Below the pieces are notes generated by a model, which made no database searches, was not told the DNA's origin, and saw only the letters and a list, made by a program, of their open reading frames with translations. DNA of 64,000 nt, taken from the IMG/VR virus record IMGVR_UViG_3300031519_004559; one strand, 5' to 3'. The position numbers and the translations under genes are program-made. Of this stretch, positions 1 through 64,000 are shown piece by piece (positions within the stretch are counted from its first letter, which is position 1; each line of letters begins with the position of its first letter). This stretch comes from a virus.

Positions 1-1674
1 GATAACCAGCAGTTGTATCTGTTTAGTGGATCGGGTTGGGTATTAGTAGGACCTAACTTTAGTGATGGGCTTGTAACGGGAGCATTACCAATTACAGTTA
101 TTGGTACTGACGACTTAACTTACAACGTATTACAAATTGAAGTTGATGCTAAGCCAGTAGCACTTATTACAACTAAATCGTTTACGCCTAAAGTTGTAAT
201 TCCAGGATTTAGTACACTAAGCCCCGGTATCAATCTTTCTGCAAATAATATCGAAGGCGCCGGAGTACCTAAGTTTTACGGTACTGCTGAAAAAGCAGAA
301 GGATTAATTGTAAGTGGTAATACTATTGCTGCAGGAAACTTCCTTAGAGGCGATGTTACAAGTACAACGGCTTTTCCTATTAATGTTCAAAACAATACAG
401 GAATAAATTACGGTATTAATGCAGAAATGAATATCGGTGTTGAAGGCAACGCTGGTGTATTCCAACATAATATTGCTGGGTCCTCAATGGACTTTAAAGT
501 TAAGAACGATGGCATCTTAAAAAATGTTCTTCGATTAGATAGTAATTTAAAAGTTGGCGTTAATAATGTTGCACCTGACCAAGAATTAGACGTTACTGGT
601 AACATACAAGCTAGTGGGTTAATTAATACTACTTCAACTGTAAACAGTACAACGTTTAGTAACGGTAGTATTAGAACAGCAGGCGGATTAGGAGTTTCTC
701 AAGATGTTAATATTGGCGGAGCACTAACTGTCACAGGCGTAACAACAACTAGAAATGTTCTACCTAATGAAAATAATACTAAAAGTATTGGTAGTACAAG
801 TGCAAAATATGCAAATATATATGCAACTACTTTTGTGGGCAACTTAACAGGTAATGTAAGCGGCACAGTTTCTGGTAGAGCTGGAAGTGCAGACAGAATA
901 ACAAGTGCAACAACATTTAGATTTTCAGGAGATATCACAGCCGCAGATGTAGTATTTGACGGACAAACTGGTGGTACACTAAAAGTTTTTAATACTTCTA
1001 TTAGTAATGACATCGTTGCAGGAAAAACAAACGTATTAACATCACAAGCTGATGATGAATTTTTAATTAACAGAACTTCTGGTGATACTGGATTAAAGAA
1101 AATTAATAGAATTAATTTGTTTTCAGCTATCCAAGGACTTACTCCTGTAGGTACTGTTGTATCATTTGCAGGTGGATCAGCGCCAATAGGATGGTTAATT
1201 TGTGATGGTACAGAGTATTTAATAAGTCAATACGGGTCATTGTATGGTGTTGTTGGTACAACATATAAGGCGTCACCAACGTCGGGGTTTTTTGCATTAC
1301 CTGACTTGCGTGGAAGATTCTTACTTGGACCAGACAACATGGGAGGCACAAGTGCTAATGTTGTAACATCAGGATCTGCAGATGTTGTTGGTGCTAAAGA
1401 CGGTGCTGAAACTATTACAATTGCAACTGAAAACTTGCCAGAACATGAACATGATCTTAGAGGCGAAAGCGGTGACCAGTACTATGCTACAAGAGATGTT
1501 TCTGGAACACCAAACGATAACGATGCAATTATTTATGATTCACCAACTGGCACAGGAGCTGGCCAAGCCTATCCTGCAAGTGGTGGTGTTTTAACAGATA
1601 ATAGCTTAGGACAAGCAATAAGTGTTATGAATCCATATATGACAATGAATTTCATAATTTATACTGGAGGGTAA
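1..1674 (+). CDS. Tail fibre / baseplate protein with C-terminal phage tail-collar domain (5' partial)
   Basis: Frame is open from base 1. G/T/N/S-rich beta-repeat composition. Collar motif PVGTVVSFAG..PIGWLICDG..LPDLRGRF and C-terminal NPYMTMNFII. Confidence 0.85.
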   Translation, partial: DNQQLYLFSGSGWVLVGPNFSDGLVTGALPITVIGTDDLTYNVLQIEVDAKPVALITTKSFTPKVVIPGFSTLSPGINLSANNIEGAGVPKFYGTAEKAEGLIVSGNTIAAGNFLRGDVTSTTAFPINVQNNTGINYGINAEMNIGVEGNAGVFQHNIAGSSMDFKVKNDGILKNVLRLDSNLKVGVNNVAPDQELDVTGNIQASGLINTTSTVNSTTFSNGSIRTAGGLGVSQDVNIGGALTVTGVTTTRNVLPNENNTKSIGSTSAKYANIYATTFVGNLTGNVSGTVSGRAGSADRITSATTFRFSGDITAADVVFDGQTGGTLKVFNTSISNDIVAGKTNVLTSQADDEFLINRTSGDTGLKKINRINLFSAIQGLTPVGTVVSFAGGSAPIGWLICDGTEYLISQYGSLYGVVGTTYKASPTSGFFALPDLRGRFLLGPDNMGGTSANVVTSGSADVVGAKDGAETITIATENLPEHEHDLRGESGDQYYATRDVSGTPNDNDAIIYDSPTGTGAGQAYPASGGVLTDNSLGQAISVMNPYMTMNFIIYTGG

Positions 1675-1679
1675 AGTTA

Positions 1680-3611
1680 GTGAGTTATAGACTAAACAGA
1701 ACAGATGGTGCATTACTGGTAGACTTAACTGACGGTATACTCGATACAGCTACCACTGATTTAACATTAATAGGAAAGAATTACAAAGGCTTTGGAGAGT
1801 TTTTAAACGAAAACTTTATTGCATTATTAGAAAATTTTGCATCTACGTCACAACCAACTAATCCTATGGTAGGACAACTTTGGTATGATAAACAAGATAA
1901 TAGATTAAAAATTTATGACGGTGCTACTTTTAGATCTGCAACAGGCAGTGTTGTTAGTAGCACACGACCGTCAAACCTTACTACTGGCGACCTTTGGATA
2001 GACAATGAAAATAATAAATTGTATATTTGGGACGGTACTGATCTTACATTAGTAGGACCGGAATATAGTGCAGGCCAAGGAAAAAGCGGATTTGAAGTAT
2101 CAAGTCAATTAGACTCTACTGATGTTCAGCGTACTATTCTTAAACTTTTCTTAGGCGGCACATTGGTTGGAATCTACTCTCCAGAAACGTTTTACATATT
2201 GCCAGAATATGCAATAGCTGGTTATCCTCTAATTGTAGGCGATGCGCTGAACAGACAACTTCTTGAAAAAGGATTTAATGTTGTTAGTGCAGACTTTTTA
2301 TACAGAGGCACAGCTACAAGTGCAAAAGGCCTTATTGATGATGCAGGTGTTATAAGAAGTGCAAATAATTTTATTCCTACTGATGCTAACGGTGCCACAA
2401 CAGGTAGTTTAAAAATTAAAAACAGTGCCGGCCTAAGTGTAGGAGTTGGCGAAACTGAATATTCAATTTTAAAGGTTGCTGGCACTACAGTAACATTAGA
2501 AACGCAACAAAGTAATTCAGACTTTGCAATTAAAGTTAGGTCAGGCAGTAGCTTTTTACCTGCGATGTATGTAGATACTAGTGAAAGCCGTGTAGGTATA
2601 TGGAACTCTAATCCTTCATATAGTTTAGATGTAACTGGTACTGGTAGATTTTCAAGTAACCTAACAGTAGGTGGAAATTTACTTGTTGAAGGAACAACAA
2701 CGCATCTTAATACTTCAACTTTAAGAGTTGAAGATAAAAATATAGAATTAGGAATACTAGACGATAGTACAGAAGCTAACGACTCGCAAATCGACGGTGG
2801 TGGTATAATTGTTAGAAGTAGTGAAGGATCTAAAGACTGGACTTGGATAGCTGCAACAGGTAGCTGGACGTCGAATCAAGATATTAACATTATATCAGGA
2901 CCTGACAATCCTGTTCCGCAACTTAAAGTTGATGGAACTAATATTCTAAGCAGTACTGCACTAGGATCAACAGTAACTTCAGCACTAGGTTTAACACGAG
3001 TAGGTACATTAAGTGAACTAACAGTTGATAATATTAAATTAGATGCTGCTACAATTACAAGAATAAGTGGTACAGGATTAAGTATTGTTGCTGGTGGCGA
3101 CATAACAGTTGATAGTCAAAACATTACAGGTCTTGCAGAACCATCAGCCGCAACAGATGCAGCAACTAAAAATTACGTTGACGTACAGTTATATAGTAAA
3201 GATGTTATTATATCGCTTGACGTTACAGGTTTAACAAATCCTGCAGCAATTGGCGCAAGCGACGGTCCAAAAAATAGTATTGCTACACTATTACAAAATT
3301 TACAATCTGCAGCAACGTTTCAGACAGGAACTACAGCATATGTAATGGCAACGTCATATACGGGATCAACAGTTTCAGGAATCAATGTTAATATTACTAC
3401 AAGTCCTGATACATCTGGTGTATTAACAAAATCAAGTATTGCAGTGGATAAAAACAATGTAAGTAGTGCTGAAACAGTAATACAAGATATTAGTCAAAGT
3501 AATACTGCAAGTGGTGTCGTTGCACTAACGCCAATTAGGTATCTATACGAATATGTAGTGTCAGGCAGTGCTTGGACATTTGTAAGTAGATCACTACAGA
3601 CAGTAACATAA
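1680..3611 (+). CDS. Baseplate wedge / tail fibre protein
   Basis: N-terminal TDLTLIGKNYKGFGEFLNENFIALLENFA module shared with the next gene; GQLWYD/GDLWID repeats; ATDAATKNYVD fibre motif. Confidence 0.8.
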   Translation: MSYRLNRTDGALLVDLTDGILDTATTDLTLIGKNYKGFGEFLNENFIALLENFASTSQPTNPMVGQLWYDKQDNRLKIYDGATFRSATGSVVSSTRPSNLTTGDLWIDNENNKLYIWDGTDLTLVGPEYSAGQGKSGFEVSSQLDSTDVQRTILKLFLGGTLVGIYSPETFYILPEYAIAGYPLIVGDALNRQLLEKGFNVVSADFLYRGTATSAKGLIDDAGVIRSANNFIPTDANGATTGSLKIKNSAGLSVGVGETEYSILKVAGTTVTLETQQSNSDFAIKVRSGSSFLPAMYVDTSESRVGIWNSNPSYSLDVTGTGRFSSNLTVGGNLLVEGTTTHLNTSTLRVEDKNIELGILDDSTEANDSQIDGGGIIVRSSEGSKDWTWIAATGSWTSNQDINIISGPDNPVPQLKVDGTNILSSTALGSTVTSALGLTRVGTLSELTVDNIKLDAATITRISGTGLSIVAGGDITVDSQNITGLAEPSAATDAATKNYVDVQLYSKDVIISLDVTGLTNPAAIGASDGPKNSIATLLQNLQSAATFQTGTTAYVMATSYTGSTVSGINVNITTSPDTSGVLTKSSIAVDKNNVSSAETVIQDISQSNTASGVVALTPIRYLYEYVVSGSAWTFVSRSLQTVT

Positions 3612-3622
3612 TGATAAAAGCG

Positions 3623-3629
3623 ATAAATA
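3623..3629 (+). promoter_or_regulatory. T4-type late promoter-like motif ATAAATA
   Basis: Intergenic ATAAATA upstream of a structural gene; resembles the T4 late consensus TATAAATA. Confidence 0.55.
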
Positions 3630-3650
3630 AAGTTATAACAGGGGTAACAG

Positions 3651-5150
3651 ATGTCATATACAATTAACAAATATAACAATGTTCAGCTAACCGTTGTCGA
3701 AGACGGTACTATTGACCAAACTACAGATTTAAAATTGGTTGGTAAAAACTATGCTGGATACGGAGAAATACAAAACGAAAATTTTGTGTTTCTGTTAGAA
3801 AACTTTGCAGGAGCAAATCAACCACCAAAAGCGATCAGCGGTCAACTTTGGTTTGATACTAGTAACAGTAAACTTAAATTTTACGATGGTTCTAAATGGA
3901 GAACTACTGGAGGAGCAGAAGTTGGAGCAACCACCCCTGCTGGACTTGCTCAAGGCGATTTTTGGTGGGATACTGGAAATGAACAGTTGTATGCATACAA
4001 CGGAACGTCATTTGTATTAGTTGGCCCACAAGGCGTTGGCGACACTGTAACACAATTCCAAAGTGCAAATATTAGAGATAATGTTGGCACATCAAGACCT
4101 GTTATTAAATCTGTTATTAATGATGAAGTAATTCATATTATTAGTGCCCAACAATTTACAATTGGCACAGAAGATGCATCTGCTTATCCTGGATTTGATG
4201 TTATACGACAAGGTATAACACTTAAAAATACAATTAATTCAACAAACGGTGTTACATCAACAGGACATAGGTTCTGGGGAACATCATCAAATGCTTTAAA
4301 ACTTAATGGTATAGATGCAGCTGACTATGTTGTTTCGGTATCAGGACAATCTACTTCGTTTACAACACTTACTGAATTTTCAGACTTAGGTGTTGCAATC
4401 GGCGATGCAAATGATTTAGCAATTAAGATTGTAAATGATAACAAGGCATTACTAGCTAACGAGCAAGGTGATGCAATGTACTTTCAAGTTAATAATTCAA
4501 GTTCAGCACAAAAGATGCCATTGCGTCTAACAGCAAGTGCTATACTTCCAGGATTCAGTAATGTTACAACTTGGGCAGGCACAGAAACAGTTGACATTGG
4601 ATCTTCTGCAAATAAGTTTTCAACAATGTATGCAACGACCTTTAGTGGTACAGCAACAAACGCACAAGCATTAGAAGTTGGAGGAGTTTCACGAACTGCT
4701 TCTACTAGTGCAACAGCAAATACAGTAGCAGGCAGAGATGCATCAGGTAATTTAACAGCAAATATATTTAACGGTACATCAACAGCCGCACAGTTTGCGG
4801 ATTTAGCGGAAAAGTACACAACAGCAGAAGAACTTCCAGCAGGAACAGCAGTTGCAGTATGTGCGCTTCCAGACCACGAAGTAGCACCAGCAGATGCAAG
4901 CAATCATTGTATCGGTGTTGTTTCAACTGATCCAGCACTTATGATGAATAGTGCAGCAGAAGGACAGTACATTGGTCTTAAAGGACGCCTTCCAGTAAGA
5001 GTTAAAGGCCCTGTTAATAAAGGCCAGGCAATTTATGCTTGGAAAGATGGAGTTTGTTCAACAATCGCAACAACTGCACTAGTAGGGATTGCGCTTGAAA
5101 GCAGCGACGACGAATCAGAAAAATTAATCGAGACCGTACTTAAAGTATAA
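3651..5150 (+). CDS. Tail fibre protein with C-terminal intramolecular chaperone-like domain
   Basis: Same N-terminal GKNY..YGE..NENF..LLENFA module; C-terminal ADLAEKY..IGVVST.P..GLKGRLPVRV resembles auto-cleaved chaperone domains. Confidence 0.8.
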   Translation: MSYTINKYNNVQLTVVEDGTIDQTTDLKLVGKNYAGYGEIQNENFVFLLENFAGANQPPKAISGQLWFDTSNSKLKFYDGSKWRTTGGAEVGATTPAGLAQGDFWWDTGNEQLYAYNGTSFVLVGPQGVGDTVTQFQSANIRDNVGTSRPVIKSVINDEVIHIISAQQFTIGTEDASAYPGFDVIRQGITLKNTINSTNGVTSTGHRFWGTSSNALKLNGIDAADYVVSVSGQSTSFTTLTEFSDLGVAIGDANDLAIKIVNDNKALLANEQGDAMYFQVNNSSSAQKMPLRLTASAILPGFSNVTTWAGTETVDIGSSANKFSTMYATTFSGTATNAQALEVGGVSRTASTSATANTVAGRDASGNLTANIFNGTSTAAQFADLAEKYTTAEELPAGTAVAVCALPDHEVAPADASNHCIGVVSTDPALMMNSAAEGQYIGLKGRLPVRVKGPVNKGQAIYAWKDGVCSTIATTALVGIALESSDDESEKLIETVLKV

Positions 5151-5171
5151 GTATAAAAAAGGAAATGAAAA

Positions 5172-6116
5172 ATGGCAGTTAGCGTAACTGATACAATCAC
5201 AGCAGCACAGTATAACGGTGTGCAAAGTAGAATTAACACTATATTAGGTGCAGGTTCTGGTGCTAATGGGTATGGCCAGGCAATGGCTAGTGGTCAAGTG
5301 GTCGTCGGTAATACAATTACTGCCGCACAATTTGATGCTTTAAGAACAGATTTAAATAAAGCAAATAATCACCAAAGTGGTGCAAATGCAGGTGTGGGAA
5401 ATATTGCCGCAGGACAAGTTATCGGTGCAGACACTAGTGGTGCTGCAACGACCGAAGGGTTCAATGACTATGACACAGCAACTAGTACTATTGAAACAAA
5501 CAGATATAATATTGACGGCGGCAATGCTACAGTAGAAGCAGGAATTACAGCCGCAAGAACTACAACGTGGAATGGTACAATTTCGCACATATTTACTGTA
5601 GGCTTTACTGATGCAAATGCAAGACGTTATTTCTTTAATTCCGGCGGTGAAATTCGGTTTAGTGCAGCTTTGTCAGGTCAATCTGGAGCAAAATCAAACG
5701 ATTGGGCAACCATGTTATCTAACATGGGCACAATTACTATGAATTATACTTCAACATCAGCAAGTGGTACTGGAACCGACACTACAATAGGTAATGATGA
5801 CCTAACAGGAACATATCAAACTATCTTTACAAGAACAGGTAGTGGTGTTTATGCTGAGAACGACTACAATATTGCTGCAAGATACGAAGGCACTGGCGGC
5901 AAAACGCTAAGATTTAGAATACAGTTTAGAGATGATGACGCTGGCGATCAGCGGCCCGCCAACGCCGGCGGCAGTGATGGTGTAGGTACTGCTGGCCCAG
6001 CTGTTGACGAATCTGTAAACGGAAATCTTTCAAGTACTATACAGCAACTACGAGCTACTGGTACCAACGTACAAGTTGTAACACCTGCTTATACTAACGC
6101 AACTACATTAGCATAA
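5172..6116 (+). CDS. Virion structural protein (tail/baseplate associated)
   Basis: G/T/A/N-rich; ARRYFFNSGGEIRF motif; follows the fibre genes. Confidence 0.65.
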   Translation: MAVSVTDTITAAQYNGVQSRINTILGAGSGANGYGQAMASGQVVVGNTITAAQFDALRTDLNKANNHQSGANAGVGNIAAGQVIGADTSGAATTEGFNDYDTATSTIETNRYNIDGGNATVEAGITAARTTTWNGTISHIFTVGFTDANARRYFFNSGGEIRFSAALSGQSGAKSNDWATMLSNMGTITMNYTSTSASGTGTDTTIGNDDLTGTYQTIFTRTGSGVYAENDYNIAARYEGTGGKTLRFRIQFRDDDAGDQRPANAGGSDGVGTAGPAVDESVNGNLSSTIQQLRATGTNVQVVTPAYTNATTLA

Positions 6117-6123
6117 AAAACAC

Positions 6124-6152
6124 TTGACATTCTCCTTTAACTAGTGTATAAT
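6124..6152 (+). promoter_or_regulatory. Perfect sigma70 promoter TTGACA-17-TATAAT embedded in an RBS-occluding inverted repeat
   Basis: TTGACA 6124-6129, TATAAT 6147-6152; TTCTCCTTTAA (6130-6140) is complementary to TTAAAGGAGAA (6158-6168). Confidence 0.9.
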
Positions 6153-6172
6153 AACACTTAAAGGAGAACCTT

Positions 6173-6514
6173 ATGGACAGTCAGTTGTCAAGTGCATTAG
6201 AGTTTGCTAATTATACGCAAACTTTATACAATCAAAAAAAACTAGCCGAACAAACATTTTTAGATGCGTGTGTAATATATCGGAATGCCGGTAAGTTTAC
6301 AATTACAATACAACTAATTGTATTATGCCAAGGATATCGAAATCAGTCGAGCGTTATATTGTTAGACGACAATAATATTCCTATTAAATTAGACGATATA
6401 GGAGTTTTTGCACAAGAAATTCAAAAGAGCTACACAGCAGCAATTAGCACGTACTATGATGAGCATCAGCGTATTATATCTAACAAAGATGTTAAAGGCG
6501 TAATAGATGAATAA
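6173..6514 (+). CDS. Hypothetical protein
   Basis: 113-aa ORF with strong AAGGAG RBS; first gene of the glycosyltransferase block. Confidence 0.75.
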   Translation: MDSQLSSALEFANYTQTLYNQKKLAEQTFLDACVIYRNAGKFTITIQLIVLCQGYRNQSSVILLDDNNIPIKLDDIGVFAQEIQKSYTAAISTYYDEHQRIISNKDVKGVIDE

Positions 6515-7295
6515 AGGCATTTTACTGTTTGCTTTTAACAATGAAAAAATTGATTATGTAAAGCAAGCAAAATTTGTTGCTACCCGTGCAAAACAATACC
6601 TTAATCTTCCAACAACATTAGTAACTGATAGTCCTGTTGAAGACGAAGTATTTGATAACGTACGGATTGCAGTAGATAATCATCCAACAAATAATAAAAC
6701 ATATCGAGATAGAACCACTTCGACTGTGCTTAATTTTAAAAATAGAGCAAGAATGTATGCGTACGATCTTTCACCGTATGATAATACTATTCTTTTAGAT
6801 ACAGATATTGTTATTTGTAATGACCAATATAATAAAGTGTTTCAACAAACTGACGATTTGTTAATGTATAGCAATGCATACGATATTACAGGAAATAGAA
6901 ATAAGAACGAATTTACTTATGTAAGTGACATAGGTTGCAAATTTTACTGGGCAACGTGTGTGTATTTTGAAAAAACAAAAAGAACAAACATATTTTTTGA
7001 TTTGCTTAAACATATAAGCCAAAATTATTCATACTATAAAGTATTATATGAATTGCCTACAAAGGTATATCGCAACGATTATGCTTTTAGTATTGCTGTA
7101 CACATTATGAATAATTTTTCTACAAAGGCAATAGGAGAGTTTCCTGGAACCTTATATTATTCAACAGACAAAGACAGTATTATAAATTTTAATAATAATG
7201 ATATTTTGTTTTTATCTGAAAACAACAAGCCAATAAAAACAAAAGGCATGAATGTTCATTGTATGAATAAATTTAATTTGGAGAGCATTCTGTGA
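6507..7295 (+). CDS. Putative GT-A fold glycosyltransferase
   Basis: LSPYDNTILLDTD (DxD) motif; RNDYAFSIA; overlaps neighbours. Confidence 0.65.
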   Translation: MNKGILLFAFNNEKIDYVKQAKFVATRAKQYLNLPTTLVTDSPVEDEVFDNVRIAVDNHPTNNKTYRDRTTSTVLNFKNRARMYAYDLSPYDNTILLDTDIVICNDQYNKVFQQTDDLLMYSNAYDITGNRNKNEFTYVSDIGCKFYWATCVYFEKTKRTNIFFDLLKHISQNYSYYKVLYELPTKVYRNDYAFSIAVHIMNNFSTKAIGEFPGTLYYSTDKDSIINFNNNDILFLSENNKPIKTKGMNVHCMNKFNLESIL

Positions 7296-8044
7296 AAGGA
7301 TACCTTTTATACGCCCAAGGCGATACTCATATAAATTATGCAATTCAGTGTGCATATAGCTTGCGTGAGATAGGTGATACAAAACCTATAAGTCTTGTTA
7401 CAGATAAGCCGTGTAATGATACTGTATTTGATAAAATTATTATCGTAAAAGAAAACACAGATAAGTTCCATGTTGTAAACAGATCTAATTTATGGAAGCA
7501 TAGTCCGTATGACGAAACTACTGTAATTGAAAGTGACTGTCTAGTAACGCAAAGTTTGGATACATGGTGGCAAGCAAATGCTGATAGAGATTTATCGTTT
7601 ATTAGTCAAGCATACACTTATAGACAGGAACCGTTAGATATTAGATTTGACAGAAGGACTTGGATACAAAACGATCTTCCTAGTTTGTATGTTGCATTTC
7701 ATTATTTTAAAAAGACATCGTTTGTTAAAGAATTTTTTGAGTTAGTTACTACAATTAACTCGCATGAAGAAATTACAAAAACGTTTCTTCCTAAAAGAAG
7801 TCCTAAAGTTCCGAGTATGGATGTAGCAATATGTTTAGCAACAAAATTTTTAGATTGTTATTATAAAGTTGCATACACAGCTAGTGATCCTATGTTTATA
7901 CATATGAAACCAAACGCCCAAAAGTTTGTAACGCCATCTACTAATTGGTCCGACAAAGTAGGATTTTATAAAAACGGTAGCGAAGTCTTTATTGGTAATT
8001 TTAAACAAACCGGAATACTTCATTATATTGAGGAGGTTGTGTAA
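7292..8044 (+). CDS. Putative GT-A fold glycosyltransferase (paralog of previous gene)
   Basis: SPYDETTVIESD aligns with SPYDNTILLDTD of the previous gene (ExD variant). Confidence 0.6.
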   Translation: MKGYLLYAQGDTHINYAIQCAYSLREIGDTKPISLVTDKPCNDTVFDKIIIVKENTDKFHVVNRSNLWKHSPYDETTVIESDCLVTQSLDTWWQANADRDLSFISQAYTYRQEPLDIRFDRRTWIQNDLPSLYVAFHYFKKTSFVKEFFELVTTINSHEEITKTFLPKRSPKVPSMDVAICLATKFLDCYYKVAYTASDPMFIHMKPNAQKFVTPSTNWSDKVGFYKNGSEVFIGNFKQTGILHYIEEVV

Positions 8045-8526
8045 TGTATGTGTATTTTGAGAAAGAAACTAGAAATATACTGTCAATAACAAATGCCCTA
8101 AATGAGAATTTAGAAAACTTTGTAGTAAAGGACAAAGAAGAAGTTAAAGATTTTATTTCAGGCGCAAAGAACTTTGCACACTATGTTATAGATAAAGATT
8201 TTAACATAACAGAAATTAACACTAACACTACATCTTTTAACATAAATGAAGTATTGCATCATATTGTATCACAAGAAGATCCTGACCTAACAGTTATTCA
8301 TGATAGCAAATGGGCGTTCTCTATGCAAAAACCTGTTAGCGGAAATTTATTTTTTGCAGTTACAGAAAAACATAATCCGAACAAATTAATTAGAACAATA
8401 GCAATTCCAGCATCAAGTTTAGATTGCGAAATAGAGTTTAAATATGCAAGTGAACACAACATTAATAATATAAGCATTTGGATACTACATAAAACGTTTC
8501 CGGTATGTTCGTTGGAGGTAAAATGA
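8044..8526 (+). CDS. Hypothetical protein
   Basis: 160-aa ORF with GGAGG RBS, coupled to neighbours. Confidence 0.7.
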   Translation: MYVYFEKETRNILSITNALNENLENFVVKDKEEVKDFISGAKNFAHYVIDKDFNITEINTNTTSFNINEVLHHIVSQEDPDLTVIHDSKWAFSMQKPVSGNLFFAVTEKHNPNKLIRTIAIPASSLDCEIEFKYASEHNINNISIWILHKTFPVCSLEVK

Positions 8527-11111
8527 GCCAAGAATTTAAAGTATACGATTATGATATAATTTATTTAAGTTACGACGAACCAAACGCAGAAGAAAACTAT
8601 TATCATCTAAAGCAAAACATCCCTTGGGCAAAACGTGTGCATGGTGTAGAAGGCAGCGATGCTGCTCACAAAGCATGTGCTAATATTGCAGAAACTGAAA
8701 GATTTATAACTATTGACGGCGACAATAAAGTTGATCCTAAGTTTGTAAATGAAGTTTTGCAGTTTGCAGATGACGTAGATTTAAGTAAGTGCGTGGTTAG
8801 TTGGAGTGGTTATAATATGATCAACGGACTAACCTACGGAAATGGCGGAATTAAATGCTGGCCGACTGATCTTGTAAAAACAATGCGCACACACGAAAAT
8901 GCTGATCCTAACAATCCACATGCACAAGTTGACTTTTGTTGGGACTTAGAATACTTACAAGTTGACAAAACTTACAGCTATGTTTACAATAATGCAACTC
9001 CGCATCAGGCTTGGAGGGCAGGTTTCCGCGAAGGTGTTAAGATGAGTTTGCTTGAAGGCATACCTGCTAGTAAAGATAAGTTTTGCGAGCAGGTGCCTAA
9101 GAAAAACTTTGATAGGTTAAAAATTTGGTGTACAGCAGGTGCTGATGTTAAAAACGGTCTATGGGCAATTTATGGAGCTCGCGAAGGCCTTTATAAAACA
9201 ATGTGTACAGACTGGGATCACGTTAATGTAAGAGACTTTGAGCATTTAAACGACCTATGGAATGATAAAGTACAAGACGAAAGCGACCTATTAGAAGCAA
9301 TTGAAGATTACGGTGAGCGACTATCAGTAGAACTAGATATGCCAATTCCTATAGACCCACTTAGCAAAGAACAAAGCAAGTTTTTTAAAGGTGTTTACTT
9401 GCCGCCGCAACGTACTCCGCAAACATTTCTTACAAACAAAGATACAGCAGAATATGACATTGTGATGATAAGTTACAAAGAACCTAATGCAGAAGAAAAC
9501 TTTGATAAACTTAAAAGACGGTTTCCGCGGGCCAAACGTGTACATGGAGTTAAAGGAATTCATCAAGCACATATTGAAGCAGCAAAATTATGCACTACTG
9601 ATCTAATTTGGATTGTAGATGCCGATGCCGATGTGCTTGATAGTTTTAACTTTGATTACAAGTCGCCCGATAAAGAAAAAAATTATGTAAAAGTATGGCG
9701 TAGTATAAATCCTATTAACAATTTAGAATATGGGTATGGCGGCGTTAAGCTATTCCCTCGTGAAGCAACATTAAATATGGATACTACTAGGGCTGATATG
9801 ACTACAAGTATTAGTAGACATTTTAAACCTATAAAGGTAGTAAGTAATATTACAGCATTTAACACAGATGCGTATAACGCATGGAAGGGTGCATTTAGAG
9901 AATGTGCAAAATTAAGTAGTAAGGTAATTGACAGACAAAAGGAGGATGAAACAAATGAAAGACTTAAAATTTGGACAACAGTGGGAAAAGACAAACCGTT
10001 CGGCGAATACTGTATTAACGGTGCTCGTGCTGGCATGGAGTTTGGTTTATCTGATGGCGCTGATCTTAAATTAATAAACGACTTTAATTGGTTAGAACAA
10101 CAGTTTAATAATCAAACTGTAGACGAAGATACTCTTACGGCAAGTCCTGAAGTATCGAATAATGATATTAAAGACTTATTAGATAGATTTGAACTCTTAT
10201 ATGGCGGTGACATAGAAAATGTTAGACGTTTTTATAATGATAAAGATTTGTCTAGCATATTTAAATTAACAGAAAATGAAGAATTAAGAAAAGCAGTAGT
10301 TGAAAAAAATCTACACAGTATTTTTAGATTAGTAGGCGGAGAAGAAGATCTGCGCAAGGCCGTATTAGATAATAACTTATACAGCCTTGCAAGGATTATG
10401 CCAGAAGTATCAGATGAATTTAAAATTGTAAATAATAATGATTTTTATGCCCTGTGGAAAGTGTTAGAAAAGTATACAAATAGTTCTTATATAAAACCGT
10501 TAAAGGCACTATACAATGATACAACCTTTGACACTGATAGTTTTAGTAGAGGACAACTAGAAAGCAAAAAGTGGTTAGTTGACACTGTTAAAGATCTTAA
10601 TTTAATATTAGGTAATATATTCTTGTGTGCAGGATGGTATGCAACTGTAATACCTATGTTACAAGATAATGAAATATCATTTAATAATGTTCGAAGTTTT
10701 GATTTAGATCCTAATGTTTGGAAAACAGCAGAGATTTTTAATAAAGCACTTACGTCTGATGGTTGGAAATTTAAAGCACAAACTCTCGACATTCAACTTT
10801 TAAAATATGACGGATTTGAATTTGAAACTATTAAAAGTAATGGTGACATAGAAGTTATAAAAGATAGTGCAAATACAATTATTAATACAAGTTGTGAACA
10901 CATAGAAAATTTTACAGACTGGTATGCAAAAATACCAAATGGTAAATTAGTTATACTACAAAGCAACAACTTTTTTGAAGTTGACGAACATGTAAACTGT
11001 GTGAATGATATTGACGAATTTAAAGAGATGGCACCTATGACTGAGTTACATTATATGGGCTCTAAAGATATGACTAAGTACACAAGATTTATGTTGATTG
11101 GAATAAAATGA
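8523..11111 (+). CDS. Fusion of two tandem GT2-like domains, short helical repeats and a C-terminal class I SAM-dependent methyltransferase-like domain
   Basis: Duplicated SY.EPNAEEN..AKRVHGV.G..AH..D(G/A)D..GG(I/V)K..AW.(A/G).FRE; C-terminal LCAGWY, FDLD, INTSCEH. Start moved to ATG 8523 (GGAGG RBS). Confidence 0.7.
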   Translation: MSQEFKVYDYDIIYLSYDEPNAEENYYHLKQNIPWAKRVHGVEGSDAAHKACANIAETERFITIDGDNKVDPKFVNEVLQFADDVDLSKCVVSWSGYNMINGLTYGNGGIKCWPTDLVKTMRTHENADPNNPHAQVDFCWDLEYLQVDKTYSYVYNNATPHQAWRAGFREGVKMSLLEGIPASKDKFCEQVPKKNFDRLKIWCTAGADVKNGLWAIYGAREGLYKTMCTDWDHVNVRDFEHLNDLWNDKVQDESDLLEAIEDYGERLSVELDMPIPIDPLSKEQSKFFKGVYLPPQRTPQTFLTNKDTAEYDIVMISYKEPNAEENFDKLKRRFPRAKRVHGVKGIHQAHIEAAKLCTTDLIWIVDADADVLDSFNFDYKSPDKEKNYVKVWRSINPINNLEYGYGGVKLFPREATLNMDTTRADMTTSISRHFKPIKVVSNITAFNTDAYNAWKGAFRECAKLSSKVIDRQKEDETNERLKIWTTVGKDKPFGEYCINGARAGMEFGLSDGADLKLINDFNWLEQQFNNQTVDEDTLTASPEVSNNDIKDLLDRFELLYGGDIENVRRFYNDKDLSSIFKLTENEELRKAVVEKNLHSIFRLVGGEEDLRKAVLDNNLYSLARIMPEVSDEFKIVNNNDFYALWKVLEKYTNSSYIKPLKALYNDTTFDTDSFSRGQLESKKWLVDTVKDLNLILGNIFLCAGWYATVIPMLQDNEISFNNVRSFDLDPNVWKTAEIFNKALTSDGWKFKAQTLDIQLLKYDGFEFETIKSNGDIEVIKDSANTIINTSCEHIENFTDWYAKIPNGKLVILQSNNFFEVDEHVNCVNDIDEFKEMAPMTELHYMGSKDMTKYTRFMLIGIK

Positions 11112-12208
11112 AAATAGGGTTTATTGGTCTAGGTAAGTTAGGATTACCGTGTGCTGAAGTAATTGCTAAAAATGGCCATGTAGTATTAGGATACGATATA
11201 ACACCGGTTAAGAGCAACTACGTCATAGTTGAAGATTCTATCAAAGAAACTGTTACACCAGCAGACATAGTTTTTGTTGCTGTTCCTACTCCGCACGATC
11301 CTGCATATGACGGCAAGGCACCTACTTCACATTTACAGCCTAAAGACTTTGATTATAGTATTGTAAAAGATGTACTTGTGGAAGCAAACAAACATATGAC
11401 AAATAATCAAATGATTGTATTAATTAGTACAGTATTACCAGGTACAGTACGTAGAGAATTTGCACCACTAGTAACTAATACTAGATTTGTTTACAATCCA
11501 TATTTAATTGCTATGGGTACAGTTGCATGGGATATGGTCAATCCTGAAATGATTATGATTGGCACAGACGATGGTAGCGAAACAGGTGATGCAAAACAAC
11601 TTGTAGATTTTTATAAATCAATAATGGAAAACAATCCTCGCTACGTAATTGGCACCTGGGACGAATGCGAGTGTATTAAAGTTTTCTATAATACATTTAT
11701 AAGCACTAAAATTGCCCTTGTAAACATGATACAAGACGTAGCAGTGCAACAGGGTAACATTAACGTAGACGTTGTTACAGACGCTTTGTCGCAAGCTACA
11801 CAGCGTATTATAAGTCCAGCGTATATGACAGCAGGGATGGGAGATGGCGGCGCATGTCATCCTAGAGATAATATTGCTCTGCGTTTTCTAGCAGAGAAGC
11901 TAGATTTAGGATACGACATGTTTGACGCAATAATGATAGCAAGAGAACAACAAGCACGGAACATGGCTATTGAAATTTTAAAACACGGCAATCGGACACA
12001 GTTTAGTAGCGACAGTTATAAACCGGGTGTTGAATATACTGACGGTAGTTACAGTCTATTAGTGCAACATTATGTAAAAGAACTTGGCGGACAGATTGTT
12101 GATAGCAACCCGTTGGTGTATGTTTTAGTTCATCCAACTTGCAGGCCAATAAATAATGTATATAACTTCGATCCATGGAACAACTACGGAGTAAAGTATG
12201 AAACTTAG
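11108..12208 (+). CDS. ugd: UDP-glucose/GDP-mannose 6-dehydrogenase family
   Basis: GFIGLGKLG Rossmann motif, VAVPTP, STVLPGT, catalytic GGACHPRD. Confidence 0.9.
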   Translation: MKIGFIGLGKLGLPCAEVIAKNGHVVLGYDITPVKSNYVIVEDSIKETVTPADIVFVAVPTPHDPAYDGKAPTSHLQPKDFDYSIVKDVLVEANKHMTNNQMIVLISTVLPGTVRREFAPLVTNTRFVYNPYLIAMGTVAWDMVNPEMIMIGTDDGSETGDAKQLVDFYKSIMENNPRYVIGTWDECECIKVFYNTFISTKIALVNMIQDVAVQQGNINVDVVTDALSQATQRIISPAYMTAGMGDGGACHPRDNIALRFLAEKLDLGYDMFDAIMIAREQQARNMAIEILKHGNRTQFSSDSYKPGVEYTDGSYSLLVQHYVKELGGQIVDSNPLVYVLVHPTCRPINNVYNFDPWNNYGVKYET

Positions 12209-12413
12209 TTTGAGAGAAATGCAAAAAGAAAGTGCTAGGGCATTAAGCTCAATGCAAGCAACAAACAACAACATCTACCAATTTAATAAACAAGCACATC
12301 ACAACAGTCAAAATTGGTATGCAGCAGTAATAGATTGGTATGTTAATGAGCACGGAGACTTGCCTAGTAAAGTTGGCCCAGGCAAAGATATTAAATTGGT
12401 GCTAGATGATTAA
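12198..12413 (+). CDS. Small hypothetical protein
   Basis: 71-aa ORF with GGAG RBS, overlapping both neighbours. Confidence 0.65.
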   Translation: MKLSLREMQKESARALSSMQATNNNIYQFNKQAHHNSQNWYAAVIDWYVNEHGDLPSKVGPGKDIKLVLDD

Positions 12414-13447
12414 TGAAATATGCATTTATAGATGACATTCAATCGTGGGCAAAAACAGATATTAGTATGCTGCCAGAGATTGAAACACCCGATGATGTAC
12501 AAATATATCCTATTGAATATTCTCCGGGGATAGACGAACCGATTGATCAATGGATACAATTAGTAATAGACGGAACAAATAAACAGTTTATTAAACACAA
12601 TAATGTTAGAGTAGTACTTTTTGATTTATTTGAAGCAAGTAAATTTGTTTACAACGCTGCGAAATTATTAAACACCCATTTACAAAAGAAAATTTATGTA
12701 ATAACTTGTGATCAATTATTACCTAACCGATCTACTAAAGATTTACATTTTATTTTTCATAACTTTTGGAGCGGTCGTATGCTTCCGTCTAAACGTGTAT
12801 TATTTTCTAGCAAAAAATTATATATAAATTGTACTAGAGTAGTACGCCCTCATAGAGCACAATTAATAGAAGAATTAATTAACAACAATCTTTTTGACTT
12901 AGGATATAACACAATAAGTGATAAAGGTGGCGAGTTAACAAATTATCTTAATAAGACTACAACGTCAAGGATTCCTGATCAAAAATTTGATGTATTAGAT
13001 GTTAATAATTTAATTAATATAAATCCTAATAACTTTGTACCTATAAAACAATGTGAGAAATCTTTTGTGTATATTGCAACAGAAACATTGGTTGACAATA
13101 ATCGACTGTTCTTTTCAGAAAAAGTTTACAAACCAATTGCAATTGGAATGCCGTTCATGGTATTAGGTAATCCTGGAACATTAAAATCTTTAAAACAAAT
13201 GGGGTACAAGACTTTTGATAAATGGTTTAACGAAGACTACGACAACGATATTAATTTAGCAGATCGAATAAAAATCATTACAGATAATTTAAACTATTAT
13301 AGAAATTTTACAAAGCGTGAATTAGACGTTATAAGATTTGAAATGAAAGCAGTGACTACGCATAATCACAAAGTTTATAAGAAACGATGCGCAATCACTA
13401 ATTTAGAAAAACTAAAGACTGCTATACAAGGAATTATAAATGAATAA
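12413..13447 (+). CDS. Putative GT-B glycosyltransferase-like protein
   Basis: RPHR motif and ATET..FFSEKVYKPI..MPF, reminiscent of the GT10-type E(N/T)..(T/S)EK motif. Confidence 0.5.
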   Translation: MKYAFIDDIQSWAKTDISMLPEIETPDDVQIYPIEYSPGIDEPIDQWIQLVIDGTNKQFIKHNNVRVVLFDLFEASKFVYNAAKLLNTHLQKKIYVITCDQLLPNRSTKDLHFIFHNFWSGRMLPSKRVLFSSKKLYINCTRVVRPHRAQLIEELINNNLFDLGYNTISDKGGELTNYLNKTTTSRIPDQKFDVLDVNNLININPNNFVPIKQCEKSFVYIATETLVDNNRLFFSEKVYKPIAIGMPFMVLGNPGTLKSLKQMGYKTFDKWFNEDYDNDINLADRIKIITDNLNYYRNFTKRELDVIRFEMKAVTTHNHKVYKKRCAITNLEKLKTAIQGIINE

Positions 13448-13874
13448 AGGAACTATTATAGTAGTTGATGCCTGGAAGCATTGTGAAAGACCTGATATAA
13501 GACGCTTTCCGTACATTGAACAGGAAGCAAAATTATTTGGTAGCTTTTTAAATCTACGTTTAAAAAATTTAAGATCAAGCTATACGATTGTGCATTGTGC
13601 AGACGGTAGAGAGACAATGGACGAAATTAATACTTGGGAAGATATAGTAATCAATAAGATACACGAGACTCCGGATACCGGCGGCCCATACTACTTTTGT
13701 GGGTTTCATCTCGGACGCTGCATAGATAGAAAATATAACGAACTAGGCAGAACTTCACATATTATTGTAAATTTAAGTTTACTTTATCCCGGAGATGATT
13801 ATTATAAGATTGACAAAACTAAAAATTTGTGTTACAATACATATAGAGGGATGGAAAAATGCATTATGATTTAA
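13440..13874 (+). CDS. Cysteine hydrolase (isochorismatase)-like protein
   Basis: IIVVDAW strand with Asp and FCGFHLGRC resembling the catalytic G.....C segment. Confidence 0.4.
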   Translation: MNKGTIIVVDAWKHCERPDIRRFPYIEQEAKLFGSFLNLRLKNLRSSYTIVHCADGRETMDEINTWEDIVINKIHETPDTGGPYYFCGFHLGRCIDRKYNELGRTSHIIVNLSLLYPGDDYYKIDKTKNLCYNTYRGMEKCIMI

Positions 13875-14614
13875 TTAATTTAGGCGGTGGAAACGGTTCA
13901 GGCGGAAATGCCTCCGGCACAACAATTAACTTTCCAAGTTCGTCTGACCAAAAGATGTGGCAAAAACTAAAACGTCGACAGGGTAAGCATTGGAAATATG
14001 CTAATCTTAGAAACGATCCTATAAAATTTACACATAATACTATGGGATACAGAACGCATGAATTTGACTTTGACAACGATGACGAATACATTATCCACAT
14101 TGGGTGTAGTAATACATACGGATTATACTTACATGAACACGAACGTGCTTCAAATCTTATAGAAAAGAATTTAGATATAAAAACCTACAATTTAGGACTA
14201 TGCGGCGGCAGTCCAAATTATATTATGATGAATATAGCTAACCTATTGTATAATGCATCAAAACGACCAAAGGCAGTAGTTATACAATGGCCAAGATCTA
14301 TGAGACTAAATCTTCCGTACACACATCCTAGAAGTGCTGTGATGCGTATAAGGCCTACTGAAAATCAAAAGGGATTTGAATCCTTTATACGAGACGAAAT
14401 TAACCCTATAGAAACACATTCTAAATGGAGCAGCCGTCACACTTTAAATTTATTAAATAGTTTTGATGTTACTACTATTCAATATTGCGTAGATCACGAA
14501 GCTAATTTGTACGGCATAACTGAAATTAACCGATTAGATACAGCATATGATAATAAACATATAGGCACATTAACTAATGAAAGTATTTTTAATTATGTTA
14601 AGGAACAGTTATAG
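13859..14614 (+). CDS. SGNH/GDSL-like protein
   Basis: NTMGYR, IGCSNTYG (block I), YNLGLCGGS, C-terminal DNKH (D-x-x-H). Confidence 0.6.
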   Translation: MHYDLINLGGGNGSGGNASGTTINFPSSSDQKMWQKLKRRQGKHWKYANLRNDPIKFTHNTMGYRTHEFDFDNDDEYIIHIGCSNTYGLYLHEHERASNLIEKNLDIKTYNLGLCGGSPNYIMMNIANLLYNASKRPKAVVIQWPRSMRLNLPYTHPRSAVMRIRPTENQKGFESFIRDEINPIETHSKWSSRHTLNLLNSFDVTTIQYCVDHEANLYGITEINRLDTAYDNKHIGTLTNESIFNYVKEQL

Positions 14615-15678
14615 TGTATAACTATGCCGATATAAGATCAATTCATCTTGAAGTAACACAAAACTGTCAAGCTAGTTGTCCTATGTGTGATCGTAACATG
14701 AACGGCAAGGGCATTAATCCTCACATTAATTTAGATGAACTTAGTTTAGAAGATTGTAAAACGATATTCCTCCCAGAGTTTATTGCACAGCTAAACACAA
14801 TGTATATGTGCGGCAACCTAGGTGATCCTATTGTAGCACGAGATACATTAGAAATATTCAAATACTTTAGAGAGCATAACCCTACAATGTGGTTAAGCAT
14901 GAATACCAATGCCGGTGCAAAGAGTGTTGAGTGGTGGGCAGAGCTTGCCGAAGTTATTAATAAGAAAGGCGCAGTTATATTCAGCGTAGACGGATTGCGT
15001 GATACTAATCATCTTTACCGTCAAGGAGTAAACTGGGACAACATAGAGCGCAATATGCAAGCGTTTATTAATGCTGGAGGCAGAGCACGTTGGGACTTTT
15101 TAATATTTGAACACAATCAACATCAAGTAGATGAAGCAGAAGCACTTGCAATGTCTTGGGGTTGTGAAAAGTTTATGAAAAAGAAAACAGGCAGATTTAT
15201 CACACAAGATTCAAAGAAGAAAGAATCTCATCAATCTCAGGACCGCAAAGGTAACAACTCTGCTGAACTTAAAAAACCAGATGCAAAGTATGTTAACAAA
15301 GCACTTAGTAAGCAAGAAGTAATTATCAACAAGTACGGTACTATGGATGCTTACTACGATGCGGCCCCTATCATTTGTAAAGTAAAGAAAGATAACAGTT
15401 TGTTTATTACAGCAGAGGGTCTAGCAATGCCGTGTTGTTGGACTGCTGGACGTATGTACAAATGGTGGCATAAGGATCCTAAAGTAGAACAGATATGGGA
15501 CTTTATTGATAAAGATGCACTAGATGCACGTAACGGCTTAGAGCAAGTATTTGCTACAGGTGCATTTGACAGAATACAAGACAGCTGGAATAAACCTAGT
15601 TGCAGTGACGGAAAACTTAAAGTGTGTGCTATGAAATGTGGCGCCGAGTTCGATCCTTATGCAGAACAATTCAAATAA
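14614..15678 (+). CDS. Radical SAM enzyme with C-terminal twitch/SPASM domain (group A, #1)
   Basis: CQASCPMC; GNLGDP; FSVDG; C-terminal C..PCC..CAMKC. Confidence 0.9.
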   Translation: MYNYADIRSIHLEVTQNCQASCPMCDRNMNGKGINPHINLDELSLEDCKTIFLPEFIAQLNTMYMCGNLGDPIVARDTLEIFKYFREHNPTMWLSMNTNAGAKSVEWWAELAEVINKKGAVIFSVDGLRDTNHLYRQGVNWDNIERNMQAFINAGGRARWDFLIFEHNQHQVDEAEALAMSWGCEKFMKKKTGRFITQDSKKKESHQSQDRKGNNSAELKKPDAKYVNKALSKQEVIINKYGTMDAYYDAAPIICKVKKDNSLFITAEGLAMPCCWTAGRMYKWWHKDPKVEQIWDFIDKDALDARNGLEQVFATGAFDRIQDSWNKPSCSDGKLKVCAMKCGAEFDPYAEQFK

Positions 15679-15681
15679 GTA
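15675..15681 (+). promoter_or_regulatory. Late promoter-like motif ATAAGTA
   Basis: 8 nt upstream of ATG 15690; same spacing as at 19306. Confidence 0.4.
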
Positions 15682-15689
15682 GATATGCA

Positions 15690-16721
15690 ATGAATATAGA
15701 TAACATTAAAAAAATAGAACTTGAAATAACAAGTAATTGTAATGCAGCCTGTCCAGGGTGTGCAAGAACACAAAATATAGACTTATTTGATGTTGAAAGT
15801 TTTTATTTAGAAGATATAAAACGATTATTCCCTACAGAAAGATATATTGCTAATAAGCAATTTAAATTTTGTGGAGTTCTTGGCGATCCGGCGCTGAACA
15901 AAGACGCCGTGCTTATGACAGAATATCTTACCAATTCTAGAGGATATTGTCAATGGAGTACAAATGGTGCATACCAAACTGCAGACTGGTGGAGCAAATT
16001 AGGACAAATTAGCAAAGATACTAATCTAGTTGACGTTAGTTTTTGCGTAGATGGACACAAAGAAACCAATCATATCTATAGAGTTGGTACTAAGTGGAAT
16101 GTACTTGAACGAAATATGCAAGCATATAGTGATGCAGGAGGCAAGGCAACTTGGATCTTTATTGTATTTGACCACAACGAATATGAACTAGAGGCTGCAA
16201 GAGAACATGCAAAACGTTTAGGATTTACTTTTGCAACACGCACAGGAATGCGTAATAGCTATCATGATTGGGTAGCATTGATTGGTAAAAAGAATCAGCA
16301 AGAAAAGAAAGTTATAACAACTACTGGTAAAAAAGAACACAGTAAAAAAGCACAAGTTGAACAGTTAGATAAAATTATTTTAGAAAATAAAGTTGACGAA
16401 AAAATTATCAACACCATCAAATGTAAACTAATACACGAGGGTGAAATATTCATTAGTGCAAAACAAGAACTTTGGCCTTGTTGTTTTCTATGGGATAGCG
16501 CATTTAAAAATAAGGAAAACATACTTGATAAACTCAGTGAATATCAAACAGGTTGGAATAGTTTAAAGACAAACAGTATCGAAGACGTGTTAGTACATCC
16601 TTGGTTTGATAAAGTGTTAAGTGACAGCTGGGATCCTACACACAGCAAGCATATTACACGTTGTATCAGAACTTGTGCGTACAACAAGGCATATCAAAAT
16701 GAAATAAAGGTAGAAGCATAA
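15690..16721 (+). CDS. Radical SAM enzyme with twitch/SPASM domain (group A, #2)
   Basis: CNAACPGC; GVLGDP; FCVDG; PCC..CIRTC. Start set to ATG 15690. Confidence 0.9.
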   Translation: MNIDNIKKIELEITSNCNAACPGCARTQNIDLFDVESFYLEDIKRLFPTERYIANKQFKFCGVLGDPALNKDAVLMTEYLTNSRGYCQWSTNGAYQTADWWSKLGQISKDTNLVDVSFCVDGHKETNHIYRVGTKWNVLERNMQAYSDAGGKATWIFIVFDHNEYELEAAREHAKRLGFTFATRTGMRNSYHDWVALIGKKNQQEKKVITTTGKKEHSKKAQVEQLDKIILENKVDEKIINTIKCKLIHEGEIFISAKQELWPCCFLWDSAFKNKENILDKLSEYQTGWNSLKTNSIEDVLVHPWFDKVLSDSWDPTHSKHITRCIRTCAYNKAYQNEIKVEA

Positions 16722-17678
16722 ATGAGCTGGTCTAGTGAAACATTAGAATGGATTGATATTGAATTAACTAGTTTTTGCAACATTAAATGCAAAGGCTGCT
16801 TTCGAGTTATATCTAAAGAAGCAGATAAAATATTAAACAAATCCTATATAGACATTGATGTAATACGTAAACGTTTTCAAAAAGAAATGTTTCCTAGCAT
16901 AAAGATTATTAATTTTTGTGGCAGTGTTGACGAGCCATGTAGTCATCCGCAATTTTTTGAAATTATAAAACATTTTGCTGATTGGGATTGTCACATTAAT
17001 ATTGCCACTAATGGTAGTTTGCGCACAGTAAAATGGTGGACAGAACTAGCTAGTGTACTTCCTAGAAGTCATAAAGTAGTTTGGGGCATTGATGGTAGCG
17101 ACGAGTTGTCAGAAGAGTATAGAGAAGGTAGTAGTTTTAAGAAAGTACAACAGAACTACAGAGCATTTATAGCAGCAGGCGGCAGAGCTAATTGGCAATT
17201 TATTAGTTTTGAACATAATGAACATCAGTTAGAAACAGCAAGACAGATAGCAAAAGACGAAGGCTTTATAGAGTTTAAAACTATTATAAGCCACAGAAAA
17301 GATTCAGGAGGCGTAAAACATAAAAAAGTCGAAGCCCAAGAGTCGCCGTGTATTAGTTGTAAGTATTCTAACCAAAAACGTATTTTTGTAAATCATATGG
17401 GCAATGTTATACCATGTTGTCATTTGAATAGTAAGATGTTAGAATTTGCAGTAAATCCTAAACCAAAAGACCGTTTCGAAGAAATATTAGTTGAAGAAGA
17501 TTATATGAATGATATTAATCTTGCAAATGTTTCTTTAGATGAAGCAATGAATGGAAAAGTTTGGACAGAGATACAAAACAGTTGGACAGGTGATGATCGG
17601 ATCGGCAAGTGTGTAAGCACATGTAAGGAAAATAATCGAGATATTTTTATTAAAGAACAGTTGGGAGTTAAAAGATGA
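16722..17678 (+). CDS. Radical SAM enzyme with twitch/SPASM domain (group A, #3)
   Basis: CNIKCKGC; GSVDEP; WGIDG; PCC..CVSTC. Confidence 0.9.
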   Translation: MSWSSETLEWIDIELTSFCNIKCKGCFRVISKEADKILNKSYIDIDVIRKRFQKEMFPSIKIINFCGSVDEPCSHPQFFEIIKHFADWDCHINIATNGSLRTVKWWTELASVLPRSHKVVWGIDGSDELSEEYREGSSFKKVQQNYRAFIAAGGRANWQFISFEHNEHQLETARQIAKDEGFIEFKTIISHRKDSGGVKHKKVEAQESPCISCKYSNQKRIFVNHMGNVIPCCHLNSKMLEFAVNPKPKDRFEEILVEEDYMNDINLANVSLDEAMNGKVWTEIQNSWTGDDRIGKCVSTCKENNRDIFIKEQLGVKR

Positions 17679-18223
17679 AATTTAGTGCTAGTTGTGGTGG
17701 TATACATTCTGTAGTAGGCAATGACTATACTTTTAAGGACGCAAGGGGCAAGTGCCCAGGAGATAGCGATCCTTTCTACGACCGTGATACAGGAAAACAA
17801 CGTTGGGCTTATAAAGAACGCAACGAAGCAAAAAGCCCACTACTACATCCTGGCAAGTATGAATTCCAGGCAGATGTTAGTATACACGCTGACAACGTTC
17901 GTCATGCAGAATGGTACAGCATATTTCAAATACACAACGGTGTCCGCGACGGAATACCGCCTAGTATGTTTACGGTATGTCAGTATGGAAGATGGCATAT
18001 TGATGGTCGAGATACTCATGTAACTCCAAAACTAGAATTTGCTCTTAAAGTAAATTTAGAAATTAAGGAAAATTTTATTACTGTTGATTATTACGTTGAT
18101 GAAGAATACCTGGGGTCGTCTAGAACGTACGAATTAGCACAACCTTTTATAAAATTTGGATTATACAGAATGAACGAATATTGTTCAGCAACACAAATAT
18201 ATAAAAATGTAAGAGTTAATTAA
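17675..18223 (+). CDS. Polysaccharide lyase-like (jelly-roll) protein
   Basis: IFQIH and FIKFGLY resemble the QIH and YFKAGxY motifs of PL7-type lyases. Confidence 0.5.
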   Translation: MKFSASCGGIHSVVGNDYTFKDARGKCPGDSDPFYDRDTGKQRWAYKERNEAKSPLLHPGKYEFQADVSIHADNVRHAEWYSIFQIHNGVRDGIPPSMFTVCQYGRWHIDGRDTHVTPKLEFALKVNLEIKENFITVDYYVDEEYLGSSRTYELAQPFIKFGLYRMNEYCSATQIYKNVRVN

Positions 18224-19273
18224 ATGAGTTGGCCGATAAAACCTAATAAAGTAAGAAAAGTACAAATGGAAATTACAAATTATTGTAATGCAAGATGTTC
18301 TGCTTGTGCAAGAGAGAAAATTGTTTTAGGAAAATTAGAACCTAATATACTAGGCATAAATGACAACTATATAACATATGAACAATTTGTCAGTTGGTTT
18401 ACTAAAGATGATTGGTCAGAATTAAGACTGCTTGACTTCTGTGGTAACATAGACGAACCTACAACTAATCCTGATTTAGAAAAAATTATAAAGTGGATAC
18501 TAACATATGAAGGGTTTGATCCTAGGTTACAAATTAATATTGCTACTAATGGCGGAACACGTAATAAAGCATTTTGGAAAAACTTAGGACACCTATCTGC
18601 CAAATATACATCTCCCATAACGCGACAAAATGGAGGCATTAAACGCTTGCACGTTATTTGGGGTATAGACGGATTAGAGGATACTAATCATTTGTACAGA
18701 CGAAATGTAAAATGGGAGAAATTACAAGAAAATTTTAGAACCTATATTAAATATGGCGGAAGAGCAACTTGGCAATTTATATATTTTGCATGGAATGAAC
18801 ATCAAGACGAAGAAGTTAAACAGCGCAGTATTGACGAAGGATTTGAAAAACTAAAATGGCGTAATACAAAACGCGGTGATAGAGGCGAAACTAAACCTGC
18901 AAAAAAAGAACAATTTATAAAAGATAACAATAAACCAAAAGGAAAAATTGTTTGTAAAGCATGTTTTAGGCCAAACTACTTTGGTTTAGAAACAGGGTTG
19001 TTTGTTACTAATAAAGGACACGTTATGCCCTGTTGCTGGCTAGGCACAGAAGCAAAAATGAATGACGTATATAAAGACCATGGATACAAATACGACAAAA
19101 ATGATAATGTTCTAGATGGTAAAAAAAGTTTTGCAGATATTTTAAGTAGTGAATGGTATAGTAATATAATGAAAACTATTATGGCAGAAACTTGGGATGC
19201 CTGTGTATCACATTGCAAAGAAAATGCAGTAGAAGCAATCACTGACGACTGGAATATAAAACAAGATGATTAA
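18224..19273 (+). CDS. Radical SAM enzyme with twitch/SPASM domain (group A, #4)
   Basis: CNARCSAC; GNIDEP; WGIDG; PCC..CVSHC. Confidence 0.9.
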   Translation: MSWPIKPNKVRKVQMEITNYCNARCSACAREKIVLGKLEPNILGINDNYITYEQFVSWFTKDDWSELRLLDFCGNIDEPTTNPDLEKIIKWILTYEGFDPRLQINIATNGGTRNKAFWKNLGHLSAKYTSPITRQNGGIKRLHVIWGIDGLEDTNHLYRRNVKWEKLQENFRTYIKYGGRATWQFIYFAWNEHQDEEVKQRSIDEGFEKLKWRNTKRGDRGETKPAKKEQFIKDNNKPKGKIVCKACFRPNYFGLETGLFVTNKGHVMPCCWLGTEAKMNDVYKDHGYKYDKNDNVLDGKKSFADILSSEWYSNIMKTIMAETWDACVSHCKENAVEAITDDWNIKQDD

Positions 19274-19305
19274 ATCAGTAATTAAATTAATAAAACGGAT
19301 ACACG

Positions 19306-19312
19306 ATAAGTA
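19306..19312 (+). promoter_or_regulatory. Late promoter-like motif ATAAGTA
   Basis: Intergenic; 8 nt before ATG 19321; no Shine-Dalgarno in between. Confidence 0.45.
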
Positions 19313-19320
19313 CGTATATA

Positions 19321-20736
19321 ATGACAGATAAAACAAATAAATATCCATCAGACACATTTTGTTTATTACCGTGGGTGCATCTAAGCACTAGACCCGACGG
19401 TAGTATGCGAGTATGCTGTACTGCAAATGCTAGTAGTGTTGGAGCTACTAATGACAAAGAACACGGAGGCCAAGTCGGCATTCTTAAAACCGATGACGGT
19501 AAGCCTAACAATTTAAATGTTAGTGACTTTGAGTCAGCTTGGAATAGTACATATATGAAAAATGTACGTATGCAGATGCTCGCCGGAGAAAAGCCACCTA
19601 GCTGTTTAAAATGTTATAAAGAAGAAGCAGCCGGGCACCGAAGTAAACGTATGTGGGAAACAGATTATTGGGGCAAGCGAGTTGATCTTGATAAAATACT
19701 TTCTGATACACAACCTGACGGCGAAGTGCCGCCTAACTTAGCATACATTGATCTACGTTTTGGTACCAAATGTCAATTAGCGTGTGTTATGTGTAGCCCA
19801 CATGATAGCAGTGGCTGGATCAAAGATTATAAAAAGATCTTTCCTGAAGTAAAAAACGAATCCCTAAAAGAGATTATGCAATGGAAAGACAAAGGCAGCA
19901 CCAATGGTAGTAGCTACAACTGGCATAAACAAAACCCTACGTTTTGGAAACAGTTTTACGAGCAAATGCCTAGTATGCAACAGATATATTTTGCTGGCGG
20001 CGAAAGTCTTATCATTGAAGAACACTATGAAATACTTGAACATGCAATTAAAATGGGTTATGCAAAAGACTTAGAACTACGTTACAACTCAAACGGAGTT
20101 GAATGGAGAGAAGACTTATTTGAATTGTGGAAAGAATTCAAACTAGTACGTTTCCACTACAGTATAGACAGCATTAAAGAAATGAATGACTACATTCGTT
20201 ATCCTAGTACATGGAGTCGCCAAGAAGAAGTATTCCATCTGCTAGATACACAAACAAGTGATAACGTTGAAGTTACTATTGCGTGTGCAGTACAGGCATT
20301 AAATGTATATTACTTGCCAGATTTCATTCAATGGAAGCTAGAGCAAAAGTTTAAGAAAGTTAACATGTGGCCATTTGGTGCCGGCGGTATTAGTCAGCAC
20401 TTTGTATATTGGCCTGCACATTTAAATGTTAAAAGTTTGCCTGCAGATTTTAAAGCTAAGTGTAGAGCAAAATATGAAGCATGGTATCCTTGGTGGGAAG
20501 CAAACTGGGAGTTAGGTATTCCAGAATGGCACAAAGGTAAAGTAGAGTATGATACTTGGCGCAGTGCAGAGTACGGTATTAAACGGCTTAACGGCATTCT
20601 TAGCTTTATGGAAAGTGAAGACTGGAGCCAACGCTTGCCTGAGATGAAAGAGTTTTTAGGGTTGTGTGACAAGCAACGTGGAAATACTTTCGAAGAAACG
20701 TTTCCAGAAATGATTGAGATTTTTAAAGATGTCTAA
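19321..20736 (+). CDS. Radical SAM enzyme with N-terminal SPASM/twitch-like domain (group B, #1)
   Basis: N-terminal FCLLPW..PDG..VCC..CLKC; core CQLACVMC; FAGGE; YNSNG. Confidence 0.9.
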   Translation: MTDKTNKYPSDTFCLLPWVHLSTRPDGSMRVCCTANASSVGATNDKEHGGQVGILKTDDGKPNNLNVSDFESAWNSTYMKNVRMQMLAGEKPPSCLKCYKEEAAGHRSKRMWETDYWGKRVDLDKILSDTQPDGEVPPNLAYIDLRFGTKCQLACVMCSPHDSSGWIKDYKKIFPEVKNESLKEIMQWKDKGSTNGSSYNWHKQNPTFWKQFYEQMPSMQQIYFAGGESLIIEEHYEILEHAIKMGYAKDLELRYNSNGVEWREDLFELWKEFKLVRFHYSIDSIKEMNDYIRYPSTWSRQEEVFHLLDTQTSDNVEVTIACAVQALNVYYLPDFIQWKLEQKFKKVNMWPFGAGGISQHFVYWPAHLNVKSLPADFKAKCRAKYEAWYPWWEANWELGIPEWHKGKVEYDTWRSAEYGIKRLNGILSFMESEDWSQRLPEMKEFLGLCDKQRGNTFEETFPEMIEIFKDV

Positions 20737-22030
20737 GTTGCCATGTTACTATGCACACGGGGGACTAAATTATAAGAATGGTTTTGCAACCACGTGTCCT
20801 ATTAGCGGTGCCAGATTAAAAATGTTAGACGGCCAACTGCCTAGCGAATTTTGGAATAATGATAAATTTAAAGAATATCGAAAAAGTTTAGATAGGGGAG
20901 AATGGCCGAGTGATTGCAATCTATGTCAAATAGCTGAAGAAGTTGATAATACAAGAAGTATGCGCAATGATTATAAAGCTGATCTAAGTCACTACAATCC
21001 TGCAACAGGTGCTATAAAATTTACCGGGCTAAAGCATGTAGAACTTAGATTTAGTAATGCATGTAATATGGCATGCCTGCATTGTAGCGAAGTGTATAGT
21101 AGTCAATGGGGTAGCAGGCTTAAGAATTATGTTCCAGACGATATTGATGTCAAGTATAACTTAGAACAGTTAACACAGACTCAACACCGTAATGGCGACA
21201 ACGACACAACAAAAATAGATTTAAAAACAGCTGAAGCTATTAGGATAGCAACAGATTTAGTTGAAAATTTTCCTAATATTGAAAAAATAGATTTTGCTGG
21301 CGGCGAAGTTTTATATCAAAAACAGTTTTTCCCTACATTAGAAAAACTAGCAGAACATCCTAATGCAAAAAATATATTATTATTTTTTCATACTAATTTT
21401 AATGCAGATTTTGATGTTAATAGATTAAGCGAACTATTAGGAATGTTTGGTGAAAGCCAAATGAAAATAAGTGTTGATGCAGGGAAGAATATTTACAGTT
21501 ACTTTAGAGATGGTAAATGGTCTGTTTTGAATGAGAATTTAAAAAAGTTTAAACAGGTAAACAACTTTACTGTTGTTGACACAGTGGTTACAACAAGTAT
21601 ATACCAAATAATGGATATTGAAAATATAATGATGAGTTTATTAGAATTAGGAGTTGATTACATAACTTCAAGTATAGTGTTTGGTCCAAGCTATATTAAT
21701 CCTGCACTTATAATGCGTAAGTTCTCTGCAGAAGTACATGCAGATATTCATGAAACACGTATTCGGATTAATAAAGAACGTAGACGTAGACTATCGATTG
21801 CTGAATCTTATAGAACTTGGCATTCTGGTAGAAAGAATTTTTCTGATATCGAAAGCGCATTAAAGAGTCTTGATCTTATAGAAGCATATATCACTAGTCA
21901 TAAAACTACAGAGCATGACTGGGAAGGATTTTTACATTATTCAACCAGAATTGATAAACTATGGAACCAGAGATTTAATGACTCATTTGTTAAGTACAAA
22001 TTTAATAACAATGATCTTGTAAGGATATAA
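20729..22030 (+). CDS. Radical SAM enzyme with N-terminal SPASM/twitch-like domain (group B, #2)
   Basis: PCYY..TC..CNLC; core CNMACLHC; FAGGE. Start set to ATG 20729. Confidence 0.88.
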   Translation: MSKLPCYYAHGGLNYKNGFATTCPISGARLKMLDGQLPSEFWNNDKFKEYRKSLDRGEWPSDCNLCQIAEEVDNTRSMRNDYKADLSHYNPATGAIKFTGLKHVELRFSNACNMACLHCSEVYSSQWGSRLKNYVPDDIDVKYNLEQLTQTQHRNGDNDTTKIDLKTAEAIRIATDLVENFPNIEKIDFAGGEVLYQKQFFPTLEKLAEHPNAKNILLFFHTNFNADFDVNRLSELLGMFGESQMKISVDAGKNIYSYFRDGKWSVLNENLKKFKQVNNFTVVDTVVTTSIYQIMDIENIMMSLLELGVDYITSSIVFGPSYINPALIMRKFSAEVHADIHETRIRINKERRRRLSIAESYRTWHSGRKNFSDIESALKSLDLIEAYITSHKTTEHDWEGFLHYSTRIDKLWNQRFNDSFVKYKFNNNDLVRI

Positions 22031-22032
22031 CA

Positions 22033-23046
22033 GTGACAACGTATAAAGACCTCAGATATAACCCAACGTTTACTCCGTCAACTAAACTAGCACACGCTAA
22101 AGAAATTAAACTATGGCAAGATAGAATAACGGAGTTAGAGGACAACTGTAGTGAAACTGTGTTTGCTATCAATCTTTCATTATGCGATAAATCAACCAAA
22201 CGTAAAATTCAAGATAAAATGTCCAATGACACAATTCAACTAGTAATATCTCATCACGAAGAACAAATTAAAAAATTATTAAACAAAAATTCTAATATTG
22301 GAGATAGAGATCTATGTAATAAAGGATTGCATCTATACAAAGTTGACGGAGTAAAAATTCCATTAAACCCTGATTGGAAAAATATTGTTGTAATGTTAAG
22401 TGGTGGTGCTGATAGTGCATGTTTAACTTACACTCTGTGTAAACTTATAAAAAAACATAAGCTAAAGATCAGAGTACATGTTATGTCTGGTATTAGAGTT
22501 TGGAAAAATAGACCTTGGGCGTCTGATGTAAGTCAAAATGTTTATAACTATCTTAAGACTGCCTGGCCAAAAATAATAGGAGCCCGTCATTCATATTTTA
22601 TCCCGCAATATTTTGAACATGGCAATTTAGGAAATGCGTTCGATGGGCAATCGGGCGAAGCTATAATATTAACTCAATACATAGAATATCTATGCATTAC
22701 AGAAAAGTATGACGCAGTGTTTGACGCTACTACTGAAAATCCTCCTAACTATTCTGACAAAAGAATGGAAGCAAGAGATCCTGGATCATCACAAATATTA
22801 TTATCCGCACAAGAAACGTATTGGAAATTGGGTCCGCTGCAAACAACTAAAAAAGATTGGGTAATAAAACAATACAAAGATAATAACATACTTGATTTAT
22901 TAAAACTTACAAGAAGCTGCGAAGGCGAATTTGTAGGATTAGATCATACAACATATATACCAAGACAGCATGTTCCAGAATGTGGAGATTGTTTTTGGTG
23001 TAAAGAAAGAAGCTGGGCTTTGAAGGAGAATAACATTGAGCTTTGA
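22033..23046 (+). CDS. QueC-like PP-loop ATPase
   Basis: MLSGGADS PP-loop; TRSC..CGDCFWC zinc motif as in QueC; about 100 aa of extra N-terminus. Confidence 0.7.
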   Translation: MTTYKDLRYNPTFTPSTKLAHAKEIKLWQDRITELEDNCSETVFAINLSLCDKSTKRKIQDKMSNDTIQLVISHHEEQIKKLLNKNSNIGDRDLCNKGLHLYKVDGVKIPLNPDWKNIVVMLSGGADSACLTYTLCKLIKKHKLKIRVHVMSGIRVWKNRPWASDVSQNVYNYLKTAWPKIIGARHSYFIPQYFEHGNLGNAFDGQSGEAIILTQYIEYLCITEKYDAVFDATTENPPNYSDKRMEARDPGSSQILLSAQETYWKLGPLQTTKKDWVIKQYKDNNILDLLKLTRSCEGEFVGLDHTTYIPRQHVPECGDCFWCKERSWALKENNIEL

Positions 23047-24208
23047 TACCGTCGATTTAATTACCGGTAAAGTTTTTCAAGTAACATGGGATACTGGTAG
23101 ACGTTGCAATTATGATTGTAGTTATTGTCCAATTACTAGACATGACAATTTTAGTAAACATGCTACGTTAGATGAACTTAAAGCAAACACGAATTTTCTG
23201 TTTGAATATATTGATCTACATATGCAATATAGAGATTTTAAATTTACAAGTATAAGTTTTACAGGCGGTGAACCAACTGTTAATCCTAACTTCATTCCAT
23301 TTATTCAGTATTTAAAAAGTGAATATGAATCTAAGTATGCCGATCGTTGGAAGGCAAACTTTGCTCTTACAAGTAACGGTGCCATGGGCGAAAAGATGGC
23401 ACAAAAAGTTATGGAAAATATGCGACACATTACTGTAAGCTACCATGCTGAGAGTAACGAAAAACTTAAAAAACAAGTGCGTGATAGAATTCTACAGTTC
23501 CATACCGAAGGTCGAAAGCATGGATTAACATTAAGTGTTAATGTAATGTTTCATGCAGAACACTTTGACGAGTGTAAAGACTTGTGTAGCTTTTTAGATA
23601 CACATGGTGTAAAGTATGTTCCTAGAGTTATAGGCGAAGAAAAAGATAGCAGGGCTACCTTTGCCCACAAGTACAATGCCGATCAACTTCAGTACATGAA
23701 AGACCATTGGAACAAAAAGAATGCCAAATTAAATAATGAAAAAGAAGCCGCGGCAGTGTTAAGTGCTGTAGGACAAAAAACAACTGAAAAGAAAAAACTT
23801 GGTATGGCTGCTGGACGTCCTTGTTGTGGTAGTAGAGAAATGTGTTTGTCAAATAAAGGTGTTAGTCGTAATGCTACATTTGTTGACCTACGTGAATTTA
23901 AAGGTTGGAAGTGTAGTGTAAATTGGTTCTTCTTGCATTTAGAGCAGCAAACTGATAGCGTGTTCCATCATCAAACATGTCAGGCAAAATTTGACGGTAC
24001 TAGAGGACCAATAGGTAAAATAAGTGAAGGCAAAGCAATAATTGCAGACCTAAAGAAAATGTTAGAATCAAACTCTATGCCAACTATAACATGCCCACGA
24101 CAAACTTGCGGCTGTGGGTTATGTGCGCCTAAGAGTAAGTTTTCTAAAAATTATTTAGATGTAGTAAAAAATCACATAGATACATCAGTATTAAAAGAGA
24201 TAGAATGA
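23036..24208 (+). CDS. Radical SAM enzyme (group C, #1)
   Basis: CNYDCSYC; FTGGEP; TSNG; Cys-rich C-terminus (GWKC..C..CPRQTCGCGLC). Confidence 0.9.
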   Translation: MSFDTVDLITGKVFQVTWDTGRRCNYDCSYCPITRHDNFSKHATLDELKANTNFLFEYIDLHMQYRDFKFTSISFTGGEPTVNPNFIPFIQYLKSEYESKYADRWKANFALTSNGAMGEKMAQKVMENMRHITVSYHAESNEKLKKQVRDRILQFHTEGRKHGLTLSVNVMFHAEHFDECKDLCSFLDTHGVKYVPRVIGEEKDSRATFAHKYNADQLQYMKDHWNKKNAKLNNEKEAAAVLSAVGQKTTEKKKLGMAAGRPCCGSREMCLSNKGVSRNATFVDLREFKGWKCSVNWFFLHLEQQTDSVFHHQTCQAKFDGTRGPIGKISEGKAIIADLKKMLESNSMPTITCPRQTCGCGLCAPKSKFSKNYLDVVKNHIDTSVLKEIE

Positions 24209-24970
24209 ATGAAAGAACGTATTCTAATTTTAGGTGACAGTTTTGCAGTAGCATACGGTCGACTAGAACAATATGCCTGGGTATCTCAATTAGCAGAAAA
24301 GTTTGATGTAGACAACTATGCAGTAAGTGGATCAGGAGTTTACTGGAGTTATCTTAAATTTCTAGAACATTACCAAGATAATTATAGTCATATAATTTGG
24401 GTAGTATCAGATCCGATGCGAGGATATATTCCTGAGATTGCACATAAAGTTAATCAACCTCATGAGGAACACTTTAGCGCAAGTCATGGTCAAAGAGGCT
24501 GGAAACGTTTTAACCAATACCCTATTGAAGAACTAAGATATACTTATAAGCATGTTGACTCTTATTATGCATTGATAGACAAACAAAAAGAAAATATATC
24601 GTCTTATTTAATGGTAGCCGACGCAAAACAAAAACGTCCAGAGATGTTAGTTCTTTCCTGCTTTCCTGCTTTACTTGAACACGAGTTAGATAATGCAAGT
24701 AATGATGTTAGTATTTTTGCAAATACTGATTCGCTTTTTGATTTTCAATACAACGATGAATCCCATTGGATAACCTCTAACCAAATTAAGAGAAAACGAC
24801 TAGATAAAGCATTAGGGTTTAACGACGATAGAGTATGTCATTTTACAATAGAAAACAATAAGATGCTGTATACAAAAATGTTAACGTGGATCGATAATAA
24901 AAACTTTGAATTATCATTAGATGACTGGCAACAGCCAAAAGACGCATGTAATTTTTATTTAAACTATTAA
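24209..24970 (+). CDS. SGNH/GDSL-like protein
   Basis: ILGDSF block I, NYAVSGSG, C-terminal His. Confidence 0.6.
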   Translation: MKERILILGDSFAVAYGRLEQYAWVSQLAEKFDVDNYAVSGSGVYWSYLKFLEHYQDNYSHIIWVVSDPMRGYIPEIAHKVNQPHEEHFSASHGQRGWKRFNQYPIEELRYTYKHVDSYYALIDKQKENISSYLMVADAKQKRPEMLVLSCFPALLEHELDNASNDVSIFANTDSLFDFQYNDESHWITSNQIKRKRLDKALGFNDDRVCHFTIENNKMLYTKMLTWIDNKNFELSLDDWQQPKDACNFYLNY

Positions 24971-24988
24971 CAGCAATTGGGGAGTAAT

Positions 24989-26086
24989 ATGACAAAAAAG
25001 AAATACGCATGTCCTTTGCCGTTTAACCATATGGCAATTCGGCCTGATGGTCGTGTATTGCCTTGTTGTATATATAGATGGGCCGATGTACCAAGTGATT
25101 TAAATATCTTTCATAATGATCCATTAAATCATCCGTATATGAAAGACCTAAGAGAACAAATGCGCAATGATACTCCGGTAAGTGGATGTTCGTATTGCTA
25201 TAAAGACGAAGCACTAAACGGTCAAAGTATGCGTACTGAGATGTGGGACGACAGTGAAAAGTATGGGTTATCGAGTTTAGAAAATAATACTCCGCCTGAA
25301 TTGACTTATCTAGATTTAAGTATTAGTAACACTTGTAATAATAAATGTAGAATGTGTATGCCTGAACTTAGTACTTCTTGGTATGCTGATGCAAAGCAAC
25401 TAGGTTTAGAAATTCCTAAAGGTATTATTACTAACCCGTTAATTGAAAACGGTGATTTTAGTAAACTAAAGTATTTAAAATTACTAGGTGGTGAGCCGCT
25501 GTTAGAACAAGATAAACTTATCAAAATATTAAAACAATGCGATCTTCCTAATTTAAGAATAAATCTAATTACAAATACTACAGTTATACCTACTGAAGAA
25601 TTGCATAATCTGTTCACACAGTGTAAAAAAGTATCAGTTAGTTTAAGTATGGATGCAACTGGCGCATTAAATGAATTTTTAAGAAAAGGGTCTGAATGGG
25701 CTAAAACTGTTGAAACTGTAGATTGGTTTATATCTAATAACTATGATCTAAATGTACATAGTGTTGCTAGTATTTACAATGTAAACGTATTACATCAATT
25801 AAACAAGTTCTGTCAAAGTAAGAAGTTAATACAAAAATGTGTGTTAGTTGATGGCCCTGAGTATATGATGCCTAGGAATTTACCTGTTCAAGTTAAAGAA
25901 AAATTAAAAAAACGCTTGGAAAAAGATAAGAATGATGCTATAATAAACACAGTAATCAAAGAACTATCTACACCAGGAAATTTTGATGTGTTTGTAGAAA
26001 ACGATAATAAAATGAACGAATTAAGAAATGAACATTGGAAACATGCAAACCCTGAATTGTACAAACTACTAAGGGGTTATCTATGA
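24989..26086 (+). CDS. Radical SAM enzyme with N-terminal SPASM/twitch-like domain (group B, #3)
   Basis: ACPLPF..PDG..PCC..CSYC; core CNNKCRMC; LLGGEP. Start set to ATG 24989 (GGAG RBS). Confidence 0.9.
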   Translation: MTKKKYACPLPFNHMAIRPDGRVLPCCIYRWADVPSDLNIFHNDPLNHPYMKDLREQMRNDTPVSGCSYCYKDEALNGQSMRTEMWDDSEKYGLSSLENNTPPELTYLDLSISNTCNNKCRMCMPELSTSWYADAKQLGLEIPKGIITNPLIENGDFSKLKYLKLLGGEPLLEQDKLIKILKQCDLPNLRINLITNTTVIPTEELHNLFTQCKKVSVSLSMDATGALNEFLRKGSEWAKTVETVDWFISNNYDLNVHSVASIYNVNVLHQLNKFCQSKKLIQKCVLVDGPEYMMPRNLPVQVKEKLKKRLEKDKNDAIINTVIKELSTPGNFDVFVENDNKMNELRNEHWKHANPELYKLLRGYL

Positions 26087-27195
26087 CTGAAGATTTAAAA
26101 TGGAGTAATTATGATTTTTCAAAGATACCCTTTGACGACATCGTTAGTGTTGGTCAGCGTACTTTGTTGTACCGTGATTTATTTACTGTCAGCTGGCTAC
26201 TTGGCCGCTTCTGTAACTACAAATGTAGCTACTGTTGGCCTTACGCCCGCAGTGATCGTAAAGACCACCGACCTACCGAGCTCTGTCTCAAAACAATAGA
26301 TGAAATAAAAAGGCAAGCTAGGGAAAATAACTTTAACAGTTTTCACTTTAGTCTTAGCGGGGGAGAACCTACATTCCACCCAGGATATTTAGATATACTA
26401 AAACACCTAGCAGACGATGTAGAGAACACTAATTATACCAGTGTACACATGACAACAAACATGTCACGTAATATGAAGTGGCACAAAGAGTATGTAGAAG
26501 CAGTTAAGCCCTTTCATCGTGCTAGTATTACAGCAAGTTTGCACACAGAACATGTAAACAGCATTGAGAAGATGCAAGACTTTGCAGACAAATTAATCTT
26601 CTGTCAAGAGCATGACGTACAAGTTACAATTAATATGGTAATGGTACCAGACTGGTTTGAACGTGATTGGGAAAATGCATTGTTCTTTCACAAGCAAGGC
26701 ATAAACGTTACGCTAAAGCCCCAAAGCGACCCTACAGCAAGCCGAGTAGTAGACGGGTATACAAAGGACAACCTAAAGCGTTTGTACAACGGTATGCCGC
26801 AACGTGCGTACACAGAGAGCAAGCGTAAGTGGACAGGTAGGCCAAAGCCTACTTTTGGAATGCCTACAGATGTTGCAGGTAAGAATGATGCTAGTGTTCC
26901 ATGGCATATGCAAATTGAACTCGAAGACTCGAAGGGCGATAAGTACTATATGGACCAAGCAGAACGTTTTAATGCCTTTAATTTCAACAATTTTGAAGGA
27001 TGGCGGTGTAACGCCGGTTACAGTGGACTTATAATACGCGAGCCAGACGGTTCGGTAAAACGCAGTTATTCTTGTCACGATGCACCCCTTGGTAATATAG
27101 AAACAGGCTTTACTATATTTAAGACACCTAAGACGTGCATAACTAAGAGTTGTGTAAGCAGTGCTGACTCAAAGATACCAAAAAGGAAAGTGTAG
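26083..27195 (+). CDS. Radical SAM enzyme (group C, #2)
   Basis: CNYKCSYC; LSGGEP; GWRCNAG..C..CITKSC. Confidence 0.9.
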   Translation: MTEDLKWSNYDFSKIPFDDIVSVGQRTLLYRDLFTVSWLLGRFCNYKCSYCWPYARSDRKDHRPTELCLKTIDEIKRQARENNFNSFHFSLSGGEPTFHPGYLDILKHLADDVENTNYTSVHMTTNMSRNMKWHKEYVEAVKPFHRASITASLHTEHVNSIEKMQDFADKLIFCQEHDVQVTINMVMVPDWFERDWENALFFHKQGINVTLKPQSDPTASRVVDGYTKDNLKRLYNGMPQRAYTESKRKWTGRPKPTFGMPTDVAGKNDASVPWHMQIELEDSKGDKYYMDQAERFNAFNFNNFEGWRCNAGYSGLIIREPDGSVKRSYSCHDAPLGNIETGFTIFKTPKTCITKSCVSSADSKIPKRKV

Positions 27196-27201
27196 GGAAA
27201 T

Positions 27202-28023
27202 ATGAAATTATTATGTGACAACTGGTGCGCCGAATACGATATTAAATTAAAAGGCATGCCCGAAGATGAACTTATTGATATATTTCAAGATATTTACAAA
27301 CACCTTGTATTAAACTTCCGTGATCAAGATCTAGATGAAGCAGAGTTGTTGCGCATTAGCGAAGTAATAGGCAGTGTGCAAAAACAAGATCCTAAAGATG
27401 CTCAACGTGCTTACGGAGGCAGCGGTGATGTATGGGCAGGCGAAGGTATACTTAGAGTAGGCGGAGATGAGTTAACAGGCAAGCCTAGTTTGTTTAGTCA
27501 CAAACACGACTTAGACTGGCATGCTAATCAACCTAGTAATCCTATTCGTAAAAAATTAATTTGGTTATACGCACTTACAGGTACAGCAGGCAGTAGAACA
27601 AGTTGGTTAAACAATGCATGGGCATATCAAGACTTGCCAAAAGATGTTAAATTGCAACTTGAAGATCTAAATGTTATCTGCGGATACAAAGCAGGACGTT
27701 ACAGTGACACGCCGCTGTTTAAGGATCATTTAGATATAGACAATCCTGTAAAACTTATACAAAGTTTTGGTAACCATAAGGGTATCTTTTTTCCGTTCTA
27801 TCAAATATTTGAAGTAGTAGGATATTCAGAAAAAGAAAGCCAAGACCTTATTGAATATTTACAAAATCATATTCTTAACGAAAAATATATGTATCATCAT
27901 GATTGGAAAGACGGTGATTTAAACGTAGCAGAACAAGTAGTGACTATACATAAACGCTGGCACTTCGAGCATATGGGAACACGTATATTATGGAGGGTAG
28001 CAAGTGGCCACGAGCATCTGTAA
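27202..28023 (+). CDS. TauD/TfdA-family dioxygenase-like protein
   Basis: LVLNFRDQDL, WHAN (variant of HxD), HDWKDGD, IHKR, RILWR. Confidence 0.8.
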   Translation: MKLLCDNWCAEYDIKLKGMPEDELIDIFQDIYKHLVLNFRDQDLDEAELLRISEVIGSVQKQDPKDAQRAYGGSGDVWAGEGILRVGGDELTGKPSLFSHKHDLDWHANQPSNPIRKKLIWLYALTGTAGSRTSWLNNAWAYQDLPKDVKLQLEDLNVICGYKAGRYSDTPLFKDHLDIDNPVKLIQSFGNHKGIFFPFYQIFEVVGYSEKESQDLIEYLQNHILNEKYMYHHDWKDGDLNVAEQVVTIHKRWHFEHMGTRILWRVASGHEHL

Positions 28024-28771
28024 TGCTATATTAGAGCAGAGTACCGCAGTGCGTACTTATGCACTTCCTGAAGTAAACACCGCTGTACGGGCTTTAAAAT
28101 GCGACTTAGACGCCATTAATCCGTACACTACTAACATAAAACAATGGTTAAAACCTGTAATTGATCTCGAAGACTTCTATGTGTATCCTACAAATGGAAT
28201 CACTGAAGGTTTAAATTGGTGGATGGCTAACGAGACTCGTAGCATATATATGGATGACGGTGACTATCAATGGGTAGTGCAACGTGGCAGTCAGTATGAT
28301 AACTGCATAAAGTATATGAGTTCTCCTGCATGTAAAGACGGCAACTTTAAAGAAGTTCCAACACATACGCCCATAGCATTAGATTTAGCATATGTAGGAA
28401 GTACTATTGCACAGCCAATTGAAATAAGTGACAACGTAGAATATGTATTCTATAGTCTAAGTAAAGCATTCGGGTTACGTAATGTTCGCACAGGCTGGAT
28501 CTTTACACGACGCCCTGATCAAAGGTTGGAAGCTATAACGCACAGTGCCAAATATTATAATTACTTTGCTCACAATGTTGCTGAAACAGTTATAAATAAA
28601 TTTGATATAGAATACATTTGGCGCAATAGAGAATTTAGACAACATCATATTTGTAGAGAATATGAATTTACACCCAGTGATAGTGTGTGGCTAGCAACTA
28701 CTAACAATCCTGCTTATGATAAATTTAAAAGAGACGGGGTAAATAGGGTATGCCTAGTACCATCCTTTTAG
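28004..28771 (+). CDS. PLP-dependent (fold type I) aminotransferase/decarboxylase-like protein
   Basis: NGITEG, DLAY, YSLSKAFGL..RTGW PLP-lysine motif. Confidence 0.75.
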   Translation: MATSICNAILEQSTAVRTYALPEVNTAVRALKCDLDAINPYTTNIKQWLKPVIDLEDFYVYPTNGITEGLNWWMANETRSIYMDDGDYQWVVQRGSQYDNCIKYMSSPACKDGNFKEVPTHTPIALDLAYVGSTIAQPIEISDNVEYVFYSLSKAFGLRNVRTGWIFTRRPDQRLEAITHSAKYYNYFAHNVAETVINKFDIEYIWRNREFRQHHICREYEFTPSDSVWLATTNNPAYDKFKRDGVNRVCLVPSF

Positions 28772-30279
28772 GAACAATCAGTAGTACGTATAATGACTGG
28801 GTGCCTTATCCTGTAGGGTGTCTTATTTCTCATTGTATGAAAAATCCTAACATTGCAAGAGACTACACATTTTTTGAACCGTTGTATAAAAACAAATGGG
28901 ACACTCCTGAACTACACGAAACGTTAAAAAAGACAGATATACTAGGACTAACTTGTTACGTATGGAATCAGCATGCCAACGATACAATAGCACAAAAGTT
29001 TAAAGAGTACAATCCAAGCGGTATAGTTATATACGGTGGCCCAAATGTTCCTGAACAAAACTTAGAAGAATTTAAACGTCCTTACGTAGATCATTATATG
29101 ACAGGCCCCGGCGAACTACAGTGGGAAAAGTTTTTAGATCCTACTAGTGATAGTGAATATGCAATACCAACACCTTATACTGATGGAATTTTTGATGACT
29201 TGTTAACTCGCGAAAATGATATAGCAGTTGCATTTGAAACTAATAGAGGGTGTCCGTATCATTGTGCATTTTGTGATTGGGGCGGAGTAAGTCGTAGTAA
29301 GATTACACAACTAAAAGATACCGCAGTTAAAGAAACAATCGAACATGTATTAAGTTTTGATAATGTAAAGCGTTTAGAAATACTAGATGCCAACTACGGA
29401 ATACTGCCAAGAGATGTGGAGTTTGTACAACATATTGTTGACAACAAAACCCGTGACGACATGATGTTAACATTCGCAGGCTTTGCTAAAAACGGATCTC
29501 CCCACCTAGCAAAAATTATGAATCTTACAATGGATAACTTTAATGATAAATTACGCAATGTAAAGATCAGTTTGCAAACTCTAACACCTGCGGTGCTTGA
29601 TACAATCCAGCGTAAAAATATTTCAACAGACAAGCTACTGAGTATTATAGACGAACTTAGAGATGTAAAAGTTAATAGTGAACTTATAATCGGGTTGCCG
29701 GGAGAAACAGCAGACAGTTGGGCTGATACATTATTTAAACACCCTGAACTAGGCATTGACTTTGCTAGAAGTTATCCTTTGTATGTGTTGCCAAATACAC
29801 CTATGGCAACTAATGAATATAAAGAAGAACATAGAATTCAAACTAAAAAAATTATATTACCAAACAACGAACAGTTTGAAATGATATACGAATGTAGTAG
29901 TTATGACTTAAATGAAATTACACAAATATATTTAAATTGGTGGTACTTTAATACCTTCTACAATTTTGGCATTGACAAAACTATCACTAAAGATACAATG
30001 AAAGATTTCTTTGAGAACTTGAGCGATATGCCGTTTATAAGTTGTTGTGTTGAAGAAGTAAAACTTTCGCTTGCTAGGATATTTACTCCAGCACCACAAT
30101 TGAATTTAGAAGGATATGATTTACGATACTTGCATAAAAATTTAGGCAGGGGGAGAGAATTAATTTATTTTAAAGATAACATAGACACAGTGCGCAGTGA
30201 ACTAGGTATGCCTAAGTTAAATATTAAAAATGATTACATGGAATTATCTAGTCCGTTTGCACACATAAAGGAAAAATAA
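28750..30279 (+). CDS. Cobalamin-binding radical SAM enzyme (class B-like)
   Basis: N-terminal B12-binding-like domain (LTCYVWN, YGGPN, GPGE); ETNRGCPYHCAFC; DANYG; IIGLPGET. Confidence 0.88.
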   Translation: MPSTILLGTISSTYNDWVPYPVGCLISHCMKNPNIARDYTFFEPLYKNKWDTPELHETLKKTDILGLTCYVWNQHANDTIAQKFKEYNPSGIVIYGGPNVPEQNLEEFKRPYVDHYMTGPGELQWEKFLDPTSDSEYAIPTPYTDGIFDDLLTRENDIAVAFETNRGCPYHCAFCDWGGVSRSKITQLKDTAVKETIEHVLSFDNVKRLEILDANYGILPRDVEFVQHIVDNKTRDDMMLTFAGFAKNGSPHLAKIMNLTMDNFNDKLRNVKISLQTLTPAVLDTIQRKNISTDKLLSIIDELRDVKVNSELIIGLPGETADSWADTLFKHPELGIDFARSYPLYVLPNTPMATNEYKEEHRIQTKKIILPNNEQFEMIYECSSYDLNEITQIYLNWWYFNTFYNFGIDKTITKDTMKDFFENLSDMPFISCCVEEVKLSLARIFTPAPQLNLEGYDLRYLHKNLGRGRELIYFKDNIDTVRSELGMPKLNIKNDYMELSSPFAHIKEK

Positions 30280-30945
30280 ATGAAGGACATTATCTTTACA
30301 CCATTGGCAATACCGCCAATACCTAACAAGCAAAAAATACTTGATAGATTTAATGCTCCTGAATTCTATATTTGGTGGGACGAAGAAACTTTATTGGGAG
30401 AAAAAGAAAACAACAATCCTTTAGGAAAGCCACAACAGTGGACAGATGTTGCTAAAGAAAATTATTCCGAACTAATAGAATGGGTCGAAACATACATGCC
30501 AATGGACGAATATTATTATATTCGTATAGCAAGAGCTAAACACGAGATACCTCCACACATTGATGGCAATGCTGTTACACCAACACACGAACACCACCTT
30601 GCTATTATGCCTGAAGTACTTGAGTACAACATGGCACACGAACCTATTGGATATCGATTCGTTGTAAAAGGTAGCAAAGATAAAATGTATATGTGTAAAG
30701 AATATGATTATACAAGAGACATGTCTTGGCAAGAAAAGCATCGCTGTATTGTGCCAGAAGAAACAGATGCGTTTTTAATACGCAATCAAGACCAAGCACA
30801 TGGTGTAGAAGCAGATGCAGAAGATCGACTAATAGGATTTATATTAGGAAAGGTTAATGCCAAAAAGCACTGGGACCTAATAGAAAAAAGCGTAAGTATA
30901 TATAGTAAAAATGTTATAAGGAAACAAGATGTATTCAATGCATGA
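30280..30945 (+). CDS. 2OG-Fe(II) oxygenase-like protein
   Basis: PPHID (HxD), distal AHGV..R. Confidence 0.6.
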   Translation: MKDIIFTPLAIPPIPNKQKILDRFNAPEFYIWWDEETLLGEKENNNPLGKPQQWTDVAKENYSELIEWVETYMPMDEYYYIRIARAKHEIPPHIDGNAVTPTHEHHLAIMPEVLEYNMAHEPIGYRFVVKGSKDKMYMCKEYDYTRDMSWQEKHRCIVPEETDAFLIRNQDQAHGVEADAEDRLIGFILGKVNAKKHWDLIEKSVSIYSKNVIRKQDVFNA

Positions 30946-31546
30946 TGGCGCAAATATTAGTGTACACCAAGAAATAGCTGAACGTCTACAGCCGAAAAGC
31001 TGTATTGAAATTGGTACATATTACGGTGGAATTACATATAAGTTAAGTAAACTATTACCTAATAGTCATTTCTTTGCTGTACAAAGTTACCACGATCATA
31101 AACTTAATCATATGCCAAATACTGATAGAGGCGAATATAGTATTGGTAAAGCTGAATTAAGTAAGAGTAAAGGACTAGACGAAGACCTTAAAGACCAAGA
31201 TTGGAAGCGGAGTGTTAAAAGACATTTTCCAGAAGAGTATCACAATTACTTTGATTTTAATTTACTTGTAAAAACCTTTCAAGATTGTGATAATGTTACA
31301 CTAATACTTGACACTAGTCCTTTTAAGTATGATTGGAATAATGGGTTTGATCTAGTGATTTTTGATGTAAGTCCTTTGTATGCTGAAAATAAAATACAGT
31401 TTGATTATTGGGCAAAGTATGGCAATCCTAATAGTTACATACTAATGGGGGCGTATAATCATCAACAAGAATTTTATGAGTATGTGACATCTAAAAAATA
31501 TACTGCAGAAAAAATAAGGGATGATTATGTTCTCGTGCGCTTATGA
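30929..31546 (+). CDS. Class I SAM-dependent methyltransferase
   Basis: CIEIGTYYGG motif I; FDLVIFD. Confidence 0.75.
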   Translation: MYSMHDGANISVHQEIAERLQPKSCIEIGTYYGGITYKLSKLLPNSHFFAVQSYHDHKLNHMPNTDRGEYSIGKAELSKSKGLDEDLKDQDWKRSVKRHFPEEYHNYFDFNLLVKTFQDCDNVTLILDTSPFKYDWNNGFDLVIFDVSPLYAENKIQFDYWAKYGNPNSYILMGAYNHQQEFYEYVTSKKYTAEKIRDDYVLVRL

Positions 31547-32186
31547 GCTAGATATAGATGTCACACAACTACGTGAAGAATTACAACATTTAAACAATCC
31601 TATATACAAGTATGCAGGGTATGATGATATGTGCTTTTACGTATCGGACGAGACTGTGCGTCAACAAGGCTGTGATGCTGTTGTTAATTTTAAAAAAATA
31701 TTTAATAACGGATTTGTAGACAGCATACGTTTCCTAAATATGTATCCTGGACAAAAATATTTGCCACATGTTGATAGTAACGAACAAAATTTTCACAAAG
31801 ATATTCCTATGGATATACAACATCCTGGTAATGTAAACATACTTCTTAGCAAGCCTGTTGGAGATACTACTGTGTGGTATATTGATCCTGAACTTAGAAA
31901 GTTATGGCCTTGGGCATTTTCAAACAACGGAGATCTATTTCCTGATAGTGTCAACAAATACATTTCCGCGGATACAATGGGACAAGATATGACTACAATT
32001 CAGGAAGTAGACAGATTTAAATTGACAGACAAGGCAACATTGTTTAACACATCAGCACATCATACAATTATAAGCGAAGACGTAGAACAACCAAGATCAA
32101 GTGCTTGTTTTATATTTTGGCCTTACAATAGCTGGCAAGGTATTGTAGAAGCAGTAAAGGCAAAAGGAGTAATTTTAGAAAGATGA
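31521..32186 (+). CDS. 2OG-Fe(II) oxygenase-like protein
   Basis: PHVD; LFNTSAHH..PR. Confidence 0.65.
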   Translation: MIMFSCAYELDIDVTQLREELQHLNNPIYKYAGYDDMCFYVSDETVRQQGCDAVVNFKKIFNNGFVDSIRFLNMYPGQKYLPHVDSNEQNFHKDIPMDIQHPGNVNILLSKPVGDTTVWYIDPELRKLWPWAFSNNGDLFPDSVNKYISADTMGQDMTTIQEVDRFKLTDKATLFNTSAHHTIISEDVEQPRSSACFIFWPYNSWQGIVEAVKAKGVILER

Positions 32187-32815
32187 GAAGTGCGTATAAT
32201 TTAAAGATTGATTCAGACACTTTAAGAACTGAACTTAATTATATTGATAACATATGGAATGATTTATCGCAAGAATACAAAGACAAAATGGATTGTAAAG
32301 TATATGACGAAAATGTTTATTATGTTTCAAAAAAAGTAGTCAAAGATTTAAAACTTAACGGACTTTTAAATATGTTTAGTCTATTTGAAGATGCATTTTT
32401 AGATCATTTTAAGATTGTGCAGATGATGCCTGGAGAATTATATGGATACCATATTGATAATAATAAACATAGCATCCATAATGAGATTCCGCAACATATG
32501 ACTTGTCCTGCGGCTGTAAATATTTTGCTCAGTGAACCTGTAGGAGATATAACATTTTTTGGATTTGACAAAAAACTTAATAAGTATAAGAGCTGGGACA
32601 AAAGAAACTTGCCACGCAATGATACAGAAGAATTCGAAATTATAGATAAATTTGAAACAAAAAAAGATGCTGTATTACTTAACGTTGGCAATTGGCACAG
32701 GATTGAATCAAGCCATAATCAACCAAGAAAGATAGCAAGTTTTTTGCTTTGGCCTTACAATACGTGGGAAAATTATGTAAGTTATTGTAAATTGAAAGGA
32801 CTAATTAATGAATAA
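32183..32815 (+). CDS. 2OG-Fe(II) oxygenase-like protein (close paralog of previous gene)
   Basis: YHID; LLNVGNWH..PR; shares VNILLS.PVGD and WPYN.W with the previous gene. Confidence 0.65.
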   Translation: MRSAYNLKIDSDTLRTELNYIDNIWNDLSQEYKDKMDCKVYDENVYYVSKKVVKDLKLNGLLNMFSLFEDAFLDHFKIVQMMPGELYGYHIDNNKHSIHNEIPQHMTCPAAVNILLSEPVGDITFFGFDKKLNKYKSWDKRNLPRNDTEEFEIIDKFETKKDAVLLNVGNWHRIESSHNQPRKIASFLLWPYNTWENYVSYCKLKGLINE

Positions 32816-33419
32816 GAAACACTTACCTAGTATACATAATTACAATTTAGATATTGACCTAAAACAATTACAAGATGCTTGTGACACACTTGCAGGGAAA
32901 TTTGTTGATGTAAAAACAGCAAACCCAATGTTGTGTGATAATCATATGGAGTTAGTTGCCCATGTTTATGATAACTTTGAACAAATTAATTTAACTACAC
33001 CTAGCGAAATATTACCTTATACTACAAGTATCAAGGAAAGGTTAAGACGAAAAGAAGAACATTTATATAATGTGCCTACAGAAGATTACACAGGCAGTTA
33101 TTTTGAAAAAATAATTACACAATTAAAAGCACCAGCAAGTAGAATTAGAATTACTAAACTTGCTCCAGGAAAAAATATTCCGTTTCATGTTGACTATGAT
33201 GTAAGTTATGCTGTCAGATGTATTGTACCTATTTACGGAGACAAACAAGTAATAAATTTATTTAAACGTGAAGGCAAACTAGAAGCATATAACCTAGACA
33301 ACGGTAATGCTTATTTCCTTAACATTGGATATCCACATGCCGTAATTAACATGAGTAGCAAACCTCGAATTGCTCTTATGTTTAGTCTTAATGGTACAGA
33401 TGATTTAGAAAATGTTTAA
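32808..33419 (+). CDS. Aspartyl/asparaginyl beta-hydroxylase-like 2OG-Fe(II) oxygenase
   Basis: RIRITKLAPG..FHVD; FLNIGYPHAVIN..PR. Confidence 0.75.
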   Translation: MNKKHLPSIHNYNLDIDLKQLQDACDTLAGKFVDVKTANPMLCDNHMELVAHVYDNFEQINLTTPSEILPYTTSIKERLRRKEEHLYNVPTEDYTGSYFEKIITQLKAPASRIRITKLAPGKNIPFHVDYDVSYAVRCIVPIYGDKQVINLFKREGKLEAYNLDNGNAYFLNIGYPHAVINMSSKPRIALMFSLNGTDDLENV

Positions 33420-33993
33420 TGAATATTTTTTAGAATGTAATATAGGTGTTACATCTGCCTGGCAAGACTACGCAAAGGAAATTGTAGACACTTATAAAAA
33501 AGATTGCGAAATCACAGAGTCTAAACCTGTTCCTATTTTAAAAATAGATGAACACATAAAAATATTAGAACCTTTAAAAAATTACAAAAAATATTTAAGT
33601 GGACATTTTAGAATATTAATTATTAAACCAGGAGAACATGTGCATCATCATCTTGATGTAAATGTTCAAGGACAATATAGTCTTATACCAAAAGGAAAAC
33701 AAATAACAGCGGTTTTAAATTTTCCAATTTACGGAACAGGTGATTGCGATACTATATGGGAAGAGCCTGATTGTGAAATAAACGATCCAAGAATCTTTTA
33801 TGCCAATCCAGAAAAAGCAAAAAGTATAAAATGGAAATTTTTAGATAAAATCACTGTAAAAGAACTTCCAGTATTATTGAATACTGCGGTATGGCACAAA
33901 GTTCAGCCACCACAAAAAGAAAGAGCTTTAATAAGTTTTGTATGTAATACAGAATATGATTGGGAAACTTTACACAACGTATTTAATAATTAA
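33412..33993 (+). CDS. 2OG-Fe(II) oxygenase-like protein
   Basis: HHLD; LNFP; LLNTAVWH..ER. Confidence 0.65.
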   Translation: MFNEYFLECNIGVTSAWQDYAKEIVDTYKKDCEITESKPVPILKIDEHIKILEPLKNYKKYLSGHFRILIIKPGEHVHHHLDVNVQGQYSLIPKGKQITAVLNFPIYGTGDCDTIWEEPDCEINDPRIFYANPEKAKSIKWKFLDKITVKELPVLLNTAVWHKVQPPQKERALISFVCNTEYDWETLHNVFNN

Positions 33994-34528
33994 ATAGTTT
34001 TATATCTTTGTCATAATACTGACCAATTAAATCATATATGTTTTTATCTTCAATTTTATAATTATTAATTTTCATTCCGTTAATTATTGGTAATTTTATG
34101 TTAACACCAAATTCATTATGTAAAACTTTTTCTATACCGTCTTCTATTTTGTAGAAAACTGTATTTTCATCTAACCAATCACTTTGACATCTCCAACTAG
34201 GTGGACCCCAGTCGTAATCTACTTTCATTATTTTTTGTTGCACAAACTCTTCAAAAGTTTCTTGTACTTTGTATCTTTTTTTGCAATACCAATACCTTGA
34301 AACTGTTCTGTCCCAAGGATTACGCACAAACGCAACTTTTGGCTTGTCTATTTTTATATCTTTTGCAGGTATATGTGTTTGTTGAATATCATTGTAGTGT
34401 ATACGTGCATCATAATTTTCATTATAATGATCATCACCATTCCACACATCAAGTTTAAGAGCTGTCAGAATACTTGTTCCTGCACATTTAGGAATGTGTA
34501 ATAATATTTTATTTTTGAATTCTAGCAT
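33983..34528 (-). CDS. Sulfotransferase family 2 (carbohydrate sulfotransferase-like)
   Basis: HIPKCAGTS 5'-PSB motif and FVRNPWDRTVS 3'-PB motif. Confidence 0.85.
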   Translation of the reverse strand: MLEFKNKILLHIPKCAGTSILTALKLDVWNGDDHYNENYDARIHYNDIQQTHIPAKDIKIDKPKVAFVRNPWDRTVSRYWYCKKRYKVQETFEEFVQQKIMKVDYDWGPPSWRCQSDWLDENTVFYKIEDGIEKVLHNEFGVNIKLPIINGMKINNYKIEDKNIYDLIGQYYDKDIKLFNY

Positions 34529-34985
34529 ATAATATTTCTTCCATTTGGTGAAATAGATAACTGTGTGTGGTTTGGAAACTTACATGGTTTGAAATTGTTA
34601 TACTATCTATATCTGTTAAAATAACTTTACCTTCTGAATATATCATATTATATAAATGGAGATCATTATGGTAAATCATTTTACCATTACAATATTTTTT
34701 AGAAAGTTCTAAAAAGTTCTTCCAAATATCATTTATTTGAACATAAATTTCAACCATATCTTGTGCATCAGCTTTTATGTCTTTTAAATATTTTCCAACA
34801 GATATACCTTCAATGTATTCGTAAATAATTTTATTGCTGTCGTACTCTAATATTTTTGGAAGAAAGTTTGGTTGTTCTGCTATCAATATATCAAGAGCCG
34901 TTTTATCTACAGGCCACTGACTTTCTTTGATAACTGTATTTCCCTGTCTAGTTAGACTGTTGTTATAAAATCTTTTTCTTTCCAT
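34509..34985 (-). CDS. Small protein-kinase-like (APH/RIO-type) phosphotransferase
   Basis: PKI, YEYIEG, HNDLHLYN catalytic loop, TDID. Confidence 0.7.
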   Translation of the reverse strand: MERKRFYNNSLTRQGNTVIKESQWPVDKTALDILIAEQPNFLPKILEYDSNKIIYEYIEGISVGKYLKDIKADAQDMVEIYVQINDIWKNFLELSKKYCNGKMIYHNDLHLYNMIYSEGKVILTDIDSITISNHVSFQTTHSYLFHQMEEILYARIQK

Positions 34986-34988
34986 TAT

Positions 34989-35510
34989 CTAATTTTTCCA
35001 TCTTTGTTTCACTTGTTTTGTTACAAACGGCCAACCACTAAGATTAAGTCTTTCGCCTGTACACGGTTCTACCCAATGATCAAAACCTGTACGCATTATT
35101 ACAAGTCTGTTGCGTTTTGGCAATATACGCATATCTTCTGTACATAATTCTCCATCAGTCTCATCTGTAAGATACAGCATCCACACCCAGTCGCCATACA
35201 CTTCCGGGTCTTCTTTGTGTTTGCCTATACGACTACTGGAAGTAAACTTTTTAGCAAACAGTTGCATCGGTTCTAAATCATTAATAGGCAAACTTGTGCC
35301 AATGTGTTCACCTATTTCACTCAACAGCATTAGTCTATGTGGACTAGTCCTAATATCATTCTTAATCATTTGCCATTCGTAGTCTGTATATTCGCCTACG
35401 TGCGATCCTGTTTCACTATCTAATTGTAGTAGTTCGCCCTTGCAAAGTTCGTCTAGTTGTTGTAGATAGTCTTCGTCAAATATGCTATCAAGTACTATAA
35501 CCGTGTTCAC
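34989..35510 (-). CDS. 2OG-Fe(II) oxygenase (prolyl-4-hydroxylase-like)
   Basis: HKED, MLYL..GEL..P.RNRLV..HWV..R. Confidence 0.75.
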   Translation of the reverse strand: MNTVIVLDSIFDEDYLQQLDELCKGELLQLDSETGSHVGEYTDYEWQMIKNDIRTSPHRLMLLSEIGEHIGTSLPINDLEPMQLFAKKFTSSSRIGKHKEDPEVYGDWVWMLYLTDETDGELCTEDMRILPKRNRLVIMRTGFDHWVEPCTGERLNLSGWPFVTKQVKQRWKN

Positions 35511-36240
35511 GTTCCCAATCCTTCCAAGTTTTATTTGTATCTTCTAACCACTGATTATTATGATCTTTACGTGTACTCTTAGGACCATTAACACTAGCAA
35601 CAGCATGTAGTCTAACACTACGACAGGGTACAACACTATGAGGTTTAGCAGTGTTTAAAATAAATCCTTCTCCGGGGTTACGGAATACACTACCGTCACT
35701 AGTTTCGATACTACTAGTTACTCCTTCACCGTCGTTAAGTAGTACATGATGATATCTAAATCCAGTATCACCATCGGTGTGCCATTGGAAACAACAATCA
35801 TGCTCCATGTAGCTAAACCAGTAGTTACTTCTTAAGTCTGGTATAGTCTGTTCAAGTTCGTCCCAGTACTTCTTACCAAGCTCTCTAAAATCTTTATGTA
35901 CAAAGCAGTATATGTTAAGCCATTGATGATCTTCTATCCTTGCATTTTCTTTGCGTAGTTTTACATAGTATAGCACACCTGTTTCGTATTGTGTTTCTGT
36001 AACATAGTCTAGCCAATTAGATTCGTCTTTCATATCAAAGCCTCTAAGGCCATTATAGATATCTCGTTTAGTCATTAAATCTTTCGGACGTTGCATATAC
36101 ACATTTAAATATGTTTGGTCACCAAAGTCTAGGTCGGTCCATATTTCGCCAGTCATGTTATAAAATAATTGTGTAAGCTCTTTTGTATTGCTGATTGGGT
36201 CGCAATGAACAAATGCTTCATTCATCTTAGGGTCAAACAT
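35488..36240 (-). CDS. 2OG-Fe(II) oxygenase-like protein
   Basis: WHTD; RYH; LNTAKPHSV..RLH. Confidence 0.7.
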   Translation of the reverse strand: MFDPKMNEAFVHCDPISNTKELTQLFYNMTGEIWTDLDFGDQTYLNVYMQRPKDLMTKRDIYNGLRGFDMKDESNWLDYVTETQYETGVLYYVKLRKENARIEDHQWLNIYCFVHKDFRELGKKYWDELEQTIPDLRSNYWFSYMEHDCCFQWHTDGDTGFRYHHVLLNDGEGVTSSIETSDGSVFRNPGEGFILNTAKPHSVVPCRSVRLHAVASVNGPKSTRKDHNNQWLEDTNKTWKDWEREHGYST

Positions 36241-36677
36241 TTAGCAACCTCCTCTATTGGTTCTTCAAAGCATATTTGAAAATTGTATCTATCGTGTTTG
36301 TTATTATTAATATAATGTTCTAATTGTGTGTTAAACAAGTATGGTGTGCTTAAATGTATCTGAGGACCGGTTGTAAAATAACAGGGAGCATAATGCTTGT
36401 GGTAATGTAACGGTACAATTAAAACAGTGTTACGTTTCCATTTTGTATTATCAACGTGTGCAGTTACTTTGGTATAGCCAGGCTGGTGTACAAAGAATGT
36501 GTAGCTTTTTAAGTTAAACTTATTAAATTCATCTATATTTTTATCCCAGCACAAATTGCCATCGCGACTTCCGCTAATAGTATCGTATTCAACAAAGTCT
36601 CCTTGCGGCAATAGACTTTCTAAGTATTCAGTTTCTTGTTTAGAAATTAAATCTGTTGAGGCAAAATAAGGAATCAT
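36222..36677 (-). CDS. 2OG-Fe(II) oxygenase-like protein
   Basis: AHVD; LFNTQLEH..R. Confidence 0.65.
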   Translation of the reverse strand: MIPYFASTDLISKQETEYLESLLPQGDFVEYDTISGSRDGNLCWDKNIDEFNKFNLKSYTFFVHQPGYTKVTAHVDNTKWKRNTVLIVPLHYHKHYAPCYFTTGPQIHLSTPYLFNTQLEHYINNNKHDRYNFQICFEEPIEEVAKCLTLR

Positions 36678-37324
36678 TAATAAACTTCAAATCTAAACTT
36701 GTTAAAAGAATCGTCTGTAATTTTTATATTCATAACAAGCATTATAGAGTCTTTACTATTTGCATTAAACAACACATGTCTTTTAGTTGTATTAACAAAT
36801 GTACTTATGCCGTATTTAAAAGGTACGCTTTCAAAGTTTGCGCCTGACTTAATCATCATAAAGAAATTAGGTGGGACACAATTTTGTATAGGAACAATAA
36901 TCCTAAATACATCTGGAGGCCCCTTTCTGCCACCGTCTAGATGGTGAGGAAAATGACCGCCTTGTGGCAATCTCAAAAAATGACATCTTGCTAACCAAGG
37001 CTTCCATGGGTTAATAACCTTTTGCAATTCAGGACATTTATGATATACATCTGTAAGTGTAGCAAAATCTAATTCAGTGTAACTGTTGCCTGTTCTTTCA
37101 TATAAGTCTTTTAGACTATCTAGATCAGGACCATCTAATTCTCCGTGTAAACTTGTTACACTTAATCCGTCTCTTAATATTCGAGGCTTGCCTGAATTAA
37201 ATTTCTTCCAGTCATTTTCAAATTGTTCTAGTTCTTTCATCACTTGCGTTGTACTGCAATAGATATTATTTAACTCGCATACATCGCCGAATGCATTTAT
37301 ATTATTGTGTAGTTCCCAACTCAT
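36677..37324 (-). CDS. Aspartyl/asparaginyl beta-hydroxylase-like 2OG-Fe(II) oxygenase
   Basis: RCHFLRLPQGGHFPHHLD; NTTKRH. Confidence 0.7.
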   Translation of the reverse strand: MSWELHNNINAFGDVCELNNIYCSTTQVMKELEQFENDWKKFNSGKPRILRDGLSVTSLHGELDGPDLDSLKDLYERTGNSYTELDFATLTDVYHKCPELQKVINPWKPWLARCHFLRLPQGGHFPHHLDGGRKGPPDVFRIIVPIQNCVPPNFFMMIKSGANFESVPFKYGISTFVNTTKRHVLFNANSKDSIMLVMNIKITDDSFNKFRFEVY

Positions 37325-37772
37325 TGAGTACCTCCTTTACAGCATCTTCTATAGTAATTGTTTCTAATAATTGCGGATTGTGTTCTAATATAGGATGACC
37401 TTTTAAAAATCCCCATGTTAAATATGTTTGGTTATAATTTTTACTAAAGTGCCGTAGTGTTAGTTTATTGTCTTTTTGTATTTGTTCAAGTACTCCGGAC
37501 ACTTTTGCTTCTGTAATTTTACTGCCAATGTTTATGCATCTTATTTTGTTTTTATACGCTCTAACGCTAACATTGACTTGTGTTAGACCAATGTCGGCAT
37601 TGTTTATAATATAGTCTATTTTATGATCAAATATCTTTTCCCAATCAACTTGCAAGTCATAACCGTTAGATCTACTAAAGCCTTTTATAGTGTATCCTTG
37701 TTCTTTGCACTCGTTAGCAATATGTTTGCCAAAGCCGTTTGTATGACCAGTTATGCCAATCGTAATACCCAT
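37302..37772 (-). CDS. Short SDR/Rossmann-fold oxidoreductase-like protein
   Basis: ITGHTNGFG, INNA, INIGS. Start set to ATG 37772 (GGAGG RBS). Confidence 0.65.
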   Translation of the reverse strand: MGITIGITGHTNGFGKHIANECKEQGYTIKGFSRSNGYDLQVDWEKIFDHKIDYIINNADIGLTQVNVSVRAYKNKIRCINIGSKITEAKVSGVLEQIQKDNKLTLRHFSKNYNQTYLTWGFLKGHPILEHNPQLLETITIEDAVKEVLNELGTTQ

Positions 37773-38206
37773 TGTATTCCTCCCAACGGTATTTCCTCTT
37801 GTGTTATTATCCAATCATATTTAGAACGGTGTTGAAAGTAATCTAGCAATTTGCCATTTTCTTCCCTGCTTACCCAAATGTCTTTGTAGCCTAAACTAAT
37901 AGCGTGTGATGTACTAACATCTAACGTTTCTAATCCTCGAGCAAGGTCTGCTTTAAGACCACCAAAGTTGTACTGTCTGTCTCTAGTGTGCCTGCTCATA
38001 ATGCGTATGCTACCGTTATACTCCGGACGCTCAATGCCAGCACTATAATATATTAGATGCGAATCCCAAGCCATACGGGCAAATTTTGTATGTTGAAACA
38101 ATGGCCATTTACTGTAATTGTTAGCATGTTTATGGCCTTCTGTTTTTGCAAACAGAGTTTTAATATCTTCTAAGTGACTATCAATTGGTGCGAGTATCCA
38201 TTTCAT
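37751..38206 (-). CDS. GNAT-like / hypothetical protein
   Basis: 151 aa; RIMSR..R..A...GYKDIWVS pattern is loosely GNAT-like. Confidence 0.4.
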   Translation of the reverse strand: MKWILAPIDSHLEDIKTLFAKTEGHKHANNYSKWPLFQHTKFARMAWDSHLIYYSAGIERPEYNGSIRIMSRHTRDRQYNFGGLKADLARGLETLDVSTSHAISLGYKDIWVSREENGKLLDYFQHRSKYDWIITQEEIPLGGIQWVLRLA

Positions 38207-38778
38207 TTAATACTCGCCTTATGATGATCTGCGTGATTGCCTTCAAACGGTGCAATGAGATTGATCCATATTCTATTAATAGGCCCATTTAAGTTATGTC
38301 CCCAAAGATTAAGTGTACCATAACCTAAGTATGCTAGTGAAAATACTATGCTGTGTACTATAAGACTGTTAACGCCAAACACTGCAAAAAATAATAACTG
38401 ATGAACAATAAAAATGTATGTGCCGTATTTGTGAAAAAATATTACACGTTTGTTACGTAGTAAGTCTTTTACAAATTTACGCGGCAATGATTCAACTTTC
38501 CATAAACTAAAAAGTATCTTCCACCACGGATGATTTTTTGAACTATGAGGGTCTAATTCTGTATCAGCATACATATGATGCATACGATGCACACCTGCCC
38601 AGCCTAATACGCTTCGACCTCCGCAGAGCAATCCACAATAAAGCATTATTACTTCTTGCCAAGGTGCTGCATTAAATTCTTTATGTGAAAAATATCTGTG
38701 ATACCCTAGAGTTATTCCGATAACAGCCAAGGTCATATAAAGAAAATAGGCAGATAAAAGTATTAAGTATGTTTCCAT
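38203..38778 (-). CDS. Delta-9-type fatty acid desaturase
   Basis: Three His boxes HRYFSH, HRMHH..D..DPHS, EGNHADHH; hydrophobic segments. Confidence 0.9.
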   Translation of the reverse strand: METYLILLSAYFLYMTLAVIGITLGYHRYFSHKEFNAAPWQEVIMLYCGLLCGGRSVLGWAGVHRMHHMYADTELDPHSSKNHPWWKILFSLWKVESLPRKFVKDLLRNKRVIFFHKYGTYIFIVHQLLFFAVFGVNSLIVHSIVFSLAYLGYGTLNLWGHNLNGPINRIWINLIAPFEGNHADHHKASIK

Positions 38779-38783
38779 ACAAA

Positions 38784-38790
38784 TACTTAT
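38784..38790 (-). promoter_or_regulatory. Late promoter-like motif ATAAGTA
   Basis: Intergenic; 5 nt before the desaturase ATG; no Shine-Dalgarno. Confidence 0.45.
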
Positions 38791-38823
38791 CTGCCTATTA
38801 AATTACTAATGCAATAAGTGAAG

Positions 38824-39978
38824 TTAGATCAAGCTGGCCCAAGCACCGTTTTCGTAGCCTTGGAATTTGTTTAATGTAGTGTTATAAATGACCATGCCGT
38901 TAGCTGCTGTAATGGCATCACGTACGGCAGTAGTCATACTGCCAAACTGTACAAAACTGCCTACTGTTATAGTGCTGTTAATTGCATCAACTATAGTAGT
39001 TGAATCATCAGCAACTAATGAACCTCTAAACGATGCAGCATCAATTACGCCTGAAATTATTGCATTACCGTCGACCTGCAATGCTTCAGTTGGTTCAGTG
39101 AATACAGTGTTAGTTGGATTAATACGCAGCTTCATGCCGCCGTGTACTGAATGTGTTTCGTATATTGTTACACCCTTAGCACCGTTATCAGCAGCAGTTA
39201 TATATATGTTGCCCTGTCTGCCTTGAATTATGGCTTTGCTTACATCCTGATCTTGGAAAACTAGTTGTCCTAATATAGTATTAGCAGATGCGCCAACAGC
39301 GTTATAATTAAGACGTAAGTTTGATCCAGTTGCATTAGAAACTATTGCATCGCCTGTTGTAACCCTTGTATTATTAACATCAGCTACAACAAGATTATTA
39401 ACACCATCAACCATTAGTGTTGAATTGTCAGCAAATAAACTACCGTTTACATCACCTTCTAATGTTCCTACAAATATGCCAGAGAATTGATTTGTTGTTT
39501 GGTTCCAAGATACTGTACTATCATCAGCAATTAAATCACCTTGTATACTATCTGCTTGTATATGTCCTAGAACATCTAAGGAACTAAAAAATCCAGTGTT
39601 CCAACGTGCTATGTTTGAACCTTGATTGTATGCTACTGATACATCTGGGATCAATGCACCTTGTACTACGCCGCCTACAGCAATAATATCACCGCCGGCG
39701 CCATCGCCTAAGTTAATATTACCTGATGCTGTAACTGTACCTGTAATGTTTATATTACCTGTACCTGTAATGTTGTTGCCATTTAAATCTAGGTTGCCAC
39801 CTAGTTGTGGTGTAGTATCGTCTACAATGTCGTTTTGCCCGGTAACAATGTTACCTCCGACCGTAGAACCATCGCCTACCCACACTTTCTTAGTGTCAGT
39901 GGTGTATACTAGTTCACCGGCTACGGGCGTAATCGCAGTTCGTTCTGCGTTCGTACCTCTTCTTAATTTTAGGGCCAT
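38824..39978 (-). CDS. Tail fibre-like virion protein with Mtd_N-like N-terminus
   Basis: MALKLRRGT..R..P..GEL.YTTDTKK..VGDG; DTTPQLGGNLD; three G(D/S)L.AD(D/N)ST repeats; C-terminal NGMVIYNTT..KFQGY. Confidence 0.75.
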   Translation of the reverse strand: MALKLRRGTNAERTAITPVAGELVYTTDTKKVWVGDGSTVGGNIVTGQNDIVDDTTPQLGGNLDLNGNNITGTGNINITGTVTASGNINLGDGAGGDIIAVGGVVQGALIPDVSVAYNQGSNIARWNTGFFSSLDVLGHIQADSIQGDLIADDSTVSWNQTTNQFSGIFVGTLEGDVNGSLFADNSTLMVDGVNNLVVADVNNTRVTTGDAIVSNATGSNLRLNYNAVGASANTILGQLVFQDQDVSKAIIQGRQGNIYITAADNGAKGVTIYETHSVHGGMKLRINPTNTVFTEPTEALQVDGNAIISGVIDAASFRGSLVADDSTTIVDAINSTITVGSFVQFGSMTTAVRDAITAANGMVIYNTTLNKFQGYENGAWASLI

Positions 39979-40003
39979 ATTTAACTCCTGGACTGTCTAC
40001 ATG

Positions 40004-40011
40004 TATTTATA
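40004..40011 (-). promoter_or_regulatory. T4 late promoter TATAAATA
   Basis: Exact T4 late consensus upstream of the fibre gene and its AGGAG RBS. Confidence 0.7.
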
Positions 40012-40027
40012 CAAAATGCCAAACAAA

Positions 40028-40348
40028 TTACTTTCGACGCTTCATAAAGGATCGTGTCCGTCCTTGGATATCTGCTTTAATCTTAACAGTGTCAAGCCTA
40101 AAGTCAACGTTGTCAATATTTTCTTCGTAATTATTAAACAACTCTTCTAAAGAATTTTCAATGTCTTCGGCATTTTCTTTTTCTCTAGACTTAGCAACGT
40201 CAATGTCCCATACCTTACCATCGGTAAAGAACACTCGGACGCTATGCAGATATTTTACTGGTACAACTTTAATATCTACATCTCGAAATACTTCAGGCCA
40301 ATGATCTATAATGTCCTGTGGTAACTTCTTATTTTTGGGTTTAGGCAC
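40028..40348 (-). CDS. Hypothetical protein
   Basis: 106-aa ORF in an operon-like run. Confidence 0.7.
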   Translation of the reverse strand: MPKPKNKKLPQDIIDHWPEVFRDVDIKVVPVKYLHSVRVFFTDGKVWDIDVAKSREKENAEDIENSLEELFNNYEENIDNVDFRLDTVKIKADIQGRTRSFMKRRK

Positions 40349-40949
40349 TGGCCGTTACAGACTTTTTCTTCTTAGTCGGAACTAGTTCTTCTGCTTGCCT
40401 ACGTAGTGCGGCCGCTTCTTTGCTCATACGATCTGCTTGCGAACGAAACTGTGCTGCTAATGCTGCATCATCAAGTACTTCGTCACTGGCTGTTGCTGGT
40501 GCAGTATCTTCAATAACTGGCATTTCGTTTACTTTTGCTACTTCTGTAACTGTAGCTGCTCCGCCAGCATCGATAGCTGCAAGATCTTCAATGCCAACTC
40601 CGCGTTGTTCAGCAATCATTTTATTTAGATCGTCTAACGGAATAATGTCACTTCTATTAGGTGTCATTTCTACTAGGCTAGTTGGGACCTTTTGAATCTT
40701 TCCTGTAACATGAAATGCTGGTAACATAATTCTACCATCAGGTAGTCTTGCTCTAGCCATTGCATTTGCAAATACATCTTCATTTTGTCCGCCGTCACTT
40801 TCGATCAGCTTCATTAATGCATCATGTTCTTCTGCCATTAAATTTTCTGTAGTTACTACAAGACAATTTTCAGGTTCACCTGGAACAGTTCTATATGCAA
40901 CAATTACTTTTCTTTGGTTCGTCTTAATTCTGCCAACGTGCTTATACAT
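40341..40949 (-). CDS. Hypothetical protein
   Basis: 202-aa ORF with GGAG RBS and a coiled-coil C-terminus. Confidence 0.75.
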   Translation of the reverse strand: MYKHVGRIKTNQRKVIVAYRTVPGEPENCLVVTTENLMAEEHDALMKLIESDGGQNEDVFANAMARARLPDGRIMLPAFHVTGKIQKVPTSLVEMTPNRSDIIPLDDLNKMIAEQRGVGIEDLAAIDAGGAATVTEVAKVNEMPVIEDTAPATASDEVLDDAALAAQFRSQADRMSKEAAALRRQAEELVPTKKKKSVTASA

Positions 40950-41179
40950 TATTTTTCTCCTTCAGCTTCGCCTTGCGATTGCTGTTGTGCCACTGCCGCT
41001 AGAAATGTTTCTAACTTCGTGTATGTTGTACCGACTACAGTCATTTCACCAGGCTTAAAAGCGCCTCGTTGACTTGCTACATCGATGATTTGTTTGATAT
41101 TACCTAAGTCTTGAACTGTAAGTTCGACTGGTGTTTCAGTTTGCGCATTTGCGGTTGCTGATGTTGTTTCTTCGGTCAT
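40949..41179 (-). CDS. Hypothetical protein
   Basis: 76-aa ORF with AAGGAG RBS. Confidence 0.7.
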   Translation of the reverse strand: MTEETTSATANAQTETPVELTVQDLGNIKQIIDVASQRGAFKPGEMTVVGTTYTKLETFLAAVAQQQSQGEAEGEK

Positions 41180-41220
41180 AGTTTTTTTAACTCCTTGTAC
41201 TATTAATTATTCAAAAATAT

Positions 41221-41526
41221 TTACTTATATTTCAAAAGTGGACAAGCCAATGTGAAATATGATAGTTCTTTCGGGTCTTCGAAACCTACTTTAAGTATAG
41301 TTTCTATTGATCGTGTTTCGTTTACAGCTATCGAACGTCCTACATAGTACCGACCTTTTAAATGGTCTGCAATCCAATTTGAAATACTATCTGATAAATT
41401 GTAGGTTAGTGGAAGTTTTATATATTCAAAATGTGCAGGAGGAGAACTAGTCTTCCTGCACTTAAAAACTTCTAATCGATTTGGTTGTTTTGATTTAAGC
41501 AGCATCATAATGTACTGTAGTCCCAA
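41221..41526 (-). CDS. Hypothetical protein
   Basis: Fills the gap downstream of the VWA gene; true start is probably the internal ATG (MMLLK). Confidence 0.6.
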   Translation of the reverse strand: MGLQYIMMLLKSKQPNRLEVFKCRKTSSPPAHFEYIKLPLTYNLSDSISNWIADHLKGRYYVGRSIAVNETRSIETILKVGFEDPKELSYFTLACPLLKYK

Positions 41527-42769
41527 ATGGTGCTTGCAGTGCCTTGTCGTTATTAGAATGTATTACAAACACTGTGTCGCAATAATCTTCGTCGCCCCAG
41601 CCGTCCCAGGTATATCCGTCTGTAAACATAATAAACTTCTTAGGTTGTATATCTTGCTCTTTCATGTATGTCCAGTTTACAGAAAAATCAGTTCCGCCAC
41701 CGCCCATAATTTCGTAGTCAACTAAGTCTTCGCCGTCGTCTGCACTATAGTCTTGTTCGTTATATACTTTAGTATCAAAGCACCACAATTTAATGTTGTA
41801 GTCTCTGTACTCGTCCATAATGCCTTGTACTTCACTTAAAAAGTCACGTCCTTGAATTTCACCAATTGACCCCGACATATCAATGCTAATGCACAAGTCG
41901 ATAGTTTCATCAAAATTCATACCTGGAAGTATTGCACCTGTATGCCAACCTTTGCGTGATGGACGACTAAACGTGTAGTCACAACGTATTGTGCTTTGAA
42001 TCTGTTGACGTAGTATTTCACGCCAGTTCATTTTAGGTTCAGTAAGGTCTTTAATCATACGTGCAATTTCACCCGGAACATTACCTGCACCTGATGCTTG
42101 AGCGGCTGACATCATGCTTTCTTTGATCTCTTCTTTGATCTTGCGCATTTCATCTTTTGAATATTTAGGTTGCGCTTTGCCTCCGTTGCCACCTTCTTCA
42201 GGACCTTCGCCTTCGCTGTCGCCTTCCCAGTCAAGATGTTCGTCTAACATTTCACCCAGTTGCTTTAAATATTCTTCACCGTTTTGTTTTGCTTTTTCAA
42301 ATAGTTCATCATAAACAGATTCTGAACTCCAGTTATCGTATTTAAAGTCTTGGTAACAATCTACTACTTTAGGCTTTTCACCAATGCGATCACGTACAAG
42401 TAAGTTGTTTACAATGTAGTCTGCAGCAATATTATAGATCATAGGATCACGGTCATCTCTGCGGCCTAAGTGATCAAATACGCAATGTAGGATTTCGTGT
42501 GCAATGACAAATTCAATTTCTCTATTTGTCATTGCATTAAAGAATTGTGTGTTAAAATACAAGTGACGCCCGTCAGTTGCCGCTGTAGGACACCAATCGT
42601 CACACGGTAAAATTTTAAGGCGTGTTGCCATATTACCAAAGAACGGATGACGGAGTAGCAAACCTACTCTAGCAACAATAATGTCTTCCATTACTTTTGT
42701 GCGCATTATAGCTAATGCTTCTGGTGTAATATCCGGATCTGCTGTAAATCCTTTAATGTCTATGCCCAT
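41495..42769 (-). CDS. Metallopeptidase-VWA domain protein (DUF2201-like)
   Basis: TAATDG, HEILH (HExxH), IDMSGS MIDAS motif, GGGGT, FTDGY. Confidence 0.85.
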   Translation of the reverse strand: MGIDIKGFTADPDITPEALAIMRTKVMEDIIVARVGLLLRHPFFGNMATRLKILPCDDWCPTAATDGRHLYFNTQFFNAMTNREIEFVIAHEILHCVFDHLGRRDDRDPMIYNIAADYIVNNLLVRDRIGEKPKVVDCYQDFKYDNWSSESVYDELFEKAKQNGEEYLKQLGEMLDEHLDWEGDSEGEGPEEGGNGGKAQPKYSKDEMRKIKEEIKESMMSAAQASGAGNVPGEIARMIKDLTEPKMNWREILRQQIQSTIRCDYTFSRPSRKGWHTGAILPGMNFDETIDLCISIDMSGSIGEIQGRDFLSEVQGIMDEYRDYNIKLWCFDTKVYNEQDYSADDGEDLVDYEIMGGGGTDFSVNWTYMKEQDIQPKKFIMFTDGYTWDGWGDEDYCDTVFVIHSNNDKALQAPFGTTVHYDAA

Positions 42770-42803
42770 AACGTTAACTCCTATAATGCTTTATTGTTCT
42801 TAC

Positions 42804-42832
42804 AGTATACTATATTTAACAATAGATGTCAA
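42804..42832 (-). promoter_or_regulatory. sigma70 promoter TTGACA-17-TATACT
   Basis: Read on the minus strand, upstream of the VWA gene. Confidence 0.85.
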
Positions 42833-42838
42833 GCGTAA

Positions 42839-42864
42839 TTGGGCGTTTTGAAGAGATCGCCCAA
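42839..42864 (-). terminator. Stem-loop after the AAA+ ATPase (possible terminator or processing site)
   Basis: TTGGGCG/CGCCCAA 7-bp stem with 12-nt loop; weak U-tract. Confidence 0.4.
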
Positions 42865-42874
42865 ACTCTTACGT

Positions 42875-43963
42875 CTATGCTTCTTGTGCTTTGGTAATAT
42901 ACTTGCCAAAGCGTTCATGGAACTCATCAAAGCATTCTACTTCGTCTGGGTCAATTGGTAACGCATATTGCGTAAGGGCTAACTTAATACCCATTACAAC
43001 TAACTCAGTTTCGAAGTTATCCATCATAAAGCGTAGGTAGTTATTAACTTTATCGTCAAACTTCTTATCGCCTTTGTCGGATGCTTCTTTAAGTTCGTAG
43101 CAGAGCGAGACTGTTAAGGAATACATGGCACTGATTTCTTTAGTCTTAAGCTCTTTAACCTTTCCTGCTAAAATGTCAGTTGGGTTAGGCATAGACGCTG
43201 CTACCTTGCGGTGAGCAACAAACTTTATTCCAAGTCCTTCGCCTACAGCACCTGATACAAGATCAGTTGTTGTTTCTTCATCTAGGTCATCTTCTAGTAA
43301 TTCTGATACAAACGACCATGTTCGAGGTGTTGCAAAAGAACGACTTGGACTCTTAGGATCAAAATCGTAAAGATCTTTTTTGCTAAATGTTAAGTAACCA
43401 ACAACATCTGCATGGATATTATTTGCTACAGCCCAAGCAAAGTAATCGTCCCAGTCAACTGCTAGTTCAATATGTACAAATCTGTTTGCTAACGGAGCAG
43501 GCATTCTATAAGTAACACCTTTGTCAGCATCTCGGTTACCAGCTGCAACAATTAGTACGTTATCTGGTAACTTATAAGCACCGACTTTACGGTTTAAAAT
43601 AAGCTGATAAGCCGCCGCCTGTACTGCCGGAGCCGCTGAATTCATTTCGTCTAAGAACAATACAATCCAATCATATTGTGCTGCAAATTCTGCTGTTGGT
43701 AATTCTTGTGGCGGTGCCCATGCCATCACATTATCGTTTGCTGCATAGTACGGAATACCTTTAATATCTGTAGGTTCCCAAAGCGACAAGCGAATATCAA
43801 TTAAGTGTGAATTAGGAAGTTCTCTAGTTACTTGCCCGACAATGTCGGATTTACCAATACCCGGAGGACCCCACATAAAGATAGGACGTTGCTTTTTGAA
43901 AGCATGCCTAATACTCTTCTTTGCACGGTTGGGTGATACAGTTCGAATTGCTACGTTTTCCAT
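42875..43963 (-). CDS. MoxR-like AAA+ ATPase
   Basis: Walker A GPPGIGKS, Walker B LFLDE, AAGN, PLANRF, TPRTW. Start set to ATG 43963. Confidence 0.9.
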   Translation of the reverse strand: MENVAIRTVSPNRAKKSIRHAFKKQRPIFMWGPPGIGKSDIVGQVTRELPNSHLIDIRLSLWEPTDIKGIPYYAANDNVMAWAPPQELPTAEFAAQYDWIVLFLDEMNSAAPAVQAAAYQLILNRKVGAYKLPDNVLIVAAGNRDADKGVTYRMPAPLANRFVHIELAVDWDDYFAWAVANNIHADVVGYLTFSKKDLYDFDPKSPSRSFATPRTWSFVSELLEDDLDEETTTDLVSGAVGEGLGIKFVAHRKVAASMPNPTDILAGKVKELKTKEISAMYSLTVSLCYELKEASDKGDKKFDDKVNNYLRFMMDNFETELVVMGIKLALTQYALPIDPDEVECFDEFHERFGKYITKAQEA

Positions 43964-44018
43964 TTTGTATTCCTCTTTAGTTTCTATCAGTGCCATACTG
44001 TTTTATTAGTATGTGTAT

Positions 44019-44047
44019 ATTATAGCACCAACTACACTAATGGTCAA
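44019..44047 (-). promoter_or_regulatory. sigma70 promoter TTGACC-17-TATAAT with extended -10 TG
   Basis: Read on the minus strand, upstream of the ATPase. Confidence 0.85.
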
Positions 44048-44439
44048 CCACTTTTGGAATCTTTTTGTCTATTCATTGCTTTTATTAGGCCATATTTTCT
44101 AACATCGCCACTAAACAAATGAAGTTCCATAGCTTTTTTTTCGTTAGTAACAGTAATGCCTGTCTTGTCAAAGTAGTACGGGCAGTCTATAAACTGATCC
44201 ATCCATATAATAACATTAGTAGTGAATTCAAACCCTTTTGGATACGGCACTGCATACATCTGTAATTCAAGTTCTTCTGTTACAAATGCATATCCTGCGT
44301 CTGTAAGACGAAGTCCGCCTGTATCTTTTGATCTAGTGTTTTGCCACCAGGACGACATATACTCAGTAAGACTTGCTTCGTGTACAGCCTTACCGGAATT
44401 CTTTAGAAAAATCTTAGTGTAAGTTTCTTTCCAGTTCAT
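44044..44439 (-). CDS. Hypothetical protein
   Basis: 131-aa ORF; WW.N.R..GGLRLT motif. Confidence 0.75.
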   Translation of the reverse strand: MNWKETYTKIFLKNSGKAVHEASLTEYMSSWWQNTRSKDTGGLRLTDAGYAFVTEELELQMYAVPYPKGFEFTTNVIIWMDQFIDCPYYFDKTGITVTNEKKAMELHLFSGDVRKYGLIKAMNRQKDSKSG

Positions 44440-44732
44440 TAGTCAACCAGTGGAACATTCTCACCTGCAGATAGCTTTACAACAGTAAAGTTCTCACAGC
44501 TGAATAAATCATTAAGTTTTTTAGCTAAATTAATAGCATGTCCTGGGTTAGAGAAGGATACTTTCTTATACTTAGGCCCTGGATAGTTTGTTAAACTATG
44601 TGATGATTTAAGATTAAATGGTTTGTTGTTATAGAATACTGCCCATATAGCATCAGCATCGAGTATTTGCTCGCTTTTATAGGTCTTTTTATCTATAAAT
44701 TCTAATAAAACCGTTGGTTTTGGTCTGCTCAT
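44439..44732 (-). CDS. Hypothetical protein
   Basis: 97-aa ORF with AAGGA RBS; start codon lies in an 8-bp inverted repeat. Confidence 0.75.
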   Translation of the reverse strand: MSRPKPTVLLEFIDKKTYKSEQILDADAIWAVFYNNKPFNLKSSHSLTNYPGPKYKKVSFSNPGHAINLAKKLNDLFSCENFTVVKLSAGENVPLVD

Positions 44733-44768
44733 ATACGTTGTCCTTTAATAAACTACGTATATATTTAG
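44731..44768 (-). promoter_or_regulatory. Late promoter-like CTAAATA overlapping a start-codon-occluding hairpin
   Basis: ATATACGT (44731-44738) / ACGTATAT (44755-44762); TAAATA at 44762-44767 on the minus strand. Confidence 0.5.
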
Positions 44769-44774
44769 CTATTT

Positions 44775-45014
44775 TTACCAACCTTTGCCACCGTCCATTT
44801 GAACTTCGATGACTTCGTTGTCGGTATTGCCCTGTTTTGCCAGTAAACTTTCTAAGTCTCCGTTGAGTCTAGCCATTACTTCGCCTAGTGTAAATGCTAG
44901 ACGCTTAGCCTGCTGGATGTCTAATGTGACATCTCTAGCCCTACTAGCGTCAGCACTTCTTACTTGAGATATAAACTGCTGTATAGACGCAGTGTTAAGC
45001 GGCTCATTTAGCAT
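44775..45014 (-). CDS. Hypothetical protein
   Basis: 79-aa ORF ending MDGGKGW. Confidence 0.7.
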   Translation of the reverse strand: MLNEPLNTASIQQFISQVRSADASRARDVTLDIQQAKRLAFTLGEVMARLNGDLESLLAKQGNTDNEVIEVQMDGGKGW

Positions 45015-45468
45015 TTGCTTTACTCAATTCTGTACGCATTTCGATTGCTGTAGTAAAAGGTCCTTTATATGCATAACGTTCAATAGTAATTGATTTAGGA
45101 CAAAAGCTCTTAACCCAGCCTTTTTCAAATTGAATAATATAAAATCCTGCACAGTACAAACTTTTAGATTTATCGCTTTTTGTAAACAACGGTAGTTTCT
45201 GTTTAATATCATAAAGTGGATTATGCGGTTTGCAACTTGTAGGAAAGCCGTGAACTTCGTCTAGTGTGACTTCTGTAATTTCTAGCGCACTCCAGTTAAC
45301 AGTCCCTAAGTCTTTTTCTAACGCTCTTTTGTCATCAACAAATCTTGTGCCATTTGCATCAGTTACCATATACTTTTCATCTGAGTAAGCAAGGGTTGCA
45401 ACCTTGTTACCTTCGCTTTCGAGTATCCAAAACTTTCCGTCTATAATTTCTTTTGCTTTTAGTGTCAT
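45004..45468 (-). CDS. Hypothetical protein
   Basis: 154-aa ORF; LPLFTKS.KSKS.YCAG..SFCPK..GPF. Confidence 0.75.
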   Translation of the reverse strand: MTLKAKEIIDGKFWILESEGNKVATLAYSDEKYMVTDANGTRFVDDKRALEKDLGTVNWSALEITEVTLDEVHGFPTSCKPHNPLYDIKQKLPLFTKSDKSKSLYCAGFYIIQFEKGWVKSFCPKSITIERYAYKGPFTTAIEMRTELSKANAK

Positions 45469-46451
45469 CCTATATACCTCGCTTGTAGCGGCTCCGCATA
45501 ACTTTGAGCCTGTTCACTCATTCGCTGGAGATCCCACTTAGCGCAAAACTTCATAAGACGCATTCCAACTTGTGATATTTGTTTAGGTTGTGCTGCGTCT
45601 TCAATAACATCATTAATAATACTTCTAATATTACCAGGTTGTGCCGTTAAGTCGCATAATACAACGTTTCGATTGTAGTCATCTAGTACACGATGTTCTA
45701 CACCTTCATGATCTACCCAACGCTGTAGCATCATGTTATTCCAGTTGTATCCTTTAGCACCTTTATCTTCATATGCTTCAATAAGTCCAACTTTGTTCTT
45801 AGTACCTTTCTTACGTACACCAGGATAAGCACTAAACACGTTATCACTAGTATCACCACGCATACACTTTTCAAACAACATAAAGTCAGGATGCGGTGCA
45901 GGCTTAGGCTCTTGTGTCTTCTTATCAATTACACGGTTACCTTTCTTATCAAAGTAACCTTCGTGTGTAATAGTAGTCTCAGATACACCGTTATACTGCT
46001 TACAATTAGGAGCAATAAGTTGTGCAAAGTCGCCATCTGTGCTAATAATAACATGATTATCGTTAGGGTGTGCTTGTACCCAACCAGCAATAAGATCATC
46101 TGCTTCTAGTTGCTTGTGTTGCATAACTGTACAATTAGTCTTTGTATCGACGAAATCTTTAAATGTATCAAACGCCTCCCAAAACAGTGTCTCTTCTTCT
46201 TGTTGTGCTTCTGTAAGTGCATCTCGAGATACTTTGCGGTTGCGTTTATAAGGAGCATAAACATCTTTGCGCCAGCTACGACCTTCTAAACAGAACACAA
46301 CATGATCAGCCTTAAAGTCCTGCCATGCCTTTCTAACACCAGCAAGTGTGATATGAAACGCCATACCTATCTTTGTATCTAAGTCGCCTCGAATAACGTG
46401 CCTTGCACGAAAGAATGTATTTGCTGTGTCTACTAGTACATAAGTTGCCAT
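45465..46451 (-). CDS. rnh: T4-type RNase H / 5'-3' exonuclease (FEN-like)
   Basis: LVD, SWRK..YK.NR, EADD, STDGDF.QL, GDTSDN motifs. Confidence 0.9.
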   Translation of the reverse strand: MATYVLVDTANTFFRARHVIRGDLDTKIGMAFHITLAGVRKAWQDFKADHVVFCLEGRSWRKDVYAPYKRNRKVSRDALTEAQQEEETLFWEAFDTFKDFVDTKTNCTVMQHKQLEADDLIAGWVQAHPNDNHVIISTDGDFAQLIAPNCKQYNGVSETTITHEGYFDKKGNRVIDKKTQEPKPAPHPDFMLFEKCMRGDTSDNVFSAYPGVRKKGTKNKVGLIEAYEDKGAKGYNWNNMMLQRWVDHEGVEHRVLDDYNRNVVLCDLTAQPGNIRSIINDVIEDAAQPKQISQVGMRLMKFCAKWDLQRMSEQAQSYAEPLQARYIG

Positions 46452-46483
46452 TATATTGCCTTGTTTAAGTTGCGTTGTATATT

Positions 46484-46512
46484 ATTATACACGAGTTTGC
46501 GATAGATGTCAA
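46484..46512 (-). promoter_or_regulatory. sigma70 promoter TTGACA-17-TATAAT
   Basis: Perfect consensus upstream of RNase H. Confidence 0.9.
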
Positions 46513-46518
46513 GTAAAA

Positions 46519-47610
46519 TTACCACCCCATTTGCTCCCAAGGTACATCTTTGTCACCAAAGTGTCCGTAAATACAATTCTCGCTATAGTTAGTATAGTTG
46601 AAAAGATCAAATCTGTCAATGATTCCTTTTGGTGTTAAATCAATTTCACGCTCAATAAAGTTAGCTATCGAACGATTGTGTCCGTTCGAATCAATATAAA
46701 TGCTTGTTGGTTCTTTAATACCAATAGCATAACTTAGTTGTATATTACACCAGTCTGCCATTTCATCTGCTACTACGTTCTTAGCTAACCAACGGGCCAT
46801 ATAAGCTGCACTACGATCTACTTTAGTAGGATCTTTGCCACTAAAAGCACCGCCCCCGTGAGGAGCAAACCCCCCATAAGTATCGACAATAATCTTTCTC
46901 CCAGTAACTCCGGAGTCACCATCAGGACCACCAATAACAAAATTGCCAGTAGGATTAAGATGCCATACAGTATCGCTATCAATTAAGTCTCCTAACTCTT
47001 CTATTGCCGCAAGTTTACATAAATGCCTTGCTTCTTCTACATTGCCTTCAGTGTGCTGTGTACTAATAACAATTTGATCAATGCGTTTAATAACACCGTC
47101 TCGTCTTGCACCATTGTACTCTACACTTACTTGTGATTTAGCATCCGGACCTAGTATACTACCACGCTTTGTCTTTAAGTTTTTAAGGATAGCGTGACTG
47201 TAATGAATAGGCGCTGGCATCATGCTAGGTGTATGATTACACGCATAACCAAACATAATACCTTGATCGCCTGCTCCAAAGCTATCTGTGCCTAGTGCAA
47301 TGTCTGCACTTTGTTCGTGAATTTCATTATACAACCGTAATTCGTCCCAATGAAATCCATCTTGCTCGTAGCCAATTTCTTTAACTTTGTTTCGAACAAT
47401 TTGTTCTACTTCGGCTCTAGTTACATTAAAGTTCTTAACTTCGCCTGCTAGTGTAACCATGTTGGTAGTTACTAGTGTTTCAACTGCTACTCGTGTAGTT
47501 GTATCGCCTGCGGCTAATCCGGCATCTACAATCGCATCACTAATTTGATCTGCTACTTTATCTGGATGCCCGTCACTAACACTTTCACTTGTAAAAATAT
47601 GTTTTTGCAT
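46519..47610 (-). CDS. metK: S-adenosylmethionine synthetase
   Basis: FTSESVSDGHPDK, GAGDQG, GGGAFSGKDPTKVDRS. Confidence 0.97.
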   Translation of the reverse strand: MQKHIFTSESVSDGHPDKVADQISDAIVDAGLAAGDTTTRVAVETLVTTNMVTLAGEVKNFNVTRAEVEQIVRNKVKEIGYEQDGFHWDELRLYNEIHEQSADIALGTDSFGAGDQGIMFGYACNHTPSMMPAPIHYSHAILKNLKTKRGSILGPDAKSQVSVEYNGARRDGVIKRIDQIVISTQHTEGNVEEARHLCKLAAIEELGDLIDSDTVWHLNPTGNFVIGGPDGDSGVTGRKIIVDTYGGFAPHGGGAFSGKDPTKVDRSAAYMARWLAKNVVADEMADWCNIQLSYAIGIKEPTSIYIDSNGHNRSIANFIEREIDLTPKGIIDRFDLFNYTNYSENCIYGHFGDKDVPWEQMGW

Positions 47611-48023
47611 TATGATACTTCACTCGCTCCGTCAGCCAACGGCTTTACATTAATATATCCTGCACCTCGATCTGTATCCATGCCTTCTTCTGATAACATG
47701 TTATAGACAATGTCTTTGAACCAACGATCGACTACTTCTTCTTCAGGATCGGATTCTGTGCCGTAACCGTGTCTAATTAATTCTACAATAAAGTATTTGT
47801 TCCAGTCAAGTTCAAAAAACCCATTGCGTATATTCTTTTCATTTACTTTCATGTCAAGTACATTAACCCAAGGCATCTTCTTACGTGTTGCATATGCCTT
47901 AGGGTCAGTGCCTTTAACATGTGCTAGTTCTTTTTCTTTTAACTCTTTTTCTTGCTTGTCAATCTTTGCTTGATTAGCTTCTACCTTGTCTTGCCCTGTT
48001 AATTTTTTAATAAAGTTTTTCAT
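47610..48023 (-). CDS. Hypothetical protein
   Basis: 137-aa ORF; PWV..NGFFELDWN..VDRWF. Confidence 0.75.
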   Translation of the reverse strand: MKNFIKKLTGQDKVEANQAKIDKQEKELKEKELAHVKGTDPKAYATRKKMPWVNVLDMKVNEKNIRNGFFELDWNKYFIVELIRHGYGTESDPEEEVVDRWFKDIVYNMLSEEGMDTDRGAGYINVKPLADGASEVS

Positions 48024-48136
48024 ATTAATCCTTTTCTTCTTAGTTTATCGTCTAAATTTTCTTTGTCAATTGGAGCAGTCATTGCTGTCTTGTGTACGTC
48101 ATTAATGTACTTAGGTTCCCTAGGTACCCCAGGCAT
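48020..48136 (-). CDS. Possible 38-aa hypothetical protein (MPGVPREPK...)
   Basis: Fills the gap between queE and the next gene; its TGA overlaps the next ATG. Confidence 0.4.
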   Translation of the reverse strand: MPGVPREPKYINDVHKTAMTAPIDKENLDDKLRRKGLI

Positions 48137-49016
48137 TTCCGAATAAGCTGATGTGTAGTCTAGGGGTGAAGCGCCATCCCTTTTCCATGCAAACTTCCGC
48201 AACTTCTTTAACGTTAAGGACATACTCTTCCGAGCGTCCCCCAAGCGGCATACAATATACTGGACACTCAACGCCGACATCACGATATGCTTGCACAGCT
48301 CGCCCAGCTTCATCAATGTCTGCACGATCAGCAACGACAAATTTAAGATAAAGATCACTGCCATCAACAGTGGAATAGTTAAGAGCGACATCAGGCTTAA
48401 TAGCGTCCATCCAAGATTCTCCGCTAACGGATAGCTTAGGCGAACAACTCCACGTGACAGTAATTCTGTCACTATTGTTGAGATAGTTGTAGAGGTCATC
48501 ATGTAATACTTGTGTAGTGTTTGTTTCAAATGTAACATTTTTTAAATCCTTCATACGTGGATGTTCGAACAGTTCTACGTAAAGTCGTTGCCACGCTAAC
48601 AACGGCTCACCACCTGTCATAATTAAATGGATATCTTGTCCGTTATCCATTGTCCACTTGCCTTCTGGAGTAAGAGATAGCAAATGCTCAACTACTTCTT
48701 CAACTTCTGCAAGTTTGTTAAAGTCTTTAAACTCAGGATAGATACTTGCATAAGTGTCACATCCTGTATGGATAATAGGCAAATCTGTAAACTTTTCAGT
48801 CTTTGCAATAATGCCATCATCTAACAAATCTTTTACTTCTTGATTGTAGCGTTGCCCGCCTGCAAGTTTTTCTGCACGACTAGGTTCATCTTTACCGAGT
48901 CCAAAGTTCATACAACGGAAGTTACAACCGAAGGTACGCAAGAATACACTAGGTACTCCTACAAACTTACCTTCGCCTTGTACGCTGTAGAACGCTTCAC
49001 TGTACCGCAACTTCAT
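48120..49016 (-). CDS. queE: 7-carboxy-7-deazaguanine synthase (radical SAM) with atypical Cys spacing
   Basis: EAFYSVQGEG..G.PSVFLRTFGCNFRC, GCDT, TGGEP, ETN, SPK, RLH; adjacent to folE. Confidence 0.92.
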   Translation of the reverse strand: MKLRYSEAFYSVQGEGKFVGVPSVFLRTFGCNFRCMNFGLGKDEPSRAEKLAGGQRYNQEVKDLLDDGIIAKTEKFTDLPIIHTGCDTYASIYPEFKDFNKLAEVEEVVEHLLSLTPEGKWTMDNGQDIHLIMTGGEPLLAWQRLYVELFEHPRMKDLKNVTFETNTTQVLHDDLYNYLNNSDRITVTWSCSPKLSVSGESWMDAIKPDVALNYSTVDGSDLYLKFVVADRADIDEAGRAVQAYRDVGVECPVYCMPLGGRSEEYVLNVKEVAEVCMEKGWRFTPRLHISLFGNAWGT

Positions 49017-49696
49017 CGTGCAAACTCCTGTTGCAATTTAATGTTGTCAAAGAACTCCTTCTTAGTACCCGGATCATATTTAAAACTACCTTGTAATACA
49101 GTTGTTTGTGTAAGACTGCTAGTTGCCATAATGCCACGGTTCTCACAACAGCCGTGTGTTGCTTGAATATAAACACCTAAGTTTTCTGCACCAGTTGCTT
49201 TACCAATCTCACGTGCAATGTCATTTGCAAGTTCTTCTTGTAGAGTGCCACGTCGAGCGCACCATTGTGCAATACGTGTGTACTTACTAAGTCCGATAAG
49301 TTTGTCTGCAGCAATAATACCAATATATGCAGTGCCTGTAACAGGCTGGTGATGATGTGAACACATGCTTTTAAGTTCACTACGTACAACCAACATTCCG
49401 TCATATCGTTCATCACTGTCATTAGGAAATGCTGTTGCACTTGGCATTGGGTCATACCGACCTGACATAATCTCATTAAAGTACATCTTAGCAAGCCGTC
49501 TTGCTGTACCTTCTGAGTTAGGATCGTTGCGTCGATCAATAATTAGTGTATCTAGTACAGTGTTAAAAGCTAGAGTAGCTTCATCAATAAGATCTTGTTT
49601 ATCTCCATCTTCTAACACTGCACTAATATTGTCGCCGGCCCAAAAGCGTATATTGTTTACTTCTAGACGTTGTTTAACTACTTCTGATTTATTCAT
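49013..49696 (-). CDS. folE: GTP cyclohydrolase I
   Basis: SMCSHH, GLSK..R..LQE, HGC..RG. Confidence 0.95.
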   Translation of the reverse strand: MNKSEVVKQRLEVNNIRFWAGDNISAVLEDGDKQDLIDEATLAFNTVLDTLIIDRRNDPNSEGTARRLAKMYFNEIMSGRYDPMPSATAFPNDSDERYDGMLVVRSELKSMCSHHHQPVTGTAYIGIIAADKLIGLSKYTRIAQWCARRGTLQEELANDIAREIGKATGAENLGVYIQATHGCCENRGIMATSSLTQTTVLQGSFKYDPGTKKEFFDNIKLQQEFAR

Positions 49697-49742
49697 TCAC
49701 TTCTCCGATGTTTAGGCAGGGGATTGCCTGTAATATACTATA

Positions 49743-49771
49743 AGTATACACGTTTATTTAGGTTTTGTCAA
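49743..49771 (-). promoter_or_regulatory. sigma70 promoter TTGACA-17-TATACT (CTAAATA inside the spacer)
   Basis: Read on the minus strand, upstream of folE. Confidence 0.85.
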
Positions 49772-49778
49772 CCGTTAA

Positions 49779-49973
49779 CTAAAATAATTTTAGCATTTCT
49801 AAACGGTCATTTGCTTCTGCCATTTTATCAAGTTCTGTTTGAATAGCCTCCATCACATCACTGTGTTCACCAATACCGGCTGGGTTAGTTAAGTACACTT
49901 CGACATTTGCTTTGTGCAATGCAATAGCGCCTTCGGCATGTTTCTGTGCCGCTTCAATCATCATGTTACGCAT
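49779..49973 (-). CDS. Small hypothetical protein
   Basis: 64 aa from ATG 49973 (AAGGA RBS); NPAGIGEHSD motif. Confidence 0.7.
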   Translation of the reverse strand: MRNMMIEAAQKHAEGAIALHKANVEVYLTNPAGIGEHSDVMEAIQTELDKMAEANDRLEMLKLF

Positions 49974-50346
49974 GATAGTTTCCTTTCTCTGGGATAACGT
50001 GACGTACCCCGCCACGGGGGTCTTCTGTATCACCGTCTCTTCTAAAGATAAGGTGTACGTGGGGATACATGCAAGTCTGACCTGCACTCTCTCCCATATT
50101 AAGGCCAATGTTATAGCCTGTAATATCATTGTTTGCTGCTACTTTATTTTGATCGCCCATAGCAACAGCAAATTTAAAACATTTCATTAGCTCTTCTTGT
50201 GTCACTTGTTTAGGTACTATAAGAGTATGTCCTTGTGTAACCGGATATGCATCTTCGTACACTACAAAGTCTCTAGTATCGTATGTTACATTGGTCCACG
50301 GCGCTCGCCCGTCCGCTTGTGCCTTAGCTAGAGTATCAATACTCAC
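49966..50346 (-). CDS. HIT family nucleotide hydrolase
   Basis: DAYPVTQGHTLIVPK; GYNIGLN.G..AGQT; YPHVHLI..DPRGGVR. Confidence 0.9.
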   Translation of the reverse strand: MSIDTLAKAQADGRAPWTNVTYDTRDFVVYEDAYPVTQGHTLIVPKQVTQEELMKCFKFAVAMGDQNKVAANNDITGYNIGLNMGESAGQTCMYPHVHLIFRRDGDTEDPRGGVRHVIPEKGNYHA

Positions 50347-50878
50347 CTACATTCTCCCATGGGTAAACTAACCAAACATCTTCTTCAGCTTTGTTGATTT
50401 CGTGACAAGTATAACTAACAGGAACTTCGGCATTACTTGCACCATTATCTGTTAGTGTCGCAAAGCGAACATTGTTGCCCCATACTGCATTCCATCGATC
50501 ATGCTCCATTGGCATACAGCCCGATGGCCAGTCTTCTTTGATCCAATTGAAAGTAGCACCAGTATCGTTGATATCATCTACAATAAGGATGTTCTTACTC
50601 AATGGAGGGAAGCCTTCCTCTCCTTTAGGTTCGTAACCAAATGCATCTTCTGCCATCCATAAGTTGCTTTCGCTTTCACTGTCATCGTCTCGTAGACTAA
50701 CTTTAAGTGCTTCGCAACGTATGCCAGTCATATTACTAATAATAGTAGCAGGTACATTACCACCGCGTGTAAGTCCTACAATGTAATCAGGACGCCAGTT
50801 GTCTGTATACATTTGATTAACAATGCTTACACACATACGTTCAATGTCAGTCCAGCTGTAATAATGTTTCTTAATCAT
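50336..50878 (-). CDS. Type I phosphoribosyltransferase (xanthine-guanine PRT-like)
   Basis: LTRGG, PRPP loop ILIVDDINDTGAT, C-terminal WLVYPWE. Confidence 0.9.
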   Translation of the reverse strand: MIKKHYYSWTDIERMCVSIVNQMYTDNWRPDYIVGLTRGGNVPATIISNMTGIRCEALKVSLRDDDSESESNLWMAEDAFGYEPKGEEGFPPLSKNILIVDDINDTGATFNWIKEDWPSGCMPMEHDRWNAVWGNNVRFATLTDNGASNAEVPVSYTCHEINKAEEDVWLVYPWENVGEY

Positions 50879-50887
50879 AGTTAGTCC

Positions 50888-51040
50888 TTAGTTAATTATA
50901 TCAGGGGTTATTAAATCTACAGTGTTTACGACTGTCTTGCCTGCATATATTGCAGTTGTTGCAGTTACGTCTACAATCGCTGCTGTTGTGGAACAGCCTG
51001 TTAGAAGGAACAGTATAAGAAAAGCGTTTACTTTAATCAT
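50888..51040 (-). CDS. Small lipoprotein (50 aa, absent from the ORF track)
   Basis: Manual translation MIKVNAFLILFLLTGCSTTAAIVDVTATTAIYAGKTVVNTVDLITPDIIN; lipobox LTGC; ATGA overlap with the upstream stop. Confidence 0.75.
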   Translation of the reverse strand: MIKVNAFLILFLLTGCSTTAAIVDVTATTAIYAGKTVVNTVDLITPDIIN

Positions 51041-51225
51041 TTTCCCGCCTTTGAGTCTTTCTCTGCTTTAGTTAGTTTTTGATTCCAGCTACTATTGCTA
51101 ATACCAAGTTCGCTGGGCATAGGCTTTGTTTTGCCTTTAGTAATTTCTCCACCTTTGGCAAGAAACTCTGCCTTCATTCGTTCTAGTTCATCATCTTTAG
51201 GTTTTGCATCGTGATTCATTGGCAT
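51037..51225 (-). CDS. Small hypothetical protein
   Basis: 62 aa; EFLAKGGEITK; AAGGA RBS. Confidence 0.7.
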   Translation of the reverse strand: MPMNHDAKPKDDELERMKAEFLAKGGEITKGKTKPMPSELGISNSSWNQKLTKAEKDSKAGK

Positions 51226-51237
51226 GCGCAGTATTCC

Positions 51238-51459
51238 TTATTTGTATTTGTTAAATGCCGCAATTCTGTCTGCACGAGTATATCCTCGATCAAGTGCATA
51301 AGGATCAATATTTAATTTAGCTGCTATGTCGGTTGCTTCTTTTAAAGAACGACACGTACTAACTAAAATGTCTCTAGCTAATAGTACCTTCCATCTTGGA
51401 TTTTGTTTAGTATCTGTTGTTTCTACTACTGTGTAGTCGGTGTGTATTCTTTTAGCCAT
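51238..51459 (-). CDS. Small hypothetical protein
   Basis: 73 aa; AAGGA RBS. Confidence 0.65.
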   Translation of the reverse strand: MAKRIHTDYTVVETTDTKQNPRWKVLLARDILVSTCRSLKEATDIAAKLNIDPYALDRGYTRADRIAAFNKYK

Positions 51460-51510
51460 TAAAACATTCCTTGTTTATTAAAACGAGACGCTATTGCCTT
51501 CGTAGTTGCC

Positions 51511-52566
51511 TTACTCATTAGATATTGCCTCATAAAGTGCGCTACCGCTAAAAAACTCTTTGTTAAGTTTAGTAACTTGCTTGTTAATATTTGGAAGTAG
51601 ATCATCATAGTTTTCCATATAGTTTACAATTTGTGCGACTATTTTGTCTTTATGATGCAAGTATGCGTCATAGTTCTCAGTCCACTCACTAGGGTATTTA
51701 AATATGTCTAACCCCATTTCACTGTAACTTAGACGATCAGGTACCATAGGAATAGCATCAACTAATGCGCCTTCATACCAGCTAATGCCAAGTGTTTCTT
51801 GTAGGTTAGCACTAAACACCATCTTAGCTTCGCCTAACAAGTTATGATATTCGTTTTTAGTAAGTTGGTAATCTTGACAAACAACAAACTCGTATTGCGG
51901 CAACCGCTCTGCAAGATCTCTAAAGATTTCAACTTGCTTTTCAGGTGCAACTCTATGTGGAAATAAGATCAAGTCTCGTTTTGTCATACCTTTATAACTA
52001 TCTAAACTGCTACGCAAGTACTCCATAGGCCAGCCAACTCTTATTGCTTTGTCCATATCAACATTATAATTATCCATCATTGTATCTGTAAATAAATCAA
52101 TATGGAATTCACTTGCAAAGAAGTTGTCATCATAGCATTCGTACATTGACATTTCAGCATGTCTAACCCACGGCTTGTCACCTATTAGTCTACCCAAGAA
52201 GTCTTGTGGATCGTAACTACCAGCATGCCACATGCCGCCAATACGAATGTCAACACCTAGTAACTCTGCCATATACTTTAATTGTATAACAGTAGGGTTC
52301 CAAGCATCTGTGTATAAAAAGTAGTCACCGTCCTTAACTTCTCCGTTAGCAAATATCCTGCTAATCTCTAACATTTGTTGGGATTTATAATTATTAGTTC
52401 CTGCAAAGTTAAGAAATGCCCCAGGCGTTGTAGCCTGAGGTACTTCTCCGCCACTAATTACAGTGACGTCTTCGTTTGTAGCTCGTTGCAGTTGTTTAGG
52501 AAGATACTCTTTCCATTGCTTAGTATAGCGTGAGTCAACTGCTTCAATGTCTACAATATAAATCAA
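51511..52566 (-). CDS. GT-B (GT4-like) glycosyltransferase
   Basis: FPHRVAPEK and QETLGISWYEG (Ex7E-type) motifs; probable TTG start at 52566 overlapping the upstream stop. Confidence 0.75.
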   Translation of the reverse strand: MIYIVDIEAVDSRYTKQWKEYLPKQLQRATNEDVTVISGGEVPQATTPGAFLNFAGTNNYKSQQMLEISRIFANGEVKDGDYFLYTDAWNPTVIQLKYMAELLGVDIRIGGMWHAGSYDPQDFLGRLIGDKPWVRHAEMSMYECYDDNFFASEFHIDLFTDTMMDNYNVDMDKAIRVGWPMEYLRSSLDSYKGMTKRDLILFPHRVAPEKQVEIFRDLAERLPQYEFVVCQDYQLTKNEYHNLLGEAKMVFSANLQETLGISWYEGALVDAIPMVPDRLSYSEMGLDIFKYPSEWTENYDAYLHHKDKIVAQIVNYMENYDDLLPNINKQVTKLNKEFFSGSALYEAISNE

Positions 52567-52757
52567 TTTCCGTTCCTTGCCCGACGTTGTTGCCGACCTT
52601 GGTATTTTTGCCAAGAAAGATAACTTTCCCAGATTCGATCGCCTTTCTTATAAAGACTCTTTTCGTCATACGGTTTAGCTTCGAACCTACAGTAGTCTTT
52701 AAACTTATCTAGGTCATCAAATACTTTATTGTATGCTTCCCGATTGAAGTTAGCCAT
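52563..52757 (-). CDS. Small hypothetical protein
   Basis: 64 aa from ATG 52757; VFDDLDKFKDYCRF. Confidence 0.7.
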   Translation of the reverse strand: MANFNREAYNKVFDDLDKFKDYCRFEAKPYDEKSLYKKGDRIWESYLSWQKYQGRQQRRARNGN

Positions 52758-52777
52758 TTTATGTTCCTTTAATAGCA

Positions 52778-53227
52778 TTAGTTTTTAGGATAAAAAATTG
52801 AACAGCCGTTTTCGCCATCTTCGGCGACATCAATTTCTACAAACCGGCTTGGGTATTTTGTAGAAATTTCTTGGTACAAATCATCTGCGATCATCTCACA
52901 TGACTTGTGATTCAGTTGTATTACATCTTGTGCATACAACCGTTCCATCCAGCGTTTAAACTGAATAAACTCAATATCGCGATCGTTGTGAAACACTTCG
53001 ATGCGAACTTTAAAGTGGAAAATATGACGATGCGGAATGCCTAGGAATGATACATCATCCCATTCGCCTGTTGCTAGTTTAGGATCAGTGTCTGCGCCTG
53101 GGTACATATGTACACCTTCTTTACGAAAGGTAACCCATACACTTCTGCTTGCTTGTTGTGTTGTCATTTTATCGTCTTCTTCTCTTGTTCTACGTAGCAT
53201 ATAATCATAATAAGCTTCATTTGTCAT
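52778..53227 (-). CDS. dpdL: QueD-like T-fold protein, DpdL-like (putative CDG decarboxylase)
   Basis: LGIPHRHIF matches LxxxHRHxF rather than the QueD CxxxHGH motif; SCEMIA and EDGENG T-fold tail. Confidence 0.7.
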   Translation of the reverse strand: MTNEAYYDYMLRRTREEDDKMTTQQASRSVWVTFRKEGVHMYPGADTDPKLATGEWDDVSFLGIPHRHIFHFKVRIEVFHNDRDIEFIQFKRWMERLYAQDVIQLNHKSCEMIADDLYQEISTKYPSRFVEIDVAEDGENGCSIFYPKN

Positions 53228-53233
53228 AGTACT

Positions 53234-53262
53234 AGTATACTTTCATTTGATTACTTTGTCAA
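53234..53262 (-). promoter_or_regulatory. sigma70 promoter TTGACA-17-TATACT; possible leaderless transcript
   Basis: The -10 box ends 6 nt before ATG 53227; the -35 lies in the 3' end of the upstream CDS. Confidence 0.8.
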
Positions 53263-53764
53263 GGCCATAATTGTTCCAATCCGTAAATTTATTACGGTCC
53301 ATCAACTCATGCAGGCTATGGCACCAAACACCTGGATTAGTTGCTTTAAAATCTTTATCGTCAATTTTAATCATTGTGTTGTAGTTCCACTGTTTAACAT
53401 AAGGAACCACAACACGAAGTTGCGGAATAAAGTTATCTACCTCAGTTAGACCGCCGTCTAAGAACCATTCAAGGTTAATAGTACTTGGAATGTCTAAACT
53501 GCATAAGATACCTTGATCTGTAAACGCACGGATCATTAGATCCCAGTCTTCAAACTCATCTGAAGTAACTGGCTTATAACTGTGATTAGCACCAAAGAAG
53601 ATATGTTCGCACTGTTCTTCTTTGTAGAACTTCATTATCTCGTTGTAGTCCTGTGTGCCAGTAACAAACAATGTCTTCATTCCAAACGCAGGAGTCTTTT
53701 CAACTTCTACACCTGTAAAGAAGATGATGTCGTTTGCTTCGCCTGTGTCGTAATCACGTTTCAT
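53243..53764 (-). CDS. Hypothetical protein within the deazaguanine module
   Basis: 173 aa; FTGVEVEKTPA.GMKTLFV..HIFFGANHS..NPGVWC. Confidence 0.75.
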   Translation of the reverse strand: MKRDYDTGEANDIIFFTGVEVEKTPAFGMKTLFVTGTQDYNEIMKFYKEEQCEHIFFGANHSYKPVTSDEFEDWDLMIRAFTDQGILCSLDIPSTINLEWFLDGGLTEVDNFIPQLRVVVPYVKQWNYNTMIKIDDKDFKATNPGVWCHSLHELMDRNKFTDWNNYGLDKVIK

Positions 53765-53921
53765 TTTTTAATTGATCCTTAATTGCCAGTTTTTCTTTTT
53801 TTAATTGCTGTACTTCCATTTCATTAGCACGTTCTTTTTCAGACTTTTCTATTACACCGTGTAAATGTTCGTGCATCTTTTTAAGTCTTTCTAAGTTTTT
53901 CTTTTTAGGACGCAAAGCCAT
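53754..53921 (-). CDS. DUF465/YdcH-like small coiled-coil protein
   Basis: H..L..I..E..LKKEKLAIKDQL; start ATG 53921 (GGAG RBS). Confidence 0.65.
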   Translation of the reverse strand: MALRPKKKNLERLKKMHEHLHGVIEKSEKERANEMEVQQLKKEKLAIKDQLKNET

Positions 53922-53922
53922 T

Positions 53923-55482
53923 TTATATCTCCTCGAATAAATTGCCAAAGGTGGTACTAGCATTCACAGTCTTCTTACCAATAGCACCACGTGTTCCTGG
54001 AATGGCCATCCAAAACTTTGAATAACTATCAATAACCTTCATAGACTCTTCTCGAGTTGTCTTTGAAAAAATCTCTTCAACAACATCTCTAAATAGAATA
54101 CGATCAAACTTTTCGTCTACAAGCATCTTAGGTATAACGCCTGCATCGTACTGTCTATTAGCTTCTTGTACAGCATTAATGTGTGTCCATACGTTATGGC
54201 CCATCTGAATAGCATAACTAAAGCTATCCCAGCTCGTTGAGTCCCTGCCACGTACAGTTGTGTTACCATCTGCATCTAGCAAAGGATTACCTTCTTTGTC
54301 TAAGTCAACATCGCCTTTGAGTACTTTAATAGTACCAATTTTATTAGTATCACCGACTGAATACGTGCAAATATCGTTAACTAATAATCCGTCAGTTAAT
54401 GGACTATCTTCAAATGTATTAAAGATACCGTCTTGTAGTGTAGCGTCTTTAAATCCTCGAGTGTCAGTTGCATACTTTAGTTCGTCCACACTAGGCACCA
54501 TTCGATAGGTCCATTTACCTCTATCAGGTGTTTCAACTGATGTATATACTTGTCCATTAGCAGTTGCTAAAAATGGACTAGCACAGTCAAATGTAAGCAT
54601 CATAGTAGGGTTATAGTACTTACGTACAGCTCGTTGTACGTCTGTAAGTAACGTAGCCCATTCTAGCTTAGATGTGCCTAAGAAGTGCATTACATCGTGT
54701 ATACCGCTTTGTAGTAGTCCATCATAGTGCAATGAAACTATACGTTTAAGAACCAAATGCACATCGCACATATTCTGACCACCCATTGACCACCCATTAA
54801 AGTGATTGTCTGGATATTTGACTGGATCGCAATAGTCTTTCATTTGCTCATACCAGTCATCGGCGTCTGCATGATTCTCACCTTGCAATACGTTAAGGAA
54901 CTTACAAGCACCTGTTCTATGCTTCATCCAATAGTCATTGTTAATACGTGTTGCTTTCACAGCTTCTTGATATGTACTAATACCAGTTGCCTTTGCACCT
55001 GCTGGTGAACGTGCAACCCAAGCTGGAATATCAAGTATCATACCATAGTCCATGTAAGCATCCATCCAACGCAAAACACTATCACGTTTTTGCTGTGCTT
55101 TAGGACAATTAGGATCTTTCCAATCGCCTTCCCAAACACCTTTACCAATTTGAAAACCACCACTATCGCCTAGTGCCCAAGTATTATCACGATCTCTATT
55201 ACGGATCATATCTTCCTTAGGGCTAAACTTAGTAGTGTCTAATTCAGCATGTCCTGCAGAGTAAAGCGTCCACTTGTATGTAAATGCTCCTTCTTTGGAG
55301 TTAAGATAGTTAAGACTTTCCATGCCATTTGCAAAGTTTTTAGGCATACGATCATCAGAAACATACGGACCAGTTACAGGATCAGGATAACGTTGCTTGC
55401 CCACATAAGTTGCATAGAAGCCACTAAGTGCAGGTAAGAAATGTGCGTAATCTTGTTGCGCTTCTGTAAGGTCTTTATTCAT
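53923..55482 (-). CDS. dpdA: DpdA/TGT-family guanine transglycosylase-like protein
   Basis: DSGGFQ, LDIP, NVLQG, MHFLG, TFDCASP correspond to TGT catalytic motifs; clustered with folE, queE and dpdL. Confidence 0.75.
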   Translation of the reverse strand: MNKDLTEAQQDYAHFLPALSGFYATYVGKQRYPDPVTGPYVSDDRMPKNFANGMESLNYLNSKEGAFTYKWTLYSAGHAELDTTKFSPKEDMIRNRDRDNTWALGDSGGFQIGKGVWEGDWKDPNCPKAQQKRDSVLRWMDAYMDYGMILDIPAWVARSPAGAKATGISTYQEAVKATRINNDYWMKHRTGACKFLNVLQGENHADADDWYEQMKDYCDPVKYPDNHFNGWSMGGQNMCDVHLVLKRIVSLHYDGLLQSGIHDVMHFLGTSKLEWATLLTDVQRAVRKYYNPTMMLTFDCASPFLATANGQVYTSVETPDRGKWTYRMVPSVDELKYATDTRGFKDATLQDGIFNTFEDSPLTDGLLVNDICTYSVGDTNKIGTIKVLKGDVDLDKEGNPLLDADGNTTVRGRDSTSWDSFSYAIQMGHNVWTHINAVQEANRQYDAGVIPKMLVDEKFDRILFRDVVEEIFSKTTREESMKVIDSYSKFWMAIPGTRGAIGKKTVNASTTFGNLFEEI

Positions 55483-56216
55483 TACTTACTCTGCGCTGGA
55501 AGAATATAATTGTATGTAGCTAAACCACTGTTAACTGTAATTTGCATAGCACCTTGATCACTAATGCTCATTGTAATATCACCACCAAGACTTAAAATTG
55601 ACTGTGTTTGTGCTACAGGCCAAGCCCAAGTATGCGACAACGAACCTTCTATATTAGACTGGAATACAAACTCGCCTGCGTGTGTGCTTTGATCACCGAA
55701 GCTAAACACAAGATCAGTTGCATCGCCTGTTTTTACAGTTTTTACGTTAAACGTAGGTTCTTCGGAATGTGCTGCACTTTGCAGTTTCATTCTTGTAATA
55801 CTAGCAACATGCGGATTAAATGTTACGTCCCAGCTTGCACCTTTAAATTTAACACTTTTAAGTTTTTCATCAATAATTTGCTGATTCATAAAACGGTAAT
55901 CGTTTTGGAAATCGCCTGCTGCATTTTCAAAGTGAATATGCGTAGGAATAGTTTCGCCATTGCGTTCTGCTTGCACAACATCGATCTTAGCATCTTTCTG
56001 ATACTCTGGATTCTTCAAGTGCAATGCTAACTTATCTAAGTTAGGCATACCAAATGTACCAGATGCAACATTAGAAGTTGTTTCTGCTGTAAGTATCACT
56101 GACCGATCCTCGGCCATTGATTCAAATGTAGTAGTTTCGCCACCCGTTACTTTAACTAAGCTGAGGAATCCCAGCGAGTGTGTTTTTGCGACTACGTCTT
56201 GTAAGATGTCTTTCAT
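55482..56216 (-). CDS. DNA polymerase sliding clamp (gp45/PCNA-like)
   Basis: 244 aa, two-domain clamp-like pattern (SMAEDRSVIL..FGMPNL..L; ISDQGAMQITV..YILPA) in replication context. Confidence 0.7.
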   Translation of the reverse strand: MKDILQDVVAKTHSLGFLSLVKVTGGETTTFESMAEDRSVILTAETTSNVASGTFGMPNLDKLALHLKNPEYQKDAKIDVVQAERNGETIPTHIHFENAAGDFQNDYRFMNQQIIDEKLKSVKFKGASWDVTFNPHVASITRMKLQSAAHSEEPTFNVKTVKTGDATDLVFSFGDQSTHAGEFVFQSNIEGSLSHTWAWPVAQTQSILSLGGDITMSISDQGAMQITVNSGLATYNYILPAQSK

Positions 56217-56217
56217 G

Positions 56218-56970
56218 TTATTCTCCTATGTTAAGTTTTATTATATTATCTTTATGACCGTTTGTCAAGTACTTTTCTATATTATATTTAGGTTTAAAGC
56301 CCAAAGTCTTAATTTTTTCCATGTTCGCACAAGTCCATTGTCGTTCATGTGGTGTATTTAGGCGGATAGGCAAGTTGTCTGCAAAATCACGGATCTTATA
56401 TGGAGTACCCGTGCCTATATCAATAGTGCCTGTATACGTGCTTTTCATACAAAGCTCAATAGCATCGCATAAATCTTCAATGTGTATAAAGTCTCTATAG
56501 TGATCTGTTACATATTCTAGTCCACCATTAAATAGTTTGTCAAAGAACATGCCTTTGCGTGGAGTGTCTGAATAAACGGTATGAAACCGCATGCCTAGTG
56601 TATCAGCATAACGTTCAGCAGCTTCTTCGACTATGTACTTAGACGCCGCATAAGGGTTCAAATCGGGCTCGTAAGCACTGGAACTGCTTGCGTATAGTAT
56701 ACGTGTATCTCTGTAGCGTTCAAACAGACGCTTGCTTGCTTCAACATTGTTACGCCAATAGCCTGCAGGATCGTTTGTACTTTCTCGAACTCCACTTTTG
56801 CCTGCTAGATGTATAATTAAATCAAACTCTTCTGAAAACTCTACATCACATAAGTCAAGTCCGTCTTGTAGGTCAATACCAACTACTACTCTGTCTTTTG
56901 TTTCTAATAGTCTGTTTAGTAAATGTGTACCAATAAATCCTTTATGGCCTGTTAATAATATTCTATGCAT
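56218..56970 (-). CDS. NAD-dependent epimerase/dehydratase
   Basis: TGHKGFIG, HLAG, ASSS, YAASK (YxxxK). Confidence 0.9.
   Translation of the reverse strand: MHRILLTGHKGFIGTHLLNRLLETKDRVVVGIDLQDGLDLCDVEFSEEFDLIIHLAGKSGVRESTNDPAGYWRNNVEASKRLFERYRDTRILYASSSSAYEPDLNPYAASKYIVEEAAERYADTLGMRFHTVYSDTPRKGMFFDKLFNGGLEYVTDHYRDFIHIEDLCDAIELCMKSTYTGTIDIGTGTPYKIRDFADNLPIRLNTPHERQWTCANMEKIKTLGFKPKYNIEKYLTNGHKDNIIKLNIGE
56240..56268 (-). promoter_or_regulatory. sigma70 promoter TTGACA-17-TATAAT inside the epimerase 3' end
   Basis: Perfect consensus upstream of the clamp gene. Confidence 0.85.
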
Positions 56971-57367
56971 TAACTCGATTCCTTAAATCACTTGAACTGA
57001 AACGGTGGTCTCTTTTGTTAAAGTGTAATTCGATGTCACGCTTGCGGCAAATGTCTTTACCTGTGAAATCTTTGTCGCGATACTCTTCTCCTAGTATGCG
57101 TACTTCTATTGGATACATACTAAGGATATCTTCTAAGTCTTCTTCAGTTCCGTACGGAATAATTTCATCTACATACTCTACACCTTTTAGTTGAGTATAG
57201 CGTTCAACTACTGTTTGTATGGGTGCGTTCTTGTCTTTGCGATCAACACTAGGGTCTACCTGTAATCCGCAAATTAAATAATCGCATTGTTCTTTTGCTT
57301 CACGCAACATAATTACGTGTCCAGCATGTAATAAATCAAACGTGCTACAAGTAAATCCTACTTTCAA
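56963..57367 (-). CDS. Cytidylyltransferase (TagD-like)
   Basis: FDLLHAGH (HxGH), ERY.QL..VDEIIPY, SSSDLR. Confidence 0.9.
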   Translation of the reverse strand: MKVGFTCSTFDLLHAGHVIMLREAKEQCDYLICGLQVDPSVDRKDKNAPIQTVVERYTQLKGVEYVDEIIPYGTEEDLEDILSMYPIEVRILGEEYRDKDFTGKDICRKRDIELHFNKRDHRFSSSDLRNRVNA

Positions 57368-57693
57368 TGTTCTCTCCTTCCATCAAATACACAAATAAAC
57401 TTTAAACCAACGTCTGTGTTGTTGTGTACTCTGTGAAATACGTTGTCGTGGATTAGTACAGTGTCGCCTGCTGTAACATCAAATATTTTATGATCAAGCT
57501 CCATCTGTCCACTACCGCCTACAAAGACATAGACTTCTTCTTGCCCGGCATGCCGGTGACCTGTTGTACTTTTACCTGCATTTAAATGCGTACTACTCAC
57601 TACAAGGTTGCTTAGATCAGTATTGTCTTTAACAACATAACGTGCATCTTCTTTAACAACCTTGCCGCCAATATCCCAATCACTGTATTTCAA
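57364..57693 (-). CDS. Cupin domain protein (mannose-6-phosphate isomerase-like)
   Basis: GHRH..QEEVY..G.G..GD.VLI..FHRV.N; probable TTG start at 57693. Confidence 0.8.
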   Translation of the reverse strand: MKYSDWDIGGKVVKEDARYVVKDNTDLSNLVVSSTHLNAGKSTTGHRHAGQEEVYVFVGGSGQMELDHKIFDVTAGDTVLIHDNVFHRVHNNTDVGLKFICVFDGRREH

Positions 57694-58406
57694 TTTGCTA
57701 TCCCCCTTTGTTGGAAATTTTCTAAAATTTCTTTTGTGTCTCTCCAACTTTTAACTTGTTTTGCAACACCGCCTGCTTCTTTTACAGCATATGCAAGACT
57801 AAAATCGTTGCCGTCTGGGTCCATTCTATCGCCAAAGAAGAATACTCTATCTTTTTGTATTTCCTGCAGCACTTGACGCTTGTCTTTACCTTTAGCAATA
57901 ATGTCAATACCGGTTTCGCCACCAACCACTGCACTTACATTAGGAAAATGTTTGTTGATCCTTTCAGCAATGTGTATGCGTTCGTCGGCTTCTATGTCAT
58001 AGTAAAAGTAATCTTTGCGTTGTACTTTATCTGCATTACGCCCCACAACACTAAAGTTAACCATGCCCGGCCGTTCTTCTAAATGCTTGCCGGTTTTAAT
58101 TGTGTATTCACTATTTTTAAGTTCAGCATTAAGAAATTCTTTAAGTTCGTCGGTCATCTTCCAAGGATTAGTGTAAACATTCTCTTGTCGATACCATACA
58201 TCGTTGCCGTTGCAATTATAAATCTTGTTTACACTCATACAAATTTCAGGACCAATCTGTTCAAGCGTTTTAGGGTTATCACTTCCTGTAACTAAACTTA
58301 CTGTATTGTTTTGCGAAAAATATAAAAACCACAATGCAAATTGAGGATTTATTTTCTTCCTACTAGGGGTAAGTGTGCCGTCAACATCAAATATAAAATG
58401 ATTCAT
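57690..58406 (-). CDS. Phosphomannomutase, eukaryote-type HAD-IIB
   Basis: FDVDGTLT, VTGSD, ERPGMVNFS..GR, GG..IDI..GKDK, FFGD..GND. Confidence 0.85.
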   Translation of the reverse strand: MNHFIFDVDGTLTPSRKKINPQFALWFLYFSQNNTVSLVTGSDNPKTLEQIGPEICMSVNKIYNCNGNDVWYRQENVYTNPWKMTDELKEFLNAELKNSEYTIKTGKHLEERPGMVNFSVVGRNADKVQRKDYFYYDIEADERIHIAERINKHFPNVSAVVGGETGIDIIAKGKDKRQVLQEIQKDRVFFFGDRMDPDGNDFSLAYAVKEAGGVAKQVKSWRDTKEILENFQQRGIAN

Positions 58407-58407
58407 T

Positions 58408-61077
58408 TTACTCTCCAAAGTCAAACAAACTTGAAAACGTATTATGCCTCTTAGTATCTTCTAGTGGATAGTTAAGAACTCCAATCAAGTTGTCTAGTTT
58501 GTTATCAATAATAGTTTCTGCCATAGCTATATCATCAAATGGCAACTCTTTAAACCAATCAGGAATACGTAACTCGTCTGTTGGATACGCAACACTTGTA
58601 TACCCTAGTGGATTTTGTTTTAGTTTACAAACAATGACCTTCATGCCGTCTACAACTTCTTGCGAGTACTTGTCACCATTCATACGTTTGAGTGTATTCC
58701 AATTAATACTTGCTCTAACGTGTCCAGGCATGTTTGCTTTGCCTTGCTTTTCTTCAAGTCGTTGATAGTGTCCGACTTTGTTTGCACGTTTCGGACTACC
58801 TTTCTCCCAACCAGGCCTCTCACTAAACTCCTTACGGAATACAGTAATACGTTCTAGTACATCTTCTTGCGGCTTGTCAGTAAGCACCATAAGCAATAGC
58901 TCACTTAGGAACTCTTGCATAAACACGGGAGTATCTGATCTACGCAAGTCCAAGCCCATTGCTTTTACTTTACCTGCTTTGCCGTCTACATCTGTTCTAA
59001 AGCCTTCAATGTCATACACTAGTGCTGCATAACGCTTCTTAGTAATAAACAACCCTGACTGTGCTACAATTTCTCTAGCCGCTGCAATAACGTCTGATCT
59101 ACTCTTTGGACAATGAAATGCTTCCATCATAAACTTTGGAAAAGTTTCATTAGCCGCTTCGCATACTTGATCATATAGTGTAATTACGTTGTCCTTATCC
59201 CAAGGAATAGAACCATTGTCAATTTGCTCTTTGAGAATAGGATAACCACTAAAGTAACATGAGTCAGTATCACCATAGATCATTGCATCACCTGTGTGAT
59301 CATAAACACCTGTAATAGTCTTGTTAACTTCTGCACTCATATGCTTAACAATAGTACGTCCTGTTAGTGTTGTACTTTGTCCGATACGTTTGTCAAAGAA
59401 TCTACAACCTGGATTAAGAATTGCACCATACAAACTGTTAAGCAAAATCTTCTTAACTAGCTGTCGCTTATCCCAATACTCAATCTCTGCTGAGTTGCCG
59501 GCGTCCTTAGCTTTCTTTAGCTTCTTCTGCATCTCTTTACGTTCAGCATACCAACGTTTTAAAATACCTGGAATAACACCTTCAAACTCTGTAGTAAAAA
59601 TAGTACCGTTACTACTAAGCATCCAGGGTTGATGACTATCAAACACTGCTTTATAAATTTCAGCACCGCTTAGAACGTCACTGCCCCCGCTCTCCCAGTC
59701 AATGGTTAGCGCAACATCTTTACGCTGTTCCATAACTGCTTCATATTCTTCTGTACTAAAGCGTCCTTCCCAACTACCAGCAAAACTCTTCTTCTTTAAG
59801 AACATGTCTTCGTGTACACGAGCATCACTAATGTCTGGACGTATTTGTCCAATAACAGTTTCTGGCGCCATGTTTAATGCACGAATAACTGACGGATATA
59901 GTGAGTTCAAATCCATTGAACCAATCCATTTGTGCAAGCCCTTCTTAGGAAATGCTACATATGCACCAGCCGCTTGTGTATTTTCGTCATCACGTCTTTG
60001 TCGATTAGGAACTTGTAAGCCTCTATGGTGAGCTTCGTTAACAATGCCTTGTTCTGTAACAGCAACAGCGCCCATTGTAGTTTGAATAAGAACTGTGTTC
60101 TCGTGTGCAATAGTGTTAGACAAGTCAATAAAGCGTAGTTTCTTATCTAGTTTATCAAGTAGTGCTGTATCTTGAATGTTATATTGAATAAATTTACGGA
60201 AGTCGTTGTTGTATAATTGATCAAGTGTGCCTTCGTATTCAACTTTGTTTTCACCTACCTCAATCTCGCCAATAGCATCTAGTCGATATGTGTGACGCTC
60301 TTCGTAGGTGTACTTGCGATACAAATTCAAACTATCTAAGTGTACACGCCCAACTAAGTCAAACGTTTGGCTTTCTTTGCCGTACTTCTCGTACATACGC
60401 TTCTTAGGAAGTTGGCCCCACAAGCAGAATCTACGTGTGTCGTCTTTGCTTAGTACACGACTAGTCCTGTTTACAGTATATGGAATATCATATCCTTCAC
60501 TGTTCCATCCACTAAGTACATCACTGTCTTCAATAAGTGTTAAGAAAGTATCAATCATTTCACTTTCTTTTTCAACTAGCATTACATTGTCTATGCCTTC
60601 AACTTCTTTACGTGCTTGCTCCATAGTAAGTGTCTTTGGAGGTACAGCAATACATATCATAGTGTCGAGCCACTGTAAGTATACACTAATACTTGTAATA
60701 GGCATAAACGGATCACTAGGATCAGCAAAGCCACGTTCTGGATCAAAGTCGGTCTCAATATCAAAAAATGCAACGTTTAGTTTAGGTGCATCTGCGTTAA
60801 GATAGTTATCACTCAAACATTGAAAAATAGGATTAATGTCACTTTCAAACAGTTCTTTGTCTCTGTTAATAGCAACTTCTTTGCGGAAGTCTTTTGTACT
60901 CTTACATACAATACGACTTAGGGGATCACCGTATACACTTTTGTACTTGCCCCTAGGGTCTTTATAAAAAAATGTATATTTAGATTGATATTCACGGTAA
61001 ATTCTTTTACCATCTTTGCGTTCAACAGCTCGAATGATATCGGCGTCGCGATCAAAGAATGCGTCTACGTAGCTCAT
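58408..61077 (-). CDS. Family B DNA polymerase (gp43-like)
   Basis: FDIET, GWNSEGYDIPY, YNIQD exonuclease motifs; DLNSLYPS, KILLNSLYG, YGDTDS. Start set to ATG 61077 (GAAGGAG RBS). Confidence 0.97.
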   Translation of the reverse strand: MSYVDAFFDRDADIIRAVERKDGKRIYREYQSKYTFFYKDPRGKYKSVYGDPLSRIVCKSTKDFRKEVAINRDKELFESDINPIFQCLSDNYLNADAPKLNVAFFDIETDFDPERGFADPSDPFMPITSISVYLQWLDTMICIAVPPKTLTMEQARKEVEGIDNVMLVEKESEMIDTFLTLIEDSDVLSGWNSEGYDIPYTVNRTSRVLSKDDTRRFCLWGQLPKKRMYEKYGKESQTFDLVGRVHLDSLNLYRKYTYEERHTYRLDAIGEIEVGENKVEYEGTLDQLYNNDFRKFIQYNIQDTALLDKLDKKLRFIDLSNTIAHENTVLIQTTMGAVAVTEQGIVNEAHHRGLQVPNRQRRDDENTQAAGAYVAFPKKGLHKWIGSMDLNSLYPSVIRALNMAPETVIGQIRPDISDARVHEDMFLKKKSFAGSWEGRFSTEEYEAVMEQRKDVALTIDWESGGSDVLSGAEIYKAVFDSHQPWMLSSNGTIFTTEFEGVIPGILKRWYAERKEMQKKLKKAKDAGNSAEIEYWDKRQLVKKILLNSLYGAILNPGCRFFDKRIGQSTTLTGRTIVKHMSAEVNKTITGVYDHTGDAMIYGDTDSCYFSGYPILKEQIDNGSIPWDKDNVITLYDQVCEAANETFPKFMMEAFHCPKSRSDVIAAAREIVAQSGLFITKKRYAALVYDIEGFRTDVDGKAGKVKAMGLDLRRSDTPVFMQEFLSELLLMVLTDKPQEDVLERITVFRKEFSERPGWEKGSPKRANKVGHYQRLEEKQGKANMPGHVRASINWNTLKRMNGDKYSQEVVDGMKVIVCKLKQNPLGYTSVAYPTDELRIPDWFKELPFDDIAMAETIIDNKLDNLIGVLNYPLEDTKRHNTFSSLFDFGE

Positions 61078-61150
61078 GTATTCTCCTTCGTTGCTTATGG
61101 CCAACTTAACCTTCTACATGCCTAGCTAATAGCTATTGGCGTATTATTAA

Positions 61151-61432
61151 TTATAGCACAAATAGTTGTATAAGAGCAAGACAATTCATTACTACAAACC
61201 AACTACACAGTACTATTACAAATGCTGCTTGCCTAATTACTGCACTAACAACACCTAATAGACTTCCTACCAAATACATAGGTACAAATATCTTTGTTGC
61301 TGGATCTAAGATAGTAAATGTTAGAACAGCACTTGCACCAATTAGCAGTACTGCTTCTATCATTTCACAGTAGAACGCTACAGGACTAGTTCTGTAACTG
61401 TTCTTGAAAAACTCTGTAATCTTATCAATCAC
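61151..61432 (-). CDS. Small membrane protein
   Basis: 93 aa with three hydrophobic segments. Confidence 0.65.
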   Translation of the reverse strand: MIDKITEFFKNSYRTSPVAFYCEMIEAVLLIGASAVLTFTILDPATKIFVPMYLVGSLLGVVSAVIRQAAFVIVLCSWFVVMNCLALIQLFVL

Positions 61433-61689
61433 TTATCTTTGCCTACCGTAACAACAAGTGTTTCCAAATCGTCAAATTCATCAGCAACTCTATCCCAGTC
61501 ACCTTTTTGTGCAATTTTAATTGCTTTGTTAATCATTGATGGCTTAATATCAAGTTCTTCAGCTACAGCCTTTACTGTTTCTTTTAGACCCATATTTAGA
61601 TCCTCAATTTCTTGTAGTACTGTAACACCTTCGTTAACAAGTCGTTCTAGTTTGGCCTTCTCTTCAGCCCCGTATGTGCGATCACTCAT
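61429..61689 (-). CDS. T4 DsbA/GapR-like dsDNA-binding protein
   Basis: 86-aa helical pattern L..LV.E..EIEDL..LKE..AEE.DI.P..INKAIKIA; AAGGAG RBS. Confidence 0.6.
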   Translation of the reverse strand: MSDRTYGAEEKAKLERLVNEGVTVLQEIEDLNMGLKETVKAVAEELDIKPSMINKAIKIAQKGDWDRVADEFDDLETLVVTVGKDK

Positions 61690-61713
61690 AAGTTTCTCCT
61701 TTAATTTATATAC

Positions 61714-61742
61714 ATTGTACAGGATTTATTGTTGTTTGTCAA
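61714..61742 (-). promoter_or_regulatory. sigma70 promoter TTGACA-17-TACAAT
   Basis: Read on the minus strand; overlaps the 3' end of the upstream CDS. Confidence 0.8.
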
Positions 61743-61926
61743 GAACTATTTTGGCTTTATAGGCTTCTTCAAACCCTTCTTCGTGGATATAACTTTCATT
61801 ATTTCCCCAAAGTCGTTTGAAGTAGCCGTCGGCACAAGCAATGATAGTTTCATCATTTGTTCCTAAGTGGCCTTTGGTCATATAGAATAACCGACATGCT
61901 TCTTTAAGTTCTTTTTCTGTCATCAC
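61726..61926 (-). CDS. Small hypothetical protein
   Basis: About 65 aa; preceded immediately by CTAAATA. Confidence 0.6.
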   Translation of the reverse strand: MMTEKELKEACRLFYMTKGHLGTNDETIIACADGYFKRLWGNNESYIHEEGFEEAYKAKIVLDKQQ

Positions 61927-61965
61927 GTATTTAGACCTTATACTATAGGCAATCGTAATTGTTGG

Positions 61966-62694
61966 TTAAGATTTGTGTTTTGCTAGTGCTTTGTAAAGTT
62001 GGGCTTTGATTGATGATTCGTTGGCATGTATTGCGGCTTGTTGTTTTTTACGCATAGGATGTCCTTTACCGTGGATACCTTTCTTACGTCCGTCACCTTC
62101 TTCAACACCGTCTTTCTTTTGTATTTTAGATAGCGTTTTTTGCATAGATATAATTTGTGATCTAAACATTGGATTTGTGATAAGTTCTGAAAATAATGCA
62201 ACGTATGGTTTAATAACATCACGTTCTCTTTCAGATAGTATTTCGCCCGAAGCGGCTTTTTTAAGTCCGATAGCAATCAATGCACTTTCGTCCATTTCTG
62301 GGTCTATTGCACCACCTAAAGTTGACGCCGCAGGTGTCAGTGCTCTTACGTCTATATCTTCTTCGCCGACTAGTTTATCTTTTAAAGGGTGCGTAGTACG
62401 CTTCGGTTCTGCTGTAGGTATAGGATCACTGCCTTTAGCTTGTCCTGCACTTCCAGTTTTTTGTGATTCTGTTATTCCTGCTAATTTAGCAAAATCTGAT
62501 ACATTATCAATGCCTAACGGCATTGATCCTTGTGGTACTTGTACACTTTCGGTTATGTAATCTTTTGTTGGGGGAGCATCTGGAGCCGGAGCGTTAGCCA
62601 TTTGTAACAATGCTTGTTTATCTGCTGCTGGGTCTGAAGGAAATAAGTCCTTCATTTTTGCACTTAGTTTGTAAAAGTCGTCCATGTTAGGCAT
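61966..62694 (-). CDS. Hypothetical late protein, possible head-internal/core protein
   Basis: Low complexity; repeated hydrophobic-X-E sites (ITES x2, VGEE, VEEG, ANES); KLAGI motif. Confidence 0.65.
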   Translation of the reverse strand: MPNMDDFYKLSAKMKDLFPSDPAADKQALLQMANAPAPDAPPTKDYITESVQVPQGSMPLGIDNVSDFAKLAGITESQKTGSAGQAKGSDPIPTAEPKRTTHPLKDKLVGEEDIDVRALTPAASTLGGAIDPEMDESALIAIGLKKAASGEILSERERDVIKPYVALFSELITNPMFRSQIISMQKTLSKIQKKDGVEEGDGRKKGIHGKGHPMRKKQQAAIHANESSIKAQLYKALAKHKS

Positions 62695-63313
62695 CGCCCT
62701 TTACTCTGTGACAACTATCTCCTTTACCTCTACGATAGCCTTTCCAGCATACTTTACCATGACTGCCTTTTTTCTTTTCTTCGTCAAGTGTAGTATAACT
62801 TGGATTGCCGCACTTGGTGCAGTTATCTACTTTTTTTTTTGAATCTTCTTTAACTGTTGGTTTTTCGTGAGTCCAACCTTTTTTGGCCATATCTTTATGA
62901 TCTTGTTCAACTTTGGCCATTTTGCTTTTGCCAGTCTTTGGATCATACATCATATGTGGTTTGAATTTTTCGTCTTTGCCTTTTTTTGTTTCTAGCATTG
63001 CAGATAACCCATCTTTATAGCTAGAGCGTTTTGCTTCAGCAACAGCTTCGTTGGCAAACTTTGTATCGTAATCCATAGCGTGGTATACAGAGCCAACATA
63101 ATCTGCGGCTTTTGTTATTTTACTCTGTTGCCAACCTTCGATGCCTTCTGCTTCGCTTACACTTTTTAACATGTCATGAAGTTTAATTGCATACTTTGCA
63201 ATTTTATACAAATCAGCTCTTGCCATTTGTACTTCATGATCACGTTCAGCCATGTCAGCTAAACTAGCTAAGCCACCTTCGTTTACTTGGTTTTTAATTT
63301 CATTGTGCCGCAT
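62687..63313 (-). CDS. Hypothetical late protein, possible head-internal/core protein
   Basis: Modules separated by VNE, VAE, LET, VKE, LDE; KPHMMYDPKTG and CWKGY modules. Start set to ATG 63313 (GGAG RBS). Confidence 0.7.
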   Translation of the reverse strand: MRHNEIKNQVNEGGLASLADMAERDHEVQMARADLYKIAKYAIKLHDMLKSVSEAEGIEGWQQSKITKAADYVGSVYHAMDYDTKFANEAVAEAKRSSYKDGLSAMLETKKGKDEKFKPHMMYDPKTGKSKMAKVEQDHKDMAKKGWTHEKPTVKEDSKKKVDNCTKCGNPSYTTLDEEKKKGSHGKVCWKGYRRGKGDSCHRVKGDA

Positions 63314-63330
63314 TATACTCTCCGTATACA

Positions 63331-63357
63331 TATTTATGCTTTATAAATAGTATTTAT
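63331..63357 (-). promoter_or_regulatory. Two ATAAATA late promoter-like motifs
   Basis: ATAAATA at 63331-63337 and 63351-63357 on the minus strand. Confidence 0.55.
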
Positions 63358-64000
63358 CTTTTGATGGCTTTGCCGCCCATTACGTTGGCCGTCATGTCTA
63401 GTGCATTTTTAGCAGTTCCGTCTGCGTTAGTAGCCTGCGGTGCTTTCGGTAAACCGTTCTTGTCTTTACCTACCTTACGTTTTGCACCAGGAACACTTGT
63501 TATAACAGAAACATCACCTGCACTTGTACCGCCTACTGTGGCAGTCTCATCTAACCCTGCTTGTGCTTTTGCAAGCATTGGCTTTAGTTTAGCTAACTCT
63601 GCTTTTACTTGAGGTACTTTAGGATGATTAGGATTGTTTCTAATTAACTCTTCATAGTCTTTAATTGCTTTTGCAACAACAGCGTATGACCCTTTAACTC
63701 CAGTTTTTATTACATTGCCAAGATCTTCATCTTCGCTAACACCAGCGTTACCGCCAAGATCTTTTCTGTTTCGATCAAATGGAACTTGAACGCTTTTGGG
63801 AGCCGGTTTGAAGATGCCCGTTTTTTTACCGCCACTATTATATTTCTGTATTAAGGCATTTAGAATTTTTCTATTACGGCTGAAGCTACCGTCGATAACA
63901 TTTGAATTCGCAGCCCTGTTAAGACCTATCCAAGCGTAAAAGGCTTTTTTGCCATCTTCTGGTGACATTACGTTTCGTATTAAATTCTCTAATTCTTTTT
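63354..64000 (-). CDS. Hypothetical late protein (5' partial)
   Basis: Frame stays open to the window end; LDETATVGGTSAG..NALD motif. Confidence 0.7.
   Translation of the reverse strand, partial: KELENLIRNVMSPEDGKKAFYAWIGLNRAANSNVIDGSFSRNRKILNALIQKYNSGGKKTGIFKPAPKSVQVPFDRNRKDLGGNAGVSEDEDLGNVIKTGVKGSYAVVAKAIKDYEELIRNNPNHPKVPQVKAELAKLKPMLAKAQAGLDETATVGGTSAGDVSVITSVPGAKRKVGKDKNGLPKAPQATNADGTAKNALDMTANVMGGKAIKR

Follow-up and report, generated by a model that had tools for sequence, protein, structure and literature searches.

What a giant phage would do with some 32 kb of tailoring enzymes set among its fibre genes is the question raised by this locus, which occupies positions 6173-38778 of a 64,000-nt stretch of DNA (the window) from an uncultured giant marine phage of a jumbo lineage. 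A sequence-only reading had proposed here an undescribed system that decorates virion proteins. Our analysis supports a real phage-borne tailoring island, large, linked to fibre genes and of uncharacterised chemistry; the coat on virion proteins, the late promoters and the phage-specific target were not supported. Our best explanation, to which we give a tentative probability of about 0.42, is that the island is an early-expressed cytoplasmic pathway tailoring a UDP-sugar-derived product, which a conserved core would make and swappable cassettes would diversify.

Layout and promoters of the island

The packing of about 40 tightly coupled genes into ~32 kb is confirmed: the island holds 40 ORFs, 31 on the plus and nine on the minus strand, and 38 of the 39 gene junctions overlap or leave gaps of at most 10 nt (Table 1; genes are named by their first coordinate). 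Fibre genes do stand at both ends, as had been read, according to Pfam and PHROGs matches on the left and Mtd_N on the right. The left-flank genes carry Pfam Collar and Gp10_C plus the intramolecular-chaperone domain Peptidase_G2, belong to PHROGs tail fibre/tail collar families and are retained in the relatives G001 and G002 at 31-51% identity. The order of the leader genes is also kept at the island head of both relatives (25-46% identity); none of the four obtained a Pfam or PHROGs assignment, and 6507 and 7292 are paralogs. As noticed before, the island encodes no NRPS/PKS, transporter or secretion signal, the sole membrane/signal segment being in 38203, and for this reason we consider the pathway cytoplasmic. 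Flippase, polymerase and exporter are likewise missing from the island, thus a route to the surface would need host machinery.

Only one gap of note separates the fibre genes from the island, and it contains a predicted sigma-70-type promoter, of a class that precedes seven replication-module genes by 7-47 nt. Its position is kept in G001 (15776-15804), where further copies closely precede the homologues of 19321 and 14614. These calls are consensus matches, and with 85 sites against 80.8 by chance only their placement is telling. The T4-type late motif TATAAATA is depleted in the window (3 against 10.6 expected); its single copy within the island is intragenic, so the late-promoter-like motifs placed there earlier were not confirmed. 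Another copy lies at 40004-40011, 26 nt before the start codon of the Mtd_N gene, and the late-type motif GATAAATA precedes fibre gene 3651. Judged from promoter matches, control of the island would belong to the early/middle class and not to that of the fibres, and its expression would be early. The minus-strand block counts against early expression, as it lies downstream of the Mtd_N gene bearing the late-type motif.

Table 1. Features of the island and its surroundings (rSAM, radical SAM; functional names are predictions)
Feature	Position	Strand	Details
Left flank, fibre-type genes	1-6116	+	Four genes: 1-1674, 1680-3611, 3651-5150, 5172-6116
Sigma-70-type promoter	6124-6152	+	TTGACA-17-TATAAT, 12/12; 21 nt upstream of 6173
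Leader genes 6173, 6507, 7292, 8044	6173-8526	+	Head of island
8505	8505-11111	+	Two GT-A (GT2-like) domains (residues about 13-308, 314-536) fused to a C-terminal methyltransferase-like domain; core component
Ugd	11108-12208	+	UDP-glucose/GDP-mannose dehydrogenase; Pfam UDPG_MGDP_dh_N 71.3 bits, central domain 59.5 bits
71-aa ORF, 12413, 13440, 13859	12198-14614	+	13859, weak DUF6473
Internal sigma-70-type promoter	13810-13838	+	11/12; 21 nt before 13859
Group 1 rSAMs and gene 17675	14614-19273	+	SPASM/twitch-like C-terminal Cys clusters; 14614, core anchor
N-terminal-twitch rSAMs 19321, 20714	19321-22030	+	19321, core anchor
PP-loop ATPase	22033-23046	+	C-terminal C...CxxCxxC cluster; between N-twitch rSAM and group 3 rSAM
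Group 3 rSAM 23036, gene 24209, N-twitch rSAM 24977	23036-26086	+	
Group 3 rSAM 26083	26083-27195	+	Core anchor; Radical_SAM 58.8 bits
Accessory module	27202-33993	+	TauD 27202, PLP-like 28004, B12-type-like rSAM 28750, HxD..H 30280, methyltransferase-like 30929, HxD..H 31521/32183/33412, Asp_Arg_Hydrox 32808
Accessory block	33983-38778	-	Sulfotransferase 33983, RIO-like kinase 34509, 2OG oxygenase 34989, HxD..H 35488, 36222, hydroxylase-like 36677, SDR-like 37302, 37751, desaturase-like 38203
Right flank, Mtd_N-domain fibre-type gene (38824-39978)	38824-40011	-	Pfam Mtd_N 41.2 bits against 26.3
S-adenosylmethionine synthetase (MetK)	46519-47610	-	Context; three Pfam S-AdoMet_synt domains, 112-192 bits

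Sugar enzymes, radical SAM families and accessory genes

A model of residues 1-300 of 8505 (pLDDT 85.7) supports the assignment of two GT-A domains, with moderate VIA Z-scores of 8.6-9.9 (about 9-10) against GT-A enzymes, a fold common to nucleotidyltransferases as well. Its DxD (D71/D73) is invariant. The best Foldseek match is the PBCV-1 A64R glycosyltransferase, with structural TM-scores of 0.3-0.4; the protein-acting SunS/ThuS glycosyltransferases rank high too, and Mimivirus glycosyltransferases appear at Z 7-8. We found at least 8000 homologues of 8505; among the 120 matches listed none has a Pfam family, and its cluster is named 'Glycosyltransferase 2-like' in Atlas. Five GT-like domains in four genes had been counted originally; the two in 8505 stand, and 6507, 7292 and 12413 have no Pfam or PHROGs match, nor do the proteins labelled SGNH, lyase and GNAT. 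The Ugd call was correct, and its counterparts in the G001 and G002 islands are 60-70% identical.

All ten rSAM genes (14614, 15624, 16722, 18224, 19321, 20714, 23036, 24977, 26083 and 28750) keep CX3CX2C intact. The Pfam Radical_SAM cut-off is reached by six of them, and the rest, at 23-29 bits, are nevertheless clear paralogs (mutual E 1e-27 to 1e-44). The earlier division of nine genes into three paralog groups was recovered, as was one B12-type-like gene. Group 1 comprises 14614, 15624, 16722 and 18224, while group 3 is formed by 23036 and 26083, the C-terminal Cys residues of the latter being nearly invariant. In both groups CX3CX2C begins at residue 18-44. The N-terminus of group 2 is a twitch domain, and its members 19321, 20714 and 24977 fall in NCBIfam NF033640 (N_Twi_rSAM) with 419, 197 and 242 bits (cut-off 170). 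This family has an invariant CX3CX2C and four invariant N-terminal Cys; its N-terminal profile aligns to the auxiliary-cluster (twitch) domain of BtrN (E 8.6e-6), and its core resembles BlsE, viperin and DesII, and peptide maturases too. For the 19321 model (pLDDT 90) the closest solved structures are the peptide maturases CteB and SkfB, at TM-scores of only 0.32-0.38, so its substrate may still be a protein or peptide, which counts against a sugar. The remaining gene, 28750, resembles B12-type rSAM methyltransferases (KedN5 family, 159 bits, far under the cut-off of 700). We found no tested substrate for any member of the NF033640, 26083 or 14614 families, NF033640 being catalogued only. As TM-scores to all solved twitch/SPASM enzymes are 0.25-0.5, there is no close relative from which a substrate could be transferred.

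Ten HxD(N)..H oxygenases had been read from the sequence. Four are solid predictions: TauD 27202 (93.8 bits), the Asp/Arg-hydroxylase-like 32808, 34989 (2OG-FeII_Oxy_3, 26.6 bits against 27) and 36677, tied to 32808 by hhalign (98.5%). Five more are plausible from the invariant HxD...H pattern only, namely 30280, 35488 and the single family 31521/32183/33412; no tenth oxygenase turned up. The sulfotransferase (33983) and the kinase (RIO-like 34509, 24.6 bits against 22) hold as originally called, and 38203 is called desaturase-like from its three His boxes only. Weak resemblances suggest that 28004 may be a PLP enzyme, 37302 an SDR and 30929 one of two methyltransferase domains named before; the C-terminal domain of 8505 is methyltransferase-like. 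Outside the island, the phage MetK is a possible SAM source for the ten rSAMs and the methyltransferases.

The gene previously called a QueC-like ATPase encodes a PP-loop ATPase with invariant SGGADSA and four invariant Cys in a QueC-like cluster. Membership in QueC itself is ruled out: the Pfam QueC match spans the P-loop only (18.6 bits against 22), and a PDB profile search gave PP-loop motif matches and no QueC.

Relatives in phages and bacterial chromosomes

In relatives with PolB 83-85% identical the island keeps its place, bounded by the fibre genes on one side and the Mtd_N gene on the other. It measures 46-52 kb there, and their contigs (212-275 kb, CheckV 60-77% complete) carry 17-20 rSAM genes and 10-11 NF033640 copies each. 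G001 and G002 share the order fibres, island, Mtd_N gene, so the linkage to fibre genes for which synteny had been suggested as a check persists. PolB is only 45-48% identical to Phosso/Atu_ph07, and the rSAMs tested gave no close match to a cultured phage.

The most conserved gene of the island is 26083: the best 80 of 592 IMG/VR relatives are 78-97% identical. At these 80 loci an orthologue of 19321 accompanies it in 47 and one of 14614 in 21, others rarely. Orthologues of 19321 are 59-97% identical in phages, and those of 14614 are 77-84% identical in relatives. A total of 244 N-twitch ORFs from 111 loci fell into 68 clusters (45% identity), and synteny of the accessory module is confined to about ten IMG/VR contigs (L081-L091), with identities of 63-99%.

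A compact five-domain core is present in a Bdellovibrionia contig (JAUICP010000004.1), where the two GT-A domains of 8505 are separate genes and accompany orthologues of 19321, 14614 and 26083 (60, 48 and 66% identity; 42-66% over the core) beside MoxR, SppA and PHP genes. The same genome has a 35-kb look-alike island adjoining rpoD/dnaG, in which a UDPGP sugar-nucleotide enzyme neighbours a gene similar to part of 8505; Bdellovibrionia chromosomes contain several accessory families as well. A Bacteroidota genome (G359) carries four N-twitch rSAM genes flanked by GT2 genes, at 30.3, 47.4, 56.9 and 62.5 kb, and a 28750-like rSAM (E 1e-85). The 13859 family reappears next to N-twitch rSAMs in both groups. 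No phage structural genes lie near these bacterial counterparts. As the core is common to bacterial chromosomes, a target specific to phage fibre or phage DNA, as first proposed, is not supported.

A proposed pathway, its alternatives and known systems

The core would combine both GT-A domains of 8505 with three rSAMs, namely 14614 (C-terminal twitch), 19321 (N-terminal twitch) and 26083. Fed by Ugd and the phage MetK, it would make a basic glycoside or glycan and then edit it by radical chemistry. A changeable set of old cassettes (further rSAM paralogs, PP-loop ATPase, 2OG oxygenases, methyltransferases, sulfotransferase, kinase, PLP-like enzyme) would vary the product from phage to phage, and such diversification may be their purpose. 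The division into core and cassettes is suggested by the presence of 26083 at all 80 loci against the sparser 19321, 14614 and other genes, from the many N-twitch clusters and from the compact Bdellovibrionia core. A heavily edited sugar is the most likely product, because Ugd, two GT-A domains with DxD, the sulfotransferase, the Bdellovibrionia UDPGP and the Bacteroidota GT2 context all point to sugars. The BtrN-like N-terminal domain of the N-twitch family offers a precedent among sugar-acting enzymes, and the fixed position of the island in relatives also speaks for the proposed pathway. The substrate would be a cellular-type glycoconjugate or sugar metabolite, given that the core and several accessory families occur in Bdellovibrionia and, in a GT2 setting, in Bacteroidota. 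The product's most likely destination would be a glycoconjugate at the cell surface or related to recognition, either on the infected cell or passed on to virions at a later stage.

It appears unlikely that the island coats the fibres or other virion proteins of the phage with a decorated glycan or post-translational modifications, early enzymes persisting to act on late proteins. The fibre-type surroundings in the window, G001 and G002, the fast divergence of those fibre genes beside a variable island, the capsid-glycosylating PBCV-1 enzyme as best match of the GT-A domain and the high rank of SunS/ThuS speak for it. However, a sigma-70-type promoter of its own heads the island, late motifs of the T4 type are scarcer than expected, and core and several accessory families reside in bacteria away from phage structural genes, which argues against a fibre-specific coat; the structural matches, moreover, are low in TM-score. 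Early-made enzymes could nonetheless act on late virion proteins, a possibility that counts against our preferred reading. It is also improbable that the product is a soluble small molecule built from a UDP-sugar (e.g. nucleoside-like or aminocyclitol-like), a weapon or metabolic effector on host or competitors at takeover that would serve phages and predatory bacteria alike. Early-type promoters, all-soluble enzymes, the lack of acceptor-specific or export genes and the sharing of the system with predatory Bdellovibrionia would suit it, as would a faint resemblance to BlsE (cytosylglucuronate decarboxylase), BtrN, DesII and viperin-like enzymes. We take the set of Ugd, glycosyltransferase, rSAMs and PLP-like enzyme to recall the peptidyl-nucleoside logic of blasticidin biosynthesis. 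But these resemblances are at superfamily level only, neither a self-resistance gene nor an exporter is found in the island, and the strong cassette turnover recalls the variation of surface antigens rather than a conserved effector.

A role of the rSAMs in maturing proteins or peptides (RiPP-like, or by crosslinking and epimerising a protein), with secondary sugar enzymes, seems quite doubtful. In its favour, CteB, SkfB, SuiB, anSME and YydG are among the top structure and profile matches of 19321 and 26083, and NCBIfam yields many weak matches to peptide maturases. Yet the island has no precursor-like small ORF, its only extra frame (71 aa, 12198-12413) lacking a Cys-rich or repeat core; no RRE domain is found, the N-termini being taken up by an early CX3CX2C or the twitch domain; and it is GT-A domains and sugar-nucleotide enzymes that constantly accompany the rSAMs. 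Hypermodification of phage DNA, in which a modified base would receive a complex glycan or side chain, possibly in concert with the 7-deazaguanine module at 46.5-58 kb, is very unlikely. Early-type promoters, soluble enzymes and the QueC-like Cys cluster fit it, and DNA-glycan clusters may adjoin structural genes (bioRxiv 10.1101/2023.12.21.572611). Against it, the PP-loop family is not QueC, conservation among relatives is 25-46% compared with 64-81% for the deazaguanine genes, the island has no base-entry enzyme, and the same core sits beside housekeeping genes in bacteria. A Tet_JBP search of five relatives gave no match, with controls equally silent.

Regarding known systems, the label 'undescribed' applies to the chemistry and not to the gene content. 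Cassettes of rSAM genes have been published from the hypervariable, fibre-linked 'host recognition cluster' (HRC) found in pelagimyophages and cyanomyophages (Zaragoza-Solas et al., 2020, PMC7029224), and as many as 12 rSAM genes from one T4-like marine genome (Nishimura et al., 2017, PMC5332604); host O-chain modification was proposed there with no experimental test, and the rSAM cassettes were noted without assigned function. Our island is alike in being hypervariable, in the fibre region, with glycosyltransferases, Ugd and rSAM cassettes varying between close relatives; it differs in its jumbo lineage and much higher rSAM load (10 here, 17-20 in relatives). The three N-twitch members match the catalogued NF033640 above its curated cut-off, with a four-Cys N-terminal domain before CX3CX2C, but stand amid two other rSAM families and GT-A domains. 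An rSAM core with an auxiliary Fe-S cluster domain is shared with twitch/SPASM enzymes acting on sugars or nucleosides (BtrN, DesII, BlsE) or peptides (CteB, SkfB, SuiB, anSME); unlike in those enzymes, the auxiliary domain of group 2 precedes the core. Giant eukaryotic viruses (PBCV-1 A64R; Mimivirus R655/R699) also encode GT-A enzymes that are cytoplasmic and work without host ER/Golgi-type machinery; the likeness is at fold level only (TM 0.3-0.4), and those systems have no rSAM arrays and a known acceptor, capsid or fibrils.

Enzymes of the island

The island is a compact array of 40 ORFs in which 38 of the 39 junctions overlap or span at most 10 nt. The sequence-only reading counted ten radical SAM (rSAM) genes, nine of them in three paralog groups, and both statements hold, as the CX3CX2C motif is intact in all ten and BLASTP agrees with the grouping. 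Six of the ten reach the Pfam Radical_SAM cut-off (29.5 bits) and the remaining four, at 23-29 bits, are paralogs of members. Three genes, named here by their start coordinates, belong to the N-twitch family NF033640 (N_Twi_rSAM, NCBIfam), each passing its curated 170-bit cut-off with a match that spans the whole model (19321, 418.8 bits; 24977, 242.1 bits; 20714, 196.8 bits; model positions ~1-397), and the other seven rSAMs stay outside it with 28-49 bits. In 52 N-twitch sequences C14, C32, C95 and C98 are invariant and lie N-terminal to C151/C155/C158, and this N-terminal Cys region aligns to residues 185-257 of BtrN, its twitch domain. Pfam SPASM (cut-off 21.5) matches the N-terminal domains of 19321 (24.5 bits) and 24977 (24.3 bits), and 16722 scores 20.3 bits. 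The group 1 proteins, to which 16722 belongs, carry 5-6 C-terminal cysteines each versus the seven of the full SPASM motif (CX9-15GX4C ... CX2CX5CX3C ... C, two auxiliary clusters), which fits a twitch or partial SPASM domain. No solved structure is close to the model of 19321 (pLDDT 90); its best structural matches (TM 0.25-0.5) are CteB, SkfB, PFL-AE, SuiB, viperin-like enzymes, anSME, BlsE and DesII, and the family profile of 26083, from group 3, finds MoaA, viperin, SuiB, CteB and anSME at E 1e-8 to 1e-12. Such matches place both proteins in the SPASM/twitch neighbourhood and are compatible with sugar as well as peptide substrates. The N-twitch family itself is very large, since its profile retrieves 8,800 clusters (50% identity) at E<=1e-30 from 1.84 billion representative proteins. 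Tandem fusions also occur, as proteins of ~800-1400 aa (P0243-P0258) in which the profile matches two or three stretches.

The tenth rSAM, 28750, was considered as a class B methyltransferase of the KedN5 family and rejected: the family cut-off is 700 bits, whereas 28750 reaches 158.6, and matches in the rSAM part only. No B12-binding Pfam domain was reported for it, and TIGR04013 (B12-binding domain plus rSAM domain) matches residues 60-354 at E 1e-8; it may be termed B12-type-like while falling far below every family cut-off.

The ten HxD..H oxygenases proposed from the sequence fared unevenly, with four of them solid and five plausible by motif. A family match together with the HxD/E...H triad of Fe(II)/2-oxoglutarate oxygenases is found in 27202 (TauD, 93.8 bits), in 32808 (Asp_Arg_Hydrox, 25.6 vs 22.6) and in 36677, a hydroxylase relative by hhalign (98.5% to 32808), and 34989 is borderline (26.6 bits vs 27). 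Genes 31521, 32183 and 33412 are members of a single family in which HxD...H...R is invariant, and 30280 and 35488 show the same HxD...H triad pattern. In an all-against-all hhalign comparison of 13 families, some of these five proteins, whose family alignments (A1, A3 and A4) keep HxD...H invariant, reach 69-83% probability to 32808. Neither PDB profiles nor Pfam match these putative oxygenases, so that 30280, 31521, 32183, 33412 and 35488 are candidates by motifs and hhalign only.

On the sugar side, a GT-A fold is predicted for residues 1-300 of 8505 (model pLDDT 85.7), with matches to B4GALNT1, STIV A197, SunS and SpsA (Z 8.6-9.9, rmsd 3.0-3.6, 132-145 residues) and an invariant DxD (D71 and D73). 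In the protein atlas, a 65%-identical homologue falls in a cluster named 'Glycosyltransferase 2-like'. A second GT-A copy (Pfam GT2 weak, E 0.003) and a methyltransferase-like C-terminus follow. The predicted structure thus qualifies 8505 as GT-A (GT2-like), a fold common to nucleotidyltransferases that implies neither donor nor acceptor. Pfam agrees with the labels Ugd, TauD, Asp_Arg_Hydrox, sulfotransferase and RIO-like kinase, gives a borderline 2OG-FeII_Oxy_3, and has only weak matches for the proposed PLP enzyme, methyltransferase and SDR; the GT-like genes 6507, 7292 and 12413 and the SGNH, lyase and GNAT labels have no usable match even at E up to 5. For ten unannotated island proteins, PHROGs returned one family, without known function. 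The PP-loop protein 22033, flanked by an N-twitch and a group 3 rSAM, contains SGGADSA and a C...CxxCxxC cluster; its identity as QueC was rejected, given that Pfam QueC reaches 18.6 bits vs 22 over residues 118-139 only and its family profile finds just PP-loop motif matches among PDB chains, at E 0.1 or weaker. Every island protein is soluble except 38203, with two hydrophobic segments and the three His boxes of membrane desaturases (HRYFSH, HRMHH, HKDHH-type). It has about two-thirds of the usual desaturase length and lacks a Pfam match; of the first 101 loci fetched, 28 contain it.

Position, turnover and promoters

The proposed linkage of the island to fibre genes was borne out in the related phage contigs G001 and G002, where four fibre-type genes are followed by homologues of 6173, 6507, 7292 and 8505, a 46-52 kb rSAM-rich island and, on the other strand, the Mtd_N gene, after which come a CobS/CobT-like pair and the replication module. 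A homologue of 8044 is also detectable in G001. Relatives carry 17-20 Radical_SAM matches each, including 10-11 N_Twi_rSAM above cut-off. Gene 26083 is found in 592 IMG/VR relatives, the best 80 of which are 78-97% identical, and in the more distant contig G004 it retains 78% identity vs 57% for the family-B DNA polymerase (PolB). Among 80 loci, orthologues of 19321 occur in 47 and of 14614 in 21, the remaining island genes being rare, and the right half (27.2-38.8 kb) is syntenic in only about ten contigs. The 244 N-twitch ORFs of the fetched loci fall into 68 clusters at 45% identity; the N-twitch genes are old cassettes shuffled among genomes, not copies evolving fast in place. By its place between fibre genes and its content turnover, the island qualifies as a host recognition cluster of marine T4-like phages, a hypervariable island among the fibres (PMC7029224); the window does not reach as far as the original landmarks of that cluster, VrlC and gp14. 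In pelagimyophages these fibre-linked islands hold glycosyltransferases, Ugd and rSAM cassettes, for which modification of the host O-chain was proposed (PMC7029224), and Nishimura et al. described 12 rSAM genes in one marine T4-like genome (PMC5332604); neither report includes a functional test.

The sequence-only reading noted late-promoter-like motifs inside the island; late promoters there were rejected. The T4-type late motif TATAAATA is depleted (3 in the window vs 10.6 expected) and no motif of this type lies upstream of any island gene; it precedes the Mtd_N gene, and a GATAAATA precedes a fibre gene (see table). An organization as a T4-type late transcription unit, as for the fibres, was therefore rejected: a perfect TTGACA-17-TATAAT, a sigma-70-type promoter, stands instead 21 nt before 6173, with its -10 element ending at 6152, in the one real gap that separates the fibres from the island. 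An 11/12 copy lies 21 nt before 13859, and the same class (TTGACA-17-TATAAT/TATACT) is found 7-47 nt before seven replication-module genes. The set looks like a phage early/middle promoter class. G001 keeps the promoter at the island head and repeats it shortly before its homologues of 19321 and 14614, and G002 has one before its 26083 homologue. From these motifs we infer early or middle expression of the plus-strand island unit. The Mtd_N gene, with its late-type motif, is upstream of the nine minus-strand island genes. Several replication-module promoters have GTG directly before the -10 element.

Coordinates of the island, promoter motifs and neighbouring genes (window positions unless a related contig is named)
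Feature	Position	Strand	Remark
Late motif GATAAATA	3622-3629	+	just before fibre gene
Fibre gene	3651-5150		
Island	6173-38778		
Desaturase-like gene 38203	38203-38778	-	191 aa
Mtd_N gene	38824-39978		
Late motif TATAAATA	40004-40011	-	26 nt before Mtd_N gene
AAA ATPase and DUF2201 pair	41495-43996	-	
Replication-module promoter	42804-42832	-	TTGACA-17-TATAAT/TATACT
Replication-module promoter	44019-44047	-	TTGACA-17-TATAAT/TATACT
Replication-module promoter	46484-46512	-	TTGACA-17-TATAAT/TATACT
MetK	46519-47610	-	8 kb from island
Replication-module promoter	49743-49771	-	TTGACA-17-TATAAT/TATACT
Replication-module promoter	53234-53262	-	TTGACA-17-TATAAT/TATACT
Replication-module promoter	56240-56268	-	TTGACA-17-TATAAT/TATACT
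Replication-module promoter	61714-61742	-	TTGACA-17-TATAAT/TATACT
PolB, relative G001	G001:C1:87011-89686		one in-frame stop (TAG or TAA)
PolB, relative G002	G002:C1:218578-221292		one in-frame stop (TAG or TAA)
PolB, relative G003	G003:C1:35419-38136		one in-frame stop (TAG or TAA)

Cellular counterparts and the likely product

A scan of species-representative genomes with 19321 as the only query found phage contigs in Flavobacteriales and 'Dojkabacteria' MAGs and also the Bdellovibrionia MAG GCA_030427805.1. On a 493.6-kb contig this MAG holds a compact core among MoxR/DUF58, SppA and PHP genes, with two separate GT-A genes (42% and 45% identity to residues 13-308 and 314-536 of 8505) and orthologues of the rSAMs 19321 (60%), 14614 (48%) and 26083 (66%). 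Its 917-kb contig carries a 35-kb island directly beside rpoD and dnaG (N-twitch array at G007 C1 745-775 kb, loci L117-L118). Above the NF033640 cut-off it has 13 N-twitch genes, accompanied by rSAMs of groups 1 and 3, two Asp_Arg_Hydrox-type proteins (Pfam confirms one), one further weak 2OG oxygenase match, a 28004-like protein (E 2e-31), a methyltransferase, a UDPGP sugar-nucleotide enzyme and a gene weakly matching part of 8505 (23% identity, E 3e-11). Of 201 Bdellovibrionia genomes sampled, 60 have NF033640 above its cut-off, often in many copies, compared with 2 among 200 other Bacteroidota genomes and 0 among 14 controls; a first look gave up to 66 N-twitch candidates in one Bdellovibrionia genome. 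We found no paper on chromosomal N-twitch rSAM arrays in Bdellovibrionia. The Bacteroidota genome G359 has four N-twitch genes among GT2 genes, with a 28750-like rSAM. Given these counterparts, the system is not phage-specific, which rules out a phage fibre or phage DNA as such for its substrate.

Whether in phages, in Bdellovibrionia or in Bacteroidota, the rSAMs are constantly accompanied by GT-A domains and sugar-nucleotide enzymes. Because of this constancy, of the solubility of all proteins but one, and of the lack in the island of a precursor peptide, a RiPP recognition element (RRE), an exporter or a Pfam match to a base-installing enzyme, we favour, at a probability of about 0.4, a cytoplasmic pathway of early type in which a conserved core and diversifying cassettes would tailor a product derived from a UDP-sugar. 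The product would most likely end on a recognition-related glycoconjugate. A coat on virion proteins, as the sequence-only reading preferred, agrees with the conserved fibre linkage; set against the sigma-70-type promoter and the cellular counterparts it seems unlikely. Equally unlikely, in our view, is a soluble sugar-derived effector, which would agree with the early-type promoters and the soluble enzymes. Maturation of a protein or peptide, in keeping with the CteB, SuiB and anSME matches, is somewhat less probable still: the island holds no conserved short Cys/Gly-rich ORF (the sole extra ORF has 71 aa), no RRE-type Pfam match was reported for the rSAMs, and groups 1 and 3 have no N-terminal extension before CX3CX2C. 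A RiPP biosynthetic cluster was consequently rejected, there being neither precursor gene nor RRE on a maturase. The least probable reading is DNA hypermodification, which we regard as very doubtful. A thymidylate-synthase-like gene was found in one of five relatives, distant from the island. No island gene has a Pfam match to a base-creating or base-installing enzyme (hydroxymethylase, TET/JBP, DpdA), and a Tet_JBP search of the five relatives gave no match, the control genomes being equally silent.

Extending the favoured pathway, we tentatively suggest, aware that the odds are against so broad a proposal, that the island may be one instance of a very large system common to giant aquatic phages and predatory Bdellovibrionia, in which GT-A enzymes would lay sugar, three rSAM families would perform new radical carbohydrate chemistry and swappable cassettes would yield a hypervariable glycoconjugate for attacker-prey recognition or exclusion. 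If so, abundant ocean phages and predatory bacteria would have in common a never-assayed enzyme system with thousands of distinct rSAM enzymes, which probably carry out radical reactions on sugars of a new kind. With the early-type promoter and with cellular counterparts, the focus shifts from fibre decoration to the attacker's action inside or on the cell. The five-domain core (two GT-A domains plus the 14614, 19321 and 26083 orthologues) is small enough for expression and testing, and its occurrence in Bdellovibrionia as well may open the way to genetics in a cellular organism.

The phage and its relatives

Besides the island, the densely coding window contains tail-fibre/collar proteins, PolB, MetK and a CobS/CobT-like pair; scans found no tRNA or Rfam elements in it. 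Its PolB is 45-48% identical to those of Sinorhizobium phage Phosso and Agrobacterium phage Atu_ph07. At the DNA level, none of 50,697 phage records matched the segments 14-34 kb and 40-62 kb by megablast, and tblastn against phages gave no match to 26083 and only 23-26% matches to 19321, in RsoM2USA and Vibrio phages K566/K567. Many relatives exist in IMG/VR, five of which were checked (212-275 kb). Their PolB identity to the window is 83-85% in three and 57% in one, the fifth having the gene start only, and their CheckV completeness of 60-77% implies a genome size of ~350 kb. In three relatives PolB has an in-frame stop, for which gene splitting, recoding or misassembly could account; the window PolB is open.

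Two near-identical phage contigs were binned with Flavobacteriales MAGs, which may or may not hint at the phage host; NF033640, by contrast, is rare in Bacteroidota and common in Bdellovibrionia (counts above). Contigs L112 (Crocinitomicaceae MAG), L113 (Arcticimaribacter MAG) and L116 ('Dojkabacteria' MAG) contain 19321 copies at 57-94% identity; L112 has island genes at 84-94% identity, L116 has phage exonuclease and CobS/CobT-like homologues, and the three are probably mis-binned phage DNA. MetK, an S-adenosylmethionine synthetase near an island with ten SAM-using radical enzymes and several methyltransferase-like domains, plausibly supplies it with cofactor. The AAA ATPase (CobS/MoxR-like, PHROG 1297) and the DUF2201 metallopeptidase/VWA protein form a pair 73-78% identical in relatives, and in the Bdellovibrionia counterpart a MoxR/DUF58 pair lies directly upstream of the rSAM core.

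Follow-up and report, generated by a model that had tools for sequence, protein, structure and literature searches.

The alpha- and beta-glucosyltransferases of phage T4 put sugar on 5-hydroxymethylcytosine in DNA, and mannosyl- and galactosyl-queuosine in animal tRNA are, to our knowledge, the only sugar-bearing 7-deazaguanines in nucleic acid. Among DpdL phages, plain dDG has been demonstrated only in Cellulophaga phage phiST, which makes it with FolE, QueD, QueE, DpdL and DpdA3 alone (Cui 2023, PMC10516641). Decarboxylation of 7-carboxy-7-deazaguanine (CDG) to 7-deazaguanine by DpdL was proposed, not proven, by Cui et al.; the decarboxylase activity has never been demonstrated, and expression in E. 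coli yielded no dDG (Cui 2023, PMC10516641). HuiG, an enzyme of huimycin biosynthesis, glycosylates a free 7-deazapurine base on its 2-amino group (PMC7439116; bioRxiv 10.64898/2026.04.15.718813). The locus described here joins genes for deazaguanine synthesis and insertion to a conserved glycosyltransferase (GT), suggesting that guanine in the phage DNA may be replaced by a base that carries a sugar.

The analysed window comprises 64,000 nt from an uncultured giant marine phage (IMGVR_UViG_3300031519_004559). All genes of the module lie on the minus strand, closely packed downstream of a sliding-clamp-like gene (55482-56216); every junction from the clamp to the GT is an overlap or a gap of <=15 nt, and the 269 nt before folE form the sole large intergenic gap. 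The clamp-like protein belongs to phrog_12062 and shares 31-35% identity with the Phosso 'sliding clamp' and PA5oct gp170; searches of Pfam and of PDB sequences gave no match, and the gene is kept in 72/72 relatives. Its stop codon and the start codon of the following gene share the sequence TAATG, so that the two are translationally coupled. Like phiST (PMC10516641), the phage has CDG-making enzymes, a DpdL-family T-fold protein with the L-x3-H-R-H-x-F motif, a divergent TGT-family transglycosylase, no QueC and adjoining replication genes; unlike it, the phage also has a GT, a 173-aa protein and a phosphoribosyltransferase (PRTase), none of which has a homologue in phiST, the GT having been searched for genome-wide.

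The gene coupled to the clamp encodes a putative DpdA-like DNA-guanine transglycosylase of 519 aa (53923-55482), which found no match in Pfam, PHROG or NCBIfam. A profile of its family (64 members), compared profile-to-profile by hhalign, matched E. coli Tgt at 87.8% (E 3.3e-6, 182 columns) and ACP17 DpdA at 96.6% (E 5.8e-10), while phiST DpdA3 could be aligned only distantly (87.5% over 83 columns); DpdA3 is 259 aa long, and the clamp-type tail of the 519-aa protein is a further difference. The 519-aa protein retains all four catalytic motifs of TGT enzymes, and D106-S107-G109, D151-x-P153, H266, G269 and D299 are invariant in the family, which spans 933 clusters at 50% identity. Judged by these profiles and motifs, the protein is a member of a large branch of the TGT superfamily that lacks a Pfam model. 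The C-terminal tail, F-x-x-L-F, is common to PolB and the DpdA-like ORF only (2/112 ORFs) and is retained across the diverse DpdA-like family. A 69-aa DUF465 ORF (53754-53963; PF04325, E 2.2e-6) overlaps the 3' end of dpdA by 41 nt; it occurs in just 5/80 relatives and is thus a variable accessory gene, and relatives without it have an acidic C-terminal extension of DpdA in its place. As a separate observation, the ESM lead is also in favour of TGT membership.

Base synthesis would be served by GTP cyclohydrolase I (FolE, 49013-49696; PF01227, E 1.6e-37; NCBIfam FolE, E 1.6e-39), a QueE-like radical SAM CDG synthase (48120-49016; phrog_2076 QueE-like, E 2e-48) and a DpdL-family T-fold protein (52778-53227; phrog_17812, E 2e-32). 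NCBIfam models match the QueE below their cut-offs, and the gene is present in 28/28 relatives. The T-fold protein carries L-G-I-P-H-R-H-I-F, shares 50% identity with ACP17 DpdL and 32% with phiST DpdL (tblastn), and is set apart from phage QueDs by alignment, DpdL being without the catalytic Cys; by sequence, it is a true DpdL relative and a QueD paralogue. The initial annotation had placed the named genes, co-oriented, downstream of the clamp, given LxxxHRHxF as the DpdL motif and reported canonical QueD and QueF as missing from the window. Its gene calls are correct, its motif agrees with Cui 2023 (PMC10516641), and our search of every frame of the window, which returned no relative of QueD, QueF or YhhQ and no C-x3-H-G-[HY] motif, confirms the absence. 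A complete relative encodes QueD ~55 kb from its module; a QueD elsewhere in the genome and the polymerase-like tail of DpdA are two points that the initial annotation had overlooked.

The ORF of the GT is open to 52614 (51511-52614, 367 aa), and the true start is probably at 52566, giving a protein of 351 aa (51511-52566). The AF2 model (pLDDT 82) matches BshA, GlgM and MshA in Foldseek (E 1.5e-7), with VIA Z 20-23 over >300 residues, and the EX7E motif (E257...E265) is invariant; the predicted fold is that of a retaining GT-B/GT4 glycosyltransferase. Its sequence identity is 44-48% with gp167 of PA5oct and with the glycosyltransferase of Phosso. Its best structural matches, all tied, are enzymes with small-molecule acceptors, and none of them is a DNA glycosyltransferase. 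The T4 glucosyltransferases likewise are phage GT-B enzymes encoded with base-modification genes and offer a model for post-replicative sugar transfer, but they show no sequence similarity to the GT, lie outside its top 50 structural matches and act on a different kind of acceptor: in this phage it would be a purine analogue that is not known to bear a hydroxymethyl group. The GT is acidic (pI 4.9), which counts against a sugar on a DNA base.

GT homologues that adjoin dpdL or lie within ~3 kb of it occur in seven lineages of phages, namely the marine clade, PA5oct, Phosso, ACP17, X1/BUDD, BCSR5 and BUCT-ZZ01. The two genes are directly adjacent in most of these (~3 kb apart in BCSR5), and in every lineage examined the pair is accompanied by QueE and a DpdA-family gene. 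Two of the closest known systems are those of Acidovorax phage ACP17 (gp119-gp126) and Pseudomonas phage PA5oct (gp162-gp168): each phage encodes DpdL, QueE and a DpdA-family enzyme as well as the GT, at 37-44% identity, and a relative of the 173-aa protein. PA5oct further agrees in its type of DpdA (36% identity) and in having a PRTase, but it has no sugar cassette, while the DpdA of ACP17 belongs to another subfamily, the KVP40/VH7D type. The initial annotation had suggested checking whether the GT co-occurs with dpdA and dpdL, and it does so in 47/47 marine relatives and six cultured lineages; its remark that no glycosylated deazaguanine is on record for phage DNA also stands, as we found no report of one in the literature searched. 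At the level of gene content, this co-conservation of the GT with dpdL is the new point.

The reading we favour, although we place it slightly short of an even chance, is a replisome-linked system in which a 7-deazaguanine-type base, most likely decorated with a sugar, replaces G in the phage DNA. That the DNA contains a deazaguanine is in itself quite probable; that the base bears a sugar is a proposal we hold tentatively. By homology, FolE, QueE and a QueD encoded outside the window would convert GTP to CDG, which DpdL would decarboxylate to 7-deazaguanine, and the DpdA-like enzyme, seated on the sliding clamp, may exchange G for this base after replication. The GT would then move a sugar from an NDP-sugar to the deazaguanine, either as the free base, in the manner of HuiG, or once inserted, as T4 enzymes do on hmC. 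The donor possibly comes from a cassette just upstream (56218-58424, minus strand), in which Pfam identifies a PMM-type HAD mutase, a cupin, a nucleotidyltransferase and a short SDR epimerase. The nucleotidyltransferase is HldE-domain-II/TagD-like (NCBIfam rfaE_dom_II, E 2.5e-19, below cut-off), and its nearest PDB structures are ethanolamine-phosphate and glycerol-3-phosphate cytidylyltransferases; the SDR matches an NCBIfam heptose epimerase (E 1.6e-14, below cut-off). The cassette is variable (nucleotidyltransferase in 63/67 relatives, SDR in 59/69, PMM in 47/64, cupin in 20/66) and missing from PA5oct, which counts against the sugar. In mannosyl- and galactosyl-queuosine (QTMAN/GTDC1 and QTGAL) it is the cyclopentenediol side chain of the tRNA base that bears the sugar, whereas this module has no pathway to such a side chain and its target would be DNA. 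If the reading is right, the sugar-bearing guanine substitute would be a base not yet described in DNA.

But could the GT serve something else? The strongest alternative, unlikely in our view yet to be taken seriously, holds that the base is a known one, either CDG or the plain 7-deazaguanine of phiST, and that the GT has a different acceptor, such as a protein, some other modified base, or a lipid or cell-envelope precursor; its company with dpdL would then reflect no more than a common early or middle operon. The five enzymes that suffice in phiST speak for it, as do the small-molecule GTs among the structural neighbours and the want of an obvious hydroxyl handle for O-glycosylation on 7-deazaguanine. 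RHph_I1_18, moreover, has no GT homologue although its DpdL, at 50% identity, is as close to ours as are the DpdLs of phages that have the GT, which indicates that the GT is not needed for DpdL function. Against this, the GT and dpdL stay adjacent in most of the seven lineages despite different gene orders and two DpdA types, a pattern that is difficult to account for unless they share a substrate; the Phosso pair is intact even though dpdA is ~170 kb distant. PA5oct DNA resists cleavage at G-containing restriction sites and is attacked by nucleases described as sensing hypermodified G (PMC12191111), which likewise counts against this alternative.

A second alternative, which we consider improbable, runs through the nucleotide pool: the 6-oxopurine-type PRTase (50336-50878; PF00156, E 1.4e-9) would turn CDG or 7-deazaguanine into a ribonucleotide, the step that TubE takes on the way to tubercidin; tailoring at the nucleotide level would fall to DpdL, the GT, the HIT protein and the 173-aa protein, and a polymerase would incorporate the dNTP, leaving proofreading or another secondary role to the TGT-like protein. 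The PRTase gene is invariant in the clade (35/35), and a PRTase recurs in the modules of both PA5oct and BUCT-ZZ01 as well as next to a distant DpdA-like gene; TubE is itself a PF00156 enzyme acting on CDG in a QueC-less pathway, a dNMP kinase occurs in the GT-less DpdL modules of Ahp1 and D479, and phiST has MazG and a kinase-like ATPase. However, the nearest solved structures of the PRTase are purine, HGPRT and XGPRT enzymes, its relatives being ordinary guanine, xanthine and hypoxanthine enzymes, and the module has no kinase or reductase, nor the UbiD decarboxylase, GMP reductase and Nudix/HAD enzyme of tubercidin clusters. On this route, moreover, there would be no need for a conserved enzyme of the DpdA family that has kept its catalytic residues and has a polymerase-like tail. 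Guanine salvage, which belongs to the favoured reading, explains the link between PRTase and DpdA with no new specificity: guanine expelled by DpdA would be returned via GMP to GTP, the pathway's own precursor, and such recycling perhaps accounts for the PRTase equally well as the routing through the nucleotide pool suggested initially.

Very improbable is a pterin glycoside, in place of a DNA base, modelled on cyanobacterial tetrahydrobiopterin glucoside. In its favour, the pathway to that compound calls for FolE, a T-fold protein resembling PTPS, an SDR and a GT4 enzyme, the GT's structural matches include two tetrahydrobiopterin glucosyltransferases (5zes, 9v0l), and the BUCT-ZZ01 host owns BGluT. 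But 5zes and 9v0l come only 28th and 41st among the matches, with dozens of other GT4 enzymes doing at least as well, DpdL is without the Cys required for PTPS and QueD chemistry, and the dpdL-GT pair keeps the constant company of QueE and a DpdA-family gene. We give just as little credence to a TGT-like enzyme acting on host or phage tRNA, since, although its superfamily is that of tRNA-guanine transglycosylases and sequence does not reveal the substrate, the window has no tRNA gene, the gene is translationally coupled to that of the clamp, its product has the polymerase tail motif at the C terminus, the nearest characterised-type relative is a phage DpdA and PA5oct DNA itself is G-modified (PMC12191111).

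Returning to the favoured sugar-bearing base, HuiG offers a precedent by description, being a GT4-type enzyme clustered with FolE, QueD and QueE homologues (huimycin, dapiramicin), but in an actinomycete secondary-metabolite pathway that is preQ0-based (QueC present), includes O6-methylation and does not enter nucleic acid. The 173-aa orphan alpha/beta protein (53243-53764; AF2 pLDDT 80.5) might work with DpdA or make the acceptor group, and is a candidate tailoring enzyme or DpdA partner; the initial annotation had put it forward as a candidate missing enzyme. It has conserved acidic and His residues, and its fold search gave no convincing match (best Z 7.6); BFVD returned a single match, the ACP17 homologue. 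The gene is present in 61/61 marine relatives, and the family is seen in only three lineages, with homologues in the PA5oct group (40% identity; 27 kb from the module in PA5oct) and in ACP17 (gp122, between folE and dpdA). Between dpdL and the GT lies a basic 71-aa protein (52563-52778) that matched no family in Pfam, PHROG or NCBIfam and keeps its position in marine relatives. A HinT-like HIT protein (49966-50346; PF01230, E 6e-9) is accessory and occurs in 26/33 relatives. SAM synthetase (MetK, 46519-47610; three S-AdoMet synthetase domains) appears in just 2/80 related loci, as an accessory supplier for radical SAM chemistry. Elsewhere in the window, an ORF at 22033-23046 is weakly similar to QueC-like PP-loop proteins.

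The candidate modification genes form a single minus-strand block that spans 46.5-61.1 kb of the window. Its first half runs from PolB through a four-gene sugar cassette (56218-58424), a clamp-like gene, the gene of a 519-aa DpdA-like protein (53923-55482), a small DUF465 ORF (53754-53963) and the gene of a 173-aa protein to that of a 149-aa T-fold protein (52778-53227); the second half comprises a 71-aa gene, a glycosyltransferase (GT)-like gene (51511-52566), three tiny ORFs, PRTase, HIT, folE, queE, a 137-aa gene, metK and a 5'-3' exonuclease gene. The assignments of DUF465, PRTase, HIT, FolE, QueE and MetK are backed by Pfam, PHROG and NCBIfam searches. From the clamp to the GT, all junctions are overlaps or gaps of ≤15 nt, with the sequence TAATG common to the clamp stop and the start of the 519-aa gene; the sole long gap in the module is one of 269 nt before folE. 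The GT most likely starts at 52566, right behind the stop of the 71-aa gene; its database relatives are all 351-352 aa long. A DNA search of the phage collection returned no near-identical DNA. Taken as a whole, the module is in our judgement very probably a 7-deazaguanine DNA-modification system.

The 519-aa protein is an enzyme of the TGT/DpdA superfamily (tRNA- and DNA-guanine transglycosylases, PF01702) from a branch that is unannotated. Even at E 10, searches with the protein alone against Pfam, PHROGs, NCBIfam and PDB sequences gave no match, and a low-diversity profile of 30 sequences gave no link to TGT in the same databases. The connection emerged only with a diverse profile of 64 family members, even if none of these has a Pfam match, the PF01702 model finds neither the 519-aa protein nor its 64 relatives, and a profile search of the family against PDB sequences returned nothing. 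In profile-profile alignments (hhalign), the diverse profile aligns with E. coli Tgt at a probability of 87.8% (E 3.3e-6, 182 columns), with the DpdA of phage ACP17 at 96.6% (E 5.8e-10, 184 columns) and with phiST DpdA3 at 87.5% (E 3.6e-6, 83 columns). The superfamily is marked, in order, by D-S-G-G-F/Y-Q, D-x-x-x-P after strand 4, L/Q-G, G-x-G and a nucleophilic Asp in F/S-D-C/S, which in the E. coli Tgt alignment correspond to TDSGGFQ, FDECTP, IIQG, MGVG and MFDCV. Nine residues are invariant in the family, and four of the TGT landmarks are among them: D106-S107-G109 pairs with TDSGGFQ, D151/P153 (D151-x-P) with FDECTP, G269 with MGVG, and D299 with the nucleophile in MFDCV. The alignment ends upstream of the region of the zinc site C-x-C-x2-C...H, and the diverse profile contains no invariant Cys. 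When 1.84 billion representatives were scanned in full with HMMER, 933 clusters (at 50% identity) fell into the family at E 1e-3 or better; as the family lacks a Pfam model, deazaguanine-modified phages would therefore be under-counted in metagenomes. Two further contexts were seen. A distant relative on Logan contigs (L095/L096) has PolB, clamp, DpdA-like gene, QueE and exonuclease in this order, with neither dpdL nor GT nearby, and in Vibrio phage 2.275.O a family member pairs with a QueC/QueF pathway; the DpdA-like family therefore combines with several different deazaguanine pathways. A 370-aa neighbour of dpdA in 2.275.O is not a homologue of the GT.

But does this enzyme act on DNA or on tRNA? 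Its C terminus (...T-F-G-N-L-F-E-E-I, encoded at 53923-53970) resembles that of PolB (...T-F-S-S-L-F-D-F-G-E, 58408-58450), with acidic residues after the motif in both. Of the window's 112 stop-to-stop ORFs of at least 100 aa, no others have F-x-x-[LM]-F within the last 14 residues, and x-x-L-F-(D/E) near the C terminus recurs across the diverse DpdA-like family, PA5oct included. The T4 and RB69 polymerases dock on the gp45 clamp via a C-terminal peptide of this kind, and the tail of the DpdA-like protein suggests clamp docking as well. The gene is also translationally coupled to that of the clamp, and the window contains no tRNA gene; along with the polymerase-like tail, these features favour DNA at the replication fork over tRNA as the substrate. 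The modified G in PA5oct DNA counts in the same direction: END nucleases that respond to hypermodified bases restrict this phage, one of them striking G-modified phages only, and although QueE and PTPS genes were reported in PA5oct, the modified base was left without assignment (PMC12191111). Net charge was dropped as a clue to DNA binding, as all proteins of the window phage are acidic, the polymerase too. The tail itself varies among relatives. In most of the relatives L004-L082, the DUF465 gene is missing and DpdA extends about 20 residues further, past the L-F motif, in an acidic ...L-D-E-x-K-L-E-E-L-E-D-E-Q-L; in the window phage and in a few relatives (by tblastn, L060, L077, L080 and L081), DpdA stops right past the motif and a DUF465 ORF is found instead.

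The 149-aa T-fold protein carries L-G-I-P-H-R-H-I-F. The initial annotation had taken L-x3-H-R-H-x-F as the mark of DpdL, and this is indeed how the protein is defined, the signature standing in place of the C-x3-H-G-H of QueD (Cui 2023, PMC10516641). The window protein is 50% identical to ACP17 DpdL (tblastn E 9e-34) and 32% identical to phiST DpdL (E 1e-8), and in an alignment of DpdL and QueD proteins it clusters with these two founding members, apart from the phage QueDs. The latter carry C-x3-H-G-Y (L086:1363-1890, L087:7613-8089, L088:5087-5716, L094:2256-2723) and not the textbook C-x3-H-G-H, so that their second zinc-binding His appears to be replaced. Decarboxylation of 7-carboxy-7-deazaguanine (CDG) is a proposed activity of DpdL, also for the founding members; no 7-deazaguanine deoxynucleoside (dDG) was obtained when E. 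coli expressed the genes of phiST and ACP17, and further enzymes were considered to be possibly required (Cui 2023, PMC10516641). DpdL genomes are expected to contain FolE, QueD, QueE and DpdA and to lack QueC. The window holds FolE, QueE and the DpdA-like gene; QueD was not found within it, in line with the initial annotation; in a complete 357-kb relative it is encoded by a single PTPS gene, about 55 kb upstream of the module. As for QueC, the window has an ORF at 22033-23046 with a very weak likeness to it, limited to the PP-loop and a C-x2-C tail; this ORF scores under the Pfam cut-off and has no PDB match. In Vibrio phage Bakedbeans, the DpdL domain forms the C-terminal third of the 383-aa gp176 (L098:6227-7378), fused to an unassigned N-terminal domain.

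Although the window GT has no match in Pfam, PHROG or NCBIfam, its BUCT-ZZ01 homologue (hhalign 96.3%) scores above the cut-offs of Pfam Glycos_transf_1 and Glyco_trans_1_4. The AlphaFold model of the window GT (pLDDT 82) has the two Rossmann domains of a GT-B fold, and the EX7E motif of retaining GT4 enzymes is invariant (E257 and E265 in the 351-aa numbering, within Q-E-T-L-G-I-S-W-Y-E-G). VIA aligns 295-331 residues with sucrose-phosphate synthase, BshA, MshA and OtsA at Z 20-23.4, and Foldseek finds BshA, GlgM, MshA and glycogen synthase at E values down to 1.5e-7. The top structural neighbours are all enzymes with small-molecule acceptors, but their rows are tied; T4-type AGT and BGT are not among the 50 best structural rows. 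Only the context offers a clue to donor and acceptor: the adjacency to dpdL and the nucleotidyltransferase/epimerase cassette upstream.

How closely the GT keeps to dpdL and dpdA was assessed in 80 IMG/VR relatives (74-100% DpdA identity; at least 599 contigs are related in total), counting only contigs long enough to tell; these marine contigs are kin, and the counts are not independent. The GT is present in 47/47, DpdL in 55/55, the 173-aa gene in 61/61, PRTase in 35/35, QueE in 28/28, FolE in 29/31 and HIT in 26 of 33, while MetK occurs at only two of the 80 loci. More telling are the independent lineages, placed with a curated phage collection. The GT adjoins dpdL in the PA5oct group (gp167-gp166), in ACP17 (gp124-gp125) and in Phosso, where dpdA lies about 170 kb off; the order is GT-dpdA-dpdL in X1 and GT-dpdA-dpdL-GT in cyanophage BUCT-ZZ01, and the two genes are about 1.5 kb apart in BUDD and about 3 kb apart in BCSR5. 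The co-conservation on which the initial annotation had staked its proposal thus holds in the marine relatives and in PA5oct, Phosso, ACP17, X1/BUDD, BCSR5 and BUCT-ZZ01. The GT modules use two DpdA types, one common to the window phage, PA5oct and Phosso, the other to ACP17, X1 and BUCT-ZZ01.

We consider the transfer of a sugar to the deazaguanine base the best reading of the dpdL-GT linkage, albeit a tentative one to which we give somewhat less than an even chance. Both stages at which this could happen have a precedent. The glucosyltransferases of T4 act on the modified base already in DNA. In huimycin biosynthesis, the GT4-type enzyme HuiG N-glycosylates a free deazapurine at the 2-amino group (PMC7439116). 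The main rival is that the DNA contains plain dDG and the GT serves another acceptor. Plain dDG, in full replacement, is what was found in phiST, the sole DpdL phage whose DNA has been analysed (Cui 2023, PMC10516641); the phiST group and MA9V-3, DpdL phages of the DpdA3 type, have no GT homologue genome-wide, nor do Ahp1, D479, RHph_I1_18 and Bakedbeans. Readings in which the GT or its module serves the nucleotide pool, a pterin glycoside or tRNA are weaker, the last in view of the substrate argument made for the DpdA-like protein. Ahp1, D479 and RHph_I1_18 (L093, L099, L092) contain a second, GT-less type of DpdL module in which a protein of about 290 aa is conserved. A dNMP kinase gene adjoins dpdL in Ahp1 and D479, which hints at a nucleotide-level route in these phages.

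Combining the sugar-bearing base with the other parts of the module gives a fuller picture, to which we assign a still lower likelihood, closer to one in three than to even. In a widespread clade of ocean jumbo phages and in PA5oct, Phosso, ACP17, X1, BCSR5 and BUCT-ZZ01, guanine would be replaced by a sugar-bearing 7-deazaguanine. A DpdA subfamily that had gone unrecognised, held on the sliding clamp by its polymerase-like tail, would insert the base, and a dedicated PRTase would recycle the guanine expelled in the exchange. With the help of the clamp-type tail, post-replicative exchange might match the pace of replication and so reach complete replacement. The PRTase (PF00156, E 1.4e-9) has its nearest PDB relatives in the 6-oxopurine enzymes (1vdm, a purine PRTase, at 4.4e-7, then HGPRT and XGPRT), scores E 5e-12 against NCBIfam XPRT, under the model cut-off, and recurs in the modules of PA5oct and BUCT-ZZ01 as well as next to a distant DpdA-like gene. 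Guanine salvage is the most economical reading of its role, because each base exchange frees one guanine and GTP is the precursor of the pathway; alternatively, it might act on CDG in a TubE-like manner.

The sugar cassette may supply the donor of the GT. Its products best resemble heptose-1-phosphate adenylyltransferase and heptose or UDP-glucose epimerases, under the cut-offs, while among PDB sequences the nucleotidyltransferase is nearest to ethanolamine-phosphate and glycerol-3-phosphate cytidylyltransferases. With no need for a kinase, the cassette could lead to an ADP-heptose-like or ADP-mannose-like donor. It is variable among the relatives (nucleotidyltransferase in 63/67, SDR in 59/69, PMM in 47/64 and cupin in 20/66), and PA5oct has none. 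HldE domain II and HldD, both ADP-heptose enzymes, give the nucleotidyltransferase and SDR their top scores; the other two cassette members are a PMM-type mutase and a cupin.

What would such a base mean? To our knowledge, eight 7-deazaguanine bases are known in phage DNA, none of them sugar-bearing. The GT-dpdL pair conserved in seven lineages points to a ninth kind, perhaps a whole class; if true, a glycosylated purine analogue would be present in a genome for the first time. The literature searched contained no report of a glycosylated deazaguanine in DNA, and the GT-dpdL pair, this DpdA branch and the 173-aa family were not described there either. A new base would alter which restriction, type IV and glycosylase defences the phages evade or trigger, and sugar-bearing deazapurines in DNA would bear on sequencing artefacts and enzymatic tools. 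For PA5oct, a therapy-candidate phage with an unexplained modified G, candidate genes can now be named, namely gp167 (GT), gp166 (DpdL), gp121 (homologue of the 173-aa protein) and gp163 (PRTase), and the reading is readily testable, since six cultured phages carry the system.

Invariant acidic and His residues suggest that the 173-aa protein is an enzyme. Its family has three lineages only and abuts dpdA in ACP17. The model is an alpha/beta domain (pLDDT 80.5) with no convincing fold match in the PDB (Foldseek), the wide VIA search or BFVD, except its own ACP17 homologue; ESM Atlas gave just sub-threshold glycoside-hydrolase-barrel leads. It is related neither to the DpdA family nor to the 'glycosylase' of Phosso, and a comparison with the 143-aa protein of X1 gave no convincing relation.

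When bacterial genomes were scanned for the GT, the only matches were four close relatives on contigs that bear the labels of MAGs from unrelated phyla. These contigs (L102-L105, 66-74% identity) were deposited as Crocinitomicaceae, Neomarinimicrobiota (335 kb), Legionellales and a Methanobacteriota archaeon, and are probably jumbo-phage contigs mis-binned into cellular MAGs. Finally, the PolB of the window is intact at 898 aa, whereas that of PA5oct (L001:2608-7834) is annotated as two pieces around a homing-endonuclease gene.
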